Shown: piece after piece, positions 1 through 64,000 of the stretch
Layout of the letters: the number at the start of each line of letters is the position of its first letter
Numbering within the stretch: the first letter of the stretch is position 1
Origin: a virus
Lineage: Duplodnaviria > Caudoviricetes
Virus record (IMG/VR): IMGVR_UViG_2724679183_000002
Location: 32,001-96,000 of that record
Reading direction: 5' to 3' (one strand)
Length of the DNA stretch: 64,000 nucleotides
Made by a program: the position numbers and the translations under genes
Notes under the pieces: model-generated
The model's input: only the letters and a program-made list of their open reading frames with translations
Databases searched by the model: none
What the model was told of the DNA's origin: nothing

Positions 1-1275
1 CAACGTGGAGAGTTCACTTTCATCAAATCCCATACGTCCAAAATCACCAGTCATTTGGAGAATATCAGTGAATTTGTTGGAGAGGGAATCGCCTAAGTTG
101 ATTGACTCTTGGAGCAACTCGTTATATTTGTAATCAGGCTCATTCATGACTCGGCGAATATTTGTCATGAGTGTATCAATTTCAACGGCCTGAGATACCA
201 TTTCTTTGAGTCCTGAAATGGCACCATAGAATAAGGAACCAGAGATTAAATATGTTGACATACTTTTGAATGTTTGGGTTAATTCTGCTCCAAAAGAAGA
301 GGCTTGACTAGCGGCTGCTTGTGCGTTTGAAGCTAGTTCCCTAAATTGCATATTCAAGCCTTGCATTTGTGACCTGATATTGCTACTGCCAGCACTTACG
401 TTAAGACTATTTACTGCGTTCAGATATTCTTGGACAGCTTGTCTATTGCCTGCGCCCATCGTATCGCCATAACGTGTATTAAGGTTTTGCACGTTTACTT
501 GTGCTTGGCGTTGATACAACTCAATTGTTTTTCTAAGTTCATTGTTTTTCGCTACTGCTGCAGACTTATCATCAAGCATTTTGATTCTGTTTTGTAATGC
601 TTCAATTTGTTGAGCAGTTTGAGCAGTGTTTAATTTCCTCCCAAGTGAAGAGAGGGTAGTATCAGTTACAATTCCTTGCTGTCTAAGTTTTTCTAAATCC
701 AGCTTTAATTGTTCAATTGCTTTTCGTTGCTGATCATAGTTCGTTGTAACTTTTGAAGCTGTAGAGTTTGTCTTTGGATCAGTTGTATAAGTGATATCAT
801 CAAAGCCATTGCGATTCTTTTGAGTGACTCTGGTTGTTTGTCCTTGAGCATTCTTTTGTTCGGTTTTCTTCTGAATCTGTCCAAGTTTTTCAGTAGCTTG
901 AGCAAGTCTGTTAACTTCTTGAGTTTGCTCACGCAATGATTGATTACGATTGTCTATCGTCTTTGTTTCACGCTGAATGATTTCGCCATTTTTCTTGTAT
1001 TGTTGTGTCAGCTTTTCAACAGTACCATCGGCATTTCTTGTAATTGTTGTGGTTTCTTTAACGGTTTGATTGAAGGATTTGAGGTGTTTTTGATAAGTGT
1101 CAACTGCAGATGAAAAATCGCTGAGAGTCTTTAAAGCAGAGGCATCAATATTGGTCTTTAAATTAAGGGAATTAAGCTTTTTCTCTAAAGATTTAATCTG
1201 CTGATTCAACTGTTCGACAGTTTTGGAAGAAGTATCAGCTTTTGGGGTCAATATTATTTTTAAATCTTGACTCAA
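1..1275 (-). CDS. cwlP: Tail tape-measure / lytic transglycosylase CwlP (YomI), N-terminal part; runs off window
   Basis: TTG at 1275 after GAAAGGA RBS. Translates MSQDLKIILTPKADTSSKTVEQLNQQIKSLEKKL..., matching the recalled YomI N-terminus. Coiled-coil, Q/A/S-rich. Absent from the ORF track because it has no stop in the window. Confidence 0.9.
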   Translation of the reverse strand, partial: MSQDLKIILTPKADTSSKTVEQLNQQIKSLEKKLNSLNLKTNIDASALKTLSDFSSAVDTYQKHLKSFNQTVKETTTITRNADGTVEKLTQQYKKNGEIIQRETKTIDNRNQSLREQTQEVNRLAQATEKLGQIQKKTEQKNAQGQTTRVTQKNRNGFDDITYTTDPKTNSTASKVTTNYDQQRKAIEQLKLDLEKLRQQGIVTDTTLSSLGRKLNTAQTAQQIEALQNRIKMLDDKSAAVAKNNELRKTIELYQRQAQVNVQNLNTRYGDTMGAGNRQAVQEYLNAVNSLNVSAGSSNIRSQMQGLNMQFRELASNAQAAASQASSFGAELTQTFKSMSTYLISGSLFYGAISGLKEMVSQAVEIDTLMTNIRRVMNEPDYKYNELLQESINLGDSLSNKFTDILQMTGDFGRMGFDESELSTL

Positions 1276-1338
1276 AAATCGGTCACATCCTTTCAAGTAG
1301 GGGAGAGTGTTTTTAGGACATATAAAAAAAGCCACTCA

Positions 1339-1965
1339 TTATTGAGCGACTTTGTTTGCTTTCCGTATTGCTATCTCCATAATCCCTTGCCATATTTCAG
1401 CATTTGATAAAGCATCTTTAACTTTTGGATCATCCTGTTTAAACCCTTTAACATTTTCTAAGCCAAATTCATCTTTACTTGGTAGGAAATCAAATCTGTA
1501 AATAGGGGAGGAGAAATCATCGAGCTTTAATTTCAAATCAATTTTTTTGAAGTATTTTGTTTCTGTCTTATTAGAAGATAGCCCGCCAACTAATGCTCCA
1601 ATACTTCCTGCTGCTAACCCACCAACAACAGCGCCTGTTATTTGGCTTCCTTTGGACACTTTTGTAACTGTGTTATCATCAATTGTAACTTCAGCTTGAA
1701 TTATTTTGCTGAAGGGGACAACTCTCTCTCCTAATGTTCCATCCTGATTGAAGCTGTGGATTACAAATTTATCTTCTGGATCAATTAAAGTAAGCTTTGC
1801 ATTTTTATCTGGATTTATGATGGACTTGTAATTAGAAGGGAAATTTCCGACTGTTTCAATCTCGTTGGCCCTTTTTTTGTCCATTTCTTTTTGCTTATCT
1901 GATGCGCTAACCCCAATAATAATGAAAGCGCCAACCACTAAAATTAGAATGATAGCCCAGATCAT
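1339..1965 (-). CDS. yomJ: YomJ-like membrane-anchored protein (putative immunity/exclusion moron)
   Basis: N-terminal TM helix, glycine-zipper GAVVGGLAAGSIGALVGG, C-terminus ...ANKVAQ as recalled for YomJ. Position next to yomI. Confidence 0.7.
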   Translation of the reverse strand: MIWAIILILVVGAFIIIGVSASDKQKEMDKKRANEIETVGNFPSNYKSIINPDKNAKLTLIDPEDKFVIHSFNQDGTLGERVVPFSKIIQAEVTIDDNTVTKVSKGSQITGAVVGGLAAGSIGALVGGLSSNKTETKYFKKIDLKLKLDDFSSPIYRFDFLPSKDEFGLENVKGFKQDDPKVKDALSNAEIWQGIMEIAIRKANKVAQ

Positions 1966-2042
1966 CTAACCACCGCCAGTATTATTTTCCTACATTATAT
2001 CATGATTTCCAAAGGGTTAGAACTGGATTATTAGGTAAGAGA

Positions 2043-2522
2043 TTACTTGTTATTTTCTGATTTGACTTCCTCAAGCAAACTTCTGTATCTCGCTGCATTT
2101 GAACGATGATCTTTTCCTTTTCGCAAGCCAAAAGTGATAAGTAGGAATATTATCATGCTTAATAACACTCCAAAGCTCAGTGAAAGAAGTAGCTCAGGGG
2201 AATTATCTCGCACGTCAAACTTTAAATAAGCTATTATTTGGGTGGCGAAAAAGGTACTACTGGCAAGGACGCCAGGAACAATTTTAGAATTATCTGAAGC
2301 CTCTTCAATTTGTTTCATTCTCGCTATCGCAAGTACAATAACATCCTTATTTAAACGTCGTATGCGTTTTAATTCAGTCCTTGAACTACGTGTTTTAACA
2401 TAACTAAAACTGTCAATTATATAATCAATCAAATCTTCGTCTGACCAATCAAGCAATACTTCTTTTAGTATGTCTGGATTGTTTTTGATTTTTTTCTTTT
2501 TAAACCACATTTTAATATCCAC
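2043..2522 (-). CDS. Membrane protein, YomK-like
   Basis: 159 aa ORF with two C-terminal hydrophobic segments. Syntenic with yomK. Confidence 0.6.
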   Translation of the reverse strand: MDIKMWFKKKKIKNNPDILKEVLLDWSDEDLIDYIIDSFSYVKTRSSRTELKRIRRLNKDVIVLAIARMKQIEEASDNSKIVPGVLASSTFFATQIIAYLKFDVRDNSPELLLSLSFGVLLSMIIFLLITFGLRKGKDHRSNAARYRSLLEEVKSENNK

Positions 2523-2654
2523 CTCTCGGTAAATATCGGTAATGCAGTGGCAATATTTAATATTGACATTTTAATATACAACATGTAAAATTGATATTTT
2601 TTACTTTTGACTTAATTAATGGTACAATATCTTCAAAGAGGAGGGTTGTTAAAT

Positions 2655-2903
2655 ATGAATAAGATTAATCGTTACATATTAGCTTTAAAAACAACGGAAG
2701 GCCGAGTTTTGATAACAATGCTATTAATGTTCGAAGCTTTATCTGGGTCATTGTTTAGCCAGTTTAAAGCTGTGAATTTTACTGGTGCATCAATATTCGG
2801 AGTGATAGCTGCAATGAGCGTAGTTTTTCCCACTCTGCTTGTTAGCATTGTCATCTCAAAGGTTTGTAAAAATCTCATTGAAAAACCAGCCCCTACATAC
2901 TAA
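2655..2903 (+). CDS. Small membrane protein (moron, opposite strand)
   Basis: GAGGAGG RBS before ATG 2655. Two hydrophobic segments. Followed by a terminator. Confidence 0.6.
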   Translation: MNKINRYILALKTTEGRVLITMLLMFEALSGSLFSQFKAVNFTGASIFGVIAAMSVVFPTLLVSIVISKVCKNLIEKPAPTY

Positions 2904-2924
2904 TGTGTAGGGGCTGTTGTTTTT
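2886..2924. terminator. Intrinsic terminator, probably bidirectional
   Basis: CAGCCCCTACATAC-TAAT-GTGTAGGGGCTG hairpin flanked by A and T tracts between convergent genes. Confidence 0.75.
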
Positions 2925-2986
2925 ACACATAAGCAAAATCCCTCTGCCTAGAGGAATCTTGATTCTGCATAAAAGAGGGATTTCAT

Positions 2987-3964
2987 TTACACTTCAAATT
3001 TTGCTTTCTTATCTTGAATAGCGTCTTTGTTTACCTCTAGATAGTGATTTTTTGTTACGTCAGTGCCTTTATGGTTCAATAATTGAGAAACGTCCTCTAG
3101 ACTCATGCCACTGTGATACAAAAGGTTACTACCACTGTGCCTTAAATCATGACAATGTAATTCAGGAATATCAATTATTTCTCCAATTCTCTTTATCCAA
3201 TACCCTTGTAAAGTTCCGGTTTCAGCTTTCTTCCATGTGCCTCCGTACTTTGTTATAAAAAGGTATTCGCATTCAATGCCGTTTTCTGATCTGTACTCCA
3301 GCCATTCCTTAACAAGATCAATAGCTCTTTGAGAAGGGAAGAGGGTGACTTTATATCCTTCTTTTTCAATGACATCTTCCACCCGAAGTCTTTCAAAGTC
3401 AATTTGTTCAATTTTAACGTTGCTTATAGCATTAGCTCTGGCCATCGTGGAGAGACCAAACTCAAAGAAAAGCTCTAGCTGAATATTTTCCTTCTTTTTA
3501 AGTCCTTTTCTTATTTCTTCGACTTGATCTTTCGTTAAGAAGGTTTGTTTAATTTGAAGTTTTTCACCTGTTCCTGCCTTAGGTCTATCTAAGAAATCAA
3601 CTGGATTTTCTTTAATTTTGCGCTTTTTTCTTAAAAATAAAAAGAACGAGCTAATGCTGCTCATTCGTCGCTGAATTCTTCGTTCATTGTTTCCTAAAAC
3701 ACTAGTACAAAAGGCAACAAAGTCTTCAATCAAATCCACCATGTCATCTGGATCTTCTTTAATGATGTCCACAATGTACCGGTTATTGTAATTCTCTAAA
3801 ATGTATACCAGCCATTGATTGAAATCTGATTGATATCCAACTTTACTGGATTCCGAAAGGTTCATGTTTTTAAAGACAAAATACTTTCGAATTAATTCCG
3901 CATTTTTGGGGTTAATTTTGCTGACCTTTTCTTTTGTTGCATATGATATCTTTTTTCTGGCCAT
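2987..3964 (-). CDS. yomM: Tyrosine recombinase/integrase YomM
   Basis: Full catalytic set: R (TMARAN), K (EKEG), HxxR (HDLRH), H (LNHK), Y (NHYL). ATG 3964 with GGTGGTG RBS. Confidence 0.9.
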   Translation of the reverse strand: MARKKISYATKEKVSKINPKNAELIRKYFVFKNMNLSESSKVGYQSDFNQWLVYILENYNNRYIVDIIKEDPDDMVDLIEDFVAFCTSVLGNNERRIQRRMSSISSFFLFLRKKRKIKENPVDFLDRPKAGTGEKLQIKQTFLTKDQVEEIRKGLKKKENIQLELFFEFGLSTMARANAISNVKIEQIDFERLRVEDVIEKEGYKVTLFPSQRAIDLVKEWLEYRSENGIECEYLFITKYGGTWKKAETGTLQGYWIKRIGEIIDIPELHCHDLRHSGSNLLYHSGMSLEDVSQLLNHKGTDVTKNHYLEVNKDAIQDKKAKFEV

Positions 3965-3977
3965 TAATACACCACCG

Positions 3978-4394
3978 TTATTCTGTTTTAATGCCACTTG
4001 CATTTAAATCTTTTCTGATAGCGGCAACTAATCGTCCATCTTTTAAGGATTCTGCAGTATTCTTCATAAATGGGCGAGGTTTTCCATAACCATAACCGTA
4101 TTTATCAGGATATGTGTATCCTTGACCGGTCTCAATAACAGTAGCAACATCCTTCCCGTTATCCTCACGGGTATTATCTAAGGAGATTCCGTTAGATTCG
4201 TTTTCAGTTACAAAGGAGTCCTTTAAAAGAGATGTACGCTCATATACAAGCGGGTCATAGACGTCATACACATCAGATTGCACATGGGCTTGACCTGTTT
4301 TAATCATAGTGTTTTTTGTGTTTGATTGTTTTTGGAGGGCTTGCATTGCGGCAAATTCAATTAGCGCTGCTACTTCCTTAATGTTCTTGGCCAT
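3978..4394 (-). CDS. yomN: Putative tail completion/neck protein (YomN-like)
   Basis: 138 aa with a PRPF motif typical of HK97 gp10-like proteins. Synteny. Confidence 0.65.
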   Translation of the reverse strand: MAKNIKEVAALIEFAAMQALQKQSNTKNTMIKTGQAHVQSDVYDVYDPLVYERTSLLKDSFVTENESNGISLDNTREDNGKDVATVIETGQGYTYPDKYGYGYGKPRPFMKNTAESLKDGRLVAAIRKDLNASGIKTE

Positions 4395-4879
4395 TATTCA
4401 GCCTCTTTTTCACTGTCAATATCTTCAACCTTTTTAAGAATGATATTCTTTATCTCTTCTGGAGATACGTTTGAAAGTTTGTCTAAGTTCTCCTGCATCA
4501 TCTTTGTTGCTTCTCCAAATTTCTTCATGCTTTCTTCAGGGAAGCTATTAAGAATCAATGGGAAAAATTCAGAGTCCACAAGTTTAACGTACCACTTAAC
4601 TTTGTTTTTGATATCACTTGGAATGCCTAAGTCAGTAAATTCCTTAATGAGTGAGAAGAATGCCCATTGAACAGGGTTTATACTTTTAAAGTCAATGTTT
4701 TTTTCTTCGGCATTTTGTGAATCTGAAATTAATTCAGTAAGCATTTTGGTTAAGCGGGTAGGGGAGAAGTAAGGGTAAATATAGACATGAACGTCATCAG
4801 TGAGTTGTACTCTTTCTTTCTTGTCGTATTTGCTTACACTTTCTTCAATCAATCCAAGATTTAATTTTTTCGATGCCAT
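4394..4879 (-). CDS. yomO: YomO-like protein (possible tail assembly chaperone)
   Basis: 161 aa ORF with good RBS. Synteny. Confidence 0.6.
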   Translation of the reverse strand: MASKKLNLGLIEESVSKYDKKERVQLTDDVHVYIYPYFSPTRLTKMLTELISDSQNAEEKNIDFKSINPVQWAFFSLIKEFTDLGIPSDIKNKVKWYVKLVDSEFFPLILNSFPEESMKKFGEATKMMQENLDKLSNVSPEEIKNIILKKVEDIDSEKEAE

Positions 4880-4961
4880 CTCATTTCCTCCTTATATATC
4901 CTCTGAATACATTAAAAAAGACACCTCAATAGGGGAGAGGTGTCTAGATAAAACTTGTATT

Positions 4962-5810
4962 TTATTTATAATCTTCTTTTAGAATTTTTTCTGTAAAGGC
5001 TGGGTTGTTTGTAAATAGTCCATCAACTTTCAACTGCAGCATTTTGGATGTGAATGCTTTTTCATTATCAGCATCAAAAAACACATGCACTTTCATATTG
5101 TTTTTGTGGACTTTCTCAACAAAATCTTTATCAACCAATTTGGCATTAGGGCCAACAACGTTAGAATACTTTTTAATTTCGTTTAGCTTTGAATTGCTCA
5201 TATTCTTAACGTCTTCATCTTTTAAAAGTTGAACAAGAGGAACATCGCTGTTAAGCTTATGTAATTTCTTTAGACTTTTGTCACTGAATGATTCTAGAAC
5301 AACTTTGTTATTAGGGATTAGTTTATTTTTAGAGAGTATGTCAATTAACTTTTTCTCCATTATTAATTTGCCTTTGTTGTTTGTTCTAGTCTCGATATAA
5401 TACTTTGTCGTTTGTCCAAACTTTTTAATGATTTCTTCAATGGTTAAGATTTTTTGTCCTTTTCCAGTACGTAGCTTTTTAATCTGGTCTAATGTAAGAT
5501 CCTCAACTTCTCCTTTGCCGTCCGTGGTACGATCAACAGTCTTGTCATGGATTGCGACTAGATGACCGTCTTTGGTTTGTCGTAAATCAATTTCAATGTA
5601 GTCTGCTTTGTCTTTTATTGCTCGTTCATAGGAGAGTAGGGTATGTTCTGGCTCAATTTCCGATGCACCTCTGTGTGCAATCATTAACGGCTCGTATTTT
5701 TTACTGCTTCCTTTTCCATATCCCAAGGTAGATGCATCAACTTCGTTAAATGAACATCCTCCTAGTAAGACTAAAGCAATGATTAATGTTATAAGATTTA
5801 TTATTTTCAT
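4962..5810 (-). CDS. Glycerophosphodiester phosphodiesterase (GDPD) lipoprotein
   Basis: Lipobox LLGG|C. GDPD motifs IAHRGAS, EHTL, IEIDLRQTKDG, HD, DGLFTN. Confidence 0.9.
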   Translation of the reverse strand: MKIINLITLIIALVLLGGCSFNEVDASTLGYGKGSSKKYEPLMIAHRGASEIEPEHTLLSYERAIKDKADYIEIDLRQTKDGHLVAIHDKTVDRTTDGKGEVEDLTLDQIKKLRTGKGQKILTIEEIIKKFGQTTKYYIETRTNNKGKLIMEKKLIDILSKNKLIPNNKVVLESFSDKSLKKLHKLNSDVPLVQLLKDEDVKNMSNSKLNEIKKYSNVVGPNAKLVDKDFVEKVHKNNMKVHVFFDADNEKAFTSKMLQLKVDGLFTNNPAFTEKILKEDYK

Positions 5811-5828
5811 AACCTAAAATTATCATAA

Positions 5829-5981
5829 TTAGGTAGTTGGTTCAATATATTTCTTTCCAACAATTTCTTCGTACTGTTCTGGTGTAATTTTGCCTTTGAC
5901 TACAGCTTGGGCTACCTTGTATTCATCCCAAACACCGTTCCCATCATTGTAATAATCTTTTATGAGATTATACCAATCCAT
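5829..5981 (-). CDS. XkdX-family small protein (YomP-like)
   Basis: 50 aa MDWYNLIKDYYNDG...VVKGKITPEQYEEIVG, a typical XkdX signature. Translated by hand because it is below the ORF-track cutoff. Confidence 0.8.
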   Translation of the reverse strand: MDWYNLIKDYYNDGNGVWDEYKVAQAVVKGKITPEQYEEIVGKKYIEPTT

Positions 5982-6259
5982 TAGAGAACACCCTCCATCA
6001 TTAATTGATAAATTACGTCGCTTACGACTTTTTTAAGTTTTTCAGTTTCCGAAGGCTCGGGGTCAAGAGGTTTCAAACTGTCAATGTATTCTTCTGATGC
6101 AGACTCGACCCATTTCTTTGTTTTAGTATTGAATTTCGGGATATAAAGACCATCGGAAGGAGGTATTGTTGTGCAGTGATCAGGAAGCGGACTATCGTCT
6201 TCAAGGACAACAGGGAATTCGTAAATATAATTTTCGTCATATTTGTATACTTGCATCAT
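5981..6259 (-). CDS. Tail-fibre assembly/chaperone-like protein (YomQ-like)
   Basis: 92 aa (VYKYDENYIY...LPDHCTTIPP...PKF...W) directly after the fibre gene. Confidence 0.65.
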   Translation of the reverse strand: MMQVYKYDENYIYEFPVVLEDDSPLPDHCTTIPPSDGLYIPKFNTKTKKWVESASEEYIDSLKPLDPEPSETEKLKKVVSDVIYQLMMEGVL

Positions 6260-6269
6260 AATATTCTCC

Positions 6270-7772
6270 CTACACGGCTTTAAAGCTAAAGCCTAAACTA
6301 ATGTAATCGTTTGGTTTGGAAGTATTAGAGCAACTTTCTATAATAACTTTTCCGTCAATATCAACAAGCACTCTATGAGTTTGAGGCACTCCTGACATTC
6401 CTGATTGAGAAGCTACACCTGCCCACTGAAATGCTCTCCCAGGTCTGTAGCCTTCAGGTAAGGTAAACGCTGCTACTCCAAAACCAATTGTTCCTTTTGC
6501 TATAGCACCCTCTACAAAGACAGTTCCTGTTGCATCCTTTGTATATCGAGTTTTAAACACTGTTTGATCTGTAGAGTTCACATCAGTGTAATTAACCCAT
6601 CCATTCTGTAATGTAGGAGTGTACCATGTTATAGAAGATAGTTTAGTGTCAGTGTATGATTTAGCAGAGGTAAGAGCAGAATTGGCTCTTGTTTGCGCCC
6701 CATCTGTAGTTTCATGTGTTTGCCACGAAGTCCAAGTTAAATCGCTTTTTCTAAATCGGAAATATGTATGTGTTCCGTAATATGCTTCTAAAGCAAATTG
6801 CGCTACTGTATCACCGTAATTCATGACAACCAAATAGACATTGGATAAGTTAGCAGGGGAGTGAAGCCCCTGGTTGGCGATTAAATAAAACCCTGTGGTA
6901 ATCAAATCGTTGTATTCCGTTTTTTCGGAGCTGCCTTTGTAGAATACTTTTCCATCATCGGAAGTGAGTTTGAAAAGTTGAGCAGCGTCCCATCTGTCTT
7001 TATCACTTTTTATAACATGGATATCTTTATCACTAGCGTGAGCGGCTATTTTTTCCTGTGCTCCGCTAATTGTCTCCAAGCCAATCCAAGGAGTCCACGT
7101 AGTCGCATCGTTTTTACGAATTCGGTAGAAGGATTTCAAACCATTACCAGCGTCGTATGCGCTCTGAATGAGAGTATTTCCGTAACTCATAACGAAAAGA
7201 AAACACTGAGCCAATCCTGGGCTATTCAATCCACTATTGTAGATTAAATACATGCCAGTAGTAGTTAATTCATTATAGTCCGTAGTCTCACTGCTACTTT
7301 TATAAAAGACCTTGCCGTTATCTTGCGTCAATTTATAGAGCTGTCCTGCATCCCATTTTTCCTGTTTAGATTTACTGACATGAATATTAGTATCATTCAC
7401 GTGATTATCGAAATCATTTTTTGAGGCTTGTTGGACGTTATCAACGTTACCCAATCCAACTTGGCTTTTTGTAACTGCATGAGGATTTTTCTTATCGTCA
7501 AGATGACTATCAAAAGCCACTTTTGTGGCCTGTTCTTCATTGATTAGATTTGATAATCCGACTTGCTCTTTAGTGACACGGTGCGGGTTATCTGTATTCT
7601 GAGTATGCGATTTCAATTCTGAATTCTGCTTCTCCATGAAATCATCAACTTTTTCAGATAAAAGTATTTCATGATCAGACATATGTGCTTCAGTTTTGAA
7701 AAATTGATCTTTAAGGTTATTAATTTGGACGTTATTTTGTTTAAGCTGGCCTACAAATTTACTGCTACTCAT
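6270..7772 (-). CDS. yomR: Tail fibre / receptor-binding protein (YomR-like)
   Basis: NPHxVTKxQVGL repeats, duplicated knob-like domain, C-terminal LQNGW...AFTLPEGYRP domain. Confidence 0.75.
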   Translation of the reverse strand: MSSSKFVGQLKQNNVQINNLKDQFFKTEAHMSDHEILLSEKVDDFMEKQNSELKSHTQNTDNPHRVTKEQVGLSNLINEEQATKVAFDSHLDDKKNPHAVTKSQVGLGNVDNVQQASKNDFDNHVNDTNIHVSKSKQEKWDAGQLYKLTQDNGKVFYKSSSETTDYNELTTTGMYLIYNSGLNSPGLAQCFLFVMSYGNTLIQSAYDAGNGLKSFYRIRKNDATTWTPWIGLETISGAQEKIAAHASDKDIHVIKSDKDRWDAAQLFKLTSDDGKVFYKGSSEKTEYNDLITTGFYLIANQGLHSPANLSNVYLVVMNYGDTVAQFALEAYYGTHTYFRFRKSDLTWTSWQTHETTDGAQTRANSALTSAKSYTDTKLSSITWYTPTLQNGWVNYTDVNSTDQTVFKTRYTKDATGTVFVEGAIAKGTIGFGVAAFTLPEGYRPGRAFQWAGVASQSGMSGVPQTHRVLVDIDGKVIIESCSNTSKPNDYISLGFSFKAV

Positions 7773-8128
7773 TAACTCACCGCAATTCCTTTAACCGTAA
7801 CATCACCATTAACTGAAATGACCTCAACCATGAACTTAAAAAGCCCCGCAATATCGAAATCCCAGTTTTCATTTGTATTCAATGTGCCCGTACCCAATTG
7901 GAAATCAGTTTTGTTTGTTCCAGCAAGTTCTGTTTTTTCACCATTTTCATCTACGGCAAAGAACTTTATTTCTCTTGAGGTTGAGGAACCAGAGATCTTA
8001 ACAGTAATATCCCGATAATGTGATACTACAAATTCTTCACCTTCAGATGGGGCAGTTGTTGCTTCGTGAAATGTAAAGGTTGCTTTATCTGGAATGGTTT
8101 TTAAAATATTTTCATCGGTTTCTGTCAA
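7772..8128 (-). CDS. yomS: YomS-like virion protein
   Basis: TTG start after GGAGGTGG. 118 aa. Synteny. Confidence 0.7.
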   Translation of the reverse strand: MTETDENILKTIPDKATFTFHEATTAPSEGEEFVVSHYRDITVKISGSSTSREIKFFAVDENGEKTELAGTNKTDFQLGTGTLNTNENWDFDIAGLFKFMVEVISVNGDVTVKGIAVS

Positions 8129-8201
8129 CAACTCCACCTCCTAAATCTGTATAAAAACTGACTTTTATTTAAAAAGGAGAGGGGAAGGATCCCCTCAAAA
8201 A

Positions 8202-8669
8202 TCATTTAGCTTCAAATACTCTTACATCTCTGTCAGTACCGTCATTAATTACATAGACAAAAAGTGTTTTGCCAACAGCAACGGGAACTGAAAAAGGTTT
8301 GTCACCGGCTGCTAAAGGAATGCCTGTATCAGCGGTTACATTAGAGTTTCCAATGTAAATTGTTCCTTCTGCAGGAGGATAAACAGTAAGTGCTGTCCTG
8401 TCAGTAATGCCTGCGGTAACTTTTTGGGCTGTTGAAGTAACAGTGAATTTATCCGTTTTAAAAGAGGAGAAACCTGGATCTCTTTCATTAACTGTTACTG
8501 AAGGGGATTGTACTTGGATCCCTTTGATGGCATCCAAGCCAGTTTGAGGGAAGTCGACTTGTAGAGGTTTTTCTTGTGATTTTAGGTGAATGTCGGTTAC
8601 TAAACCACCGTTCCCATCATCTCTAGCAGAAGATTTTACACCATCGAAATCATTAAGTTTTGCTGCCAT
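8202..8669 (-). CDS. Putative tail-associated protein
   Basis: 155 aa beta-rich ORF with RBS downstream of the major tail gene. Confidence 0.6.
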   Translation of the reverse strand: MAAKLNDFDGVKSSARDDGNGGLVTDIHLKSQEKPLQVDFPQTGLDAIKGIQVQSPSVTVNERDPGFSSFKTDKFTVTSTAQKVTAGITDRTALTVYPPAEGTIYIGNSNVTADTGIPLAAGDKPFSVPVAVGKTLFVYVINDGTDRDVRVFEAK

Positions 8670-8689
8670 TAAAAATCACTCCTTAAAAA

Positions 8690-9484
8690 TTAATTGCCAA
8701 CGTCTACGGATTTAGTTTGAGATTCTGTGTCAGAGCCAGGATCTGGATCAGCGACAAAGTTATCATCTCTGCTTGCTTCAATAACAACAGCCATCTCATC
8801 TGTGTCAGTATCGGCCAGCGCTTCAAATTTAATTTCTGGAGATAATGCATTACCGTTCTCAAGTGACATTTCAAATTCGCCTGAAGGGGATACGTTAGGA
8901 AATTGAATGTAGATATCGCTATAGACCTCTTCGGTATCAGGATTATAAGCAATTGTACGGTATTCAACTTCATATCGCTCAGAGAATTTGCTTGCCTTGA
9001 TAGCGAGTCGTCTGCCGATTTTGTTAATCTGGTACACTGCTGTTAACTTCTCTTTTGTTCCAGCAAATCCAGTTGGGATTAAGTAAGTACCATCAGTCGA
9101 TACAGGTGTCTTGTATGTAACACCTCTTTTATTATAGAAGGTCACATCACTTACCGGTTTACCTTTTAGAGTAACCGTATTTTTGTCATCAACAATCAGA
9201 CCATGTTCGCGGTCAAATACCTGAACTTTAGCTTCTTCTTCAATTGTTTCACCTTGTGTCATTGCCAACCATTCAAGGTCGAAAAATGCATTCTTGACAG
9301 TAAGATTAATTTCTTTTTCAGACTTCAAAATATAAAGTGGTTTATTCCCAATACCACCACGAAGCTTATCTTCAGAGATGGTTTGGGAGAATGAAGCTGT
9401 TTGTGCTTCTGCTGTGAATACAAGCTGACCATCAGATTTTCTTCTGAAATAAACATCAGCTGTATCTTGAATAACTGTTTTCAT
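8690..9484 (-). CDS. yomU: Probable major tail protein (YomU-like)
   Basis: 264 aa, beta-rich. Position after the head-tail genes. Confidence 0.65.
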   Translation of the reverse strand: MKTVIQDTADVYFRRKSDGQLVFTAEAQTASFSQTISEDKLRGGIGNKPLYILKSEKEINLTVKNAFFDLEWLAMTQGETIEEEAKVQVFDREHGLIVDDKNTVTLKGKPVSDVTFYNKRGVTYKTPVSTDGTYLIPTGFAGTKEKLTAVYQINKIGRRLAIKASKFSERYEVEYRTIAYNPDTEEVYSDIYIQFPNVSPSGEFEMSLENGNALSPEIKFEALADTDTDEMAVVIEASRDDNFVADPDPGSDTESQTKSVDVGN

Positions 9485-9521
9485 CTATAGATTTCCTCCT
9501 TAAAATAAAAAAGAACAGCTA

Positions 9522-10247
9522 TTAGCTGCCCTTAGAAAAACCTTCAGTCTTATTCATAAATTTCTCTCGGCTTATGTAATGTTTCTCTTCCTCAAATAAG
9601 TCAATGTGTTTATCCCAATTCACAATGTTTTTACCTGCTTCTGGGGATACTGTGGCAAATAGGGTGGAAGTGTCATATTGCTTGAATTGAGCGATCCTAT
9701 GATAAGTCATATACAATTGAAATAGCGTCATGTCATTAATGTCTTTATAAAGATACCCTGTATAAGTGGACACTGTGCTAATGATATCTGCCATATTGAC
9801 TGGATCAATGTCTTGACTTTTCACTCTTTTGCTTCGCTCATTAGCTTTTTGAATCTCAGGATTTGAGCTTATTTTTTCTTCCTTCAAACAACACATTTTC
9901 AATACAAGCTCTCTAATGGAATCGAAGTTGTCTGGAGTAAGCTTACCCAGTATTTCTTCTCCGTTGAACATTTTAGAAAACACAACACTGTAGGCTTCTT
10001 GAAAATTCGGCAGGGTTTCAGAAATTTCATAAAGGGTCATTTTTTTTAATTCAGCAATCAGCTCATCAAGTTCCCCAAAACGATTAACATCTTCTTTGCT
10101 ATAAACATAGATGATCTCTTTTTTGGACATTTTGATTAGCCTTAAGTAATTGGCTAACTGACCGTACTCTTTAACTTTAATGAATCTACATTCACCAAGT
10201 TCTGTAGAAATTGGTTCTCCAGTAATGAAAAACTCAATATCAATCAT
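9522..10247 (-). CDS. yomV: YomV-like morphogenesis protein
   Basis: 241 aa. Synteny. Confidence 0.6.
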   Translation of the reverse strand: MIDIEFFITGEPISTELGECRFIKVKEYGQLANYLRLIKMSKKEIIYVYSKEDVNRFGELDELIAELKKMTLYEISETLPNFQEAYSVVFSKMFNGEEILGKLTPDNFDSIRELVLKMCCLKEEKISSNPEIQKANERSKRVKSQDIDPVNMADIISTVSTYTGYLYKDINDMTLFQLYMTYHRIAQFKQYDTSTLFATVSPEAGKNIVNWDKHIDLFEEEKHYISREKFMNKTEGFSKGS

Positions 10248-10750
10248 TTCATAGCTCCGAAAGTGAATATCAATTTGTATCCCAAATACCCATCAGGCGC
10301 ATTAGATATGAGAAGCCTTGTATATTTTACACTTTTACCGATACCAGCAAAATTTTGATTGAATAGCATTTCACAAATACGAACAGTAATTTTCAAATTC
10401 CTGAATTCAGTTTCTTCATACGTGTTGATGTGCGTATAAACATCAATCATTAAATCCTGATCGAGCAGCATCTCACTTTGGGTTGAGGGTTTAGGGATTC
10501 CATTTCCAAGATAAACACAAAGTCTGCAAATTGGTTGATCGGTTAAATCATCAGTTTTGGGAGCACGTTTAATTATTGAGTTTAATATTGCTGGGGAATC
10601 GTCAACAGGGTCATAATAATTATCCAACGTCTGAACATCAGGGAGAGAAGAGGAGAGAGGGTCATCTTTATAATATAAAAGACGATTTAACTCTGTATCA
10701 TTCATAATGGTTCTGAATACAGTTGTCATATGTTCGACCATCATACTCAT
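10244..10750 (-). CDS. yomW: YomW-like putative tail terminator
   Basis: 168 aa with overlapping start/stop coupling. Synteny. Confidence 0.6.
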   Translation of the reverse strand: MSMMVEHMTTVFRTIMNDTELNRLLYYKDDPLSSSLPDVQTLDNYYDPVDDSPAILNSIIKRAPKTDDLTDQPICRLCVYLGNGIPKPSTQSEMLLDQDLMIDVYTHINTYEETEFRNLKITVRICEMLFNQNFAGIGKSVKYTRLLISNAPDGYLGYKLIFTFGAMK

Positions 10751-11400
10751 TCACTATCACCTCCAACCTTCTTCTTTGCTATAAGTTTAATTGTTCCGTA
10801 GTCTCCATAGACTTTGGAATAGTCTATATCATTGACCTGGTAGTTTTCACCAAAGAAAGTAAGAGTAAGGCCGATTTTTAATTTTTCATGTACAAAATAA
10901 GGGATTATTATATTTGCTTGTCCATCTGGGAGATTGACTGCCAATTCAGTTCCATTTATTGAAGCAGACCTTTCAAAGATGCAGGGAACTTCAGTCTTTT
11001 CACCTGGAATCTTTTTGTAAATCGGCTTACCGGTAATTTCGTTAACCTTGCCTGAATCAACAGACTTGTCATCTGAGGTTAGAGTAAACACAGCACTGCA
11101 TATTTTGATTTCGGCTTTCTTATATATCTTATTGCTATGAGGAAGCGAAGTGATGAGCCATGTTTCGCCGTTATGTTTAACTACGCCACCGTAATAAATG
11201 TCAGATATTTCACCTAGTATATATTTGGAAGTCCCATCACTACTAGAGTACTTTGATGTAATCATTACTGTTTTTTCAATTCCATCAATCGTAACTATCT
11301 CTGATTCAAAACCTTTTAGACCTTGCTGGAAAATGATCTTTCCATCATGCAGAAGCTTTCCATTAATATTAACTTTGTGATAATTACTGTAATCCTTCAA
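10747..11400 (-). CDS. yomX: YomX-like putative head closure protein
   Basis: ~217 aa. Synteny. Confidence 0.6.
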   Translation of the reverse strand: MKDYSNYHKVNINGKLLHDGKIIFQQGLKGFESEIVTIDGIEKTVMITSKYSSSDGTSKYILGEISDIYYGGVVKHNGETWLITSLPHSNKIYKKAEIKICSAVFTLTSDDKSVDSGKVNEITGKPIYKKIPGEKTEVPCIFERSASINGTELAVNLPDGQANIIIPYFVHEKLKIGLTLTFFGENYQVNDIDYSKVYGDYGTIKLIAKKKVGGDSE

Positions 11401-11638
11401 TTGAATCACCGTCTGTCAATATGCAATCATTAAGCCTATTTAACTCACCACTTACTGTTAAAATAGTGTCTCTGATTTCTGTAAGTTCAGGGTCACTCAG
11501 TAGCTTTTTGTTAAGGCATTCCTCCAATTTGAAGAGTACTGAATTGTTTTTCTTGCTAAGTTTATTGCAATAAACGTCTAATTCTTCAATCTTAATTTGT
11601 CCATTGTTTGATACCGATTTAACTTTAATTATACTCAT
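11384..11638 (-). CDS. yomY: YomY-like protein
   Basis: 84 aa, coupled to its neighbours. Confidence 0.55.
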   Translation of the reverse strand: MSIIKVKSVSNNGQIKIEELDVYCNKLSKKNNSVLFKLEECLNKKLLSDPELTEIRDTILTVSGELNRLNDCILTDGDSIEGLQ

Positions 11639-12030
11639 AGATAATCCACCGCAGCATTCAATATCAAACGCTCAATTTCGTTTTTTTGATCTGCTACACT
11701 TTGTTTAAGGGAAGTGATTTGTGGGCCAAAGTTCTTAATACCCACGTCATTAGTGAATGGCTGCCACGTATTCTCAAACAATGTCTTTTTATTTAACAAA
11801 AAGAGGTATCTCAAGAAGTGTGCAAGAATAAGAAGATCATCCTCAGATAATTCTCTATTTACAGTTTCTGTTGAATCATCAGCCTTCAAATTGTCTCTGA
11901 GCCTGTTATTGAAATGTAGTATTGCATTTCGAATTGATTGATAAATTTGTTCTTCTGTTTGAGGAACATCAAAATCAGATGTCTCACAGTTGTTTAAAAA
12001 GGTTTCCCATATTTGATCATAAGACGTCAT
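11635..12030 (-). CDS. yomZ: YomZ-like putative head-tail adaptor
   Basis: 131 aa helical protein. Synteny. Confidence 0.6.
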   Translation of the reverse strand: MTSYDQIWETFLNNCETSDFDVPQTEEQIYQSIRNAILHFNNRLRDNLKADDSTETVNRELSEDDLLILAHFLRYLFLLNKKTLFENTWQPFTNDVGIKNFGPQITSLKQSVADQKNEIERLILNAAVDYL

Positions 12031-12044
12031 AAAAATCCCTCCTC

Positions 12045-12521
12045 TTAGTCAAAGAGAAGGGAAGGGTCAGCGACTCCCATCCAATCAGCCAAAACTTTTA
12101 ATTTGCCTGCAGCAATGTCATCGCTAAATTCTGAAGCAACATCAATAATAAATTGCTTCTCAGAATCGACTGTGATTTTATCGAGCTTATTTTTAAGTTG
12201 AGCAATATTACCCGATTTAATCATCTTTTCTATTTCTTCTTTAGTGTGAATGTTATTTTCATATGCATCCGATTCAACAATAGAGTCTTTAATCTCTTTG
12301 GTTGTTTCATTGTCTTCTACGATAACTAATTCACCTTTATCGAAACAAACACTATTCATTGTGAGCCACTCAACAACTTCTTTTGGAACTTCTTTAGTAT
12401 CAATCTTCCCATTTTTGCTGCCAGCCCAAGTGTATTGTTTATGACCTCCATCACCAGTGTAACCTACAAAATAAGACGTGCTTCTGTGACGTGCTAATTT
12501 AATTTTTTCAGTCAAATCCAT
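12045..12521 (-). CDS. yonA: YonA-like protein
   Basis: 158 aa, directly after the capsid gene. Confidence 0.6.
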
Positions 12522-12549
12522 ATCCTCCTAAAAAATCCTCATATTTGAT

Positions 12550-13566
12550 TTAGATAGATACTGCAGCTTGTTCTTCAATAATTCCGATCGCTTCACCAAA
12601 AAGAAGGTTAACAGAAGCATCTTGAACAATTTTCATTTTGATTCTTTCATCTTCAATGTCTTGCTCTGTTAATTGACGCAGTCCGCCATACTCAACAACG
12701 GAAAATGGTTTTTGAGAAACGCCGCCGGCAAACATATACCCTTTGTTAACAGGAAGTTCGACTTTACTATTTGTATCGTCAGTAAATGGGTTAGTCAGGT
12801 TAACAGCAGTTGTTCTGCCGATTGTAGCAGGGTTCAGGGCAGTAAGGAGTTCTCCTTTAATTTCTTCTGTTAAGAAGTTCTTAAACGTGGAGTCTGTTCC
12901 TTGTTGGAATGCGAAGTAGTCGATGAGAAGGGTGTCAGCTACGAAGATAGGCTTTCCACCATAACGTTGAAGCACAGAAGCTACTTTGTTGTATTGTTGA
13001 AGAGTAAGGTTTGAGCCTGTTTGAACATTCTTTGCAGGGATTTTACCTGCTGTAATTGCGCTTGCAGTTAATTGATGAATTTTATCGAGGTACAAACGGA
13101 CTTTAGCATCTGCAATATCATTCACCAATTTATTAAAGTAAGCAATTGAATCAGTTACGAGATCTAGAGGCTCATAATAGAAACCTGTTGACATAGTTTT
13201 TGGAACAGCTGGAACAGTTTCTTGACCTTCAACACGAACTAAGTCAACACCAGAACCTGTAGCAGACCAAATGACTTTTGCCTTATTCTTTTTCGGAATT
13301 TTAATTTCTTTAATATTGCCTCGTTTTTCTTGTTGGACATTGGCCAAAAGGGAAAGTAGCTGAGTTACTTTTGGTTTTGCAATTTCATCAGCTTGTTCAA
13401 CGACAAGGTTATTAAATTGATGGAGCATGGAAGGATCGGGTGTAGTTCCACCATCACCAAACACTTTCTTAATGTAAGTTTGGATATCAGCTTGATCTGT
13501 ACCGTCCATTTTGTTGTTTAATACACGGCTAAACAAACCTTTAATTTTCACAGTATCTAATTTCAT
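12550..13566 (-). CDS. yonB: Major capsid protein (YonB)
   Basis: 338 aa with strong RBS. Position in the portal-protease-capsid order. Confidence 0.75.
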   Translation of the reverse strand: MKLDTVKIKGLFSRVLNNKMDGTDQADIQTYIKKVFGDGGTTPDPSMLHQFNNLVVEQADEIAKPKVTQLLSLLANVQQEKRGNIKEIKIPKKNKAKVIWSATGSGVDLVRVEGQETVPAVPKTMSTGFYYEPLDLVTDSIAYFNKLVNDIADAKVRLYLDKIHQLTASAITAGKIPAKNVQTGSNLTLQQYNKVASVLQRYGGKPIFVADTLLIDYFAFQQGTDSTFKNFLTEEIKGELLTALNPATIGRTTAVNLTNPFTDDTNSKVELPVNKGYMFAGGVSQKPFSVVEYGGLRQLTEQDIEDERIKMKIVQDASVNLLFGEAIGIIEEQAAVSI

Positions 13567-13604
13567 TTGAAATACTCCTTTTATTGAAATTTATTTGTTA
13601 TGGA

Positions 13605-14141
13605 TTAGGCCTCGATTACTTCAAGGCGAACAAGCTTTTGTCCCATTGTGTAAACAAGGTCATCTTCGTTATTTACAACCAGGAACTTAGCAGAAGAATC
13701 AGCATAATCTTCATGAGGTGAAGCAGGATCACTAAGAATATATTTTTGAGTAGCAATATCAAAGTGTGCCACTTGACCTTGTTTAACCTCGGTCACGCCT
13801 GTATTTAATGAAAATGCAGAAACATCAAAACGAGTATAAGCAGGTTCGAGGATAACAATTCGAGCGTGTTCTCCTACACCGTTATAAAAGTCTCGCATTG
13901 ATTCGCCAAGATACCGTGCTTCAGGAGAAGCAATTAAATATGCTTTTTTTGTTTTATCTGATAGCTTCGAAGCTGTTCTGTTTCCCTCAGCATCAAAACC
14001 CAGTTCAACAAGCATGAAGTTGTCGATATCTGATCCAGTTACTTTTGCACCGTGAGCAACTGTTTTGATTTTTAAAGAATTCAAGTTTCCAGTAGTATGA
14101 TTACCTACTTCAGTAAAGGCTTTTTGTAATCTTGTAGCCAT
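13605..14141 (-). CDS. yonC: YonC-like capsid decoration/cement protein
   Basis: 178 aa between scaffold and capsid genes. Confidence 0.6.
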   Translation of the reverse strand: MATRLQKAFTEVGNHTTGNLNSLKIKTVAHGAKVTGSDIDNFMLVELGFDAEGNRTASKLSDKTKKAYLIASPEARYLGESMRDFYNGVGEHARIVILEPAYTRFDVSAFSLNTGVTEVKQGQVAHFDIATQKYILSDPASPHEDYADSSAKFLVVNNEDDLVYTMGQKLVRLEVIEA

Positions 14142-14165
14142 ATTTTATTCCTCCAAGTTTAAAAT

Positions 14166-15602
14166 TTATTGTGAAAAGCGGGATTCAAAAGAGTCATCGT
14201 TAGGGATTAAATTTTCCCGTTTACTTGAAAATTCTCTAATGGTTGTATTTGTTTCAGCAGGAGCACTAACTAAATCAACTAACATTGTATTAAGTTGTAA
14301 TACAGCTTTTTCTCCTTCTTCACCTTGTTTAATTGAAGCATGAATAAGGTTTTGTACTTCTTCCGAACTGAATTTATCCTCAGCCTTTAAAGCTTCGAAT
14401 TTCGCTTTATAAAATTCATTTTTCTCATTCAGTTTTTGCTCAAATAAAGCTTTCTCGTGTTTTTCTTTATAAGGCCTCAATTGCTCCACTTCAGAGTTCA
14501 GTTGAACAAGCTTTTCACTAGCAGAGTCGAATTGCTGTTCAATTTCAATCTTGTTTTGCTTGGCTTCATTAACTTGCCTAGTTAAATCATTAATCGTTTC
14601 TTCTTTCTGGTTAAGTTGAGTTTGAATGGATTCAGGAACAACTTCCTCCCAGTTCCGCGTCATGAACACTTCGGTTTTGCTTTCAAAATCAATTGAAACA
14701 ACATCACCTGTTCTTGTGTAATTAAACTTATAGTATTTGTCATAACTATTTTCATCTGCCCAACTATACACGTTTGCGATGAAATATGAATCGTAAACGT
14801 CTGCTATATATGAATCTGACTCTTTGTTGAGAGTTGGGTCTAGTTGACCATAAAGCAATGTTCTAATGTCTGAATGAGATAGTTCAAACACTTTCTTAAA
14901 TTTATCCACGGTTTCACCTTCCTTTTGATTTTCTTTACTCGCTGCTTGAAACACTAATTTTTCAAATCGCTGTAGTTCATTAAAGCTTAGAAGTTTAGAA
15001 GATTCGTAAGCAGGGAGGACAACATCATGTTCGCCTCGCTTTTCGGAATTTAAAATTGCATGGCCAGCCAAATAAACAGGGGATTGAATAAACTCAGTAC
15101 CATCCTGTACTGTATAGTTTGAATATAAGATTTCGCAGCTTGTGTTGATGTTGATCCCTCTGCTATACCATTCTTGTAGTAACTCACAGGCATCATTAAA
15201 ACGAGAACTCCACAATACAGCATCTGCTGCAAGAACTTCTTTCTTCCCTTCTGGTGTATCAATTTCCATTATGTATCCTTCAGAAGTGAAAACTCCGATT
15301 GGAGTTGTGCCCATCTTTACTTCAAGTTCGCCGTGCTTATCTGTTCCCAAGTAGGCTTCATGAGAACCAAGTGCATCTGTTGAAGTATTGATGTCTTCAA
15401 CTTCATAATATTTGGCAACAATGGGCTTATTGATAATAGTAGGGGAGGCTTCCAAAGCTACTTCTTTGGGGATTATTGCGTTGTTATGCGATACTTCAAA
15501 ATCAAATATGATGAAAGTACAAGGTAACTTTGTTGGATCATCTGATTGTTTAATTTCATTAAGCTGCAACTGGCATGATCGTTTCTTCTGCTTCTTTGTC
15601 AA
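14166..15602 (-). CDS. yonD: Prohead protease/scaffold (YonD)
   Basis: N-terminal protease-like domain (SHN, SCE) plus a long acidic coiled coil. TTG start after AAAGGGGGTG. Confidence 0.7.
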   Translation of the reverse strand: MTKKQKKRSCQLQLNEIKQSDDPTKLPCTFIIFDFEVSHNNAIIPKEVALEASPTIINKPIVAKYYEVEDINTSTDALGSHEAYLGTDKHGELEVKMGTTPIGVFTSEGYIMEIDTPEGKKEVLAADAVLWSSRFNDACELLQEWYSRGININTSCEILYSNYTVQDGTEFIQSPVYLAGHAILNSEKRGEHDVVLPAYESSKLLSFNELQRFEKLVFQAASKENQKEGETVDKFKKVFELSHSDIRTLLYGQLDPTLNKESDSYIADVYDSYFIANVYSWADENSYDKYYKFNYTRTGDVVSIDFESKTEVFMTRNWEEVVPESIQTQLNQKEETINDLTRQVNEAKQNKIEIEQQFDSASEKLVQLNSEVEQLRPYKEKHEKALFEQKLNEKNEFYKAKFEALKAEDKFSSEEVQNLIHASIKQGEEGEKAVLQLNTMLVDLVSAPAETNTTIREFSSKRENLIPNDDSFESRFSQ

Positions 15603-15632
15603 ATGAAATTCACCCCCTTTCAAAAGAGAAAA

Positions 15633-17168
15633 CTATTCAGGCGTATTATTTCCATCTGAAGTTCTTGATTTTATTGTATTTTCATTTGTAGGAGTTTCTG
15701 TTGAAGATTGGCCAGCTTCTCCATTATTTGAAGAGCCGTCACCCATTGTATAGGATGTTTGGTATGGTTTAATTTTATCTTGGAGTTTAAGTTCTTCTGT
15801 TTCATAAAGGGTCTGTTCCAGATAGCTTTCCCAAGATACCCCAGCTAAATTGTCAATAACATGCTTAATAGACCAGCCTTTATCGTTTAATTTAATCAGG
15901 ATATCCATTTTCTCTTTCAGAGTGAGTGGCTTGTCTTTATCATAATTCATATAATAGTTGTCTTTTTGACTGTCCGGTAAAACAAGATTGAATAACTTTT
16001 GATAAACCTCTTGTTCAATATCCTCCATTAAAACGCCAATACGCTTATAAAATGTATCCAAGTTTAATGAAGAAGTTGCGTAGTTCCCTCCATCACCATT
16101 TAAAAGGGATCCGGATAAACCGTAAGCAGATTGAATATCGCTGTTGATATGATCAAATTTTGCTCCATCTAGTCCATCTGCTTTAACATCTGGAAAGTTG
16201 ATGTCAGCAAAGTCAGGAATTGATACTACGGTTACTCCATCTTTTTGGTTCTTTTCTAAAGCTGATTTAACCCCGCCATGAATTTTTTGTTTAACTGCTT
16301 TAGGCAGCTTCATGTTGGTATATTCTCCATTACCTTTGTCCGTACCAATTGTTAATACTGCAACAGCGTTAATAATCTTATTTGCAATAGACCTCTCAAC
16401 ATCTTTAAGTTTCTTTTTGTGAAGCACATCATATAGACCTGGGGTAACCCAAGATGTTCCCAATCCTTGATTTCTCTTTAGCGTTCCTGTGCGTAGTGGA
16501 AAAGTTCTTTCTTGTGGCAATTCCTTATATCGATATTTCTCTCGATCTTTCATGAAGTTTTCATAATCGCTTTGTTTAATATAAGGGGAAAGGCTTTTTA
16601 ACAATTCATTTCTGCGATCATCTTTATACTTAGTGAACATCTCCATGTCAACTACACATACCCAGTCTCCATTTCTCCTAAAAGAGGGGAATACATATTC
16701 AATCTCATCAAAGATAAACGGATAGGGGCTCTTATCATCCCCAAGCCATATACCAACAAGAGTGCCGGCTGTAGCTACCTGTTTTAACAAATCTCTAGTA
16801 AGTCTTTTATGTTTGACCTTATGTAAGGATTTATTCAAAAGGGAAATATGCTTATCTGAAGACTTAGCTTTATTAAAGGAGTCAATTTTATAGTTGAGGG
16901 TAGGGAGGGCTTCAATCAATTCAAACAATTGGTGAATCTCTGCAGTTGAAATGTAAAAATACTCTGCAAGATCTTCGATTTCTTTCTGAAATTGATCTGG
17001 GTTAGAAAAATAGTTCTTTAATTGTTCGGCCTCAATTTCCGTAACAATGCCATTGGAAAACATATTTGAGATAAAGCCAGAAGCAAATGTAGAAGTATAA
17101 GTTGAATAGTCATTCAGCATTTGCTTATACTCTTCTGATTCAATGTCAACTTTGTTTAAGGTTACCAT
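15633..17168 (-). CDS. yonE: Portal protein (YonE)
   Basis: 511 aa, immediately after the terminase. Confidence 0.75.
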   Translation of the reverse strand: MVTLNKVDIESEEYKQMLNDYSTYTSTFASGFISNMFSNGIVTEIEAEQLKNYFSNPDQFQKEIEDLAEYFYISTAEIHQLFELIEALPTLNYKIDSFNKAKSSDKHISLLNKSLHKVKHKRLTRDLLKQVATAGTLVGIWLGDDKSPYPFIFDEIEYVFPSFRRNGDWVCVVDMEMFTKYKDDRRNELLKSLSPYIKQSDYENFMKDREKYRYKELPQERTFPLRTGTLKRNQGLGTSWVTPGLYDVLHKKKLKDVERSIANKIINAVAVLTIGTDKGNGEYTNMKLPKAVKQKIHGGVKSALEKNQKDGVTVVSIPDFADINFPDVKADGLDGAKFDHINSDIQSAYGLSGSLLNGDGGNYATSSLNLDTFYKRIGVLMEDIEQEVYQKLFNLVLPDSQKDNYYMNYDKDKPLTLKEKMDILIKLNDKGWSIKHVIDNLAGVSWESYLEQTLYETEELKLQDKIKPYQTSYTMGDGSSNNGEAGQSSTETPTNENTIKSRTSDGNNTPE

Positions 17169-17185
17169 GTTTCACCTCATTCCTT

Positions 17186-18955
17186 TTAAAAATAGACTAG
17201 TTCATCTTCAACGTCATATTCAGTTTGTTTGTTTAACTGCCTTTCTAATACAGTGGCAATATAGTTGCCATAAGCCACCGAGCTATATCTGTCTTTTCGT
17301 TTACTCTTTGGCTCTTTAAGCTTAACTTGTCCGTTATCGCTATATTCAGCTTCTAAGTTGATCATTTCATTTATTAGAAGTGTAATCTGAGCATAGCTTG
17401 AAAGGAATTTCCCTTTAACTTCAGGGGATAACCCTTCATAGCCTTTAAATCTTTTCAGGTATTCTTTTCCTTCATTTTCATTGATAGGAATTTTGATTTT
17501 CCCTCGTTTGAATCCATCTTTGAGCAATACCGCAATTTCGCTGTTCAATTGTGCATTACCTTTAATGCTATAAATTACTTTTTTAGCATTTTGATAAGTA
17601 CAACGTTCAGCCATTCTTTCATCGTTAATACATGAAAATGGCTCGTATTCTTTTGCACGTTCTTTATCATATAAAGGCTGGCATAATGCATCATACACAC
17701 CAAGTCCGATGCTTTGAGTGTCCAATACAATATAATCGCAATCATAATCTTCGTATATTTGTCGAATTCTTGTTGCTTGAGTTCCTGTATGACCACCTAC
17801 GATGCTCTCCATGTAAACGATATGACGATCATATCCATTAGAGTTTGGAATCAGTCTGAAAACAGTGTAAACACTGGCATCATTATCCTTACCGGCCATT
17901 CCAGCGATATCATTGCTCACCAGTCTAATTTCACCAGGTTTCTTGCCTTCATATTTGAAGTTGGAATCTTTGATTAGGCTGTAATAGTCAGGTGGAAAGA
18001 GGGGAGAAGCAAGTTTGCGGTTCTTTTCTATGTCTTCAAATTTAAAATAAGCTTTTTCAGATTCACCAAACCAGAGGGCTTCCATTTCCATTGACCAACC
18101 AATAGGATCGAAGTCTTCTTCAGCCATTTCATCTCGAACCTGATCTTTATCCAAAAGTCCTTCTTTAATTGCGATCTGGTAAGGGAGGCCACAAACAAAG
18201 TATTTGGATCCTTTCATCATTGCATTATAGTATGTAATGAATCTGTTAAACGACCAATGAACTTTATACCAGCAGGATGACAGGTAAATTTCTTTGTTTC
18301 GCTCTTTGAGATGAGCATATTCCTCTTTTTCGAGATATTTAGGAGAACGGGGAGCAGTTAGGAATTTTCGGAGTACTTTACTGATGATTTCAAAATCAAC
18401 CATTCTGAATTCATCTACAATGAGGAGGTTTGCACGTTTGGAGCGTGCTCCATCATTTGAGGCAACGATTTTAATCCAGCTACCATTATGAAACTCAACT
18501 TTAGCGTCATTTGTTGAGGTTTTTAAGTCTTCTATTTCTCGCCTTAAATTAGGTGATTCTTTACGTAAGTCATCAATTTTTTCTATGACTTCACGTGCTT
18601 GTCCTTTTGTTCCTGATGCAATAACTATTTTAGTACCTGGGAAGAGGATGGCTTGTACACAGCAGTATACAGAGGTTAACCAAGTTTTACCCTGACCACG
18701 ACTGGCCAGGTACATAAAATAATGGTTATATACCATCATGTAAATTAAAATACATTGGAATAATTTAAGTGTAATACCCAAGTATTCTTTTACAAAACGA
18801 TGTGGATTTGCTCTATAGAATGAAGTCCATGCGCCAATACCATCCATCAATCGTTCGGATTTTGATTTCTTTTTAAAGTTGTTTCCCTTTTTAAAGATAT
18901 TAATTCCTCGACTGTGCTTATTGCGATCTGTTGTGAAATTTTTATGCGAGGTCAT
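17186..18955 (-). CDS. yonF: Terminase large subunit (YonF)
   Basis: Walker A ASRGQGKT, Walker B LIVDE, nuclease-domain D residues (NDIA, DAS, KDRYSS). Confidence 0.92.
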
Positions 18956-19862
18956 TTTCTCGATCCTCTTCTTCTGCAACAGGTTCTTCAACCGTGTGCT
19001 TATTCATTTCATCCCAATATTCCTCTGAATATTGATTTTTCAAACCAAGCATTCGGGACAGATGACCAAGGAAAAATACCTTAATGTATTTTCCGATTTT
19101 ATCAGGATCTTTCCACCTAGGCTCTGGTTCAGGAATGGGTCGTTCATTCTCATATTTTTTTATCAGAGTGCCAAAAGACTCTTGTTCAACTCCACTTGCT
19201 CCAGTTTCTTGAACCGGTTTTAAATTACTTGAGCCGAGTAGGTCTTGAAGAGTTTTTTGCTGCTGATCAACTTTTTCACCATTTTCACGCCGTTTGCGGA
19301 TATCTAGTCGAGTCAAACATATTTCATTTATAAGAAGTTCCATTCCTTTAGAGTCACATTCATACCTATTTGTGAAATCAATGTATTCATTCTGAAGCCA
19401 AATGTAATCTTCAACATCAAGACCCCGACCCCAGAATTGCATTAATTCCTCAATGTCTTCCTTAGAGATATCTTCTGTACTTTTAGCTAGTAATAGTTGT
19501 GTTGTGTATTCTTGTTCTTCTTCAAAGTCAAATTCACTATCTGCCCAAGTTTTTGACTTGTAATCTTTCATTCCGATATTTTTCATATACGTACCTAACA
19601 CATTACCATCTGATTTTTTCTTAGAGCCCGATTCGTTAACAGCGGAAACCCACAAGTCGTAAACAAAGGGGCGATCAATCATCCTCAAGATGTTTTGCAC
19701 ATTCTTCAAGTTATCTTTGTCTTTTTGGAATTCATTTTGAAGACAACTCTTACATACTGCCAGTTTGCCAGTTGCAGCATTAAAAGGGGATTCAGAGATA
19801 TAAAATTGGTTTGAATTTTGTTCTTTCCCACAGCATGAGCATTTGATTTTTTCTGTAGCCAT
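18942..19862 (-). CDS. yonG: Probable terminase small subunit (YonG)
   Basis: N-terminal CxxC...CxxC zinc finger. Overlaps the terL start. Confidence 0.65.
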
Positions 19863-19968
19863 TTTTCACCTCCAATTTATTGGTTCAAAAACACGTTTTA
19901 TAAAACGCCCAGCAATAGAGAGGGAGTAGAGATTTCTCAATCATCACTGGACGTTCTAAAAAAGTATT

Positions 19969-20469
19969 TTATTTATAAGTCAAGTTACCATTATTGGACA
20001 AAACAACCTTGGTTCCTTTTAAGATATCAGCAAGCGCATCAAACAAACCTTTTCCAATACCGTTTGCATCAATTATTAATTTACTCGGTCTTTTGTCTAT
20101 AATCATAGCTTTTATTTGAGTAGCCTGATGTTTAAACGTCCCATACTCCAATTTCTTAGAGATGTCTTCAATACGTGAATTATTTAAGTCAATAATTAAA
20201 AAGGTTGTACTTTCTCTTCCAGGATCAATTACAGCAATCCTTTCAGGAATATGACCCGCGCTTAATGTATAGTTCGTTCCGTTTAAGGGCTTAGTAGAAA
20301 TTTTGACATCTTGGTTCAAATGGTCATTTTTATTACTTTTCTCAAACCCAATACTTTTATGTAGACTTGTCAGAGCATCTTTTAATTCTCTGTTACAAAG
20401 GTAACCACTATCATTAATTTCTTTCAGTAGTTTTACATATTCCCAAAGCACTTTAGTTTCTTCTTTCAA
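19969..20469 (-). CDS. yonH: YonH-like protein with terminase-nuclease-like C-terminal domain
   Basis: 166 aa. IAVIDPG and IIDANGIGKGLFDAL motifs. Confidence 0.6.
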   Translation of the reverse strand: MKEETKVLWEYVKLLKEINDSGYLCNRELKDALTSLHKSIGFEKSNKNDHLNQDVKISTKPLNGTNYTLSAGHIPERIAVIDPGRESTTFLIIDLNNSRIEDISKKLEYGTFKHQATQIKAMIIDKRPSKLIIDANGIGKGLFDALADILKGTKVVLSNNGNLTYK

Positions 20470-20501
20470 TCTTCATCATTCCTCATCGTAATGTTTATAT
20501 T

Positions 20502-20699
20502 TTAGTAGTTTGTCCAGACAGTCTCTTTAACTTCATCTTTAGTTAAATGACTAAATTTGTCCCAATCTTTTTCGTGAACATTAAAGTTGAATTTGCTGAG
20601 CAAAAGCTTTACATCCTCAACTGTTTTAACTTTGTCAAAGTCAATTTCTCTGTATTTGATTTTTTCCGAACGTGCAACTGCGGACATAATCATACTCAT
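20502..20699 (-). CDS. Hypothetical protein
   Basis: 65 aa with GGGGGA RBS. Confidence 0.55.
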   Translation of the reverse strand: MSMIMSAVARSEKIKYREIDFDKVKTVEDVKLLLSKFNFNVHEKDWDKFSHLTKDEVKETVWTNY

Positions 20700-20738
20700 A
20701 AAAATCCCCCCATTGATTTGGATAAAATTAAAGTTTTA

Positions 20739-21194
20739 TTAATAGTGAATTTTAAAGAATTCGTTATCTAATGGGTTTACTTTAAAAATCAAATCTAAAC
20801 CTGATACTTCTCCATTAACACCTTTAAGTTCTGCTCTAGAAATAATTTCGACATTGTTAAATTCTAAAGTAACCTTATGTGACTTTGATGTCTCAAGATG
20901 ACGGCCAATTGTTTCAGCTAATAATTTGAATTCAGAGCGAGGAGTTTCTTTTAAAACTGAAATATATTGTTTCTTCCCTAACTTTGATTCAAAGGAGGTA
21001 GGGGATTTATAATCACCTAAAAATTTAAGCACATCAAAATTGAGCAGAGCGTTTTTTGCAAAAATTAAATACGTTTCATGTTCATCGCTATAAAAAATTT
21101 CAACATCTTGAAGAGTCGTTAAATCAATTAAAGATTCTTCAGTTTTTCCATCATACAAATGAAGGTTATACACTTCGTGCATTGCTAAATCCAA
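20739..21194 (-). CDS. Hypothetical protein
   Basis: 151 aa with AAAGGAG RBS. Confidence 0.6.
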   Translation of the reverse strand: MDLAMHEVYNLHLYDGKTEESLIDLTTLQDVEIFYSDEHETYLIFAKNALLNFDVLKFLGDYKSPTSFESKLGKKQYISVLKETPRSEFKLLAETIGRHLETSKSHKVTLEFNNVEIISRAELKGVNGEVSGLDLIFKVNPLDNEFFKIHY

Positions 21195-21303
21195 ATTTAT
21201 TCTCTCCTTTAAGATATAGACTCAGAAATTACCTTCTTAAATTCTTCCGAAAATTGACCCCAATAAATAGATAGTTCGTTTATAAATGAAGCAATGCTCA
21301 ATA

Positions 21304-21678
21304 TTAATCCTCCTTTATGTAATGCGATACACGTTCAGATAATTTCTTATGCATCAATCGAAGTGAAGTTCTAAGAAAACCTAAAGTTCTACTTAATTCT
21401 CCGAAAACACAACTTAAACTATGATAAGCTTTAAAATCACTTTTATTAAATGAAGTAGCAATAAAGGTTTTGAGATTTTCGATTTCAGATGAAATTAACT
21501 TATTCATATTTGCCAAGTATTTAATTTCACTCATGTCTTGAGTATTTATCAATTTCATGTACTCACATAATGATTTGGCGACAGTTTTATATGCAGGATG
21601 ATTACCTTCTTTACGTAGTTCAGACAGCTTACTTAAGCAATTACCGATATTTTCTTCGATGAAATCTTTATTTTCCAT
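21304..21678 (-). CDS. Hypothetical protein
   Basis: 124 aa with AAGGAG RBS. Confidence 0.55.
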   Translation of the reverse strand: MENKDFIEENIGNCLSKLSELRKEGNHPAYKTVAKSLCEYMKLINTQDMSEIKYLANMNKLISSEIENLKTFIATSFNKSDFKAYHSLSCVFGELSRTLGFLRTSLRLMHKKLSERVSHYIKED

Positions 21679-21718
21679 AATCGTTCTCCTTGAAAGCGAT
21701 TGGTCGCAACCCTATATT

Positions 21719-22918
21719 TTATTTTTCATTCTTAAATCTAATTATGTATGTAGCTTCAATTCCTTCATCGTTAAACACCATAAACTTTTGAGACGGTTTT
21801 GTGCCAAAGCGTCCCTGCATGGCATAATCATCCGCACCGACAAGCGCGCCGTTTACTACAACTGTTGTGCTGCCGTACTCTTTTTCATAATTGTGATGAA
21901 TATGACCACCGAATATGTAAGAAGGGATATAGCCAAGCAATTGGGGTAATCGTGTTACACACTGATCAACACGATCGTAGTGGCCGTGCACAAACACGAC
22001 TTCCTGATTGTTGATTTTAGCGGGGATGAAGCCGTCTTGCTCAGGTTCAATGGAGATGTTCTTTATATCTTTCAATCTGGCTTCAAGATACCAATTAATA
22101 AGATATTCAAAGTTTTCTTTAATCCCCACATCATTTTTAGAAGGGGAGAGGCGACCGTGATTACCAGCCACATTGTAGAATTTAACCTCTTGAAACTCGC
22201 TTGCCATCATAGCCAACACCTCAGCAAGTGATTCTGAGACATATTTTATTTGTTCTACAGCATCTTCATTGGCCTGAACTCTTGTAGACACATGAATAAG
22301 ACCTCCGATTAAATCACCGAGGTTTGCCACGTGTAGTGTGGAAATATGATTCTGTTTACCGTACTCAATAACTTTGTTGGTCAGGTGCTCTACACGCTCA
22401 TTAAAGATTTCTTTATTGAATTTATTGATGCGGTTGTCAATTTCCATTCCGAAGTGCCAATCACTGAAAAGAGCAAGTCCATGTTTTTCAGTAATAGCAG
22501 GTGATGGGAAGGTGAAGCGAAGAGGTCTTTTTGACTCTAGAGATGCAATGGCTTGTACAACATCATCTTTAATTTTTTCAAACCGTGCTTGATTGGCGAT
22601 GAATTTTCGGTATTCTCTTTTTTGATCTCGGGCTTTGATTGTTTGTTTTTCGGATTCAATGCGGATTTCTTCGTGTTTTTGTTGAACTTCTTTGTTCATA
22701 TTCTTTGAGATAAAATAATCGTGCCAGCGCTCATATTGTTTAAAGTCTTTACGCCACTTGCTTTCATCATAGTTGGTTCCTTGATCCTTATTTAAAAGGG
22801 AAGCAATTGTTTTTGTGTCAATGTGATAAGTATCTTTGTTTTTGAAAAGCCTAATATGATAATCAGTGAATGATTCGTCTTTTTCTCGTTGCAACACAGG
22901 ATCTAAAATAGCTGTCAT
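21719..22918 (-). CDS. yonJ: Calcineurin-like metallophosphoesterase (YonJ)
   Basis: Motifs SDWH, GDL, GNHG, HGH, GHIH. Confidence 0.85.
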   Translation of the reverse strand: MTAILDPVLQREKDESFTDYHIRLFKNKDTYHIDTKTIASLLNKDQGTNYDESKWRKDFKQYERWHDYFISKNMNKEVQQKHEEIRIESEKQTIKARDQKREYRKFIANQARFEKIKDDVVQAIASLESKRPLRFTFPSPAITEKHGLALFSDWHFGMEIDNRINKFNKEIFNERVEHLTNKVIEYGKQNHISTLHVANLGDLIGGLIHVSTRVQANEDAVEQIKYVSESLAEVLAMMASEFQEVKFYNVAGNHGRLSPSKNDVGIKENFEYLINWYLEARLKDIKNISIEPEQDGFIPAKINNQEVVFVHGHYDRVDQCVTRLPQLLGYIPSYIFGGHIHHNYEKEYGSTTVVVNGALVGADDYAMQGRFGTKPSQKFMVFNDEGIEATYIIRFKNEK

Positions 22919-22929
22919 TCAGTCACCAC

Positions 22930-23139
22930 CTACTCAGAGAGTCCTTCAGTTTCTAGGGGTACAACTTCACTATCGCTTTTTAGAGTAAAATCAATTGGTT
23001 CTGTTTTGCTTTCAATCTCTCTTAGATATTTAGACAGTGAGTGAATATGAATGCCATCATTTTTATACTCAATGATTTGATCTTCATCTACATTTACAGT
23101 GCATTTTTCAAAAGAGTATTCTTTCTTACCTTTAGCCAA
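22930..23139 (-). CDS. yonK: YonK-family protein
   Basis: 69 aa, TTG after GGAGG. Synteny. Confidence 0.65.
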   Translation of the reverse strand: MAKGKKEYSFEKCTVNVDEDQIIEYKNDGIHIHSLSKYLREIESKTEPIDFTLKSDSEVVPLETEGLSE

Positions 23140-23174
23140 ATTTGATTCCTCCAATTATTTGTTTTATTTACGTA

Positions 23175-23296
23175 CAATAAGCTCCTTCGGAAGCCCGATG
23201 ATCCGAAGCATCGGTAACGTCCGAGAAGGGGATATAAAGGAGATGAAAGATAATAAGTCGGATAGGCGTTGGGGAAACGCCCGAAGGAGATTATTG
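23175..23296 (-). ncRNA. Putative structured RNA / leader (multi-branch junction with CU-rich loop)
   Basis: Closing stem CAATAA-g-CTCCTTCGG / CCGAAGGAG-a-TTATTG plus three internal helices. Confidence 0.5.
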
Positions 23297-23416
23297 ATAA
23301 CTTGCGTACATATGTATTACAGACCTATTCCAGTTATCAAGAGGTGCTCTGTATGGTAAAATAATACACAATAGGTATAATGAAGTGTAGATGAAATTTG
23401 TAAAAGAGGTGTTTTT

Positions 23417-23596
23417 TTGAGAGACAAAGTTTTGAATGCCTTTATTATAATAGGTGTTTTGTTGATAGTTGGAGCGGTTACTGTTTTTAAAGATTTTGAA
23501 TATCACCAATATCTTCGTTTTGGTGGGGCAATATTGATTGCTTTTGGCTATATGTTTGGTTATGACAAAGTAAAAGCTAAAAAAAAGAGTAAATGA
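23417..23596 (+). CDS. Small two-TM membrane protein (59 aa)
   Basis: AGAGGTG RBS, TTG start. MRDKVLNAFIIIGVLLIVGAVTVF...GGAILIAFGYMFGYDKVKAKKKSK. TATAAT upstream. Confidence 0.65.
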   Translation: MRDKVLNAFIIIGVLLIVGAVTVFKDFEYHQYLRFGGAILIAFGYMFGYDKVKAKKKSK

Positions 23597-24352
23597 CTTT
23601 TAAATTCTATTGTTCTAGTTATTTTCTTACCCCTCTCACCTACACCAGTAACTCACGTAGGAACGTAAGCCTTCGGATCGTCAAGCAAATCTGAAAATAA
23701 CAAAAGACGTCATTATGACGTCTTCAGGAACTCCTTGTACATCATGGTACATGAGCATAAAAGGCTAGTTTTCGCTGTGCGGAATCCAGCTGGCTCCTTC
23801 TACACCTGGTAGATGAGCTAATTCATTTAAGGAATGCGAATGAAGGAAATCAATCCTGCGTTATTGCCAACTACTCAACCATAAAATGGGTTAAATAGTC
23901 GCCGAATAACCTCTGAATTCGCAGTAACTGACTTTGGAAGGAATCCCAAAGCTGGACGTATCGAGGTATCTTTTTTGTCCCCCACGCGGGAATTAAACGG
24001 TTACTCTCGTTTAATGTATTCAAAAACAAATTACGAGAAGGAAAGACCCATTATAAGCCTTCTCTATGGCATTTTCAGTCTCTCTTGTTAGGTTACACGC
24101 CTTATTGAGAAACAAAGCGTCTCAAACGCTCGCCATTTATTTTGCACAGTTTTCATCAACCCGTGTAAGGAGGTATGTGCATGGGAAAGGTAAGACTCCA
24201 TTCAGAACATTGAAAGGAGATGAAGTGAATAAAATAGTGAAAATGAAAAGGCAAGACCGAATATAATCCTTTTCTGTGAAATGGGAGCGGTGATCAAGCG
24301 CCCAAAAACCATTACACTTATTTTGCGAGTATAGAAGACTCGCTAACCCGGA

Positions 24353-24869
24353 AAAAATTTTGATGACCGCATAATAAGCAGTAAAGCTTACAAGGGCATT
24401 ATTTAAAGGTAAGGAAGACGCATCTGCCTTACCTAAATGCAAGCCGAAGCAGTGCACCGCAATTAATATTCAGGTTACATGCCACCCATAATAAGACCCT
24501 GATGGGATTCAGTCGCAATTATATTAATCGTTAAGTCTTATCGGCATGTTTAGCCCGATAATAGCCATTTACCTCGAACCCTCATAAATGACTATTATCC
24601 GACTAACCACAATGACCAGTTGTAGCTTTGAAGCCGAATTTAATGAAATTTGTTCATTTGAAAGTGAGAATAGACATGTTTACAAAGAAGCTTAGTCCAC
24701 ACGCTGGGGGCAATACCCCGCTAATATCCACTTATATGAAACCCTGGCACTCCAAGTCCTCAAATAAATGAATATTAGCCGAGAACTGATATCCCACGTA
24801 CCAGTAATCAGCTTATTATTGACGACACCCCCATGTCATCAATAAAGAACTCTAATTAATTAACCCGGA
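24353..24869 (-). ncRNA. Putative large structured ncRNA (~500 nt)
   Basis: Multiple 12-21 bp helices whose mismatches become G-U pairs only on the - strand, plus a candidate loop pseudoknot. No credible ORF. Confidence 0.55.
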
Positions 24870-24871
24870 GA

Positions 24872-25011
24872 TGAATGCGGGAGAGGATTTGCACCTCTCA
24901 TGGATGACAATTCGCCAACTATTAGTCTTCTCTTGAAGGTCGGCCTCGAGATTCCCGAAGGTCAGTCATACCACCTCGATCTACGCGTTTACCTTTTTCG
25001 CCACCGCATTC
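24872..25011 (-). ncRNA. tRNA-like RNA with expanded anticodon domain (not a canonical tRNA)
   Basis: Acceptor GAATGCGG/CCGCATTC, D-arm TGGCG-AAAAAGGTAAA-CGC, T-arm GAGAGG-TGCAAAT-CCTCTC, and an ~85-nt branched insert in place of the anticodon arm. Confidence 0.65.
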
Positions 25012-25039
25012 TGTGGGAAAAGAGGGGAAGGACACTACA

Positions 25040-25315
25040 TTAAGCTTTCACTGCGTCTTTGAGAGCTTTAGCAGCCTTGAAGGCAGGTGCTTTTGTAGCT
25101 GGAATATCAATTTCCTCACCTGTTTGGGGATTTCTCCCTTTACGAGCAGCACGTTCACGAACTTCAAATGTTCCAACTCCAGGAATCTTGATTGATTCAC
25201 CTTTTGTTAGTGTTTCAACGATGACATCAAATACTGCTTCTACTTTAGGAGTAGCTTCTTTTTTAGTTACTCCTAATTTTTCTGCAACTTCTCCAACAAA
25301 TTCTGTTTTATTCAT
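25040..25315 (-). CDS. yonN: HU-family DNA-binding protein (YonN)
   Basis: MNKTEF...GTFEVRERAARKGRNPQTGEEIDIPA...FKAAKALKDAVK, a classic HU sequence. Confidence 0.95.
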   Translation of the reverse strand: MNKTEFVGEVAEKLGVTKKEATPKVEAVFDVIVETLTKGESIKIPGVGTFEVRERAARKGRNPQTGEEIDIPATKAPAFKAAKALKDAVKA

Positions 25316-25566
25316 GTTTTATTTCCTCCTAGTGATTTTGTTTATTTTTGTGTTAAAGTATAATTACGGTAACGTTTGGACTTTTTTGAAAAATGGGAGA
25401 CCTACTCGCCCTTTTATGTGGAAATTAGCTTTCTTTCTCCCTTATGGCGATTATCTCAAAAGGGGCTTTCAGCCCAGTCATATCAAGGGTTCAAGGCACT
25501 TTTTTTGTTAAACTTTTTCCGGTAAAATCGCTGTACCCCTTGGGGGAGTAAGGCTCACAGCACTTT

Positions 25567-28077
25567 CTATTTTCCTAAATGATAATATTGCTTATTTTGT
25601 TTGTTCTTTATTATTTTCGAACACCTGGAGCAATACTTAGATTTATTTGAGGCAGACTTATACATCTTGCCACAATTAATACATGCTTTATGTTTTGTGA
25701 AGTTATTGCGGATATTTTCTAAAATTACATCACCAAAGCACTCCCACAAAGTCGATTTGAACTTACTCTTCTTTTTATATAGATACTTAACTAAAACATC
25801 AGCAACATATTGCTCGTCTTCATGAATCTTCAGCAATCTGTCTTTAATAACCTTATAGACATAAAGTTTTTGTCCAGGCTTAATGTCTTCATCATTCATG
25901 AGCCATTTCTTATTTTGGTCTAATCGTTTGTATTCACTAATTATCGCATCGTCTAATTTAATCTCTTTGTTCTTAAGCAAGAAGCGATAATCGAACTTTC
26001 CTGCAACAGCTGCGAAATTAATTCGGTCGGATGGGATGATGGAGTCTAACTTATTTACTGTGCTTTCATTAATCAACTCAACGCTATGTTCTTCTTTATC
26101 TTTAGCATTGATAAAGAAGTGAGGGACTTTATTTTTTATGTAATCTTTGATTTTCTCATCAACATGATTAGGACGAGTAGGCATGAATAAGGTTTTTGCA
26201 AAATCGATAGTAAAGTTGTTCTCCATACATAACCACTTGATCACATCTAAGTTTATATTATCACTGTTCCATATCTTAGTGATGTTGTTACTGTATTCTC
26301 CAATATTGATTCCATAAGCAAGGGTCAGAGCTTCATAAATGTTCTTGCTATTAATCTCTTGTTTCTGGGCTACAGACATTTCATAATACAGCGGAACGAT
26401 GTCCTTCATATTACGTCTGGCAATATTAACGATTAACTCATCAGAGATTATTAGAGCTTTATCACCGTCATTGTCAAACTGCAAAAGCTTAGAGATAGGG
26501 TCATGAATGCTGGTGTATACGCCTGGAGTAATGAACCACTTTTCACATTCCTCATCTTTTTTGTTCCGCCTAACTCCATGTTCTCTGTATAGGTGAGGGG
26601 AGCGGAGGATATCAATATATCCATCATCATATAAGGAACAATAGACATTGCTGCCCGAGAGAAGTCCTTTTGGATTCTCGACATTCAGAAATAGTTTTTC
26701 ACAGAAAGCGTACAAATCAGGGCATAAGTATGTATAACGAGCACCATCCACGAGCAATTTTCCTGATTTAGCATCCTTAATCATGCTTTTCTTTTTATTT
26801 TTAATAATTTCTTTCGTGTGATCGTCGTTAAGAAGCTCCGGATATAAAAGTAAAGCTTCCTGGAGAGCTGTTTTATGTTTCTTTTTCTCCGTAGCCCCAA
26901 GAACTCTTAACATGGTCTCTTTATCAGTACCCAATGTGGTTATCTCATTTATTGTCTTAGAGCTAATTTGCTTTAATTCCTCATCAGTGATATCTGTAAG
27001 TGTCTGAAGCATTTGATAAGTAAGCTTACCTTCAACAGAAGGGTCTTCTTCATTAAGCTTTGCCCCTAAGCATCCATATTTTTTATAACTGTCTTGATAT
27101 TCTTCCCACGATGAGTAATACTTCCACATTTTAAACTGGCTTTTAGTAAAGATAATGTGAATATCATCTTTCACTACGTCCCATTCCTTGCCGTATATAT
27201 CAGTTACTTTAAATGAACTGTTTTCCTCAGCAAATTTACGAAAATCAAATGGGACTAATAATCCCTTTACCCATGGGAGCCTGACCATGAAGCTTTTACG
27301 ACTTAGAGTGGGAAGAATCATTCCGCAGCCATCTGTATGCTCAATAGGAATGTTCATTGTTTTTCGTGTGATCTCGTAGGTGTCTCGGTCAATATAGTCA
27401 ACAAGGCTTGATACATCTGTTTCTAAGTCGTTTACAACAATTGCTTTATCAATATCAATCTCCCAAGGGCTACTGGCGCTATTGGATAAAGCCATATAGC
27501 TATTCCATTTGTTAATGCTACTACCACCAAGGGAGTTGATCTTTTCAATGCTCAAGCCGCATGTCAAAGCAGCTTGATACTTATCGTAAGTGCTTTTTTT
27601 AATGAAACATGATTTCTTTGTACGAATTTGACCGGCGCTACTTGTGAAATAAACGTATTTCTCATTGTTATGTAAAAATCCTTGGTCAATAATGTCCTTC
27701 AATACCTCAAAATGATAAGTCTGGACAACCATGATTTCTTCAGAAAGGGTGTTTTCTTTAATCCCCAAGGTTCGCGTCAACACTGAATCAAATAAAGAAA
27801 TCACTTTATTGTCCCTTAAGCTGTCAGTTCGAAGTGTTCTTATGTCATTATGTTCTTTGAATGCAGAGTAGAGGCATTCTTTAAGGTATGTAATTCTTTG
27901 CGAAATGAATTTCTTATGTTTATTATGTGCATTATCTAATGTCTTAAGATAATCTCTGTATCTATAAGACTTCAAAATCTTATTATGTAATGAATTTTCA
28001 TTGTCATTGTAAAATGCGGATGTATCCACACTGTAGATATGAACTTGCTTAGACAGTCCATCCTTTTTTCTTTTCAA
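25567..28077 (-). CDS. yonO: Single-subunit DNA-dependent RNA polymerase YonO
   Basis: 836 aa. HTDGCG, LRSPH, and catalytic QFDNDGDK (DxDGD variant). Confidence 0.93.
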
Positions 28078-28118
28078 CCAATCCCCTCCGTTTAATGCTT
28101 ATATTTCACTTTTTAATA

Positions 28119-28298
28119 TTAATAATCACTCCTTAAATATTTATAAACCAGTCTTTTATATGTAATCGATTCTTTATCAATAGTACCGAAGAGTTTGAAG
28201 TCCTCATAAAGCTCGCATTCGCTTTGTGTAGCCCAATCATTTTGCACAATTGATTCTAGAAATTCAATTACGTGAGTAGTCATGTATGTTTTCCGCAT
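28119..28298 (-). CDS. YonP-like small protein (59 aa)
   Basis: AGGAGGTG RBS. MRKTYMTTHVIEFLES...YLRSDY. Located upstream of yonO. Confidence 0.65.
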   Translation of the reverse strand: MRKTYMTTHVIEFLESIVQNDWATQSECELYEDFKLFGTIDKESITYKRLVYKYLRSDY

Positions 28299-28372
28299 AT
28301 CACACCTCCTTTTTCTTGTTTATATTATATACTTATATTTTATTTTTGTCTATGGTTTTCTGAGCCGAAAAA

Positions 28373-28603
28373 TTACTTCAGCTCAATAAGTTCAAAAATT
28401 TCTTTGATGTCGCAATCCAAGACTTTTGAAATGACAAGAGCATATGAAAGTGAAGGGGTATACTTACAGAAACCACTCTCATCATTTTTAGACCATCTAG
28501 AAATCTGCTGTTTTGTTACACCGGTTTTTTCTGCAAGCCAAACTTTTTGAATACCTCGTTCTTTTAAATAAGGTTCTAAATTGGTTTTTATTTTGTATTT
28601 CAA
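28373..28603 (-). CDS. XRE-family HTH regulator
   Basis: LKERGIQKVWLAEKTGVTKQQISRW...PSL..A..ISKVL. TTG start after GAAAGGA. Confidence 0.85.
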   Translation of the reverse strand: MKYKIKTNLEPYLKERGIQKVWLAEKTGVTKQQISRWSKNDESGFCKYTPSLSYALVISKVLDCDIKEIFELIELK

Positions 28604-28690
28604 TAATAACCATCCTTTCTTATTTAAAAGATACAACACTAATACCTTCATCTCAATCGAGTTATTGATTTTTTAAATGTAATGTTCTTT

Positions 28691-28762
28691 TTGTAATCAT
28701 TAATGATTACAATAGTTGCAGAAAATGATTACTTCGGATATTATCATATTGGGTAATCTTTT
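28691..28762 (+). promoter_or_regulatory. sigA-like promoter with AATGATTAC repeats (operator or tubC-like)
   Basis: TTGCAG(28716)-17-TATTAT(28739). Perfect palindrome TTGTAATCATTAATGATTACAA at 28691-28712, with further copies at 28724 and 28753. Confidence 0.55.
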
Positions 28763-28805
28763 ATCCAGAAATATCAAGCCTGATCATTTTGTGGAGGGAG
28801 TAATT

Positions 28806-29105
28806 TTGGGGAATTATTTTGAGTTGATAACTTCAAACCTAAATTTTGATGACTTGTCAATTTTGACTTTTCTTTCGGAAAGGGGAGCAGACATTAAAGT
28901 TAAAGCAATTTCCAAAAATGAAATCAAAGATATAGCTATTGAAGCAGGTACGCCTTTGACAGAAGCAGCTTTAAGAAAGGCATTATATCGGCTTGAAGCT
29001 CTTATGTTTATAAAAATTGTGGCTGGGGCGAGATCCCACAAAGTAATGTTAACTGATTATGGATACGAAGCTTTGAGATATCAATTAGAAGGGGAGAGGG
29101 TTTAA
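28806..29105 (+). CDS. Winged-helix DNA-binding protein, TubR-like
   Basis: 99 aa, TTG after GGAGGGAG. wHTH pattern (ALRKALYRLEALMFI...LTDYG). Stop overlaps the tubZ ATG. Confidence 0.65.
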   Translation: MGNYFELITSNLNFDDLSILTFLSERGADIKVKAISKNEIKDIAIEAGTPLTEAALRKALYRLEALMFIKIVAGARSHKVMLTDYGYEALRYQLEGERV

Positions 29106-30217
29106 TGTTTGGATTTATTGGAGTAGGTCAGGCCGGTGGAAGTGTTGCAGATGAAGCAATGAAGAGAGGATTTCATTCTGTGGCAATAAATTATTCACTT
29201 TCAGACCTTAATTCATTGGTTAATGTCCAGGATAAGCTTCATCTGGTTGGAACAGAAGGAGTTGGCAAAGAAAGAAGTGTAGCAGCGAAACATATGAAAA
29301 ACAACTGGGAATCTTCTATTGAGTTTATAAAGAACACAATGGAAAAGCCTTCAGTTCAAGTCATTTTTGTTGTTTTCTCTGCAGCTGGTGGAACTGGTTC
29401 AGGGGTAGCTCCTATATTATTAGAATTGCTAAACGAATGTCTTACTCATAAAACAATAGTTGCTGTTCCAATCCTTCCTGATAGCAATGAGGTGTTGGTT
29501 AACCAGATGAATTCACTGGAGTTACTTGAGGACTTATCCATGCCAGAGACATGTGTTTTACCTTTGGATAATCAAATGGTTTTGAGTAAATACGATGGAA
29601 AGATTTCTGAGACCAGGCTGTACAAGGAGACAAATAAAATGTTCCTTGATTTAATTGAAGTCTTACTCAATTACACGGACAGGGGATCAAAGATCAGTAC
29701 ATTAGACAGGAAGGATTTAAATCAGCTTTTTGACACACCAGGAATAATGACTATTGCTCAAACAGACCTCAATGAATTTACAAATGAGGGTAAGTATTTT
29801 GATAAGCTACATGATGATATACAAAAGTCGTGGAACAATTCGATTTTCACTCCTGTTGAGTTTGAAAATGTAATGAGAGCAGGAGTTATTCTGGATGTTC
29901 ACGAGTTCTTGACGGAGCATATTTCATATAATGAGCTGTTTAATGTCTTTGATAACAAGATGCCCCTAGACTTATTTAAAGGGCATTATGATAAAGGTAA
30001 TAGGGCGATAACGATTCTTAGTGGATTAACCTGGATCAATGAGCGGATGAAGCAGTTAGATGATCTAATTGAAACAGGGAACACTGAGATGAAAGAAACA
30101 ACTGTTTATAAAGCTAGGAATCGACGTAGAGAAGACTTGTTTAAACCAAAGAAACTGGAGAACAAGGAATCGAAAAAGACCTCGTATATGGAAGCACTGA
30201 AGAAATTAAAGCGCTAA
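29105..30217 (+). CDS. Tubulin/FtsZ-family GTPase, TubZ-like
   Basis: GVGQAGG, EGVGK, signature AGGTGSG, LDN, T7-loop-like LDRKD, basic C-terminal tail. Confidence 0.9.
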   Translation: MFGFIGVGQAGGSVADEAMKRGFHSVAINYSLSDLNSLVNVQDKLHLVGTEGVGKERSVAAKHMKNNWESSIEFIKNTMEKPSVQVIFVVFSAAGGTGSGVAPILLELLNECLTHKTIVAVPILPDSNEVLVNQMNSLELLEDLSMPETCVLPLDNQMVLSKYDGKISETRLYKETNKMFLDLIEVLLNYTDRGSKISTLDRKDLNQLFDTPGIMTIAQTDLNEFTNEGKYFDKLHDDIQKSWNNSIFTPVEFENVMRAGVILDVHEFLTEHISYNELFNVFDNKMPLDLFKGHYDKGNRAITILSGLTWINERMKQLDDLIETGNTEMKETTVYKARNRRREDLFKPKKLENKESKKTSYMEALKKLKR

Positions 30218-30227
30218 GTTTAAAGGG

Positions 30228-30259
30228 AAGCTACCTATTATGGTGGCTTTTTTATTTTG
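30228..30259 (+). terminator. Intrinsic terminator after tubZ
   Basis: AAGCTACC-TATTAT-GGTGGCTT followed by a T tract. Confidence 0.7.
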
Positions 30260-31003
30260 ATTTTTATTGACCCCCCCGGGTGATCGTGAGCTATAAAAGT
30301 GCTTATCGTAAATGAAGGTCGGAAAGGGTTATTTAGTTTATATAGCAATGTTTTAGAGTTGTCAAAGGGGATAATAGGTATTTTGTGATCGTAAAATGTA
30401 GGCAGGAGAAAGGGAAAGTGGTCGTTGAGTTAAAAATCCAATGAAAAAGGGGAGAATGAGGGGTAGAAAAACATTGATATTATAGGCTTTTACGATAGCG
30501 ATTACGATGCGAAAATAGGCTGAAAAATGAGGAAGGGAAAAATAAGTTGGGTGTGGAAATGGAAGTGCTAGGGGTACGATTGTTCCTGTTTTTTGGCCTT
30601 TAGATGTTAATATACCCCCATATACTGGTAATATAATGCATATATAATATCCGTTATACCTGCATTTGATGATTTCTGCCGTTAAACTGAGTCTCTACCA
30701 TGATTGCAAACGAAAAACAAGATTTATTTTTAAAAAATTAAATAAGAGCGTTTTTGAATATGAATGACCATTCATTAAAAATAATCGTGTGTATAACGAG
30801 AGGAAGCAAATCGAAGTCTTATTTTTTACCGCATCCTATATCATTCCCTAACCTTTTCACCATCACAACTCACCAACATCTCATCAGAAGCATTCTAATA
30901 CCTTTCTCAGCCTTCTTATCTCCAATCTAATCCCATAAGTCTGTTTAACTCTAAATCCTCATATACGCAATTATATGGGCAATACACTATCCACTAACAT
31001 GAT

Positions 31004-31025
31004 ATAAAAATAAAAAATAAGTATA
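31004..31025 (+). promoter_or_regulatory. SPBRE-like repeated operator (probable MrpR/YopR site) at the yonT promoter
   Basis: ATAAAAATAAAAAATAAGTATA, identical at 47498 and with one mismatch at 33266. Confidence 0.6.
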
Positions 31026-31090
31026 ATAATTGTATACATTTAGTTAGCGAAATGTTATAATAGATACATAGGGAAAGGAGGTGTACATAA

Positions 31091-31291
31091 GTGCTTGAGA
31101 AAGTGGGTATATCAATTGCTTTTCTTATTCCTATAACGGTTCTAATCATCAACTGTTTGATGATAGTTGAGAAATTCCAAAACATAAAGAAGAATAAGAA
31201 AAGCAAAAAGGCGAAAGAGATAGACAAAAAAATAAAGCGTATACGCAAGCGTCTCCGACCAAAGAGACAACGCAAACGTACACGCAAATAA
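31091..31291 (+). CDS. yonT: Type I toxin YonT-like
   Basis: MLEK.GI..AFLI..TVL.IN.L.IVEK TM helix plus basic tail KRIRKRLRPKRQR. Confidence 0.88.
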   Translation: MLEKVGISIAFLIPITVLIINCLMIVEKFQNIKKNKKSKKAKEIDKKIKRIRKRLRPKRQRKRTRK

Positions 31292-31327
31292 CATCTCTAA
31301 AGGGGATTAATTTCCCCTTTAGTTGCT
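31230..31327 (-). ncRNA. SR6-like antitoxin RNA (ends approximate)
   Basis: Minus-strand TG-n-TATAAT (31334-31342) and TTTACA -35. The transcript would overlap the yonT 3' end. Hairpin CTAAAGGGGA/TCCCCTTTAG. Known SPbeta arrangement. Confidence 0.6.
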
Positions 31328-31341
31328 ACCCATATTATAAC

Positions 31342-31560
31342 ATGATCAAGCACTTTGTAAACATGAAACGATTCTCATTGTGGTTTACGAACATTACATT
31401 TGTTATTTTATTCTTATTGTTCCTCTTCATCAAAGATTACTTCAGCAGCGGAATACAGTCGCTTATTACGATTGTCTTTATAGTAACATGTGTCATCATC
31501 GTTTTGTTATGGATCATTTACTTCGTTTTACGCGGAAAGAATGTAGACAAGTCCAACTAA
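31342..31560 (+). CDS. yoyJ: YoyJ-like membrane protein
   Basis: MKRFSLWFT.ITF..LF...IKDYFSS, two TM helices. Follows yonT. Confidence 0.75.
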   Translation: MIKHFVNMKRFSLWFTNITFVILFLLFLFIKDYFSSGIQSLITIVFIVTCVIIVLLWIIYFVLRGKNVDKSN

Positions 31561-31813
31561 CATCACACTATACGGTGCTTATTAGAGATGAGGGGGACAA
31601 ATAAATGGACTGCCACAAATGAACCTGGAGAAATTGCATCTATGTTGCCATTATAAAAAAGTGATCAACAGTGCAATAATGATGCATTTTCTAGGCTGGA
31701 AGGACACTTTAATGATCTTGAAGAGAGAACTAACAATTGAATTAAAGACATAAAAAGGAGCGGTAAATTGTTTATCGTTCCTTTTTTAAAAAGAAAATAT
31801 AAGGGGATAAAAA

Positions 31814-33046
31814 TTGAAAAAGATTAAAGTGATTGATTCCATTATGGGATCTGGTAAAACAACCTATATTATTAAAATGATGAATGAGGCACCAAAAGAT
31901 GAACACTTCATATTCATCACACCTTATCTTGACGAGGTAACAAGGATAAAACGGTCATGCACCAATAGAAAGTTTTATGAACCGAAAATACATAGTGAGG
32001 AGGGTGAAACGCTCTATAAACTGGACTCATTACACAAACATTTAGCGGATAACAATGATATTGTGACAACTCACGCTTTGTTCAGTATGGCTAATGAAAC
32101 AACAAAAGAATTGATTTATTCGGGGAATTATACGCTTGTACTTGATGAAACAATGGAAGTAGTAAAGAAATTAAATATATCTAAAGATGATTTGGATATG
32201 CTGTTTCAAAATGAATGGATTAAGAATCAAAACGGAATAATCATATGGAATGATGATCAAGAAAAGAATCTTAATAGGGAGTATAGAGGAGAATTCCAAA
32301 CGCTTAAACAGTTAGCCAAGAGTAATAATTTAATTCTGCACAATGATTCTGTACTTTTTTGGCAATTCCCAGCTGACATTTTTACTCAATTTAAGCAAGT
32401 ATACAACCTTACATATTTGTTTGATGCGCAGATACAGAAATATTATTATGATATTCATGGATTTGAATATGAACTTTATGCCGTAGTTAAAGACAATCAC
32501 AGCTACAAATTGATGCGGCACAAGAAGCAGTTTGATAAAGCAAAGAAGGATAAACTTAAGAATAAAATTAGAATATATGAAGGTGATTTAAATAAAATCG
32601 GTGATGACTATTACGCATTATCAAAAACGTGGTTTGAAAAACGGTCAGTGTTACATAAAAGACTAAAGAATAACATACTTAATTATTATCAAAACATCAT
32701 TAAATCAAAGTCTAAGGACAATCTATGGACAACGTTTAAATCACATAAGAGCAAGCTAAGTGGTAAAGGATATACAAAAGGGTTTTTAGCCTGTAACATC
32801 AAGGCAACAAACGAATACAGCCATAAGAAAACATTAGTTTATTCAATAAATAGGTTTGTCAATCCTGCAATTGACGATTACTTTAGATCAAAGGGAATTG
32901 ATATTAACGAAGATAATTTTGCACTTTCTGAAATGATTCAATGGATATGGAGATCAGCAATAAGAAATGGTCAAAATATCGACATTTATGTTCCTTCATC
33001 ACGAATGAGAAAGCTGTTAAAAGATTGGCTTGAAAACAAGATATAA
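31814..33046 (+). CDS. yonV: YonV, P-loop NTPase/SF2 helicase-like protein
   Basis: 410 aa. DSIMGSGKT, LVLDE, QWIWRSAIR. Confidence 0.8.
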   Translation: MKKIKVIDSIMGSGKTTYIIKMMNEAPKDEHFIFITPYLDEVTRIKRSCTNRKFYEPKIHSEEGETLYKLDSLHKHLADNNDIVTTHALFSMANETTKELIYSGNYTLVLDETMEVVKKLNISKDDLDMLFQNEWIKNQNGIIIWNDDQEKNLNREYRGEFQTLKQLAKSNNLILHNDSVLFWQFPADIFTQFKQVYNLTYLFDAQIQKYYYDIHGFEYELYAVVKDNHSYKLMRHKKQFDKAKKDKLKNKIRIYEGDLNKIGDDYYALSKTWFEKRSVLHKRLKNNILNYYQNIIKSKSKDNLWTTFKSHKSKLSGKGYTKGFLACNIKATNEYSHKKTLVYSINRFVNPAIDDYFRSKGIDINEDNFALSEMIQWIWRSAIRNGQNIDIYVPSSRMRKLLKDWLENKI

Positions 33047-33265
33047 ATAAGGCGTATGAAAAAAAAAGCAATAAATCGTTTTTGAAACCCTTGATACATA
33101 AGGGTTTGAAGGGGGTCTCTCGTAGAAGAAAAGAGGTAAATAATTTAATAAATAAAATAAGAGAATGGGGGTGCTGCTAATTGTTCAAAACGGTTCGTAC
33201 CTCACCTGAACAATTTTTGCTCACACCACCCCCAAACCCCCTCATGAGCAATCATATTTAATCAT

Positions 33266-33323
33266 ATAAAAATAAAAAATATGTATATAATTTGTTGAAT
33301 TATTAAAGTGATCAGTATATAAT
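33266..33323 (+). promoter_or_regulatory. SPBRE-like box plus sigA promoter
   Basis: Box at 33266-33287. TTGAAT(33295)-17-TATAAT(33318). Confidence 0.65.
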
Positions 33324-33371
33324 GTGATTATAAAATATAAAAAATATAAATTAAAGAGGAGAATACATAAC

Positions 33372-34226
33372 ATGAAGAATACCAATCTATATTTAATCAA
33401 GGAAAGTGAAAGAGAGCAGTACATGGATCGAATTGATGTCTTGAACAAAGTGAAAAAGTTAAAGATGCTAGGTGACAAAAAACATACTTCAATAAAATTC
33501 TTGTCAGAGTATTTCGGAATGAAAGTTCCTACATTAACTACATACATCCACAGAAATAATGAGGTTTTGGTTGAAGATGGACTAAAGAAACTAGAAGGAT
33601 TAGAGCTTGAAGGGTTTAAGCATAAATATAATATGCCTGGGAAGTTCATTAAGCTATATATCGTTCCTAAAAGAGCAGTCTTAAGATTGGCAATGATCCT
33701 TAAGAATTCAGATACAGCCATTAAGGTAAGAAAAGAACTCACAGACCAGGAGGAAGGTGATCAACAAGAAATTGTTCCAGCAGTTTTTCATGGAAGAAAA
33801 GAAGTTGTTGCGCCTCCTTCAAATACAAATGTGATTAAGGAAATGATGAAGTCGAACAATATGCAAATTCTACATGAAGTGAAGAATTTGTTAACACCGA
33901 TCTTTAATATGCAGCAATCTGTGCAAAACATGACAGAAACCTCAACAAAAGAAATCTTTGATCTTAAAAACGAAATTTTGTCTTTGAAACATGAAAAGAC
34001 CGGAACGAACAAACTGTTAGCTGATAAAGACGACAAGATCAATAAACTTAGCAACAAAGTAAAAAGCCAGAAGAAAAGAATAGACAAGCTTCAAGAGCTT
34101 ATAGCAAGTGAGTTGATTGATCATGATGAAGATGGTTCCAAATCAACAAAAGCGAAAAAAGAGGACAACCCTTTAAAAAACATAAAACTAAAAATGGATC
34201 GAAATGGTAATTTAGAAAGGATGTAA
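33372..34226 (+). CDS. Antirepressor-like DNA-binding protein with coiled coil
   Basis: N-terminal domain (REQYMDRIDVLNKVK...RAVLRLAMILKNSDTAIKVR) resembles phage antirepressor domains. Confidence 0.6.
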   Translation: MKNTNLYLIKESEREQYMDRIDVLNKVKKLKMLGDKKHTSIKFLSEYFGMKVPTLTTYIHRNNEVLVEDGLKKLEGLELEGFKHKYNMPGKFIKLYIVPKRAVLRLAMILKNSDTAIKVRKELTDQEEGDQQEIVPAVFHGRKEVVAPPSNTNVIKEMMKSNNMQILHEVKNLLTPIFNMQQSVQNMTETSTKEIFDLKNEILSLKHEKTGTNKLLADKDDKINKLSNKVKSQKKRIDKLQELIASELIDHDEDGSKSTKAKKEDNPLKNIKLKMDRNGNLERM

Positions 34227-34231
34227 AGACA

Positions 34232-35158
34232 ATGGCAAACGAATTATTAACAGAGTTCAAATATGATTTAGTCGATCAATCAACAGCTGATTTCCTTAAA
34301 CAAAAAGAATTTAACATGCGTGAGATTGTCGGTAAAGCTTATACCAAGCTAGGAAGGGAACTGAAGGAAGCCCAGGAGCATTTAGCAAGTCACAACAAAT
34401 ATCAAGGGGTTTTTGAAAAGTGGTTTAGATCTATCGGGTTAAAAAGGGATGCCGTTTGGCGATTAATTAACAGATATGATCTCATCGCAAATTGCGACAA
34501 CATCGAAAAAGGACTTCTTGAAGACCTGCCAGTATCTCTAACATATGAAATAGCTAAACCTTCATCAGAATCAACAGAGTCAAAGAAACAAGCTAAGAAA
34601 GCAGTCTTAAATGGAGAAGTCAAGACATTAAAGGAATACAAAGAGCTTGAAGCTAAATTGAGGAAAGCTGAAGAGGATAATAAGAATCTTAGTTATGAAT
34701 TAAGCCAAGAAAAGAAGAACAGGACAGTTGTTGAAAAAGTCATTGATAACACTGACTACAAACAAATAGATACATTAAAAAAAGAATTAGAGTATAAAAA
34801 CAAAAAATATGAAAACTTATCCAAACAAAAAATGATCTTAGAGCAACAACTTGAAAGGAGTGATGTGAAAGTAAAAGAATACGAGGAGCTGACTAACAAA
34901 TTAAAGGCTGTAACAAGAGAAAAGGATGATTTAGGGAGACAAGTTGAGGCTACTTCAGAGCTTTCTGAAATGGCTTGGGAGATTGAAAAAGTACTAAAAG
35001 ATAGCTTAGCGCCTGTAAAGTATGCAAAGGCCATTAGGGATATGAGTGACAATCAAATTATAATGAACAATCTTGATTCTGTAATCGGACATGTGGAATC
35101 ATGGTGCAAAGAAATGAGAAAAATTATGAATAAAAATAATATTATTGAGGTGGTTTAA
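34232..35158 (+). CDS. DUF3102-like / coiled-coil phage protein
   Basis: LGRELKEAQE...GVFEKWF..IGL motif and a long coiled coil. Confidence 0.6.
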   Translation: MANELLTEFKYDLVDQSTADFLKQKEFNMREIVGKAYTKLGRELKEAQEHLASHNKYQGVFEKWFRSIGLKRDAVWRLINRYDLIANCDNIEKGLLEDLPVSLTYEIAKPSSESTESKKQAKKAVLNGEVKTLKEYKELEAKLRKAEEDNKNLSYELSQEKKNRTVVEKVIDNTDYKQIDTLKKELEYKNKKYENLSKQKMILEQQLERSDVKVKEYEELTNKLKAVTREKDDLGRQVEATSELSEMAWEIEKVLKDSLAPVKYAKAIRDMSDNQIIMNNLDSVIGHVESWCKEMRKIMNKNNIIEVV

Positions 35159-35159
35159 T

Positions 35160-35762
35160 ATGGCGATTAATGAACTGGAATTGAACAAAATGTCAAACGG
35201 AGAAATTGATATGCTCATGGACAAGGTATTAAGTTTAAAAGTGAATAGATTAAGTGAAGATTTTATAAAAATGGCTGATAAACAAAAAGAGCTGGAGCTA
35301 CAAGTTGAGCAGTTGTCTTTAAAAGAAAGTGAAAATGCAGAAGAAATTTCAAAGATGGAAGGCAAATTTAAAGAATATGATGAAACATTCTTTACCTTCC
35401 AACATGATAAATCAGGAAAATTTATGGAGTTTAAAAATGCTGCTAAAAGTAGAGTGTTTGATTATGTAAAGCCAATTGGCAGTCCAGAGCACCTTTTATT
35501 TTATAGAGGGTTGTTGATGCAATGCTATGGAAAAGTATCTGAAGCTCTAAATGTACCTAATACTTCGAGTATTAACATTAACGACTTTGAAGCTGCTTTG
35601 AAAATTGTTAAAAGATGGACGCCGAGCAGAAAATATATTGACAAGAAAATTAACGAATACATAGCTATGCATGAAAATAATTCACTTCAACAAGAGAAAG
35701 TCAATGCTTTATTTACATATTTAGAAAAAACAGAAGAGGGAACAAAAGGGGGAATTATTTAG
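35160..35762 (+). CDS. ORF6C-domain-like protein
   Basis: KSRV...FYR...Y.....LNV....I...DFEAAL..V..W pattern. Confidence 0.6.
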   Translation: MAINELELNKMSNGEIDMLMDKVLSLKVNRLSEDFIKMADKQKELELQVEQLSLKESENAEEISKMEGKFKEYDETFFTFQHDKSGKFMEFKNAAKSRVFDYVKPIGSPEHLLFYRGLLMQCYGKVSEALNVPNTSSININDFEAALKIVKRWTPSRKYIDKKINEYIAMHENNSLQQEKVNALFTYLEKTEEGTKGGII

Positions 35763-35763
35763 A

Positions 35764-37560
35764 ATGACTTTAAAGTTTAACAAACAACAATTAGAAGCGA
35801 TTAATTTTTATAAAGGAGCTTGCGCAGTCATTGCAGGGGCAGGGAGCGGTAAAAGCACCGTTCTCCTTAACCGTGTTAAAACATTGGTGAGGGATTACGG
35901 TGAAGATCAAGAGGATATTTTAGCTATCAGTTTTACGCGTAATACTGCAAATGAGCTTAAGAAGAAATTACATAAGCAGAAATTAACTAGTGTGAATGTA
36001 GGTACATTTCATTCAGTATGCCGCAACATTCTTCTCAAAGAGGGAATTGAAATTAACGAGAAAAATACGATTAAAGAATGGCAGCGAGAAAACTGTTTTA
36101 AATCACTTGAAGAGAAACCAGACATTAAAGACATTACGAGTTTCATCAGCTACCAAAAGAACTTTTTAAGGGGGTACACAGACGAGTTTTTAATTAAAGA
36201 GAGTAAATATACTGAGGAGCAATTACGTCTCTTCTATAAGGAGTATGAGGCTTTTAAATCCAAAAACGGACTGTACGATTATGATGATTATTTATTGGAG
36301 TGTTACAAGGTGCTAAAAAACAATAAACATAAGTATACGTATGAATTTATTCTTGTAGACGAGCATCAAGATTCTAACTTAGTACAAAATCTCATTTTAA
36401 AAGAACTTTGCGCCTCTGGGAATATATTCTGCTTATTCGATTATAGACAAGCTATTTACACATTTAGAGGCGGTAATACTGAGTATTGTATGGAGTTTGA
36501 AAAGGATTGGGAAAACGCCACTGTTATTAACCTAGATACAAATTATAGATCAAATAAAAACATAGTTGATAACGCAAACAGTTTTATCAAGGAATACTAC
36601 GGTGACTATGAACATTACGCAGACTCCATCCCTAATATTCATAACAATGGCGAAATTCAGATACTAACGTATCAGGACAGAGAAGCAGAAGGTCTGAATA
36701 CAGCTGATAAAATTGAAACATTGCTTAAAGCCGGTGAAAAACCATCAGAAATTTGTGTCCTTTATAGATTAAACTCTCATTCTAGCTATGTTGAGAATGA
36801 ACTAAAAAGGCGTGAAATTGAATATGATATTACTAACAATGGGAGCTTTTTCAAGAGAAAAGAGGTAAAAGGAATTGTAGCTTATTTAAGATTAATTCGT
36901 GATCCACATGATGATGCAGCCTTTCGAGATATTTTCACACTAAGGAATGATCCATTTCGTTATTTTAGTAATAAGAATTTAAAAGATGTTGAGTCATTTG
37001 CCGGACAAACAAATATGTCCCTATATGAGGCCATGTTAAATTTGAGATTTGATCGTCCGACTCAAAACGATAATGTCTTGAAATTCCAAAGTATGATTAA
37101 TAAACTCCAAATGCAAGTGCTTAAAGGGATTGCCGTAGAAGAATTGATCGACAATGTAGTTAAAACTTTCAGAATGAATGATTACATAGAAGAGAAATAC
37201 CTCGATGAAGATGAGATAACTGACAGAAAAGAATCTCTCAATACCATGAAGAAATTTGTTAAGAATAATAACTTAGAGCAGTTCATTAATTTTGTATACG
37301 GCAGCAAGCCAAGTAAAAAGAAAAATGAAAATGCCGTACGATTAATGAGTATTCACGCAAGCAAGGGTCTAGAATTTAAACATGTGTTCTTAATTGGGAT
37401 TGAAGATGGTAAGTTTCCTCATAGAAAAAGCGATCTTTTAGACGAAGCAAGATTATTTTATGTCGGTGTAACAAGACCTAAGGAGAGCCTGTATCTTAGT
37501 CAAATTGGTCACTGTAATATGTTTTTTGATGAGTATAGGCAACAGGAGCTTGTTTGTTAA
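35764..37560 (+). CDS. UvrD/PcrA-family SF1 helicase
   Basis: AGAGSGKS, GTFHS, VDEHQD, QAIYTFRG, NYRS, SIHASKGLEF, EARLFYVGVTR. Confidence 0.95.
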   Translation: MTLKFNKQQLEAINFYKGACAVIAGAGSGKSTVLLNRVKTLVRDYGEDQEDILAISFTRNTANELKKKLHKQKLTSVNVGTFHSVCRNILLKEGIEINEKNTIKEWQRENCFKSLEEKPDIKDITSFISYQKNFLRGYTDEFLIKESKYTEEQLRLFYKEYEAFKSKNGLYDYDDYLLECYKVLKNNKHKYTYEFILVDEHQDSNLVQNLILKELCASGNIFCLFDYRQAIYTFRGGNTEYCMEFEKDWENATVINLDTNYRSNKNIVDNANSFIKEYYGDYEHYADSIPNIHNNGEIQILTYQDREAEGLNTADKIETLLKAGEKPSEICVLYRLNSHSSYVENELKRREIEYDITNNGSFFKRKEVKGIVAYLRLIRDPHDDAAFRDIFTLRNDPFRYFSNKNLKDVESFAGQTNMSLYEAMLNLRFDRPTQNDNVLKFQSMINKLQMQVLKGIAVEELIDNVVKTFRMNDYIEEKYLDEDEITDRKESLNTMKKFVKNNNLEQFINFVYGSKPSKKKNENAVRLMSIHASKGLEFKHVFLIGIEDGKFPHRKSDLLDEARLFYVGVTRPKESLYLSQIGHCNMFFDEYRQQELVC

Positions 37561-37612
37561 TAATCTAAGTGAAATGCATATTTTATCAAGCTTAAAAATG
37601 GGGGCAAGGAAA

Positions 37613-37870
37613 ATGAATAATAAAGAAACATTTCTAAAGATCGTTGATATTGCAAAAAGAGCAGAAGAAAAGAATTTACTAATGTTCGACAGAATGTCCT
37701 TAATTATGGATTTAAAATGTGTAAATGAAGAATTTAATCTAAGGCTCGAAGACCTATTGAACGCAGATGACTTCAATTTTTCTCATGATATACTCGGTAT
37801 TCAAAATAACCTCAATCGAGAAGAAAGAAAAATGGAAAATCTATTTGTGCCACGTTTTGCAACTTATTGA
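37613..37870 (+). CDS. Conserved phage protein (DUF6874-like)
   Basis: MDL.....LRLEDLLNADDFNFSHDILGI...FVPRFA. Confidence 0.65.
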   Translation: MNNKETFLKIVDIAKRAEEKNLLMFDRMSLIMDLKCVNEEFNLRLEDLLNADDFNFSHDILGIQNNLNREERKMENLFVPRFATY

Positions 37871-37973
37871 TAACCTTGAAACAGTTCTTGGTGGGTTTGC
37901 TACTGCAAAAAGCCTAAACGATTTGTTGAGTTTGAACGGAAAAACAACTCTTAAACAGAATGGAGAGAATGAA

Positions 37974-38144
37974 ATGAAAGCATCAAAGTTAGGAATGTAT
38001 CCATTTACGCTTTTTGCTTACTTACTAGATGATAAAGGTAGAGTGATAGAAGAGGTTGAATGGGGAGAATTTAATGATTTAAATGAAGCACATAGAGAAA
38101 TAAAGGAATATCAAAATGAAAAATTAAAATTTCAAATTGCATAA
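37974..38144 (+). CDS. Hypothetical protein
   Basis: 56 aa with GGAGAG RBS. Confidence 0.45.
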   Translation: MKASKLGMYPFTLFAYLLDDKGRVIEEVEWGEFNDLNEAHREIKEYQNEKLKFQIA

Positions 38145-38177
38145 CAACAAATATACACAGAACGGCGGCGGAAATAA

Positions 38178-38429
38178 ATGAAAAGATATACAGGTAAAAC
38201 AATGTTGGCTATGGTCTTCGGTTGGGATAATAGCGACATGGCAGAGTGTCAATATAAATCGGGTAGAACTGATAGGCCAGTATTCGTAATAAATGAAGAT
38301 TATTACTGTGCTGTTAAGATAGGACAGAAACCTGCAAAGAATTATGAAGGCATTGAATGGGATTGGGGGAAAGTGGAATCTTCCTTTGCAGAGTCGAATG
38401 GTTGGCAAGTTTGGAAAGCAAAAGGTTAA
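38178..38429 (+). CDS. Hypothetical protein
   Basis: 83 aa ORF in a co-oriented array. Confidence 0.55.
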   Translation: MKRYTGKTMLAMVFGWDNSDMAECQYKSGRTDRPVFVINEDYYCAVKIGQKPAKNYEGIEWDWGKVESSFAESNGWQVWKAKG

Positions 38430-38453
38430 AAGATTTTATAGAAAGGAAGATTA

Positions 38454-38654
38454 TTGATGGGGAAAAATAAACTATTTAGTGAGGAAACCGTAACTGTTGA
38501 CAATTGCCAATGCGTATATTGTGGTCATGTATTCAATGGTCGTAACGCTTGCAACGCTAATATGGACGTGCATACTGTTACGTGTCCAGAATGCAAAAAG
38601 GATATGGATGTTTATCTATCTATAGAGTATATATGTAGACCGTCAGAGGATTAA
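38454..38654 (+). CDS. Zinc-ribbon small protein
   Basis: CVYC...CPEC. Confidence 0.6.
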   Translation: MMGKNKLFSEETVTVDNCQCVYCGHVFNGRNACNANMDVHTVTCPECKKDMDVYLSIEYICRPSED

Positions 38655-38738
38655 AAACCTAGTTCGTATATTTAAGATAAAACAACAATTTCAATTGAAT
38701 ATGATCAGATTATACTATGAAAAGGTGAGGAATTAAAC

Positions 38739-38984
38739 ATGACAAACATGAGAAATGATCAAATGAGAGAGAAAATTCGATATATGCTTCATGCTAAATA
38801 TGAAGATGGGGGAATACTTGAGTTTAACGAATTTGATAATTTGTTACATGATTTGTTGATTTCTGACTTGTTGGATTTGTTCCCAAAGAAGGCTCTTAAA
38901 GTACTCCTAGACTCTATTGAAGATATACACGAATCTATGGACTCTGGCTCTAGCATTGTTAGAAGATTTAACGATAAATATTGA
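38739..38984 (+). CDS. Hypothetical protein
   Basis: 81 aa with GAGG RBS. Confidence 0.55.
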   Translation: MTNMRNDQMREKIRYMLHAKYEDGGILEFNEFDNLLHDLLISDLLDLFPKKALKVLLDSIEDIHESMDSGSSIVRRFNDKY

Positions 38985-39023
38985 TATGAGTTCAAATAAA
39001 ACAGCGATTTTAAGGAGTGTTGA

Positions 39024-39323
39024 TTGGTGTATACAGTTGGATTATCGTACGATGTTCAAACAGAATTGATTTATTTAAAAAATTGGAACAGAGAAATTAA
39101 AGAAGCATTAGAAACAATTACTCTTTATGGTGATGAAAGTGTAGAGTTTGTTTTTAAAGGAAAACCGGTTGAAACTTTGTACGAATTTTCAAGTCTTAAA
39201 GATAAGCTTGATGACTTTGAAAAGAATGATTTGTTTAGCACTTACTTCTCGGAAGACCAAAAGGAATATGTTGAAAAGCTTTTCAAGCTTTTGAAAGAAA
39301 ATTTAATTGATGAAGAAATCTAA
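39024..39323 (+). CDS. Hypothetical protein
   Basis: 99 aa with AAGGAG RBS. Confidence 0.55.
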   Translation: MVYTVGLSYDVQTELIYLKNWNREIKEALETITLYGDESVEFVFKGKPVETLYEFSSLKDKLDDFEKNDLFSTYFSEDQKEYVEKLFKLLKENLIDEEI

Positions 39324-39331
39324 ATAAAAAC

Positions 39332-39574
39332 ATGTCTTATAAAGTAATCTGGGGAGTGGTTAAGCAATTGAATACCATGGAAGATCAAATACACGACTGT
39401 TTCGTAGATGCTTATAGAAGAGTGCCAAATAAATCTGAAATACAAACTATTGCTAAGATTTTGCCTGTAGGAATTAAATCTCTTGCTGAAGAGTGGGGTT
39501 GGGATGATACAGAGGTGAGAGATGGTTTGTTTGGTTACATAAAGAAATTGAAAGCTGAGGAGGTTATAAAGTGA
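39332..39574 (+). CDS. Hypothetical protein (start uncertain)
   Basis: 80 aa ORF, coupled to the next gene. Confidence 0.5.
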   Translation: MSYKVIWGVVKQLNTMEDQIHDCFVDAYRRVPNKSEIQTIAKILPVGIKSLAEEWGWDDTEVRDGLFGYIKKLKAEEVIK

Positions 39575-39789
39575 ACACAAAAGAACTTAGGGATTTTATG
39601 ATTGATGTTAGTGAAAATGGAATAGGGGAATTGGCCAAAAGTGCTGCGGAAAATGTTTTTAGAAGAGTAGACAAAACGAGTGAAGACGATTTAGTTATCA
39701 CAAGTGCAATAGCTAAGAAAGCGTTTGTTGATGCTTTTGATATCGAGTATGAAAGACTTTTTATAATGACCGATGCAGACAATAACTGA
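39571..39789 (+). CDS. Hypothetical protein
   Basis: 72 aa with GAGGAGG RBS. Confidence 0.55.
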   Translation: MNTKELRDFMIDVSENGIGELAKSAAENVFRRVDKTSEDDLVITSAIAKKAFVDAFDIEYERLFIMTDADNN

Positions 39790-39836
39790 GATAAGCTTTT
39801 GATAAACAAAGTGATTTACTTAAAATAAGATGGTAA

Positions 39837-40253
39837 GTGGAGTGGTTGTTTGGGAAATTGAGAAGGGAGTTAATATTGGTGATATTAAGATATCTGGTTG
39901 TACTAGCGCTGTCGGCCATATGCGCCACATTGGTATATGTTATCACCCTGAATCAAGCTGAATATGTTCCTTATCTTATAATTAGTGGGATCATGTTGAC
40001 ATGTTATTTAATTTTTGAATTGCCATTGCAGCTTATCTTAAACCGAAAACCTAGAAGGTTCAATTTTAAATATCTCTTAATATACACAGTCTCTTCATTT
40101 GTTGTATGGCTAATCATGGCCGTTCTCTTTGAACCCTATAATCCAATAGGGTCAATATTAGCGAGTTATGAGATATATTTATTCAGCGTATTATTTGCTC
40201 TGATCTTTTGGCTTTGGGACTCTATTCTTGTACAAAAAGTTGCGGTTAAGTAA
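39837..40253 (+). CDS. Four-TM membrane protein, UPF0715-like
   Basis: LPLQ..L.RK..F and ALIFWLWDSI motifs shared with 44387..44788. Confidence 0.65.
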   Translation: MEWLFGKLRRELILVILRYLVVLALSAICATLVYVITLNQAEYVPYLIISGIMLTCYLIFELPLQLILNRKPRRFNFKYLLIYTVSSFVVWLIMAVLFEPYNPIGSILASYEIYLFSVLFALIFWLWDSILVQKVAVK

Positions 40254-40327
40254 CTGAGCACTCTGAATAAAAACACCATTTCATGAAAAGTGGGTTCGGG
40301 CTGCCTCATGAGAACAGCCCTTTGCCA

Positions 40328-41419
40328 TTAGCTCGCAATCTTCGTTTTGACTGGTTTGTTTGTCTTAATACTACGTAATCTAAGAGCTGGTTTTTCCACT
40401 AATCTGTATGAAAGTAAGGCGACAGCAGCAGTAGCAGCGATCAGAAATATGATCAGAGGGTAATCAGACAATGTTTTATTAATTCCGGTATACAAAAAGA
40501 CATTGGTCATTACCATATGCCATATGAAAATTCCCATACTGATATCGTCTAACCGGTTTAGCTGCCACAATATCTTCGGCCCATTGTACCCGAACCAGAC
40601 GATTGCATAGCTTAGAGGCACAAACCATAAAAAGCTCCATAATGTACTGTTTATTGAGCTGAGATGTAAGGGGTCGGTTTTAAAGAATGAAAATAAAATA
40701 ACAGAAAATAAAAATAGAACGGTATGCTGCGGTAACTTGTTCCATGCTTTAGCCCAGAAGATACCCAAAGTGAAATAAAACATTTGTGGTAGGAAAGAAT
40801 GTAGGTACAGGCTACCGGTTATACTGTCAGGCGAGTATTTCAAAATTACGAAAGAAATCAGCACACTGAAAGCGGAAATAGCAAAAGAACAAAGAATCAT
40901 TTTCTTGAATCCGAAACGTTTATAAGACCAATAAAGAGCGGGTAACACTAGGTAAAAGCTAATTTGAACAGGAATTGTCCAAAGTGAATCGTTAAGGCGA
41001 CCTACGCCAATATGATGGAATATGTCAGGGAAGTATTGAGGGTATAACACAAGATTGCTAAGAAGCCATATCCAGTACTCTTTAGTAGTGAATACTGTGA
41101 ATGAAAGAGCTCCTAGAACAATTAACAGTACTGTGGAGACAATAGCATAGGTGTATACAGCGGGTGCGATTCTGATAATTCTGCTCCAGTAAAAATCGGT
41201 AACATTTTGTCCTTTGAGCTTGGATCTCTCATAAGAAGTGAAAAGAAAAAATGCACTTAGAAAAAAGAATATTGATATTCCAGTGTGAAATATTGCCTTA
41301 CTCTCTGGGGTATAACCAAAGACAGAAATGTTTAGATCTCTTGTAGCATGACCAATTAGCACACAAAGAGCAGCAAACAGCCTGATAACAAAGAAACAAT
41401 TAGAGTGTTTTACGTACAT
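40328..41419 (-). CDS. Acyltransferase-3 (OafA-like) membrane O-acyltransferase
   Basis: RLFAA..V..GH, FFFLS, RIIRIAP, SLWTI, SYRLVEKP. About 10 TM helices. Confidence 0.88.
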   Translation of the reverse strand: MYVKHSNCFFVIRLFAALCVLIGHATRDLNISVFGYTPESKAIFHTGISIFFFLSAFFLFTSYERSKLKGQNVTDFYWSRIIRIAPAVYTYAIVSTVLLIVLGALSFTVFTTKEYWIWLLSNLVLYPQYFPDIFHHIGVGRLNDSLWTIPVQISFYLVLPALYWSYKRFGFKKMILCSFAISAFSVLISFVILKYSPDSITGSLYLHSFLPQMFYFTLGIFWAKAWNKLPQHTVLFLFSVILFSFFKTDPLHLSSINSTLWSFLWFVPLSYAIVWFGYNGPKILWQLNRLDDISMGIFIWHMVMTNVFLYTGINKTLSDYPLIIFLIAATAAVALLSYRLVEKPALRLRSIKTNKPVKTKIAS

Positions 41420-41577
41420 TAAATGAACCTCTTTCCTATACCATATAGCAAATAAGCAGCAAAGCTACTTACAAGCAGTGATGATTATATCATAAAACTG
41501 GAAGAATTGTTCTTTAAAATGAACTAAAATAAATATTTTTGTTCTCTATAAAGGCTATTCGTGTAATTTAGGAGATT

Positions 41578-41617
41578 TAGATACTTATAAATACATGTAG
41601 ATACTTATAGATACATG
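41578..41617. repeat. Tandem 20-bp direct repeat (x2)
   Basis: TAGATACTTATAAATACATG TAGATACTTATAGATACATG. Confidence 0.8.
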
Positions 41618-41723
41618 TATATCTAGCTATATCATGAAGAATACAGGCAATCGAGAAACTAATTGCCAGTTCGCTCTTCTTTATTCTCAAATGTTGTATA
41701 ATTTGGGAGAAGGGGGAGTGTAT

Positions 41724-42161
41724 ATGAAGAAGTTAGGTTTGAGTATTGCAACTGTTTTATTAACATGGTGTTTGAGTATCGGAACTGTTTCGGCCAAGAT
41801 TACAAAAGATGAGCATAAGGTCAGCTTTAAAATGACAGAGAATGAAACTGGTTTCTTTATGGCTGATAATACAAATGAGCGGTATTGGCCAACTAAGCTA
41901 GGATACAGGTTCACCATCTACAATGCAGAAGGATGTACATTGAATTTCAAACTTCAGAGAATTACGCTGGCTGGGTATGATTTTACCCTTAGTGAAAAGA
42001 ATTTCACGGGCAATCATTTAGACCTGAGCGCAATAGACAAGGTGGACGGTGATGCGAACAGAAACCATTACTTAAAGATAACAAAAGAATCCGGCTGCGG
42101 TGACGTATGGATTAAGGGTTTTTATGGATTTGAACATGACGAGCCGGATGAAGATTGGTAA
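41724..42161 (+). CDS. Secreted protein of unknown function
   Basis: Signal peptide MKKLGL...VSA, two Cys, own terminator at 42174-42199. Confidence 0.7.
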   Translation: MKKLGLSIATVLLTWCLSIGTVSAKITKDEHKVSFKMTENETGFFMADNTNERYWPTKLGYRFTIYNAEGCTLNFKLQRITLAGYDFTLSEKNFTGNHLDLSAIDKVDGDANRNHYLKITKESGCGDVWIKGFYGFEHDEPDEDW

Positions 42162-42254
42162 GCAGAATACATAGTCAAGGCATGTCCTTGACCTTTTTTA
42201 TGACAATGCTGATAATTATAAGTGATCATACTTAATGAATGCGAGGTAATAATA

Positions 42255-42476
42255 TTGATTAAATCAAATTTAAAGCCGATATTAGACGAAAGAAAGATTA
42301 GCATACGGCAGCTGTCTAATGATATTGACCATGGTTTTGCAACGGTTAGGAAGCTGTATCATGATGAAATGGAGCGATACCCAAGAGATCTTCTTGATAA
42401 GATCTGTACCTATTTAAATATTGAGCTGCATGAATTGCTGATCTACAAGAGAGATCAAAAAAGCACAAATGTCTAA
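42255..42476 (+). CDS. XRE/HTH_26 regulator
   Basis: [15 protein letters not shown]...LDKICTYL. Confidence 0.85.
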
Positions 42477-42523
42477 TATGCCATCCTATACATTCCTCAC
42501 TAAAAAATAAAGGGAGACTCTAA

Positions 42524-42739
42524 ATGATTGAATTCAAATTAAAGCAACTAGCTGAAGAAAAAGGAATAAGCGGTATAAGGGAACTATCAAGGATTCTTGA
42601 ACACGATTATAAAAGTGTGCGTTTGATGTGGCTTGGTGAAATAAAGCGAGTTCCAACAGATCTTATTGAAAAAGTGTGCTCCTATTTTGACGTCACAATT
42701 AATGAATTAATGGAATTTAAAAAAGATGAAAATAATTAG
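42524..42739 (+). CDS. XRE/HTH_26 regulator (paralogue)
   Basis: LAEEKGISGIRELSR...IEKVCSYF. Confidence 0.85.
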   Translation: MIEFKLKQLAEEKGISGIRELSRILEHDYKSVRLMWLGEIKRVPTDLIEKVCSYFDVTINELMEFKKDENN

Positions 42740-42830
42740 AAAAAGTATTGATCCGTTTTAGGGATCATGATATACTAAAGTTACAAGTTAAGGAAACATT
42801 AAAAAAGAATGGAAGAGAGAGTGAGAGAGA

Positions 42831-43046
42831 ATGAATAACTTAGAACAACATTTAAAAGAGCAAACGGATGCCTTTTTAGCAGACTGCTTTAATGAATTAA
42901 AACAGTGGCGGGAAACCGGTGTCTTAGAGCAGGGGAAGGTTAGAAATTTACACGATACTTTTAATACGAATATCACTCAGCTACATATGATCAGTGAAGT
43001 AATTTACAGGGAGTTAGCATCAAGATTTGTTGAAAAAGTCAAGTAA
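42831..43046 (+). CDS. Hypothetical protein
   Basis: 71 aa. Upstream TTGATC-17-TATACT promoter-like sequence. Confidence 0.6.
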   Translation: MNNLEQHLKEQTDAFLADCFNELKQWRETGVLEQGKVRNLHDTFNTNITQLHMISEVIYRELASRFVEKVK

Positions 43047-43153
43047 ATCTAGAGTAAAATAAGTGAGAAGTTTACAGAGGCCTGCAATTACGTGGAGGAA
43101 ATTGCAGGCAATTTTTATAAAATCGTACTTTCATAAAGAATAGGAGAAAAGAG

Positions 43154-43468
43154 ATGTTGCCGACTTCTTTAAAAACAAAAGTTCAGCGAATTTTATTACA
43201 AGGTAGCTTTAAAAAATCTGAGAGCTCTAAAAGTAGAGTAAAAGGACTAAGCAATATTTCTGCGGGTTTTACTTTTGCCAAGACGTTTGACGACGATTAC
43301 TGCCTCTATTATACAGCCGGTAATATGGCTTTCCGGGGAATGCCTAACGAAGAAAAGGATAATCAAACAGAAAAAATGTATCAGTTCTTATTGGATCAGG
43401 GTCTTCAAAAAAACATTGAACTGATAGATTTTAGAAATCAAAAAGCAATTTTGTTGAAAGTGAAATAA
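43154..43468 (+). CDS. Hypothetical protein
   Basis: 104 aa with AGGAG RBS. Confidence 0.6.
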   Translation: MLPTSLKTKVQRILLQGSFKKSESSKSRVKGLSNISAGFTFAKTFDDDYCLYYTAGNMAFRGMPNEEKDNQTEKMYQFLLDQGLQKNIELIDFRNQKAILLKVK

Positions 43469-43530
43469 TTGCACTGCACTTTGAGAAACATCATAAAATC
43501 ACACTTTTGCAGGGAATAGGAGAGGTTATA

Positions 43531-43767
43531 ATGCAGAATACAGTAAAAGTAACTTTCAATGTAAATGGAGTAGAAATCAAAACAGATGGGCGTGTACCGC
43601 AAATGCCTAATGGCATTAATGCAGATAATATGATTGTTTTACATGCTAAAAGCAATTTGAAGAAAAATCTTGGGATTGATATTTATGAGGTCATGAACGC
43701 AGAGCACTATGATGACATTGAACATCTCGTAACTATTGACAAATCAGGCTATACTCAGGGTGTTTAA
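43531..43767 (+). CDS. Hypothetical protein
   Basis: 78 aa with GGAGAGG RBS. Confidence 0.6.
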   Translation: MQNTVKVTFNVNGVEIKTDGRVPQMPNGINADNMIVLHAKSNLKKNLGIDIYEVMNAEHYDDIEHLVTIDKSGYTQGV

Positions 43768-43804
43768 ATAAAATCATTCTTTTATGAAGAGAGGGTTAAT
43801 CAAA

Positions 43805-44065
43805 ATGAAAAATGACTTTTTCGAAGAGCGAAACACAACAAATAAAAACGCGTTTGAAAATAATGAGGAAAATAACTCCGGTTGGTATGACAATGAAACA
43901 GATACATATTTTGAGATAGGCGATAAAGTTATCTGGTGGGGCGATGAAGAAGAAAGAATTGGTGTGATTAAATCCATCAAGGAAGAAACATTTGGGGTAT
44001 TGTGGTCGGATGAACAATATATTGAATATCCTGCGGATCACCAGGATGCAATTAAGAAGGCATAA
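43805..44065 (+). CDS. Hypothetical acidic protein (SH3-like pattern)
   Basis: FEIGDKV.W......G.I pattern. Confidence 0.55.
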   Translation: MKNDFFEERNTTNKNAFENNEENNSGWYDNETDTYFEIGDKVIWWGDEEERIGVIKSIKEETFGVLWSDEQYIEYPADHQDAIKKA

Positions 44066-44088
44066 GATAAAACTACGATTTTAAGGAG

Positions 44089-44331
44089 ATGTATAATATG
44101 CCAAAGAAGTATAGCGACAGAGGCTTTGCAATTTATGAAGAATTAACTGACACTCAACAAACAACTGTTAAAGTTCAGAAAAGCTCTTTAGCTGAAGAAG
44201 AATGCGTATTTATTCTAGGAAATAACGATATAAGCAGTCACCCGGATAAGTATTTCCCACCTCATTTAAATGTGGAGCAAGCAAAGCGTGTTATTAAAGC
44301 ACTACAAGAGTTTGTAGGCGAAAACGAATAA
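44089..44331 (+). CDS. Hypothetical protein
   Basis: RGF...D......V.VQKSSLA...HLNVEQA..I..LQ.F, a pattern I recall from phage small proteins. Confidence 0.6.
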   Translation: MYNMPKKYSDRGFAIYEELTDTQQTTVKVQKSSLAEEECVFILGNNDISSHPDKYFPPHLNVEQAKRVIKALQEFVGENE

Positions 44332-44386
44332 ACAGAGTCTAAATATAACAACTCTTTTACAGGACGTGAAGACAGGAGGTGCAGGC

Positions 44387-44788
44387 TTGGGGTTTAATAA
44401 AACGTTGATCAGTTGTGCTTATACATTGGCATTTTCAAGTTTGTCGTACGGTCTAATATTCGGACTTTATTTGTTTGTTTACTCTGGCTTTGTGCCAATT
44501 GCGTTAATCACTGTGGTTGTCATTGCTTTTTACGCATTAATCACTTACTTTGTATTTGCTCTTCCTTTGCAAATATGGCTGATAAGAAAGCGTAAAAAGT
44601 TTAGTTTAACTCATCTTTTTATTTATGCTGCAGTAGCCTTTTTAGCTGTGCTCTTGTTTTTGGGCATCGATAGCCCTCCTATTGATTTTACAGTTTTCAA
44701 GAGTTTAACTTATTACATAATGAGCATTGTTGCCGCGTTAATTTATTGGTTCTGGGACTCCATATTTTTAAAGGCTTATGACTCCTAG
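44387..44788 (+). CDS. UPF0715-family membrane protein (YopD-like)
   Basis: Four TM helices, LIYWFWDSIF. Position before the yopE/F/G-like genes. Confidence 0.65.
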   Translation: MGFNKTLISCAYTLAFSSLSYGLIFGLYLFVYSGFVPIALITVVVIAFYALITYFVFALPLQIWLIRKRKKFSLTHLFIYAAVAFLAVLLFLGIDSPPIDFTVFKSLTYYIMSIVAALIYWFWDSIFLKAYDS

Positions 44789-44792
44789 ATCA

Positions 44793-45050
44793 CTAAACCA
44801 TGTACTTCACAACATTAACTACAAGCACAAAGGTAGCTGATCCAAACATTATATATCCAGGCCATTTATGATTGTTTATAAGTGATTCGACTCCTGCTAA
44901 AACCAAAAGTAGCACTAATAAAAATTGAAGAAACGACAATAGGAATTCACTCTGATTGAAAAAACTGTACACGCATAGGATCAGAGTTGCACAGGAAAGA
45001 ATTATTTTTGTTGCCTTAAGCAAAAAATCACTCCTTAAACACTTGAACAT
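44793..45050 (-). CDS. Small three-TM membrane protein
   Basis: Hydrophobic 85 aa ORF. Start uncertain. Confidence 0.55.
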   Translation of the reverse strand: MFKCLRSDFLLKATKIILSCATLILCVYSFFNQSEFLLSFLQFLLVLLLVLAGVESLINNHKWPGYIMFGSATFVLVVNVVKYMV

Positions 45051-45135
45051 ATTGATGTTTACTGTATCATGTTTTTCTCTCTGTTTCGAGAGGCAATTGG
45101 ATCAAGAAGTATTTTACGGGAGGTAGGCGAGCGTT

Positions 45136-45360
45136 ATGATTAAGGTTTACACCATTGGACATGAGATACCCGAGAAAGTTAAATCGTATATCGATGAATG
45201 GAATTATTGGTTTTGGATTGCTGTTGCTAATACTCCTAAGAAAAATCGAGACGCCAAATTTTTAATTGATCAAATTCAACCTGATGAAGATAAAGAGAAT
45301 GTTTACAGAACTGATGATGGTATTGAGGTATATGTTAGCTATATGATGCCTGTGAAATAA
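45136..45360 (+). CDS. Hypothetical protein
   Basis: 74 aa with GGGAGGT RBS. Confidence 0.55.
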   Translation: MIKVYTIGHEIPEKVKSYIDEWNYWFWIAVANTPKKNRDAKFLIDQIQPDEDKENVYRTDDGIEVYVSYMMPVK

Positions 45361-45380
45361 CCAAATAAAAAAGAGCATAA

Positions 45381-45563
45381 TTAAATGCTCTTCTTCATAC
45401 CACACCTACGACACTCACGCAAAAATACACCACTTTTCACTGAACTCTTGAACAGAGTGTAATCACAGTTGTCACAGCGACCATACTTAACATCAGGGTA
45501 CTCCTTATAATCGTAAACAATAGAAACATCGTACCCATTTGTCTCAAAATCTTTCTCTTCCAT
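45381..45563 (-). CDS. Zinc-ribbon small protein
   Basis: CDNC...CRRC with AGGTG RBS. Confidence 0.7.
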   Translation of the reverse strand: MEEKDFETNGYDVSIVYDYKEYPDVKYGRCDNCDYTLFKSSVKSGVFLRECRRCGMKKSI

Positions 45564-45633
45564 TAAATTTCACCTACACAAAGTATTTAACACTACTATA
45601 ATACCAGACGATGTATATAAGGAGGGTTTTAAT

Positions 45634-45885
45634 TTGATTGGAATAGCATATTTCTTAATACTCTGGCTGGGTGTTGGCTTTCTAACAGGATTTAAGGCCT
45701 TATTCGTTGATCAAGTTTACGAGGAAGAATTTAAACAGGAACTTATTAACTCATTTTCACCAGGTATGGAGTAGAATATGATTGAACTATTCTTTAAAAA
45801 TAAAATAAATATCATGGTGTTTTACATACTGATTGGGTTCTTACCTTTAGCAATTAAAATCGTTGGGCTGCTGAAGAGGAGTTAG
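45634..45885 (+). pseudogene. yopE-like membrane protein interrupted by an in-frame TAG
   Basis: 83-codon frame MIGIAYFLILWLG...PGME*NMIELFF...LKRS with TAG at 45772-45774. AAGGAGG RBS. Confidence 0.7.
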
Positions 45886-45887
45886 TT

Positions 45888-46103
45888 ATGCCGGTTATCG
45901 ATAGCTTTTTTGTTATTCAATTTGAAAATGATGATTACTTCAAGTCATTTAAATTAGACAATAGTGGTTATATAGTATCTCAGGGGCTTCATGGCGCTTC
46001 TAAGTTCACTACAATGTCAGAAGCTTTAGTGATCTCAAATGAGCTACATACACAGTTTAAAGCCACTTCTGCCATAAGACAAATTGAAGTTATTACTAGA
46101 TGA
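45888..46103 (+). CDS. yopF: YopF-like protein
   Basis: 71 aa. Synteny. Confidence 0.6.
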   Translation: MPVIDSFFVIQFENDDYFKSFKLDNSGYIVSQGLHGASKFTTMSEALVISNELHTQFKATSAIRQIEVITR

Positions 46104-46114
46104 GGAGTGTTCAG

Positions 46115-46246
46115 GTGTATTGGATTGAATGGATAGAGAATGGGGAGAAGAAAAGTATCGTTGCTGAGGGTTGGGTTGAATGGGCTTCAATCCTGGAAGA
46201 CCTTTATCAGCAGCGATTTGAGTATGTAGAATGGAAACGGCTTTGA
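46115..46246 (+). CDS. yopG: YopG-like small Trp-rich protein (43 aa)
   Basis: GAGGAG RBS. MYWIEWIENGEKKSIVAEGWVEW...EWKRL. Confidence 0.65.
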   Translation: MYWIEWIENGEKKSIVAEGWVEWASILEDLYQQRFEYVEWKRL

Positions 46247-46307
46247 ATAAAATAAGGTGTTTCAACTTTAAAAAATGGTTTTTGTTTTGCTGTTAGGCTA
46301 GAATTAA

Positions 46308-46931
46308 ATGAAAGGCGATGCTATCGTGAATCAAATAGTTTTAACATTAATAAATATATGGGATTGGTTTCTTTCCAATACAGGAAGTTTAGGAATGTTT
46401 GTATTAACAATTTTTATCGCATACTATTCTAAAAAATCTTCTAAGGCTAGCCTCGAGGCTGCAAAATTGGCTAAATATGAGTATGAAAGTAAAAAGGAAC
46501 CCGAAATAATAATCTATTTTGAGTTAAATGAGTTTAATCTGGATTTTAAAATGATGAACATTGGTTATGGTGTAGCGACAAATGTCACTGTCAATTTAGA
46601 AGAAAAGAGCGGCACTTTCCAAAAGAGCTATATGTACAAAATGAAAAATGGGATTTTTAACACCTGTATTCAGACATTTGCTCCAAATCAAGAAATCAAA
46701 GGGATTGCCGCTAGAGTTTCAGATATTAAAAATGATGATTCTGAATATCCTGTTTTTACTTGTAATATCACTTATTCCGATATGAATGGAAAACTATATA
46801 ATAAAAGGTATGACTTTGATTTGAATTATTTGGGGGGACTAGTTTGGACAGAAAAAGCAACCTTACATAATGTTGCTAATAGTCTAAAAGAAATTAAAGC
46901 AGAAATACAAAACCTTCATTCCAAGTCTTAA
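46308..46931 (+). CDS. Membrane-anchored hypothetical protein
   Basis: N-terminal TM helix and NIGYGVATNV motif. Confidence 0.65.
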   Translation: MKGDAIVNQIVLTLINIWDWFLSNTGSLGMFVLTIFIAYYSKKSSKASLEAAKLAKYEYESKKEPEIIIYFELNEFNLDFKMMNIGYGVATNVTVNLEEKSGTFQKSYMYKMKNGIFNTCIQTFAPNQEIKGIAARVSDIKNDDSEYPVFTCNITYSDMNGKLYNKRYDFDLNYLGGLVWTEKATLHNVANSLKEIKAEIQNLHSKS

Positions 46932-47012
46932 ATTATAATAAGGCTAACGAGAAACTTACGCTAAATTAATTTAAGGAAGATTAAATAAAAATAATTGTAT
47001 TAAGGAGAAGTT

Positions 47013-47429
47013 ATGAAACAAGTTTACCTACACATAAGATGGGAAGACCTTCACGGTGAAATTGGAGTGGATTCTTTTAATCTTTTGAGATTGATTTATT
47101 TGAATTTGAGCGAACAAGAATTAATAGAGGCAATTAAAGCATTGATATTTATTGAGCGGGAGGATATAGCTGCCAAATTTGATATTCACCTATCTGAGAA
47201 TAGCCCAGTTTTTAACGAACGGCAATATGTTGTTTACAAAGGAATTGCGGGAGAAATTAATTATAGAGACATGTTAATTTCATTGGCATCTACATTAGAA
47301 ATGAGTAATACATTAGACCATGTGCAGAATATCATGTCTTTAGCAAAATGTTTAAGAAGTTTTGATAGAGAGATTTTCGACAGATTTGCAAAGGATATCG
47401 CAGAAGAGGTGTATTATAGCCTTAAATAA
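47013..47429 (+). CDS. yopJ: YopJ-like protein
   Basis: 138 aa, directly upstream of aimR. Confidence 0.6.
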   Translation: MKQVYLHIRWEDLHGEIGVDSFNLLRLIYLNLSEQELIEAIKALIFIEREDIAAKFDIHLSENSPVFNERQYVVYKGIAGEINYRDMLISLASTLEMSNTLDHVQNIMSLAKCLRSFDREIFDRFAKDIAEEVYYSLK

Positions 47430-47497
47430 GGTTATTTTTGGAGACGCAATGAGGCCTTTTCCTCATTGTGTCTGTTTAAAATACGAATTTTAATCAT

Positions 47498-47554
47498 ATA
47501 AAAATAAAAAATAAGTATAAAGTGATTGACTGAAAATTGTTTGTTCTGTATTAT
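47498..47554 (+). promoter_or_regulatory. aimR promoter with SPBRE-like box
   Basis: Box at 47498-47519. TTGACT(47526)-17-TATTAT(47549). Confidence 0.7.
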
Positions 47555-47595
47555 AAGAGTATAAACAACGGTACATATGAAAAGAGGGGAATCGA

Positions 47596-48756
47596 ATGGA
47601 GCTTATAAGAATAGCTATGCGAAAAGATTTGGAAAATGATAAATCTCTCATGAGTAAATGGGCTACGGTAGCTGGTCTTAAAAACCCAAACCCCCTTTAC
47701 GATTTCTTAAATCATGATGGGAAAACATTTAATGAATTCTCTTCTCTTGTTAATATTGTGAAAAGCCAGTACCCTGAACGCGAATACGAGCTAATGAAAG
47801 ACTATTGTGAGCATCTTGATCCTAATACTAAAGCAGCAAGAAGCGCATTAGAGTATGCAGATGCGAATAAATACTATGAAATTGAAGACAAATTGATTAG
47901 TTCAATGGTTGAAAGTAGCAATAATAAAAGCAAAGAATATGGAAAGGTATACGAGATACATAGAGAACTAACCCAAGAAAATATTAATGAGTTTGAGGCG
48001 ACAAAAAGACTCGGAAGATTGAATATTAAAACAGCCGAAATGAACAACTTTGCGCGCATTTCTTTGCTATACCATTATCTAGAGTCAGGTAACTTTGCTC
48101 CAATGGATAGATTGATAAAACAAGTTGACCTTTCTGAAGTTAAAGAAAATCTTTTTGTTAAAAACCTATATCAGACCCGAGTTTTTGTTTTACAATCGAA
48201 CATTAAACTGAATGAGAATAAATTAAGTGAATGCAGAGAGTATGCAAAGAAAGCAATTGACAGTACCAATATCCAGAGGTTTCAAGTCTTTAGCTATCTT
48301 ACTGCTGGTAATTCATTATTATTTACAGACTACCACAAAGCTAAAGACTATTTTCTAAAGGGGCTAAGTGCTTCAACTGACAGTAACATCTATCAAAGAA
48401 TATTGAGACAAGCTCTCTGTTTTTTAAACAACGTTTGGGAAAAAGAAAACGATTTTCTAAACACCGATTCTAAGGAGATAATAGATTTACAGGAATACGC
48501 ACATATGCTTATAAATAAAAAAAATACAGAAAGAGCAAAAAAAATTCTGGATCAATTAGATCAATTGGAACATAACGATAATGAGTTGGCCATGCATTAT
48601 TACTTAAAAGGAAAACTCAAAATGGACAAGCAGTGCTTTTATTCATCAATTGAGTACTTTAAAAAATCAAACGATAAGTTTCTTATCAGATTACCGTTAA
48701 TAATGTTAAAACAACTGGGAGAGAATGAAAAGCTTTTAAATCTCTTGGCGTTATAA
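47596..48756 (+). CDS. aimR: Arbitrium receptor AimR (SPbeta type)
   Basis: 386 aa. MELIRIAM.KDLEND...GLKNPNPLYDFLNHDGK...FKKSNDKF. HTH plus TPR. Confidence 0.96.
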   Translation: MELIRIAMRKDLENDKSLMSKWATVAGLKNPNPLYDFLNHDGKTFNEFSSLVNIVKSQYPEREYELMKDYCEHLDPNTKAARSALEYADANKYYEIEDKLISSMVESSNNKSKEYGKVYEIHRELTQENINEFEATKRLGRLNIKTAEMNNFARISLLYHYLESGNFAPMDRLIKQVDLSEVKENLFVKNLYQTRVFVLQSNIKLNENKLSECREYAKKAIDSTNIQRFQVFSYLTAGNSLLFTDYHKAKDYFLKGLSASTDSNIYQRILRQALCFLNNVWEKENDFLNTDSKEIIDLQEYAHMLINKKNTERAKKILDQLDQLEHNDNELAMHYYLKGKLKMDKQCFYSSIEYFKKSNDKFLIRLPLIMLKQLGENEKLLNLLAL

Positions 48757-48776
48757 ACTTGAAAGGGGGTGAGAAT

Positions 48777-48902
48777 ATGAAAAAAGTTGTTATGGCAGCA
48801 ATTATTTTAGGAGCACTTTTTGTCTCGTTTGCAGGAGTAAACACAGCCAGTCAACAAGCTTCTGGTAAATACGAAATAGCAGGAATGCCTCGGGGCGCAT
48901 AA
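48777..48902 (+). CDS. aimP: Arbitrium pre-pro-peptide AimP; mature peptide GMPRGA
   Basis: 41 aa MKKVVMAAIILGALFVSFAGVNTASQQASGKYEIAGMPRGA. Confidence 0.96.
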   Translation: MKKVVMAAIILGALFVSFAGVNTASQQASGKYEIAGMPRGA

Positions 48903-48964
48903 AGAACTTGACACATAATTGGGAAAATTATATTATTTACTTAATTAAATTAATTTGTGAAATC

Positions 48965-49000
48965 AAAAAGACGTTTGGCTCATTGAGCTAGGCGTCTTTT
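48965..49000 (+). terminator. Intrinsic terminator downstream of aimP
   Basis: AAAAGACGTTTGGCTC-ATT-GAGCTAGGCGTCTTTT. Confidence 0.75.
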
Positions 49001-49254
49001 GTGCTTTAAAGTTCACCACGAGATTAGTTCAATTTCGCATAACTAAGGGAAAATCGTCTAATTAAGGTAACTGGTGTACTTACATAACTCTAAAACCACT
49101 ATCAATAATTAAATACTGAAACAGCACATTCGAAAAAAGATTAAAAAGAATGTGCTATTTGTCGTTAAAACATCTTTACTTATTACGTTCAATGCATTAA
49201 AATGAATTTAGAAATCAAAAAGAAAAAATAAGTATTGTTTTAGGGGGAGGAATT

Positions 49255-49455
49255 ATGTCAGCTATAAAGTATTTACAAAGCAGCATGACATTACATAAAA
49301 CCATATATCAGAATAAGTTTGAAAATATTGCTCGTAACGATTTTTTTGCAAACGAAAAGAATTCAGAAAAAGAAAAAATAAAGAGAGGAGAATTCATCAG
49401 GAAGGAAATGACTAAAGGCTATTTGAAATTATTGAGTGCGTGTAAGGAGGGCTAG
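49255..49455 (+). CDS. yopM: YopM/SroA-like protein
   Basis: 66 aa, first gene after the aim locus. Confidence 0.6.
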   Translation: MSAIKYLQSSMTLHKTIYQNKFENIARNDFFANEKNSEKEKIKRGEFIRKEMTKGYLKLLSACKEG

Positions 49456-49460
49456 TACCC

Positions 49461-49793
49461 ATGCAAGTAGTGGACTTAAATGCTACTAAAAAGAAAGTAA
49501 ACAGTACTAAGAGCATTGACGAAAACTTTACTAATATGGTTGTCGAAACATACCTGAATAGCATATTGGACATAAGAAAAATCATACTTAATGCAAAGAC
49601 TCAAAATGACCTATTTAATGCCAAAATGGAAGTGAAAGCGTTGCTCCAGGATATAGATCGTATTCTCAGAGGTGGTGACGTGCTGTCTAGAAACACCGAA
49701 TGCAATCCCCATTATGCTTCGCTAATAACTTTTATGAAACACTTAAAAGCACATATCTCAATTGAATTTGAGCAGTTTATTTATAAACCGTAG
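49461..49793 (+). CDS. yopN: YopN/SroB-like lysogeny-promoting protein
   Basis: 110 aa helical protein. Synteny in the sro operon. Confidence 0.65.
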   Translation: MQVVDLNATKKKVNSTKSIDENFTNMVVETYLNSILDIRKIILNAKTQNDLFNAKMEVKALLQDIDRILRGGDVLSRNTECNPHYASLITFMKHLKAHISIEFEQFIYKP

Positions 49794-49848
49794 CTCTAAA
49801 GGCGGGCATTTATCCTTATTATACATATGGCTTTGTAAGGAGGATTCT

Positions 49849-50070
49849 ATGTCAAAGCGAATTAAAAAGCTGATGGAAGAACGCAACATCACAATAGAAC
49901 AGATTGCAAAAGAAACAATGATTAATATTGAAAAACTCAAGAAAATCATTAATGAACCGCATGAGGGAGATGTAACTTCCGTTAAGCTGATCGCTTTGGT
50001 GCTGGATGTCTCCATTGATGATCTAATTTATGATAACGATTTTAAACGGGAAGGAGGAAAGGAACAATGA
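49849..50070 (+). CDS. yopO: YopO/SroC XRE regulator
   Basis: HTH (LMEERNITIEQIAKET). AAGGAGG RBS. Confidence 0.75.
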   Translation: MSKRIKKLMEERNITIEQIAKETMINIEKLKKIINEPHEGDVTSVKLIALVLDVSIDDLIYDNDFKREGGKEQ

Positions 50071-51149
50071 GTGCAGAAATTAAACCTATTAAGGAATATA
50101 AAGTGTTTGATGACATTATGTCGTTTCTCTATAGCAAGGACATAGCCAGTAGCTCTGGGAACTCAAAGTATCAAACCAAGGACGCGCCTATGGTTTCTAA
50201 TACACGAAAAAATTATACAGGTGATATAAAGCAATTTTTCAGGATCTTAAAAGAAAAAGAAATCGAATATTTGTCTGAAAGTGATTTAACGATTACTAAA
50301 AGCGATCTGACAGGGTTTATTAAGTATCTTCAAAGTAAAGGGCTTGTAAACAAAACCATTAAAAGAAAATTAGCATCCCTAAAAATGCTTTATAAGTACC
50401 TTAGCTACGATTACAAAGAATTTATTGACTTAAGTGTTTTTGATTCTGTTGGAAAGTTGAAAACAGTTGAAAAAAACTGGGGAAGAACTAATAAAGAAGA
50501 AGCCGATCTTATCGCAGAAGACATGTATATTAACGAACGCCAAAAACCATTACTCAAAAAGCTTTGTGTGAAGGCAGCAGCAAGAACTTCTTTTCGTCTT
50601 AGTGCGTTATTAAGAATTAGATGGAGTGATTTTGAAATTGATTCAGCGACCGAGCATTATGTGGTTTCTGTTTTAGACAAGGGATCCAAAGTGGTGTCAA
50701 CGGGAATCAATAAATCTTTTTATGAAGAGCTTTTAGAACTAAAGAATAAAAATACAGTCGACACAGATTATGTTTTTAAAGGGCTTTCTGAGCAATCACT
50801 TAGACATTCTTTAAAACGTTCTAAAGAAAGGCTGGGTATTCCGCCAGAGAGGGACTTGAAATTTCACTCTTTTAAGGGAGTGGGTATTGACTATGTTTAT
50901 GAACACACTGGGCACGACATATTAGCTGCAAGAGAACAAGGAAATCATAGCAGTGTATCAACCACAGAACGCTATATGAGCAAAAGAAATGATATATCTA
51001 AAACTGCTGGTGTTATTATGGACGAGGAAATTGAAATAAACAAGCTTTATGAAGCTAAGAAAGAAGATTTTGTTTCTTTTTTTGAAAAAGCAGAGCCGGC
51101 TATACTGAATAAATTCATTAAATTCCTATCGGAATCTAATGGGTTCTAA
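50067..51149 (+). CDS. yopP: YopP/SroD tyrosine-recombinase-fold protein
   Basis: TSFRLSALL, KG, HSFK (R->K variant), GNHSS, ERY. Confidence 0.8.
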   Translation: MSAEIKPIKEYKVFDDIMSFLYSKDIASSSGNSKYQTKDAPMVSNTRKNYTGDIKQFFRILKEKEIEYLSESDLTITKSDLTGFIKYLQSKGLVNKTIKRKLASLKMLYKYLSYDYKEFIDLSVFDSVGKLKTVEKNWGRTNKEEADLIAEDMYINERQKPLLKKLCVKAAARTSFRLSALLRIRWSDFEIDSATEHYVVSVLDKGSKVVSTGINKSFYEELLELKNKNTVDTDYVFKGLSEQSLRHSLKRSKERLGIPPERDLKFHSFKGVGIDYVYEHTGHDILAAREQGNHSSVSTTERYMSKRNDISKTAGVIMDEEIEINKLYEAKKEDFVSFFEKAEPAILNKFIKFLSESNGF

Positions 51150-51239
51150 TTTTAATGATTATTATTTATTTTTCTCTTGATAATAAAGTTGCCCTTTGGT
51201 AACTTTATTTTAGCGACATAATATGAGGTGATACAAATA

Positions 51240-52631
51240 ATGACGGTGATATTTGACCAAGCTGCAAATGAGAAATTGCTCAGCGAAATGAGAGATGTGT
51301 TCTCTAGAAAAAAACATATTCGCTCTTTTATAAATGATGTCCATACAGTTATGGCTGAGTTTAAAATATCTCCTGGCTCAACACAAAAAATAATTAATGA
51401 ATTAGAAAAACCTGAGTTAGACCTTTCGAAAGAATATATGTACTTCTTAGCTAAATGTCTATTCAAGATTCTTGAATCAGAGAGGTTTAATCCTGCTAAT
51501 TATTTTACAGAAGCAGATATGCAAGAAATTGAAACGCTTTGGGAAGGCGAAGTAGAAGAAGAAATTAAATTTCCTTACACTTTTAAAAATGCCGTTAAAT
51601 ACTCAGAAAGTAACTTAACGTTCCAAATTACGGCTGAAGATCTTTATCGCCTATTTGAAAACAAACTTCTTCATTATAATCCAAATGCACAAAGAACAAA
51701 TAAAACCAAGAAGCTTGAAGGAACTGATATTGAAATACCTGTACCAGAGTTAAACAAAAAATCGGTGGAAGAAATAAAAGAGCTTTTTAAAGACGGCAAG
51801 TTGATTAGCTCAATGTTTACTTTTAATGCACGTGTAGGAAGTGCAGATGAAGGAATTGAGTTAATATATGACGAAGAAAGTATGTCTTTAACTATAACAG
51901 AAGGTACGATATTGGATGTATTGGATGGGTATCATAGGCTTATAGGGATAACTGCTGCAATTAGGCAACATCCTGAGCTCAAGCACTTACTAAAACGTGT
52001 GTTTAAAGTGGATATTTACAACTACACTCAAAAGCAGGCGAGAGAGCATTTTGGACAACAGAACACTATAAACCCTGTGAAAAAGTCCAAGGTTGCTGAG
52101 ATGAGTCAACATCACTTTTCAAATAAGATTGTTAAGTTTATTCAAGACAACAGTCTTATTGGTGATTACATTAAGACCAACGGTGATTGGATTAACCGGG
52201 GCCAAAACCAGTTAATTACCTTTTCCGATTTCAAGAAAGCAATTGAACGTAGCTATTACAAAAAGGATTTTAGTAATCAAGCGGATATCTTGAAAACAGG
52301 AAGGTATTTAAGTGCATTTTTTGATGCAATAGCCAATATTTATATTGATGAATTTTTAGGAAGTATTGCAGATGAACGTAAGCGGTCTCTTGTAAACAGC
52401 AATTTGTTCTTTAACGGGTATGTTCTCTTAGCGAAACGATTCCAGGAGTTAAATGTTTCAATTGATGACTTAGAAAATAAAGTAAAAGAAGTACTAAAAC
52501 CAATTGATTTTGGAAAAGACAACGAGCTGTGGAAGGAACTTGGGATTATTGATAATAACGGTAATCCGAAAGCTCCTCAAAAGATATGTGACTTCTTCAG
52601 AGATATAGAGATAGAACAGCAATTTAATTAG
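51240..52631 (+). CDS. yopQ: YopQ/SroE DGQHR/DndB-ParB-like protein
   Basis: VLDGYHR motif. Synteny. Confidence 0.75.
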   Translation: MTVIFDQAANEKLLSEMRDVFSRKKHIRSFINDVHTVMAEFKISPGSTQKIINELEKPELDLSKEYMYFLAKCLFKILESERFNPANYFTEADMQEIETLWEGEVEEEIKFPYTFKNAVKYSESNLTFQITAEDLYRLFENKLLHYNPNAQRTNKTKKLEGTDIEIPVPELNKKSVEEIKELFKDGKLISSMFTFNARVGSADEGIELIYDEESMSLTITEGTILDVLDGYHRLIGITAAIRQHPELKHLLKRVFKVDIYNYTQKQAREHFGQQNTINPVKKSKVAEMSQHHFSNKIVKFIQDNSLIGDYIKTNGDWINRGQNQLITFSDFKKAIERSYYKKDFSNQADILKTGRYLSAFFDAIANIYIDEFLGSIADERKRSLVNSNLFFNGYVLLAKRFQELNVSIDDLENKVKEVLKPIDFGKDNELWKELGIIDNNGNPKAPQKICDFFRDIEIEQQFN

Positions 52632-52639
52632 CTTAGGAG

Positions 52640-53629
52640 ATGTTTGATGCAATGTTCAATAGTGATATTAAGGAAAAGTATTTGGATTCTGTTACAGAAG
52701 CAGTAGCCCATCAATTAAGGCCTCTATTCTCAAAATCAGAGATAACAGAAAATCTTTATAAAAAAGATATTTATGACTTCACTTCAGTGCAGATTTTAGA
52801 ATTAATACGATCATTCGACCAAACAACAATTGGGAGTGTAAAAAGAACATTATCATTATTGTCAACGTATATCGATTGGGCAACATCTTATAATTTGAGC
52901 AAAGGTGCTGTTAACTTAGCGAGAACGATATCGAACGATGAGCTTTATGAGTGCCTAGGTGATAAAAAATTATACATCTCATTTAGTGAACTGGAAGACA
53001 TGCAAGACAAATTACTCAATTATCAATCGAAAGCAGTGCTCAGATGTTTATTTGAGGGTATATCAGGCATGGCTCATTCTGAACTACTTAGTCTTTCAAG
53101 GCAACAAATAGAAGAAGCAATGCTAAACGGCAACGTACTGACACTACATGACATAAAGAATGGAGATCGAAAGTTAAAAGTGAGTAGCGACTGTCTTATT
53201 ATTGCTTTAAATGCTTCGAAAGAAAGTACGTACCAATTAAAAAATGGAAGAGCCGAAGGACGAGCAAAAGAAGTTTCTTTAGTGGACAATGACTTTGTAA
53301 TTAAAACTAAAAAAACCAGAGGTAAAAATGAAGGTCAAGCAGGTAGACATATAATAACGAACTTAATAACAGATATCTCTGAGTTCTTTAAAATAAACTT
53401 CCTGACACCTAATACAATTGTAAGATCAGGACATCTTTATCGTGCATATCAGCTTTATAAAGAACGAGGTGTTATTGATAACGCTGTTAGATACCAAATC
53501 ATTGATGAATTTAATTTGAACGTAAATAGAGTCAGGGCTGTTTACAGCATGAAAGATTACATTAATGAAGAAGAGATAAAAAAGCTCTATGCAGAAGAAT
53601 TAGGCTTGAAAGATGAAGAATTAATTTAA
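52640..53629 (+). CDS. mrpR: Master repressor MrpR (YopR/SroF), degenerate recombinase fold
   Basis: MFNSDIKEKYL...LFEGI...LTPNTIVRSG. Catalytic residues degenerate. Last gene of the operon. Confidence 0.85.
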   Translation: MFDAMFNSDIKEKYLDSVTEAVAHQLRPLFSKSEITENLYKKDIYDFTSVQILELIRSFDQTTIGSVKRTLSLLSTYIDWATSYNLSKGAVNLARTISNDELYECLGDKKLYISFSELEDMQDKLLNYQSKAVLRCLFEGISGMAHSELLSLSRQQIEEAMLNGNVLTLHDIKNGDRKLKVSSDCLIIALNASKESTYQLKNGRAEGRAKEVSLVDNDFVIKTKKTRGKNEGQAGRHIITNLITDISEFFKINFLTPNTIVRSGHLYRAYQLYKERGVIDNAVRYQIIDEFNLNVNRVRAVYSMKDYINEEEIKKLYAEELGLKDEELI

Positions 53630-53641
53630 ATAAGTATTCGC

Positions 53642-53671
53642 CACCCAGCAAAAATAAACTGGGTGTTTTTT
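53642..53671 (+). terminator. Intrinsic terminator
   Basis: CACCCAG...CTGGGTG followed by a T tract. Confidence 0.7.
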
Positions 53672-53855
53672 CTCGCTTTAAAAACAAAATATAAGCACAT
53701 TAATAATAGTCGTTTAAAAAATTTTGATATTCGACAAAAATAGACATAATAAGTCAAAATAAGTTCTTTCCACCACTAGCAACATGTAGTAAAATAGTTG
53801 TGTAAACCATACGGTTTACTCAGGAGGAGACCAAGACATTTGTCTTAGTCGAAAT

Positions 53856-54080
53856 TCAATGCCTTTCAACCTTGAATTCATAGAGGTCTTCCACATTACA
53901 ATCTAATGCATCAGCGATTCTTATTGCTGTTCTAATTGTCATCTCGACTTTTTTCATCCGGTTATAATCGCTTAGTTGTTGCTTCTTTATTCCAGTTATT
54001 TCAGCAAGTTCATTGATTGTAATGTCTTTCTTTCTACAAAGTTCAGGTATCAAGCATTGCCCGATCTCAACTTTAATCAT
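53856..54080 (-). CDS. yopS: YopS XRE regulator
   Basis: 74 aa HTH (ITINELAEITGIKKQQLSDY). Confidence 0.8.
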   Translation of the reverse strand: MIKVEIGQCLIPELCRKKDITINELAEITGIKKQQLSDYNRMKKVEMTIRTAIRIADALDCNVEDLYEFKVERH

Positions 54081-54202
54081 TATCGGACATCCTCCTGCTA
54101 GTTCTGTTATGGAAAGACATAATACATATCATACCATACGATGACTTCAAATAACCACTAGCGTTACACTCACAATAAATGTATAATGTTAATAAACAAA
54201 AC

Positions 54203-54216
54203 AGAACGCTTGTTCC
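54203..54216 (+). promoter_or_regulatory. LexA (SOS) box upstream of yopT
   Basis: aGAAC-GCTT-GTTCc matches the Bacillus GAAC-N4-GTTC box. Lies just downstream of TG-TATAAT. Confidence 0.65.
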
Positions 54217-54262
54217 CTTGTAAGGTTGTCAAAGAGAAAAAACATAGTATAGGAGAATGAGG

Positions 54263-54478
54263 ATGGCAGGTTATTTGAACAATGTATCATTAAATCTTGA
54301 AATAGTACTTAAAAACACAGCAAAAAATGAAGAGGTATCTCAAACTATTGCCGAAAGACTTTGTGAAAAATTAATGGTTACCAGGGAAGTAACTTTTTTG
54401 CAAGCAGATGGCACTGTTGAAAAATTTAAATTGAATGACATTGATTATGAGATATCTAATACTGAAGAAATACTTTAA
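54263..54478 (+). CDS. yopT: YopT-like protein
   Basis: MAGYLNN..LNLEIVLKN...FL.ADG.VE.FKL matches the recalled YopT. Confidence 0.75.
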   Translation: MAGYLNNVSLNLEIVLKNTAKNEEVSQTIAERLCEKLMVTREVTFLQADGTVEKFKLNDIDYEISNTEEIL

Positions 54479-54553
54479 ATAAAATAAATAGGAAGACTCC
54501 ATTGAACCACAGCACGAATTATTGCAGCGTAGTTGGAGCTTGTAGGTGAACAC

Positions 54554-54751
54554 GTGAAATTATTTGTTGATCTTCAGGATTACAACACCATTAATCTCAA
54601 ACTAACTAAAAAGGTTTTAACATCTGAACAGTACCAATTCCTTTTGAACTTTAATGGAAAACAAGTAGACATTACGGTTTCAATAACGCCAGAAAATCTG
54701 GTGAAAATAAGAGATCATATCAATGAAATAATATTTAAATTTGCCGAATAA
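54554..54751 (+). CDS. YopU-like protein
   Basis: 65 aa. Synteny. Confidence 0.55.
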   Translation: MKLFVDLQDYNTINLKLTKKVLTSEQYQFLLNFNGKQVDITVSITPENLVKIRDHINEIIFKFAE

Positions 54752-54869
54752 AAATCAAATTCGATCATTTGGAAAAAATATGATCGAATTTGATTGACAA
54801 AAACAATTTTGTGGGTTACCTTATAGTTAAATATAAAAAATAAGCATAAGGAGGATCGTAGATAAAGCG

Positions 54870-55049
54870 ATGTTGCTTGATGAAAAGCTGAATAAATTAA
54901 AAGGCGCATATGACACACTCCTCATTCATAAGAGTAAAAATGAAATGAGAAGAGTTGTAGGATTGTTTCACTCAATAATTGATTATGCGTATGAAGGCAT
55001 GTACATAGCTGAGGCACAAATCGACCAAGAAGGAGAGGCAAATGATTAG
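54870..55049 (+). CDS. yopV: YopV-like protein (59 aa)
   Basis: MLLDEKL...FHSIIDYAYEGMYIAE. AAGGAGG RBS. Confidence 0.7.
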   Translation: MLLDEKLNKLKGAYDTLLIHKSKNEMRRVVGLFHSIIDYAYEGMYIAEAQIDQEGEAND

Positions 55050-55284
55050 TATAAAAAGTCCTAAGATTAATACAATTACACTAACTGACTCTAACAAAGC
55101 AAGTTTAGTTAGAAGAATTATAGAAAAAGAGAAACTCGGTTATGAATGCACTCATCCAATAACAGAGAAGTTCTTTGAGTTTGTTGCTACCGGTTCTGCT
55201 AAAAGGGGTAGCAAATACCGAAGGGAATACATAGGGTATACAAAATTTTTCACCAAAATGAAACTTATTAAAAATAAAATATAA
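55042..55284 (+). CDS. Hypothetical protein
   Basis: 80 aa, overlapping the yopV stop. Confidence 0.55.
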   Translation: MISIKSPKINTITLTDSNKASLVRRIIEKEKLGYECTHPITEKFFEFVATGSAKRGSKYRREYIGYTKFFTKMKLIKNKI

Positions 55285-55354
55285 GTATGTAAAATGTAAG
55301 TTTTATCAAGATTGAAATAGGCCGGCAGGCGATAGTGAGGAGTGAAGTATTATT

Positions 55355-55591
55355 ATGAAGAATTTATGTTGTGAAACGTGTGGGTTGGATACCCATGAAA
55401 ATACAACGCCTATCTTTGAAAAGCCTTTAAGATTTGCTTTTCGATCAGATATCAAGCAGTTAGAACAAAATACTGACGACCATAGAAAACAAGAAAATAT
55501 CTGTTTAGACTGTTTCACTGCTGAATTGCAACAGGTTAGCAAGGATTGTAAAACACGGTGCAAATTTAAATCAAAGGAGAGCGGACAATGA
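55355..55591 (+). CDS. Cys-rich small protein
   Basis: CETC...CLDC. GAGGAG RBS. Confidence 0.55.
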   Translation: MKNLCCETCGLDTHENTTPIFEKPLRFAFRSDIKQLEQNTDDHRKQENICLDCFTAELQQVSKDCKTRCKFKSKESGQ

Positions 55592-56256
55592 ATCTACAAA
55601 AAATGTTCGAAATGCAAAAGGTGCTGGATGATCGGATCATCAAAGAAAAGGGGCTTGAGGGGCGGGACTTGCTGCCGAACCTCATTCTTGCTCTACAGGT
55701 GGAGCTGGCCGAGTGTGCGAATGAATGGCGCGGCTTTAAGCATTGGAGTGATGACCGGGAGCCGCGTACGAAAATAGAGCATTTTTGTCCAACATGTGAT
55801 GGCACTGGCGATGAAAATCATGATATTAATTTGCAATATCTCGAAGAAGGGCATGCAGTTGAACCATATTCCGAATGCCAAGACTGCAACGGCTCTGGGA
55901 AGTTAGGTGAAACAAATCCTCTACTTGAGGAATACGTTGACTGCCTGCACTTTATTTTGAGTATTGGGAATCACATCAATTATAAAATCGTCTCTACAAA
56001 AGAATTACAAGCGTTCTTTTGTGAAATTAATCTGACGGAACAATTCGCCTCATTATTTGAGGAAATCGTATATATGGCACAAGCAACGAGAGGTCATTCT
56101 CCAGCGGAACAAGCGTTAGCAAAGTATAGGTATGTATCTCTATTTCAAATATTCATAGGCTTGGGAGTAATGCTCGATTTTACCACTGAACAAATCGAAG
56201 CCGCCTACATGGAGAAAAACGCCGTCAATCATCAGCGGCAGCAGGAGGGGTATTGA
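55588..56256 (+). CDS. Dimeric dUTPase (dUTPase_2) with Zn-finger insert
   Basis: Q..LD, VELAECANEWRGFKHW, EEYVDCLHFILS, Y.EKN.VNHQRQ..GY. Insert CPTCDGTG...CQDCNGSG. Confidence 0.88.
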   Translation: MNLQKMFEMQKVLDDRIIKEKGLEGRDLLPNLILALQVELAECANEWRGFKHWSDDREPRTKIEHFCPTCDGTGDENHDINLQYLEEGHAVEPYSECQDCNGSGKLGETNPLLEEYVDCLHFILSIGNHINYKIVSTKELQAFFCEINLTEQFASLFEEIVYMAQATRGHSPAEQALAKYRYVSLFQIFIGLGVMLDFTTEQIEAAYMEKNAVNHQRQQEGY

Positions 56257-56639
56257 TGGAGAAATTTGATCTTAAATTAATCGGCGGACAGCTGGTAATT
56301 GATATGGGACAAACAGCAGATGACAGATTCAAGCATATAGGTTATAACGGCCAGCCTGCTATTTATGATTTTGATGAAATCTGTGTACCAATTATCGGCA
56401 CAGTGGAGTTAAGCGATGAGCAAATAAAGAAGATTGGGCTTGCTTATACAAACGGTGATAAATGTGATTACTGTGAAGAATACACGGACAAGGTGCGGCC
56501 CTCTCCTTTTATGGCCGATGCGGGTGCTTCAATGTGTAAAGAGTGTTGGGACGGAACAAAAGAAGAATATGCCACATCCACCGATGAGCATATTGGGGAT
56601 TTTGAGGATTACCCACACTGGAAGGAGGGCGCGGAATGA
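56253..56639 (+). CDS. Hypothetical protein with CxxC pairs
   Basis: CDYC...CKEC. Confidence 0.6.
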   Translation: MMEKFDLKLIGGQLVIDMGQTADDRFKHIGYNGQPAIYDFDEICVPIIGTVELSDEQIKKIGLAYTNGDKCDYCEEYTDKVRPSPFMADAGASMCKECWDGTKEEYATSTDEHIGDFEDYPHWKEGAE

Positions 56640-56833
56640 GAAGTCCAACAGAGAAACAATTGGGATTAATTCGAAACATGGAGCAATATATAAGTGCAAG
56701 ATTCACCGGTAATACAATAAGAGAAGCAAGCGAATTTATTACAAATCATATGGATGAATACCAAGAAGAGAAAGAAATGGCCGATGAATCAAAGGTTTTA
56801 TATGATGATGTTTACTATGAAGAAAGCTGGTAA
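56636..56833 (+). CDS. Hypothetical protein
   Basis: PTEKQL..I...T..EASEFI motif. Confidence 0.6.
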   Translation: MRSPTEKQLGLIRNMEQYISARFTGNTIREASEFITNHMDEYQEEKEMADESKVLYDDVYYEESW

Positions 56834-56951
56834 CCTTGCCTGAAGCATAGAGAATCTAAATAAAAGATGCATTTTAAAGAGATACCTTGTTTGGAGGAAT
56901 AAAACCATATAAACTTTAGTAGAGACAATTAAATACAAGGGAGAAAAATAT

Positions 56952-58373
56952 ATGAATAAAAAAGCCATAAAAAGACCAAAAGTGTTTATATCATATTGTT
57001 GGACTTCTGAACAACATGAAGAATGGGTTTTAGATCTAGCAATACGATTGTCTGAGGGGGATGGCATAGAGGTTATACTTGATAAGTGGGATTTAAAAGA
57101 AGGACAAGATAAATATGCATTCATGGAGAGTATGGTTACTTCTAAAGAAATAGATAGGGTATTAATCATTTGTGATTCTGGATATCAAAATAAAGCTGAT
57201 AATAGGACAGGTGGAGTAGGGGATGAAACTCAAATAATTACCCCGAATGTTTATTCGGATACAAAACAAGAAAAGTTTATTCCTATTATTGCAGAACGAG
57301 ATGAAAAAGGAAATGCTTTCATTCCTGCTTACGTTAAGAATAGAATTTATATTGAACTATCTAATGAAGAAACTTTTGAAGAAAATTATGAAAAATTGAT
57401 TAGAAATATAATGAAAGCACCAAAGTATAAAAAACCACCTCTGGGTGAACTACCATTATATTTATTTGATGAAGAAATAAACCACTTTAAAACTAAAAAC
57501 ATTATTAGAAAAATGAGAAACGCTCTTGAAAAAAATCCTTCAAGGATTAGTTTCCTTTCAGAAGAATTTATTGAAGCATTTGTTGAATCTTTAAAAGGGT
57601 TACAAATTCAAAATGAAAAAATTGAAAATAATCAAATCGACGATTTAATTAAAGAAGGAATTGATAAGTCATTGCCATTAAAAGATGACTTTATAAATTA
57701 TTTAAAAGTACTAATTGAGGCAGACAAGGTTGATTCGGATGCTTTGGCAGAGCTCTTTGAAAGAATATATGTTTTCACAGAAATACAAAAAGGAATGGAT
57801 CATTGTCATCCGGAACAATTTGATCACTTTAAGTTTATACTTCATGAAATCGTTATATACACCTTCACTCTACTGTTCAAGTATAAAATGTACAGCATTA
57901 TTGCTGACCTATTAGATATGGAATACAATTTGTCATTTAGGGGAAGTTCTGAAAACTTAACTGCATTCAGATTTTATATAACATCTCTAGATAAAAGAAA
58001 CAAGAAGCTTAAATTGAATAGGGTAAGTTATCATTCTGAATTATTGATGCAAAGATCGAACGACTTAAGAGACGAATTGATAGTAGCTGATGTCTTGCTT
58101 TTTCATTTACTAAGAATGAGAAGTGTAAACTTTGATTGGTTTCCAATCACATATATCCATAATCTTTTTCATTTAAACATTAAGTTTTTAAGTAAATTAA
58201 AGTCTGAAAAGTTTGCCCGAAAAAATTTAAGCGTATTTGGTGTTGACACTATTGAAGAATTAAAAAATAAGATTAAGAACTTTGGAAGGCCTGTATCATT
58301 TCAATCAACTTTTGACAGTGCTCCTATTCCAAGTCAATTTATAAAACCAGAAGATATTGCAACCAAGCCATAA
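56952..58373 (+). CDS. SEFIR/TIR-domain protein (putative antiphage effector)
   Basis: PKVFISY.W....HEEWV..LA.RL...GIEVILDKWDL..GQD...FME and GGVG.E. Very AT-rich. Confidence 0.85.
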   Translation: MNKKAIKRPKVFISYCWTSEQHEEWVLDLAIRLSEGDGIEVILDKWDLKEGQDKYAFMESMVTSKEIDRVLIICDSGYQNKADNRTGGVGDETQIITPNVYSDTKQEKFIPIIAERDEKGNAFIPAYVKNRIYIELSNEETFEENYEKLIRNIMKAPKYKKPPLGELPLYLFDEEINHFKTKNIIRKMRNALEKNPSRISFLSEEFIEAFVESLKGLQIQNEKIENNQIDDLIKEGIDKSLPLKDDFINYLKVLIEADKVDSDALAELFERIYVFTEIQKGMDHCHPEQFDHFKFILHEIVIYTFTLLFKYKMYSIIADLLDMEYNLSFRGSSENLTAFRFYITSLDKRNKKLKLNRVSYHSELLMQRSNDLRDELIVADVLLFHLLRMRSVNFDWFPITYIHNLFHLNIKFLSKLKSEKFARKNLSVFGVDTIEELKNKIKNFGRPVSFQSTFDSAPIPSQFIKPEDIATKP

Positions 58374-58469
58374 TAGAATAAAGGCGTCAATACATATCAA
58401 TATAATGACGCCTTAAATATTTTTATATTTAATAAAAGGATTATTTCATCCGGAAGGGAAGAGAGCAAA

Positions 58470-58655
58470 GTGAATTGGTTGGACAATTATATTCAAAATA
58501 ACGAAACCGGTTATCTAGTTGGATCTGATGAAGAACTGTGGGTTGATATGAAAAACGGCTATGTTAGAAGCGCAACAGGTACAAAAGAGCCAGTAGGTTT
58601 AATCGAAATAACAAAGAATGAATTTATTAAAAAGTTAGTTGAAAGGGTGTCGTAG
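58470..58655 (+). CDS. Hypothetical protein
   Basis: 61 aa with RBS. Confidence 0.5.
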   Translation: MNWLDNYIQNNETGYLVGSDEELWVDMKNGYVRSATGTKEPVGLIEITKNEFIKKLVERVS

Positions 58656-58811
58656 GTATAGGCTACATTAAACACATAATTAAAACAGCCTGGTTTAACT
58701 TGGTTTGGTTTAAATGGCATCTTGGAGCTGACATAAGCGTATTTGACGGCTGCGGGTGGAATACATATAAATATCTAAAGGATAAAAATAAAATAAGCGG
58801 AGGTTATGTAA

Positions 58812-59027
58812 GTGCTAAAGACGAATCTGCATAGCAACCACGTTGATGAGATTATTGGAGAATATTACGCTGCTAAAGGATATTCAGTCCAGAGCATTGA
58901 ACGTCAGGAAAATGGACAGCTGATTGTTGTTACGGAGCGAGTAGCAGAAGAGCAGGAACCAGCAAAAGTTGATTTAGCATTTGATTTCATACATAAAAGA
59001 CCGCACAGAAAAAAATATCTTGCTTAA
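58812..59027 (+). CDS. Hypothetical protein
   Basis: 71 aa with GGAGG RBS. Confidence 0.55.
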   Translation: MLKTNLHSNHVDEIIGEYYAAKGYSVQSIERQENGQLIVVTERVAEEQEPAKVDLAFDFIHKRPHRKKYLA

Positions 59028-59041
59028 AAGGAGATATAAAA

Positions 59042-59197
59042 ATGGACAGAATGAAAGAGCTTATTAGGAAAAATCTGAGCTTGAAGAAGATGTTAGAAGC
59101 TAACGAAAAAGAGATACTTGAGGAAAAACGTAAAATAAGAATTCGAAAAATTTCACGAAAGTTAGTCGAAAGACAGCAAGAAAAAGCATTAGTCTAA
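59042..59197 (+). CDS. Small basic coiled-coil protein (51 aa)
   Basis: AAGGAG RBS. MDRMKELIRKNLSLKK...EKALV. Confidence 0.5.
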   Translation: MDRMKELIRKNLSLKKMLEANEKEILEEKRKIRIRKISRKLVERQQEKALV

Positions 59198-59238
59198 ATG
59201 AAATCGTGATTTTAAATAGATTAGGAGGAAAAAAGATT

Positions 59239-59649
59239 ATGAAATCAATTCAAGAAATTATTGCACAAGAGCCAGTATTTTTAAATGATTGGAGCAATAA
59301 AGAGGAAGTTTTATCTGATTTTGATGGTGAACAATGGAATTATTGCAGTGACAAAAAAGTTGACAGAGATGTAAATATCCTCTTCGCATCATACGGGCAT
59401 GCAAATTATAGCGGAAACGCTTGGGTGCTTTTTGAAAAAGACGGAGAGTTATACGAAGTAAATGGGAGTCATTGCTCTTGTTACGGATTAGAAGGTCAAT
59501 ATTCGCCAGAAGTTGTAGTATTGTCCGAATTGGAAAACAGACTTGTAAATGGGACGTTTGGAGAAGATGACTGGTCGGATAATAATTTCAAAAAAGAATT
59601 GTGTCACTTCTTAGATGTTGGATTTAAATTAAACAGAGAAGAATTTTAA
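59239..59649 (+). CDS. Conserved phage protein
   Basis: AGGAGG RBS. YSG.AWVLF..DG.LYEVNGSHCSCYGLE motif. Confidence 0.65.
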   Translation: MKSIQEIIAQEPVFLNDWSNKEEVLSDFDGEQWNYCSDKKVDRDVNILFASYGHANYSGNAWVLFEKDGELYEVNGSHCSCYGLEGQYSPEVVVLSELENRLVNGTFGEDDWSDNNFKKELCHFLDVGFKLNREEF

Positions 59650-59688
59650 ATAAAAGATAGTTTTTAATCAGTTATAGGAGGAAATTGA

Positions 59689-60186
59689 ATGGACATAAAC
59701 ATAAACATTAAACGGTTATCACCAGATGTCGTGATTCCCAAATATGGACACGTCCTCGACGCAGGCTTCGATCTAGTAGCGTCAGAGGATGTAATTATCG
59801 AACCGGGTGAAACGAAGTTAGTTCCGACTGGACTCGCCCTCGATATCCCATATGGATACATTCTCGAAATTAGGCCACACTCAGGAATTACGTTAAAAAC
59901 GAGGTTGCGCGTTCAGCTTGGCATGGTCGATTCCGTCTATAACGGAGAAATCGGTGTAATCGTCGATAATATCTGGCGAGAAGAATGCGGATCAACGCCA
60001 AGATTGTGTATTCTAAATGGAAAGACAGAGTATCTTGACGGTATTTATTATCCGAAATTCACATACCTGATCCGCAAAGGTGATCGTATCGCCCAAGGCG
60101 TAATCAAGCCAATTGAGTATGCTGTGTTTACGGAAGCTGCTGCACTTGGCGATAGCGATCGAGGTACGAGTCAATTTAAAGTCTGA
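59689..60186 (+). CDS. Trimeric dUTPase with degenerate motifs II and V
   Basis: AGFDL, RPHSG, GMVDSVYNGEI, GDRIAQ. C-terminal DRGTSQF instead of RGxxGFGSTG. Confidence 0.8.
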   Translation: MDININIKRLSPDVVIPKYGHVLDAGFDLVASEDVIIEPGETKLVPTGLALDIPYGYILEIRPHSGITLKTRLRVQLGMVDSVYNGEIGVIVDNIWREECGSTPRLCILNGKTEYLDGIYYPKFTYLIRKGDRIAQGVIKPIEYAVFTEAAALGDSDRGTSQFKV

Positions 60187-60468
60187 ATCGACGTTTTTCC
60201 TCAAAGTAATCGGGATACTTATTCTGTTTAGATTTTGATTTGTATACAAAGCAGATTACAGCAGCTAGGATATAGTCCATGACTTTATCAAAAGTCCAAT
60301 TTGCGAACAAATCCAGAAGAAATTTCATTAGATTTCACCTCCGAGACAAAACTGTCCAGTCTCTTTTATATGGCATGCGTATGACATGCCTTCATTAATA
60401 AAGAGTGAAATGTAATATGAAAATCTAAAAAGAATTGAAAAAAACATAAAAAAATAGAGGCGGTATAA

Positions 60469-61251
60469 ATGACTAAAATTAACGAAAAGATTCATGTGCT
60501 AACCGACGAAAGTTTAGGCAGAATCAAACGCGAATATGTAGAGGTCGATAGGAAGGCAGATGTGGGAGATCGAGTTGTTGCAGATGGAGACTATCGGGAG
60601 GTCGTAGCCATTTCTTCGAGGCGTGGCATTTGTTTAGACGGAGATATATGTCTAGGAATTCCCCATTCTTACCGTACTCTTGAACCGACCAGCATTGTCC
60701 ACATTGACGGTGAGCGCTATAAAATGGTCGACCGAAAGGCAAAAGTAGGCGAGAAAGTAATCATTACCGAGAGAGTAGATTTTTATATGGACGACATGAC
60801 TGTTGGAAAAGTATATGAAGTTATAAATATTAGTGGAGAAGAAGATGTTGAGGTAATGGATGACACCGAGGAAAAAGCGACTGCATCGAAGAGCGGTTAT
60901 CTAAGCCTCGTCTCACTGACTAAAGAAAATAAGCACCAAAAACCTAAAGCAAAGACAAGAGGATACAAAGAAGTCAAAAATCTTATACATCATGAATTAA
61001 GTATCACGAGGCAAGATATTCAAGAAATGATTAATGTTGCAGTAATAAATGAAATCAAGAAAATGTCCGAGGCAGGAGAGTTTTATAAAATAGCAAGCTC
61101 AAAAATTGACTCGATTATTAAAGATGGATTCAGTGACAGAGGGAATTTGCTATATGGATTTAAGGAGAGGGTGTCACAAACAATTTCTGATGAGGTAGGA
61201 AAACGTATCGCCAATAATTTAAACATAAATGTGGAATTGAAAAATCAATAA
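60469..61251 (+). CDS. Hypothetical phage protein (repeated VDRKA.VG modules)
   Basis: 260 aa. Confidence 0.65.
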   Translation: MTKINEKIHVLTDESLGRIKREYVEVDRKADVGDRVVADGDYREVVAISSRRGICLDGDICLGIPHSYRTLEPTSIVHIDGERYKMVDRKAKVGEKVIITERVDFYMDDMTVGKVYEVINISGEEDVEVMDDTEEKATASKSGYLSLVSLTKENKHQKPKAKTRGYKEVKNLIHHELSITRQDIQEMINVAVINEIKKMSEAGEFYKIASSKIDSIIKDGFSDRGNLLYGFKERVSQTISDEVGKRIANNLNINVELKNQ

Positions 61252-61264
61252 AATAGTTATTTTA

Positions 61265-61696
61265 TTGAAAGGGGCAATGAAAGTGCCTAATCAAAAGCAA
61301 ATAAAACGCATGAATGATATTAATGACCTGATAAAGCTTATTGCAAGTATAGACAGATGTACTTTCTACTGTAAGTCAAAGGATCGAATAGCGTATTTCA
61401 GATTTAGAACAAAGTTGTTTTTCGTTGATGATTACACAGGGGAAGACGTTTATCCATATGAATTAGGATACGGTCGTGCAAACGGCTTTTCACATGGAGG
61501 GAACATGTGGCAACTGGTCAACAGCTTTAGAAATTTCATCATAACAGGGAAATGCGGCGAGCTGAGGGATTATAAAGAAATATGGGCTTACAGTTATGAA
61601 GGGTGTACGAAAATCCGTCAGAAGGCAAAAGAAATAGGATTTATAGAGACTGTCGATTATCCTTATAGCTTCGATGAATGGATGAAAACTAATTGA
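61265..61696 (+). CDS. Hypothetical phage protein
   Basis: GFSHGG motif. Start uncertain. Confidence 0.6.
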   Translation: MKGAMKVPNQKQIKRMNDINDLIKLIASIDRCTFYCKSKDRIAYFRFRTKLFFVDDYTGEDVYPYELGYGRANGFSHGGNMWQLVNSFRNFIITGKCGELRDYKEIWAYSYEGCTKIRQKAKEIGFIETVDYPYSFDEWMKTN

Positions 61697-61761
61697 TCCA
61701 TGTACAAAATTTTCATTAGATATTTAATGGCTTGGCGCTAAGGAGTTATGTAGCGGAGAGG

Positions 61762-62574
61762 TTAGACTCTCCAGGATTCGAAGGAAGGTATGCGGAGTTT
61801 ACCGTGTTTCGTCTTAAATCTGTGCTTCACATTACATAAGATGGGCTCTATAAATACATAATCGTCAGTTTCAGACCTTAATTGTTTCATAGAATGGAAC
61901 TTACTGCGTTCTGCATTCGGCATGAATTCCATAAATCCAGCTGCAGTTCCATCGGGGTAAGACAGAAGGAATTTTATATCCTTTTTGGTGTAGCCAGTTA
62001 TAAGTACATCTGTGTAATCGTAATTGATTACTTTCAGCCAGTTATGTGAACGCTTATTTATTTCATAAGGGGAGTTAGCTTTCTTTAATACGATTCCTTC
62101 AAGATTCTTTTCTTTGACCAGATTAAAGTAAGCTAATCCGTTTCCGTGTATGCCTTCAATAACAAAAACATTGAGATGGTCAATATTAAGGTCTAGAAGT
62201 ATGTTTTTACGCTCAGTGAGGGGCTTGTGAGAGATTGATTGTCCATCCCTATAGATAACGTCAAAGACACAGTAAACGACCTTGTGAGCCGATTTATTAG
62301 ACATAAAGCGTTCCATTACAGCTTCAAAGTCAGGAGAACCGCCTGGCGCAGCCACAATGATTTCACCATCAAGCACTGTTCCATTAGGAATATCTATATC
62401 TAAGAGCTCTGGGAACTTGCTTGTTACTTCGTTGTTGTGACGAGTGTAAAGCTTAATCTGATTATCAAATTTAGAAAGAATCAAACGGATTCCATCAAAT
62501 TTCAGCTCGGTAATATAACTATCGTCATCAAATGGTTCTTTGATTGAATGCAATAACATTGGCGATACAAACAA
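61762..62574 (-). CDS. ligB: ATP-dependent DNA ligase LigB (YoqV)
   Basis: ELKFDGIR, LDGEI, FDV, EGIVLK, WLKV. Confidence 0.92.
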   Translation of the reverse strand: MFVSPMLLHSIKEPFDDDSYITELKFDGIRLILSKFDNQIKLYTRHNNEVTSKFPELLDIDIPNGTVLDGEIIVAAPGGSPDFEAVMERFMSNKSAHKVVYCVFDVIYRDGQSISHKPLTERKNILLDLNIDHLNVFVIEGIHGNGLAYFNLVKEKNLEGIVLKKANSPYEINKRSHNWLKVINYDYTDVLITGYTKKDIKFLLSYPDGTAAGFMEFMPNAERSKFHSMKQLRSETDDYVFIEPILCNVKHRFKTKHGKLRIPSFESWRV

Positions 62575-62643
62575 AATATCACCTCCTACTTAGAACATAA
62601 TAGCTAAGCGAAGGTGAGATATAAAGCAAAATGACTGTGGTAC

Positions 62644-63318
62644 TTAATGGGATTCTATAAGCTCCGGTGAGTTGTTTTTAGGCGAGTTAACTAAGGATGA
62701 AACTTGATAAGCTTCCATGTCGTTGGGATCGTATGGTAGCAGTAAGCTTTGTAGATAATCAGGATCAGTATTTTTAGGATTTAACCATTCCTTTTCGTTG
62801 TCATGCGTTAAGATAACAGGCATTCGATCATGTATGTCCTTCATAAGCTCATTGGGTTTTGTAGTAATAATTGTGCAGGTGTATAGTGGATTGCCTTCTG
62901 GTGTGTTCCACTTTTCATATAAGCCTGCAAAAGCAAAGAGATTGGATGATTTAAGCTTAATCCGCATGGGAATCTTAGTCTTTGGATCAAGACGTTTCCA
63001 TTCATAAAAACTGTCAGCCGGTATGATACAACGTTTGCTGACAAGCGGCTTTCTGAAGCTGGGTTTCTCGGCCAATGTTTCAGCACGGGCATTAATCATT
63101 TTATAGCCGATCTTTTCATCCTTAGCCCAGGGAGGAATAAGACCCCATCTAAGCTTACCCAGACGGTTGTTTGATCCATCATTAATGATTGTCAGGATAT
63201 TTTGTGAAGGGGCAATGTTATAACTTGGATGGTATTCGTCTTCGGACAAAAATTGATCTATATTAAACTGTTCGATGATGTCATCAAACTCAGAAAATAA
63301 AGTGAACCTGCCACACAT
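62644..63318 (-). CDS. yoqW: SRAP/HMCES abasic-site processing protein (YoqW)
   Basis: MCGRF N-terminus, INARAET, FYEW, IHDRMPVIL. Confidence 0.93.
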   Translation of the reverse strand: MCGRFTLFSEFDDIIEQFNIDQFLSEDEYHPSYNIAPSQNILTIINDGSNNRLGKLRWGLIPPWAKDEKIGYKMINARAETLAEKPSFRKPLVSKRCIIPADSFYEWKRLDPKTKIPMRIKLKSSNLFAFAGLYEKWNTPEGNPLYTCTIITTKPNELMKDIHDRMPVILTHDNEKEWLNPKNTDPDYLQSLLLPYDPNDMEAYQVSSLVNSPKNNSPELIESH

Positions 63319-63388
63319 GTTCATCATCCTTTAGGGTTTTTGAATATTGTACAGGCTTGATACACGAAAATCAAAAAGGAGGAATGTG

Positions 63389-63604
63389 ATGCAGCAAACA
63401 GTTGAGGTTAAAGAAGTTGAAGTGTTGATTAGAGGGATATGGACAAAGAAGAAGTTCACGGATATCCAAAAGGGACAAACCTTTAAGATTGAGGAGAACG
63501 GAAGAGCAAAGAAATACATAGCAAGAACAGATCCTTATTGGGATGAGATGTATGAAACCTACATAATTGATTTATTGGATAAAAATAAAATAAGTATAGG
63601 GTGA
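63389..63604 (+). CDS. YoqX-like protein
   Basis: 71 aa, divergent from yoqW. AGGAGG RBS. Confidence 0.55.
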
Positions 63605-63936
63605 TGTTTCTGAATTTATTGAGAGATGCCCGGATATTAAGAAGAGAACTTCTTCCTGGAGCTTTAGCATTCGTGGGCATGAACTTGTTTGTATACTTTC
63701 TATTCGGTGGTTTAACAGCTACAGACTATCAGATCATGGTAACACGAAGGACAGCAATGGTTATTGTAAGTATTGGAATACCATGTTGTTTTGTTCTAAA
63801 GTACTTGATCGTTTGGAGACCGTTAATCCGAAAGGCAATGGAAGAGTTAAAGGAAGAAGATCAGAATGTACGTATACTCAAGAAATATGAATTTCTAAGA
63901 AGGAAATTTGATAAAACAGAGATTTTATCAGGATAA
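63601..63936 (+). CDS. Two-TM membrane protein
   Basis: 111 aa. Confidence 0.55.
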
Positions 63937-63961
63937 AAATAAAATGAAAAGGGGATTTTTA

Positions 63962-64000
63962 ATGAAGCTTATTGGTATTAAAACAAATAACTGTTTTCTG
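63962..64000 (+). CDS. Start of a further ORF (MKLIGIKTNNCFL...), truncated by the window
   Basis: AAAGGGGA RBS followed by ATG. Confidence 0.5.
   Translation, partial: MKLIGIKTNNCFL

Follow-up and report, generated by a model that had tools for sequence, protein, structure and literature searches.

Intergenic palindromes with conserved six-base centres as probable crossover joints in SPbeta-like phages

Main finding

A short palindrome of 16 bases, TRAAA-N6-TTTYA, recurs at the gene junctions of SPbeta-like Bacillus phages, and its copies are probably fixed, addressed crossover joints for gene swapping between related phages. Each site would have two functional parts, invariant inverted arms and a junction-specific six-base centre. 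A protein pair with two-fold symmetry would recognise the arms in duplex DNA, and the centre would serve as an address whose order along the genome is kept by SPbeta-like phages. When two related genomes are present in one cell (phage and prophage, or co-infection), crossovers would occur preferentially within the site, between copies whose addresses match. Genes or blocks of genes lying between two addresses could then be exchanged whole, with gene order, stops and ribosome-binding sites undisturbed, the left arm often providing the upstream stop and the right arm being followed by the next ribosome-binding site.

A spacing-specific motif between genes

In the 64-kb stretch of phage DNA that was analysed (the window), the motif was found 20 times, against 3.36 expected from 100 dinucleotide shuffles of the window (sd 1.88, maximum 12), none of which reached 20. 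The initial annotation had listed 18 exact copies, all of which were recovered; the copies at 13568 and 63912 are additional, and the former sits among the core head genes, where none had been seen. The whole phage genome (140.9 kb) contains 40 copies. Comparing coding and intergenic DNA with a Markov background, as had been proposed, revealed intergenic enrichment: 31 copies lie in 18.3 kb of intergenic DNA, where 1.0-1.7 are expected (Markov order 1-4). Only the spacing of 6 is enriched, with 0-3 intergenic copies at each other spacing from 0 to 12. The junction sites are real, strict and spacing-specific.

According to our gene calls, a heuristic made for this analysis, 18 of the 20 window copies include at most 4 coding bases. 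The description of all copies as lying between genes holds for these 18 and fails for 40268, inside a weak 47-aa ORF call, and 63912, inside the overlap of two ORF calls. Near-copies did not hold up as a class. The 49 window copies that have exactly one mismatch are at about chance level, matches with at most one mismatch number 69 versus 56.8 expected (10 of 100 shuffles reach 69), and two of the six near-copies listed earlier (43494 and 44344) are within one mismatch. The near-copy at 44344 aligns with an exact copy in SPbetaL4.

The enrichment is family-wide across SPbeta-like phages. Counts of the motif and of its backwards control were 34/5 in phi3T, 40/2 in Goe12, 45/4 in SPbetaL4, 34/2 in 2S-4 and 36/3 in SPBc2, and 51/12, 18/5, 53/5, 24/4 and 18/3 in five IMG/VR records.

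Table 1. Features in the window (window coordinates). Palindromes are named by their centres; every one is an exact copy.
Feature	Coordinates	Strand	Remarks
Palindrome GAGGGA	2970..2985		Abuts stop of recombinase gene 2987-4003; GAGGGA also in SPBc2, phi3T, Goe12, SPbetaL4; relatives' homology stops at site edge
Recombinase gene	2987..4003	-	Second tyrosine recombinase, canonical; PF00589 E 1.3e-21; variable slot beside site 2970
Palindrome CTTGTA	4949..4964		Overlaps stop of minus-strand gene 4962-5810, then hairpin; centre without match in five other genomes
Palindrome ACTGAC	8152..8167		Terminator-like hairpin on one side, next minus-strand ribosome-binding site on the other; matched in 2S-4 only, ACTGTC at same place in relatives
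Palindrome TACTCC	13568..13583		Among head genes; not listed initially; centre plus conserved flanks in four relatives
Palindrome TTAAAG	20723..20738		Centre also in SPBc2, phi3T, Goe12; flanks without similarity to Goe12 despite common centre
Palindrome TGCATA	37570..37585		After helicase gene; centre in five genomes; 37585 ends phi3T homology (98.2%) and metagenome contigs from two runs
Palindrome CAACAA	38678..38693		Both flanks unlike phi3T and Goe12; contig piece ends at 38691
Palindrome CAGCGA	38997..39012		Goe12 homology block from 39011
Palindrome ACACCA	40268..40283		Contig pieces/joints begin at 40266 (two runs), end at 40281
Palindrome TCGTAC	43118..43133		Centre also in phi3T, Goe12
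Palindrome TCATTC	43769..43784		Left border of one-gene segment 43785-44067
Palindrome CTACGA	44068..44083		Right border of one-gene segment 43785-44067
Palindrome TACGAA	47477..47492		Upstream of aimR; operator-like box 5 nt on; homology begins at 47477/47475 (Goe12 and SPbetaL4); joints from two runs at 47477
A-rich box copy	47498..47519	+	This phage's own repeat; probable MrpR/SroF operator, distinct from palindrome
YopP/SroD-like protein	50067..51149	+	Xer-type tyrosine recombinase; Pfam PF00589, PF02899; candidate site partner
YopQ/SroE-like protein	51240..52631	+	DndB/ParB-fold; PF14072 E 1.1e-13; rival candidate binder
MrpR/SroF	52652..53629	+	Master repressor; PF22823, PF22822; described as binding a different, long asymmetric box
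Palindrome TGTAAG	55290..55305		In relatives, TGTAAG with two left and two right flanks
Palindrome GATGCA	56861..56876		Both flanks unlike SPBc2, phi3T, SPbetaL4
Palindrome GGATTA	58433..58448		Centre also in SPbetaL4
Palindrome TCGTGA	59199..59214		SPbetaL4 homology stops 3 nt inside
Palindrome GATAGT	59651..59666		Centre in five genomes; both flanks unlike four relatives
Palindrome TAGTTA	61249..61264		TAA is upstream gene's stop codon; four relatives' homology blocks all begin at 61247
Palindrome CAGAGA	63912..63927		Not listed initially; blocks begin 2 nt (phi3T) and 9 nt (SPbetaL4) before site

Centres as addresses

The six-base centres are conserved, collinear addresses across SPbeta-like phages. 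The initial annotation stated that the spacer differs in every copy, which is true within a genome (no centre is repeated inside one genome among 229 sites in six genomes) and untrue across genomes, where spacers are conserved. At 27 of the 40 sites of this phage the centre recurs exactly in one or more of five genomes, for a total of 76 shared centres where 3.7 are expected. Among five Spbetavirus genomes there are 228 same-centre site pairs, with about 3.7 expected, and 226 of them are collinear.

When 400-bp flanks were compared, both flanks were similar in 81 of the 228 pairs, a single flank in 94 and neither in 53. In these 53 pairs the core is identical at 15-16 of 16 positions, and identity stops 0-2 bases beyond the 16-mer (median 1 nt). 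As a control, site islands with unrelated flanks were syntenic in 9/9 cases, versus 7/126 for other short exact islands. A test for each arm travelling with its own flank gave 11/94 versus 6/94, no clear difference.

Mosaic breakpoints

Alignment of relatives, which had been suggested earlier, placed mosaic breakpoints at the sites. The 28-bp span, 5.2% of intergenic bases, holds 71 of the 278 intergenic homology-block ends, a count in which one event figures several times because it comes from pairwise comparisons of five related genomes. Block starts peak at site offsets -2 to 0 and block ends at +15/+16. A breakpoint was present in 17/28, 19/29, 19/34 and 23/37 intergenic regions with a site, against 29/139, 31/137, 25/122 and 28/128 without one; since the sites concentrate in the variable early region, this association could be partly regional confounding. 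In 40 junction comparisons, both genomes had a site in 36 and an identical centre in 32. The earlier suggestion of an integrase that tolerates spacer heterology does not fit centres that are conserved, ordered and kept in this way. Furthermore, relatives represented by independent metagenome contigs show breaks at 37585, 38691, 40266, 40281, 43785, 44067, 47477 and 47493. We infer that crossovers occur inside the site, and that boundaries are not merely tolerated there.

On the other hand, most mosaic boundaries lie elsewhere: of 290 replacements, 216 have no end at a site, and the same holds for 18 of the 23 indels. In laboratory hybrids of phi3Ts and SPbeta, crossovers fell within 1.4-kb and 4.9-kb stretches identical in the parents, as ordinary homologous recombination would place them, and we count this against addressed crossover.

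Site architecture and gene context

The consensus of 145 unique sites is a symmetric 28-bp palindrome of 11-6-11 geometry, which bears out the tyrosine-recombinase core-site geometry noticed initially. The arms TRAAA and TTTYA are invariant, and a weaker outer consensus reaches TYTnnA and TnnARA. The arms show no covariation: Watson-Crick pairing is at or below the independence prediction at 12 of 12 mirrored position pairs, and the variable arm position admits A-C mismatches (10 A/C, 7 G/T and 0 G/C among the 145 sites). This argues against an RNA hairpin and for a site that a symmetric protein would recognise on double-stranded DNA, and from the sequence pattern the arms are probably bound by a two-fold symmetric pair.

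The overlap with stop codons was confirmed for part of the 119 co-directional unique sites from five genomes, the left-arm TAA being the stop codon in 33 and a stop lying 0-2 nt upstream in 17. A start codon follows 12-35 nt downstream in 74 of the 119 (mode 19-24). After operon ends or between convergent or divergent genes lie 26 of the 145 sites. Sigma-A promoter-like sites at the palindromes are not beyond chance (44 vs 45.0 expected), and sites lie inside operons.

Candidate recombinases

For the catalyst, a site-specific Xer-like tyrosine recombinase that cuts at the centre borders is a tentative candidate. The addressed joints could be likened to natural heterospecific lox sites, and Xer-like cutting at the centre borders would proceed in the same manner. 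Dif-type sites are described as 11-6-11, and the arms of XerH and XerS sites as ending in GAAAA where they adjoin the central region (PMC5357621); this geometry matches the 11-6-11 consensus of the palindrome. A rather doubtful second option is that a protein marks the site and that phage or host enzymes recombine it through the short homology.

The Xer-like YopP family provides a candidate recombinase. Among 10 YopP-like homologues, with identities as low as 24%, R177, K205, H267, H294 and Y303 are invariant. The catalytic Tyr is conserved in the family, most of these proteins have Lys in place of the second catalytic Arg, and the closest solved relatives are XerA, XerD and XerH. YomM had been put forward beside YopP for recombination assays; PF00589 was not detected in SPBc2 YomM, and within the window it is the gene at 2987-4003 that has this domain. 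That gene was found by genome search, and its HxLRH and H..Y motifs were picked out by eye. None of the candidate partners is universal across motif-carrying phages, since the complete, motif-rich record G003 lacks the YopP-like profile, MrpR_C and HU.

Alternative explanations

The site could instead be a dispersed operator or docking site of a dimeric DNA-binding protein that regulates, silences or organises the phage genome, which we consider possible but unlikely. Candidates would be the second repressor YopQ/SroE, in the way that KorB acts on its OB sites, or a small HTH protein of Cro/C1 type (YopO- or YopS-like), and boundaries would fall at site edges for the sole reason that a recombinant has to retain an intact site and intact, tightly packed genes. 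The symmetric palindrome with its strict spacing and arms that do not covary, the fixed start-codon distance and the many boundaries away from sites all agree with this. YopQ has PF14072 and is described with a ParB_N_Srx-type domain (PMC8612738), SroE is reported as required for lysogeny by a mechanism left unexplained (bioRxiv 10.1101/2025.11.27.690993), and two HTH genes flank the sro operon. However, a protein that reads only the arms leaves unexplained both the conservation of the centre between unrelated flanks and the stop of identity right beside the 16-mer. Some boundaries lie at the site edge although the adjoining DNA is a non-coding terminator hairpin, and upstream of aimR three different left flanks are seen. 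A search of 2S-4, a phage with 34 copies, detected no PF14072 (DndB/YopQ), none of the four genomes searched yielded PF02195, and the position inside operons with promoter-like sites at chance also speaks against an operator.

It is very unlikely that the sites mark the ends of single-gene cassettes in the manner of attC, with a spacer-tolerant integrase excising the cassettes as circles for insertion at other places, as the initial annotation proposed. In favour of that model, a single gene often has a site on either side (e.g., 43769/44068, with 43785 joined to 44067 in a relative's contig), the phage has genes for tyrosine recombinases, and two junctions have different centres (SPBc2 87599/SPbetaL4 101310, and 95129/107440). 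Yet none of 23 simple indels and 6 of 290 replacements have a site at both ends, and insertions beside a site carry no second site along. Centres are collinear and not shuffled, none is duplicated within a genome, and the sites are dispersed genome-wide with no array beside an integrase. They also differ from folded attC in being 16-28 bp long without pairing covariation.

An RNA-level intercistronic signal was raised earlier; as a hairpin or a protein-bound stretch it would act in processing, translational coupling or re-initiation. It is disfavoured to the point of being highly improbable because the arms do not covary and A-C mismatches are tolerated. Lying after a stop codon and ahead of the following ribosome-binding site would suit such a signal, and the depositors of AF020713 annotated one copy as a stem_loop (116406-116431). 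A 5-bp all-A/U stem is very weak, a dyad-symmetric consensus is not needed by a single-stranded reader, and the copies after operon ends or between convergent or divergent genes also count against it.

We give hardly any credence to identity with SPBRE, the operator of the master repressor MrpR/YopR/SroF. SPBRE is described as a repeated intergenic SPbeta element bound by a recombinase-fold protein (PMC10516654), and its probable copy upstream of aimR in SPBc2 is 17 nt away from a palindrome. However, ChAP-seq is reported with 10 peaks (PMC10516654) against 36 palindromes in SPBc2, and SroF is described as a monomeric binder of a long asymmetric box whose sequence in phi3T is not that in SPbeta, unlike the palindrome, which is identical across both. 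A repressor operator was among the alternatives suggested initially; the known one is, as far as the boxes compared go, a different sequence. By eye, the pattern is absent from the 26-bp box published for phi3T, which recurs about 25 times in approximate form in that phage as a repeat distinct from the palindrome. A separate repeat, AAAAATATGTATA, lies upstream of yorE, yorZ and aimR, genes named as SPBRE carriers. In the present phage, 11-mers of the A-rich box recur at genome positions 63004, 79498, 100817, 115395 and 129718.

Occurrence and strictness of the palindrome

The window forms bases 32001-96000 of a single record of 140,932 bp (G000), which IMG/VR classes as a provirus, and its sequence identifies the source as an SPbeta-like Bacillus phage. 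Gene products of the window include AimR, a YopP-like integrase-family protein, a DndB-like YopQ, MrpR, two small HTH proteins and an HU-like protein. The YonO-like gene is 85-87% identical to the relatives' genes, and a 10-kb piece is similar to phi3T, SPbeta-type isolates and Goe12 only in patches. The late genes, up to about 28 kb, lie on the minus strand, and the early genes beyond that point on the plus strand. Gene calls were made with our own heuristic, giving 223 genes and 87% coding for the whole genome.

The 16-mer TRAAA-N6-TTTYA has 20 copies in the window, whereas 100 shuffles gave 3.36 on average (sd 1.88, at most 12, none reaching 20). All 18 exact copies listed in the initial annotation are present, and two more, at 13568 and 63912, had been overlooked. 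The whole genome holds 40 copies, 31 of which include at most four coding bases and lie inside 18.3 kb of intergenic DNA. Against intergenic-trained Markov backgrounds of order 1-4, the check proposed with the initial annotation, 1.0-1.7 copies are expected where 31 are found. These 31 have a spacer of six, and every other spacer from 0 to 12 gave 0-3 intergenic copies. The exclusive spacing was repeated in four relatives and in the more distant phage 2S-4 (34 vs. 5-11).

The arms are strict. Allowing one mismatch added 49 matches, and the resulting total of 69 is about what chance provides (56.8 expected). The initial observation of a repeated gene-boundary palindrome is thus confirmed and sharpened, to 20 copies with strict arms and a spacing of six, while the near-copies reported with it are, as a class, indistinguishable from chance; that at 44344 does align to an exact copy in SPbetaL4.

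We compared the motif with its backwards pattern in other genomes and found ratios of 34/5 in phi3T, 40/2 in Goe12, 45/4 in SPbetaL4, 34/2 in 2S-4 and 36/3 in SPBc2. Five further IMG/VR records, chosen for high local motif density, gave 51/12, 18/5, 53/5, 24/4 and 18/3. By these sequence counts the motif is a signature of the phage family. A scan of viral contigs with the extended pattern gave at least 222 vs. at least 42 among the matches listed, a pointer only, with contigs ascertained on the motif. One IMG/VR contig of 2529 bases carries four extended-pattern copies (1329, 1432, 1535 and 1718) in steps of about 100 bp, which look like a tandem array, unlike gene junctions. The depositors of SPBc2 labelled at least one palindrome as a stem_loop (AF020713.1, 116406-116431), so the sequence was noticed in 1999 and taken for a hairpin. 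The literature searched contained no description of the motif.

Site architecture

The anatomy of the site was derived from 145 unique intergenic copies in five genomes, oriented by the adjacent genes. The consensus, TYTnnATAAAA-N6-TTTTATnnARA, is a symmetric 28-bp palindrome in which the search pattern itself fixes the inner 5 bp, and the outer positions are 72-93% conserved. The degeneracy is mirrored as well, with Y at -5 and R at +20. In 2S-4 the sites have a different outer flank. Tyrosine-recombinase core sites have two inverted, recombinase-binding arms of about 11-13 bp around a centre of 6-8 bp, and the palindromes have this geometry; the recombinase-site architecture proposed initially is borne out by the symmetric 11-6-11 consensus and by the enrichment of spacing six alone.

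The sites fit closely between genes. In 33 of 119 co-directional cases the TAA of the left arm is the upstream stop codon, and in 17 the stop lies 0-2 nt before the site. The next start codon follows 12-35 nt past the site in 74 of the 119, with a mode of 19-24. Convergent or divergent genes flank 26 of the 145 sites. Some copies lie after operon ends or by terminator-like hairpins.

A selected hairpin or cruciform would leave covariation between the arms, and a reader of single strands needs no complementary arms. At 12 mirrored position pairs, Watson-Crick combinations did not exceed the independence expectation (at -5/+20, 54 vs. 60.8 expected), and the combinations at the variable arm position were 10 A/C, 7 G/T and 0 G/C. 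Half-sites that vary independently at fixed spacing point to a two-fold symmetric pair of protein units on duplex DNA. By established principles of site symmetry, the palindrome would therefore be read by a symmetric protein on the double helix.

Centres as conserved addresses

Within any of six genomes no centre was repeated (0 of 229 sites, about 1.9 expected) and none was itself palindromic (0 of 229, about 3.6 expected), both weak hints only. Between genomes the same centres recur. Of the 40 sites of G000, 27 have a centre that recurs exactly in the five other genomes, with 76 shared centres in all where 3.7 are expected. The five Spbetavirus genomes (G000, SPBc2, phi3T, Goe12 and SPbetaL4) contain 228 same-centre pairs in the same orientation, compared with about 3.7 expected from site counts, and 226 of them are collinear. 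The centres are conserved addresses in a fixed order.

This conservation extends to sites whose surroundings differ. Comparison of 400-bp flanks on each side, using blastn (word 7) and tblastx at E 1e-3, showed similarity on both sides in 81 of the 228 pairs, on one side in 94 and on neither in 53. The last group comprises about 20 different centres; the 16-mers are identical at 15-16 of 16 positions, and exact identity continues for only 0-9 nt (median 1) on either side.

Short exact islands are common also without the motif, so that synteny alone sets the motif islands apart. A crude ungapped-flank criterion yielded 1650 isolated exact matches of 15-24 bp, 88 of them with the motif. Stricter flank control left 81 islands between SPBc2 and Goe12 and 54 between G000 and SPBc2, with the motif in five and four, respectively; the others are mostly chance A/T-rich matches or copies of operator-like boxes. 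All nine motif islands lay between the correct flanking blocks, as did 7 of the 126 others.

Mosaic breakpoints at the sites

Breakpoints were defined as the ends of blocks of at least 150 bp and at least 93% identity in pairwise comparisons of the five Spbetavirus genomes. There were 527 block ends, 278 of them intergenic. In the kind of comparison with relatives that the initial annotation had proposed, part of the breakpoints fall at the motif: 71 of the 278 lie inside 28-bp site spans, which make up 5.2% of intergenic bases, in counts that are redundant because genome pairs share events. The starts of blocks are most frequent at offsets -2 to 0, their ends at +15/+16. A breakpoint was found in 17/28, 19/29, 19/34 and 23/37 of the intergenic regions that bear a site in the four closer genomes, compared with 29/139, 31/137, 25/122 and 28/128 of those that do not. 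Sites are clustered in the variable early region, and this enrichment may be partly regional.

At the boundary, both genomes had a full site in 36 of 40 distinct junction comparisons. The centre was identical in 32, one base off in two and at least two bases off in two; in the other four the partner lacked an exact site. The initial annotation had treated the centre as irrelevant, which the collinearity of same-centre pairs and these 32 junctions show to be wrong. For the question whether productive exchange requires matching centres, these counts are indirect evidence. Two left flanks and two right flanks, each different from the other, are found around the site with centre TGTAAG, and a single site upstream of aimR is joined by three unrelated terminator-bearing left flanks. 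A comparison of whether arms travel with the flank gave 11/94 vs. 6/94.

Among the sequencing runs available as Logan contigs, one DNA run contains the phage itself. An independent look was provided by the contigs of four metagenomic runs, which belong to different studies, compared with window positions 37001-57000; stretches without contig cover carry no information. In the contigs of relatives, pieces terminate at 37585 (two runs), 38691, 40281 and 47493, and pieces begin at 40266 and 37580; contig joints connect 39782 to 40266, 43785 to 44067 and, in two runs, 46236 to 47477. Five of 30 listed joint ends are at most 2 nt from the edge of an exact copy, the joints being taken only as homology stops (sides of 20-28 letters, 88% likeness threshold).

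Most mosaic boundaries arose without use of the sites. Of 290 replacements, six were bounded by sites on both sides, 68 had a site on one side and 216 had none. Ordinary homologous recombination operates too, as the laboratory hybrids of phi3Ts and SPbeta show. In Hyb2 the two resolved crossovers lie in parent-identical stretches of 1.4 kb and 4.9 kb, and Hyb1 and Hyb3 were compared at block level; the hybrids are uninformative on the sites.

Crossover joints, operators and cassettes as possible readings

The best-supported reading, which we consider somewhat probable, is that the palindromes are protein-recognised, addressed crossover joints. Random illegitimate recombination followed by selection would hardly yield base-exact 16-mers amid replaced neighbours at about 20 junctions in an unchanged order, whereas crossovers inside the site that join copies of like address would yield them naturally. 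The main rival, which we regard as unlikely, is an operator or docking site dispersed over the genome, at whose edges boundaries would merely be tolerated. Such a site would have a symmetric protein reader as well, and boundaries away from the palindromes are compatible with it.

A known operator of these phages is the repeated SPbeta element SPBRE, which is bound by the SPbeta-family master repressor MrpR/YopR/SroF and is described with about 10 ChAP-seq peaks in promoter regions (PMC10516654). In the account of bioRxiv 10.1101/2025.11.27.690993, SroF binds as a monomer and reads 24 of the 26 bp of its box, and the phi3T and SPbeta boxes differ. SPBRE and its phi3T counterpart Phi3TRE are, like the palindromes, repeated intergenic elements of the same phages; their reader has a tyrosine-recombinase fold, and some adjoin a palindrome. 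Unlike the palindromes, which are symmetric, family-wide and 3-4 times more numerous, they are described in both sources as long, asymmetric, monomer-read, phage-specific and involved in repression only. Identity of the palindrome with the SPBRE/SroF operator was ruled against: the published phi3T box lacks the pattern and, with roughly 25 approximate copies in phi3T, is a separate repeat; SPBc2 has 36 palindromes vs. 10 ChAP-seq peaks; and the palindrome is the same in phages whose MrpR/SroF proteins are merely 27% identical.

The SPBc2 repeat AAAAATATGTATA, found upstream of yorE, yorZ and yopK/aimR, is probably SPBRE. G000 has an A-rich box of its own, with further copies at genome positions 63004, 65266, 100817, 115395 and 129718, which is distinct from both the phi3T SroF box and the SPBc2 repeat. 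One copy stands between site 47477 and the promoter-like TTGACT-17-TATTAT of aimR, and the box is probably the MrpR/SroF operator of G000. At phi3T 125052-125091 and 105167-105206 and at SPBc2 113664 and 132747, a palindrome is immediately followed by an SroF-type box (TTTAGA, then ATAAAAATAAAAT), and in these tandems the outer right arm overlaps the start of the repressor box.

A YonO promoter is at odds with the numbers, one late start site being described in PMC5467207 vs. dozens of sites in both genome arms, and sigma-A promoters showed no enrichment, with 44 promoter-like sites vs. 45.0 expected in 37000-48000.

The initial annotation had read the palindromes as recombination sites of an integron-like cassette system. 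Recombination-related joints survive from that interpretation, whereas the integron-like mechanics, like the irrelevance of the centre, do not. Integron attC sites are 57-141 bp long and fold as single strands, and their cassettes, in circular form, are taken up into an array next to intI. The resemblance to attC/attI lies in gene-sized units bounded by recombinase-type sites just past stop codons; the long folding sites, circular cassettes and intI array find no counterpart. Insertion or excision of cassettes between two sites fails on the indels, as none of 23 simple cases had an exact site at both ends and five had one at one end; in all five insertions beside a site the second site is absent. 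The sites are dispersed over 140 kb instead of forming an array beside an integrase, and palindromes of 16-28 bp without pairing covariation are not folded attC-type sites. Nothing points to circular cassettes.

Relation to known systems and significance

In recombinase-mediated cassette exchange (RMCE), heterospecific lox or FRT sites have identical arms and different centres of 6-8 bp, and like centres alone recombine. Two molecules can thereby swap the segment that lies between two different sites, with neither deletion nor inversion. A natural system of this kind, consisting of an ordered set of about 35-45 heterospecific Xer-type sites and a phage Xer-like tyrosine recombinase, is a tentative and rather doubtful extension of the crossover-joint reading. 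Each site in the array would combine the identical arms with its own 6-bp overlap region, and the enzyme would be either a member of the YopP/SroD family, expressed from the operon of the repressor, or the recombinase of the variable slot beside site 2970. Recombination would join sites of like address in a prophage and in a relative entering the cell, and any gene block between two addresses could be swapped with synteny, stop codons and translation starts kept. The palindromes thus resemble lox/FRT in their putatively recombinase-binding identical arms and different centres. They differ in forming a putative natural array, whereas engineered Cre/Flp systems use two or three sites.

Phage genomes are mosaic, and it has long been debated whether their joints stem from random illegitimate recombination plus selection or from dedicated linkers; the modular theory of phage evolution postulated linker sequences. 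The palindromes provide a model phage family with base-precise joints at a strict protein-type site whose centre acts as a conserved address, and the linker question can be put to a direct test in a tractable genetic system, Bacillus subtilis 168 with SPbeta and phi3T. Should a recombinase be involved, the palindromes would represent a new natural class of site-specific recombination system, the conserved and unexplained YopP/SroD would gain a function, and genome engineering would have dozens of orthogonal sites at hand. Natural cassette exchange, if true, would mean that phage mosaicism has an enzymatic mechanism dedicated to it. Even without an enzyme, the address map offers coordinates by which SPbeta-like prophages can be compared and annotated.

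The pdif sites of Acinetobacter plasmids alternate in orientation; same-centre palindromes keep one orientation in the five Spbetavirus genomes, and they lack distinct XerC and XerD arms. Like the palindromes, pdif/dif modules are described as many-copy 28-bp 11-6-11 sites in accessory regions that bound gene modules common to replicons (PMC6449649, Mindlin et al. 2019), and in difH and difSL the arms end in an A-tract by the central region (PMC5357621). Unlike the symmetric palindromes of a phage, whose centres are unique and ordered, pdif sites are reported with distinct XerC and XerD arms and dependence on host Xer proteins (PMC6449649).

Another related system is formed by the PeSL elements (promoter-early stem-loops) of T4-type phages, short conserved intergenic repeats in variable small-gene regions of a large phage, where recombination at or between elements is held to explain gene replacement among relatives (PMC2839356, Arbiol et al. 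2010). Where close relatives differ by a replaced or inserted gene, the palindromes likewise mark its ends. PeSL combines a strong sigma-70-type promoter with a terminator stem-loop, recombines as homology and gives mini-circles (PMC2839356). The palindromes, in contrast, have a promoter signal at chance level, no covarying stem, strict arms and a conserved centre specific to each copy, and our indel, replacement and centre-repeat comparisons gave no sign of recombination between different copies.

Candidate proteins

Two recombinases encoded in the window are candidates for acting on the sites, and their positions are listed with those of the other features.

Features of the window discussed in the text
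Feature	Position	Strand	Description
Canonical tyrosine recombinase	2987-4003	minus	PF00589, E 1.3e-21; late region, directly beside site 2970
Probable 85-aa gene	37613-37870		start 27 nt past site 37570
43-aa ORF	46115-46246
A-rich box	47498-47519		about 22 bp; 5 nt after site 47477
YopP-like protein	50067-51149		integrase catalytic and SAM-like domains

Residues R177, K205, H267, H294 and Y303 of the YopP-like protein do not vary among ten homologues with identities as low as 24%. Lysine takes the place of the second catalytic arginine in most of them (HSFK vs. HxLR), and the arginine is present in phi3T and two distant homologues. A profile search placed XerA, XerD and XerH as nearest solved relatives, and phmmer against the PDB gave no match. 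SPbeta is reported to integrate by the serine recombinase SprA, and yopP appears in publications as a core gene with an XerC-type domain listed without a role. The dif site is 11-6-11, and the arms of XerH and XerS sites finish with GAAAA beside the central region (PMC5357621, a review); these arm ends resemble those of the palindromes.

The second candidate occupies a variable slot. Its content differs between SPBc2, Goe12 and SPbetaL4, with a recombinase in Goe12, and no PF00589 match was found at the slot in SPBc2, phi3T or SPbetaL4. PF00589 as such occurs in all ten motif-rich records searched (those other than the fragment G005), and the family is common in temperate phages, so its presence is too unspecific to count.

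The YopP-like profile was found in 9 of 11 motif-rich records (G000, SPBc2, phi3T, Goe12, SPbetaL4, 2S-4, G001, G002 and G004). It was absent from G005 and from G003, an IMG/VR record rated complete with 53 copies of the motif, in which MrpR_C and HU were also not found. Of the ParB-fold proteins that a dispersed palindromic operator of ParB/KorB type would be expected to accompany, DndB (PF14072) is present in G000, phi3T and SPBc2, and this YopQ-type domain was not found in 2S-4; PF02195 was found in 0 of 4 genomes. The YopP-like, MrpR-like, HU-like and DndB-like proteins are each missing from at least one motif-rich record, small HTH proteins were not traceable at this divergence, and the phyletic comparison singles out no partner. 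The binder may also be a host protein, or the recombinase may differ from lineage to lineage.

Two small genes deserve mention. The probable 85-aa gene was dropped by the gene caller because of overlap, and its region has 90% DNA identity to a stretch of 2S-4 (query 1581-1874). The 43-aa ORF lacks a Pfam match and shows 79-91% identity throughout the five phages compared, among them the distant 2S-4, an unusual conservation for its region.

Follow-up and report, generated by a model that had tools for sequence, protein, structure and literature searches.

The segment at positions 24344-24869 of the window (the whole 64,000-nucleotide stretch of viral DNA analysed here) is structured non-coding RNA read from the minus strand; it covaries among its relatives and has no Rfam family. 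It forms the 5' part of a long, structured and gene-free transcript region, built of separable modules, at the head of a phage late operon. Its best-conserved module, a pair of hairpins some 70 nt long, has homologues beside Abi_2 toxin genes in other elements. By analogy with known toxin-RNA pairs, we give an even chance to a model wherein the stretch is a modular late leader whose two-hairpin module copies the partner RNA of an Abi_2 toxin, without the toxin gene, and may serve as an antitoxin mimic.

Fold, strand and covariation

The stretch belongs to a 1.9-kb gene-free gap in an SPbeta-type Bacillus provirus, bordered by a yonN-like HU gene and a yonK-like gene. Its minus strand folds at -174.6 kcal/mol (z -7.37; none of 100 shuffles was as good), and its plus strand at -120 kcal/mol (z -3.69). 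An earlier note on this DNA had assigned the RNA to the minus strand from apparent G-U mismatches, and the relatives bear this out: 43 distinct sequences show 765 G-U against 55 A-C cells across the structure, an excess that fits a minus-strand RNA. The helices that the note described at 24816-24845 (12 bp), 24720-24779 (16 bp), 24551-24605 (core 24557-24600) and 24407-24434 are all present in the sequence and in the minus-strand fold, as are the nested pairings CAUGCC/GGCAUG and GAUAAGAC/GUCUUAUU. Substitutions among relatives, which could have broken these helices, keep the pairs through compensatory changes. Paired cells make up 96.8% of 5820, compared with 38-45% for slid partners, and 22 pairs changed on both sides, compared with 7-15 for slid partners; none of 500 shuffles reached the observed pairing and covariation values, for a structure that was derived from the very alignment tested and in which two main clades supply many of the changes.

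Protein coding was considered and rejected. The sole long reading frame (24137-24457, minus strand, 106 aa) stays open in the window's own copies alone and carries 2-5 stops in the relatives shown. On the plus strand, the window has an ATG after a Shine-Dalgarno-like AAGGAGG (24167-24173), and SIOphi has no start codon there. Together with the covariation and the lack of an Rfam family, the broken frame upholds the description of the stretch as a structured non-coding RNA. Its modules are collected in Table 1.

Table 1. Modules of the stretch, in the 5' to 3' order of the RNA
Feature	Position	Strand	Remarks
5' direct-repeat copy, 9 nt, UCCGGGUUA on the RNA strand	24861-24869	-	SPbeta-family similarity starts here, downstream of the yonN-like gene
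H1, 12-bp stem, loop UGGGGG	24816-24845	-	13 pairs, 5 changed on both sides; 93.5% of cells paired
H2, 7-8 bp, just 5' of H3	24785-24805	-	98.0% paired, little variation
H3, 16-bp outer stem	24720-24779	-	Pair 153/212 GC:19 AU:18 UA:1
Small hairpin GGGG-UAUUG-CCCC	24707-24719	-	Pair 215/225 GC:19 AU:18
H4, 8-bp stem with loop CUGGUCA, adjoining the start-site box on its 5' side	24605-24627	-	Pair 310/324 AU:18 GC:17 GU:2
H5, 16-bp stem, start-site equivalent 24596 in its 5' arm	24557-24600	-	Fold and covariation
Conserved pseudoknotted domain, model R1, 163 nt	24394-24556	-	Alignment of 33 sequences
Two-hairpin module, model R2	24397-24467	-	Covariation in both stems; homologues in other elements
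Hairpin GUAAGC/GCUUAU	24374-24391	-	Covariation alignment
3' direct-repeat copy, 9 nt	24344-24352	-	Exact match in the window

The start site and the head of the late operon

Forrest et al. (2017; PMC5467207) place a YonO-dependent transcription start of SPbeta at position 2225998. Transferred through a genome segment that is 100% identical to the SPBc2 gap (G042:C1:2225616-2227296), and assuming that the G042 numbering equals that of NC_000964.3, this late-operon start corresponds to 24596 in the window, inside H5 and at its foot, 1.3 kb upstream of yonK. The same authors mention an 'unannotated non-coding RNA' upstream of yonK, where the YonO late operon begins, in one sentence that does not give its structure, extent or function; theirs is the same locus in a relative of this provirus. 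The titles and abstracts that we searched on yonN, yonK and SPbeta non-coding RNA include none describing the yonN-yonK RNA, and the available portion of Irnov 2010 gives no candidate RNA between these genes. The SPbeta pac site lies elsewhere, between yonR and yonP, and a packaging site was rejected as an explanation of the stretch. A self-cleaving ribozyme as the source of the mapped 5' end found no match among Rfam ribozyme families in 23600-25400 (E up to 10).

Contigs from RNA libraries (four runs from four studies) cover relatives of the stretch; they are blind to strand, ends and level, and DNA carry-over is possible. H5 is crossed by contigs of three runs (X15 record 2, of 1516 nt, X17 record 4 and X18 record 9). 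Some runs have no RNA-contig cover over parts of the stretch, for example X18 at 24323-24395, from which we conclude nothing. X18 record 9 stops at 24407, on the last (3') base of the second module hairpin, which hints at an RNA end weakly at most. Small shares of matching words in metagenome and food runs have no bearing on habitat.

The start site falls within a box, UCGGAUAAUAGUCAUUUAU, that occurs twice, at 24584-24602 and at 24764-24782 (two matches were found in none of 100 shuffles). Each copy directly follows a hairpin of variable sequence, and the 5' arm of H3 is a paralogue of the start-site box with 2 mismatches in 19 positions. In the distant B. pumilus and G010 rows, similarity begins at the start-site box, and an unrelated hairpin occupies the H4 site. 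This arrangement could be read at the level of DNA, with the hairpins at about 24557-24627 and their paralogues at 24720-24805 serving as the YonO promoter, recognised as duplex or extruded DNA; Forrest et al. (PMC5467207) state that this promoter was undetermined. We consider that reading unlikely. The helices upstream of the start show 332 G-U against 22 A-C cells, which fits a minus-strand RNA, RNA-library contigs of three runs cross the start site, no copy of the box was found in all 134,076 bases of SPbetaL2, and the proposal leaves 24344-24556 unexplained.

A chain of modules rather than one ornate RNA

ROOL (RF03087) and GOLLD (RF01998) are large structured RNAs of Firmicute phages, often encoded near tRNA genes. 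The earlier note had proposed that 24344-24869 is one such RNA of about 500 nt, or a member of a new class, with its 5' end freed from an upstream tRNA mimic. The strong fold energy is in keeping with this, as are the UCCGGG sequences at both ends, which could close a domain in the minimum-energy fold, and the recurrence of the 3' module in phage tRNA arrays. Rfam release 15 searched over the whole window at the gathering score, however, returned only the SR6 antitoxin, and 23600-25400 searched to E 10 gave four weak matches, none of them GOLLD or ROOL. As 24344-24869 is covered by none of the Rfam families, it is neither GOLLD nor ROOL; with the same tool, phage locus L184 returned a ROOL at 293.8 bits, so a ROOL of that kind is within its reach. 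The closing helix is not conserved, conserved RNA runs past 24344, and the stretch is split by its published internal start site and by natural variants in which parts are lost independently. It is instead a chain of smaller modules, and a single ornate RNA is, in our judgement, very improbable. The neighbourhood of tRNA genes survives in another form, in that the two-hairpin module recurs in tRNA arrays, and in L184 it shares a locus with the ROOL, about 4.7 kb away.

Three further elements of that proposal fared variously. The direct repeat is real, with two exact copies of TAACCCGGA in the window, one starting at 24344 and the other at 24861 (0.22 copies expected; at least two in 3 of 100 shuffles), but the exact repeat is not conserved, because the 5' copy reads TCCAGG or TCCTGG in most relatives. 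The candidate pseudoknot between UGGGGG and CCCCCA does not hold: the loop is near-invariant, the C-run is the 3' arm of the small covarying hairpin in Table 1, and five of the 43 rows keep the loop without the partner region. For the tRNA-like element, we looked in 24873-25011 for a tRNA cloverleaf or for the core of a tLRNA, in which a 5-bp T stem, with a UUYRANY-like loop of 7 nt, continues directly from a 5-8 bp acceptor helix. A T-arm-like hairpin (AGAGG-UGCAAAU-CCUCU, 24881-24899) abuts CCGCAUUC, a potential pairing partner of GAAUGCGG (25004-25011), about 120 nt upstream. That helix is absent from the minimum-energy fold, ARAGORN reports no tRNA in the window, Rfam (RF00005 for tRNA) gives no match, and the fold, with z -0.24, is nothing out of the ordinary.

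Two known RNAs touch this neighbourhood. Skipping-rope RNA (RF02924, threshold 36.7 bits) has no match in the window, including 23600-25400 searched to E 10. In Goe11 it scores 31.3 bits, below threshold, right after yonN, where the window instead has the acceptor and T-arm-like feature, outside the flagged stretch; Goe3 and phage loci L171 and L180 have it at 47-56 bits elsewhere in their loci, and in the tRNA arrays of L004, L171 and L180 the two-hairpin module is its neighbour. DUF3800-VIII RNA (RF03075) scores 37.3 bits at 23625-23690 in the window, below its threshold of 40.2, and 44.7-58.8 bits in five SPbeta-family relatives and G010 locus L156. No DUF3800 protein was found in the provirus.

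The pseudoknotted domain

R1 has two long-range helices, CAUGCC/GGCAUG (24543-24548 with 24478-24483) and GAUAAGAC/GUCUUAUU (24535-24542 with 24490-24497), a hairpin at 24499-24512 and, after these, the two-hairpin module. The hairpin loop CCCA (24503-24506) pairs with UGGG (24485-24488) to form a pseudoknot, in which pair 70/87 is CG in 32 sequences and UA in one. Among the 33 aligned sequences, 94.3% of cells are paired (34-50% for slid partners) and 14 pairs change on both sides (2-5 for slid partners). The domain is kept as far as one B. pumilus genome and three genomes of the genus Bacillus. It is found whole in only 3 of 72 YonO loci, from a search across many Firmicutes (all three are Bacillus), and among 91 Bacillaceae genomes in 6; parts of it also turn up by themselves. 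Missing from 69 of the 72 YonO loci, R1 is thus not tied to YonO.

Natural deletions mark dispensable parts

The leaders are mosaics whose pieces are often gained and lost. The hairpins at 24605-24845 are found only in close SPbeta relatives and are partly deleted in some phages, and the segment between H3 and H5 is missing in SPbetaL4, SPbetaL7, G046 and IMG/VR loci L148 and L149. The window's own H5 lacks about 33 nt of distal stem present in relatives, and Goe12 and phi3T have an unrelated UUGGG/CCCAA hairpin in place of the one at 24374-24391. The largest deletion is that of SPbetaL2, a complete deposited phage genome with a named host, in which nothing separates the yonN stop codon from the two-hairpin module; both the hairpin of the start site and the pseudoknot half are gone. 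The upstream modules are therefore dispensable in nature. Each of the 25 SPbeta-family phage records with a match to the stretch, SPbetaL2 included, keeps the two-hairpin module, a count that covers matching records only.

The mosaic structure and the lack of a toxin gene in the provirus would also suit a functionless relic, a module left behind in SPbeta-type phages by recombination with an Abi_2 cassette or a tRNA-array spacer. We think this most improbable, given the module's presence in every matching record and its retention in B. pumilus, G010, G023 and Herelleviridae with compensatory changes in both stems.

Homologues of the two-hairpin module lie beside Abi_2 genes in other elements

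R2, the last 70 nt or so of the R1 domain and the best-conserved module of the stretch, consists of AUUGCGGUG, a hairpin with a UUCG loop (24436-24458), a hairpin with a UGCG loop (24407-24434) and UUUAAAU; both loops are of the UNCG type. Homologues recur in the tRNA arrays of Herelleviridae and other phages, and also as a stand-alone small RNA of about 70 nt directly downstream of Abi_2 genes (AbiD/AbiF-type, HEPN) of one subfamily. The stand-alone copies have promoter-like hexamers of their own and a U-tract terminator, and they lie on plasmids and chromosomes, far from late operons. An Abi_2 frame ends 48-86 nt upstream of R2 on the same strand in 20 of 56 new IMG/VR loci, and none is present in the examined DNA of the other 36. 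A search from the protein side gave the same arrangement. In all five plasmid loci examined, a sample of the 13 records with this Abi_2 subfamily, the gene is closely followed by R2, at 37.6-69.3 bits, in copies that differ from the search pattern. The order of Abi_2 then R2 is found again in G077 and in the Bacilli genome G125. The association is not universal: 151 Bacilli genomes hold six strong R2 matches outside SPbeta, only one of them adjoining Abi_2, and Abi_2 genes occur in only 3 of 49 Bacillus species genomes, where the two that are intact belong to a different subfamily and lack the RNA. No Abi_2 gene was found in the provirus itself, so that the adjacency to a toxin gene looked for in an RNA antitoxin is seen in R2 homologues and not in the window.

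The U-tract after the second stem is strong in the Abi_2-linked copies (5-9 U) and reduced in the SPbeta-type copies; in the window it reads UUUAAAU, with three U, and is absent from the terminator scan. The Abi_2 proteins of the IMG/VR loci fall into three clades with 37-43% identity. The abiF motif (RF03085) has no match in 23600-25400 (E up to 10), in eight loci (E up to 1), five of which have an Abi_2 frame (L182 and L211 do not, L218 does), or in seven Abi_2-linked loci (E up to 5). A sequence search of the PDB with the Abi_2 protein of L166 gave no match to an Abi-type protein, and hence none to PbAbiF (8VZ6, as named in PMC12737573). No named phage record similar to the L166 locus of Abi_2 and RNA was found.

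Discussion

The main rival to an antitoxin-type function is a cis-acting leader. In this reading the stretch would be a regulatory 5' untranslated region for the YonO late operon, with a 5'-terminal hairpin that shields the transcript. The pseudoknotted domain with its terminator-like hairpin would be an attenuator, a riboswitch-like element or the binding site of a factor, and would control how far transcription continues into yonK and the structural genes. The published start at the foot of H5, ahead of yonK, fits this, as does the order of the parts, a domain, a hairpin and then a hairpin with a U-rich tail. SIOphi has the same module order upstream of its portal gene, and G010 keeps R1 with a DUF3800-VIII motif about 1 kb further on. 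At the same time, the module also forms a small RNA gene by itself, remote from late operons, SPbetaL2 does without the start-site hairpin and the pseudoknot half, R1 is absent from nearly all YonO loci, and the window's U-tract is short. We regard a purely cis-acting leader as possible rather than probable.

Overall, we favour a modular late leader that carries a putative antitoxin-like RNA. The C. difficile phi027 prophage RNA RCd22 is reported to neutralise an AbiF-type toxin by direct binding (bioRxiv 10.1101/2025.04.15.648962), and AbiFr is reported to neutralise PbAbiF likewise, in a type III-like manner (PMC12737573). The R2 homologues resemble these RNAs as two-hairpin small RNAs with a Rho-independent terminator and a promoter of their own beside an Abi_2-family gene. 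They differ in that RCd22 is encoded upstream of its abiF gene (bioRxiv 10.1101/2025.04.15.648962) and R2 homologues downstream of Abi_2, in that R2 does not match the abiF motif, and in that the R2-linked proteins form a distinct subfamily without a sequence-level PDB match; RCd22 and AbiFr also lie beside a toxin gene, whereas the module in the window does not, and RNA binding is proposed here by analogy.

On this analogy, the small RNA beside Abi_2 would be the toxin's partner RNA, and phages of the SPbeta type and of the Herelleviridae would carry that partner but no toxin, placing it within a late leader or a tRNA array. For example, consider an SPbeta-type phage in a cell armed with an Abi_2 toxin: the RNA made during infection would keep the host toxin silent, the terminator U-tract, cut down to UUUAAAU, would allow read-through into the late genes, and the pseudoknotted domain and start-site hairpin may stabilise or present the module. 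As a mimic, the module would account for 70 of the 526 bases only.

The Pectobacterium phage PhiTE carries pseudo-ToxI, which mimics the antitoxin RNA of a type III system. The likeness would be that of a toxin-less phage copy of an antitoxin-type RNA that gives escape from abortive infection, which for our module we infer; pseudo-ToxI is a repeat array, whereas the SPbeta-type module is single-copy, and no pair of sensitive and resistant hosts is known for it. In its boldest form, which we put forward tentatively and would not expect to hold in full, two unrelated families of Bacillus phages carry mimics of Abi_2 partner RNAs that disarm abortive infection, and the pseudoknotted domain is a new fold that delivers or regulates the mimic at the first nucleotides made by YonO.

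SPbeta is a model temperate phage, and the 1.3-1.9 kb of non-coding sequence at the head of its late operon is given a single sentence in the paper examined on it (Forrest 2017, PMC5467207). New here are the map of modules, two covariance-supported folds absent from Rfam, and the deletion variants that mark dispensable parts. The anti-defence hypothesis can be tested in B. subtilis by ordinary genetics. The Abi_2 family is thought to be ancestral to Cas13, and the putative partner RNA of this Abi_2/AbiF toxin subfamily was previously undescribed; if true, the Abi_2 link defines a new toxin-RNA pair, and defence RNAs may have partners or mimics among the unexplained RNAs that phage tRNA arrays contain.

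An RNA leader between yonN-like and yonK-like genes

The provirus, 140,932 bases long in IMG/VR, is matched by blastn among named phages only by Bacillus phages, the long matches being Spbetavirus records. Together with the neighbouring frames listed below, these matches place the flagged stretch within the gap between the yonN-like and yonK-like genes, a gap for which SPBc2 carries 0 annotated features. The sole sizeable reading frame in the stretch (106 aa) is broken by 2-5 stops in the relatives shown.

Features of the window discussed in the text
Feature	Position	Strand	Remarks
yonK-like frame	22930-23154		
59-aa hydrophobic frame	23417-23596	plus	antisense to the leader
DUF3800-VIII-like hairpin	23625-23690	minus	37.3 bits, below the 40.2 cut-off
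Downstream block	~24035-24343	minus	almost invariant
Flagged stretch	24344-24869	minus	
Pseudoknotted domain	24394-24556	minus	model R1
Two-hairpin module	24397-24467	minus	model R2; last 70 nt of the domain
Hairpin H5	24557-24600	minus	
Hairpin H3	24720-24779	minus	
HU-like (yonN-like) frame, 91 aa	25040-25315	minus	next after the YonO-type frame
YonO-type RNA polymerase frame, 836 aa	25567-28077	minus	
SR6 antitoxin RNA (yonT/SR6 type I toxin-antitoxin system)	31226-31325	minus	84.3 bits; Bacillus RNA

The minus strand folds at -174.6 kcal/mol (z -7.37) and the plus strand at -120 kcal/mol (z -3.69), and the helices that an earlier note had picked out from the sequence alone recur in the minus-strand fold where it had placed them. 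For comparative support we aligned 43 distinct homologues, drawn from 12 named phage records, genome loci and 34 IMG/VR stretches. RNAalifold derived the structure from 38 rows, with L143, L139, L130, L142 and L138 excluded as rearranged or partly non-homologous; helices of fewer than 4 pairs were removed, and pairs were then counted on all 43 rows. Standard pairs fill 96.8% of 5820 cells (38-45% once partners are slid), both sides change in 22 pairs (7-15 slid), and 0 of 500 shuffles match the observed pairing values; the structure comes from the same alignment, and many of the changes divide just two clades, so that independent events are far fewer than cells. G-U outnumbers A-C by 765 cells to 55 (332 to 22 upstream of the mapped YonO start site and 430 to 31 downstream), and this excess marks the minus strand as the RNA strand, bearing out in relatives what the note had read from G-U mismatches. 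Its direct repeat holds as a 9-mer occurring twice in the window but is inexact in most relatives, and the relatives lend no support to its UGGGGG/CCCCCA pseudoknot.

Transcription and the mapped start site

Forrest et al. 2017 (PMC5467207) back an SPbeta YonO start site with primer extension and leave the promoter for YonO undetermined. Positions 2225616-2227296 of C1 in the Bacillus species genome G042 are 100% identical to the SPBc2 gap. If the numbering of G042 is that of NC_000964.3, the start would be the bracketed A in GUCGGAU[A]AUAGUC, equivalent under the same condition to 24596, in the 5' arm of H5. Thus, the published 5' end would lie mid-way inside the flagged stretch. The start-site box has two copies in the window, at H5 and, with 2 mismatches, at H3, each directly 3' of a hairpin.

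Logan contigs from RNA libraries cover the flagged stretch in four runs, each from a different study, and all come from relatives with 80-99% likeness. One of 1516 nt (X15 record 2) extends from the yonN-like gene as far as 23926, and H5 is also crossed by X17 record 4 and X18 record 9. Such contigs are silent on strand and ends, and RNA libraries can contain DNA; they establish no more than that RNA-library contigs span the region continuously, the sequence upstream of the mapped start included.

The conserved RNA extends beyond 24344 into the downstream block, which X18 contigs also cover. There, a UGCACA/UGUGCA helix encloses a loop with an anti-Shine-Dalgarno-like CCUCCUU (24167-24173), and bases UUACACG of the loop might also pair with CGUGUAA ~60 nt downstream; in phage SIOphi, upstream of the portal gene, the helix is GUGUG/CACAC (four compensatory changes) around an identical loop. 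Farther on, the DUF3800-VIII-like hairpin scores 44.7-58.8 bits in SPBc2, Goe11, Goe12, phi3T, BUCT082 and the locus of G010 (a Bacillus-genus genome), above the same cut-off, and the provirus lacks a DUF3800 protein gene. The 59-aa frame, on a segment of ~330 nt that the window shares with SPbetaL1, Goe11 and SPbetaL4 and that SPBc2, phi3T and others lack, may encode a small membrane protein, for example a type I toxin-like insert.

The flagged stretch is modular

Its upstream half (24605-24869) is restricted to the close SPbeta group, and for B. pumilus and G010 the aligned similarity starts at the start-site box, with an unrelated hairpin just ahead of it. The segment between the two boxes is absent from SPbetaL4, SPbetaL7, G046, L148 and L149, a loss expected from recombination between box copies. 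In SPbetaL2 (OQ921342), a complete deposited genome with a named host, the yonN stop codon joins the two-hairpin module directly (L087 1509-1640); the deletion takes out the candidate tRNA-like element, the mapped YonO start box, every upstream hairpin and one half of the pseudoknotted domain, and no copy of the box, at up to 3 mismatches, occurs in the 134,076 bases of this phage.

The pseudoknotted domain is kept, with many compensatory changes, in a B. pumilus genome and in G010 and G023, both Bacillus-genus genomes. With a hand-drawn structure on 33 sequences, pairing holds in 94.3% of cells (34-50% when partners are slid), and changes on both sides are seen at 14 pairs (2-5 when slid). 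Its pseudoknot, a CCCA loop with a UGGG internal loop, is unbroken throughout and has changed on both sides once, to CCUA and UAGG, in B. pumilus. Model R1 recovers the whole domain from 3 of 72 YonO loci and from 6 of the 91 Bacillaceae genomes, and its halves on their own from a few more. Another prophage of G010 carries just the 5' pseudoknot half (L163, contig 14; 39 bits over model positions 7-85), with sigma-70-like frames on one side and a small-terminase-like frame on the other.

The two-hairpin module is more widespread

The module also matches Herelleviridae Bacillus phages. It lies between tRNA-Asn and tRNA-Met in Goe3, on their strand, and upstream of the portal gene in SIOphi, where a copy of the next SPbeta block follows. 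A strict pattern search of IMG/VR found it in 85 stretches. In an alignment of 56 distinct sequences, the invariance of three conserved words is built in by the pattern. Both stems covary strongly (score 0.449; 0.09-0.16 when slid), and changes on both sides are found in 172 cells (12-48 when slid); pairs showing double changes are no more numerous than in shuffles (243 of 500). In several contigs the module is preceded, at a distance of ~7-10 nt, by TTGCAT-N17-TATAAT-like hexamers and closed by a hairpin trailing 5-9 U, which gives it the look of a stand-alone ~70-nt gene.

A tRNA lies on the same strand within 1 kb in 10 of 60 loci, accompanied by ROOL RNA in one and skipping-rope RNAs in two. 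One phage locus (L184, an IMG/VR contig of 13,299 bases) combines at least 10 tRNAs, a ROOL RNA (293.8 bits) and a group I intron (97.3 bits), with the module directly upstream of tRNA-Lys. The tRNA region of Goe3 (L004 2360-2660, 2990-3030) contains several acceptor-plus-T-arm mini-elements, called as tRNAs neither by ARAGORN nor in the phage record, such as CUAGG-UGCAAAU-CCUAG, which resembles window element 24876-24903, CAGGG-UUCGAUU-CCCUG, and GUAGG-UUCGAUC-CCUAC followed by ...GCCA.

Association with Abi_2 genes

Of 56 new IMG/VR loci, 20 carry an Abi_2 (PF07751) frame on the strand of the module, its end lying 48-86 nt upstream of the latter; the proteins form three clades at 37-43% identity. 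A tblastn search with one of them returned 13 plasmid records, and in all five examined (Enterococcus gilvus, two E. faecalis plasmid kinds, Streptococcus salivarius and S. equinus) the Abi_2 gene is directly followed by an R2 match of 37.6-69.3 bits, in copies that diverge from the IMG/VR search pattern. As negative controls, two Abi_2 genes from Bacillus that belong to a different subfamily had no R2 match, and the Rfam abiF motif matched none of the module or Abi_2 loci tested.

At the same time, the association is not universal. R2 matches 10 of 151 sampled Bacilli genomes; outside SPbeta-type prophages there are six strong matches, one of them located after an Abi_2 gene, one after a PBECR4 nuclease frame, and four with no toxin family among the neighbouring frames tested. 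The provirus itself has no Abi_2 gene. In genome G238, an R2-like RNA of 39.7 bits lies 36 nt downstream of a PBECR4-domain frame (L233 836-1565). PBECR4 is a phage Barnase-EndoU-ColicinE5/D-RelE-like nuclease domain, and the frame may represent another type of RNase that has this RNA as its partner.

Discussion

In published work, AbiF-type toxins are bound and restrained by a small RNA encoded next to them, RCd22 in C. difficile (bioRxiv 10.1101/2025.04.15.648962) and AbiFr in the case of PbAbiF (PMC12737573). By analogy with these, the module would most simply be the RNA that partners one Abi_2 subfamily. A mimic of that RNA accounts for neither the pseudoknotted domain, H5 nor the upstream hairpins, and the main rival explanation, one compatible with mimicry, is that the flagged stretch is a cis-acting leader.

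If the module is indeed an Abi_2 partner RNA, its phage copies would be toxin-less homologues of it. We infer both the step from neighbour of a gene to antitoxin, by the same analogy, and that from orphan copy to anti-defence. Phages are known to escape type III systems by carrying mimics of antitoxin RNAs.
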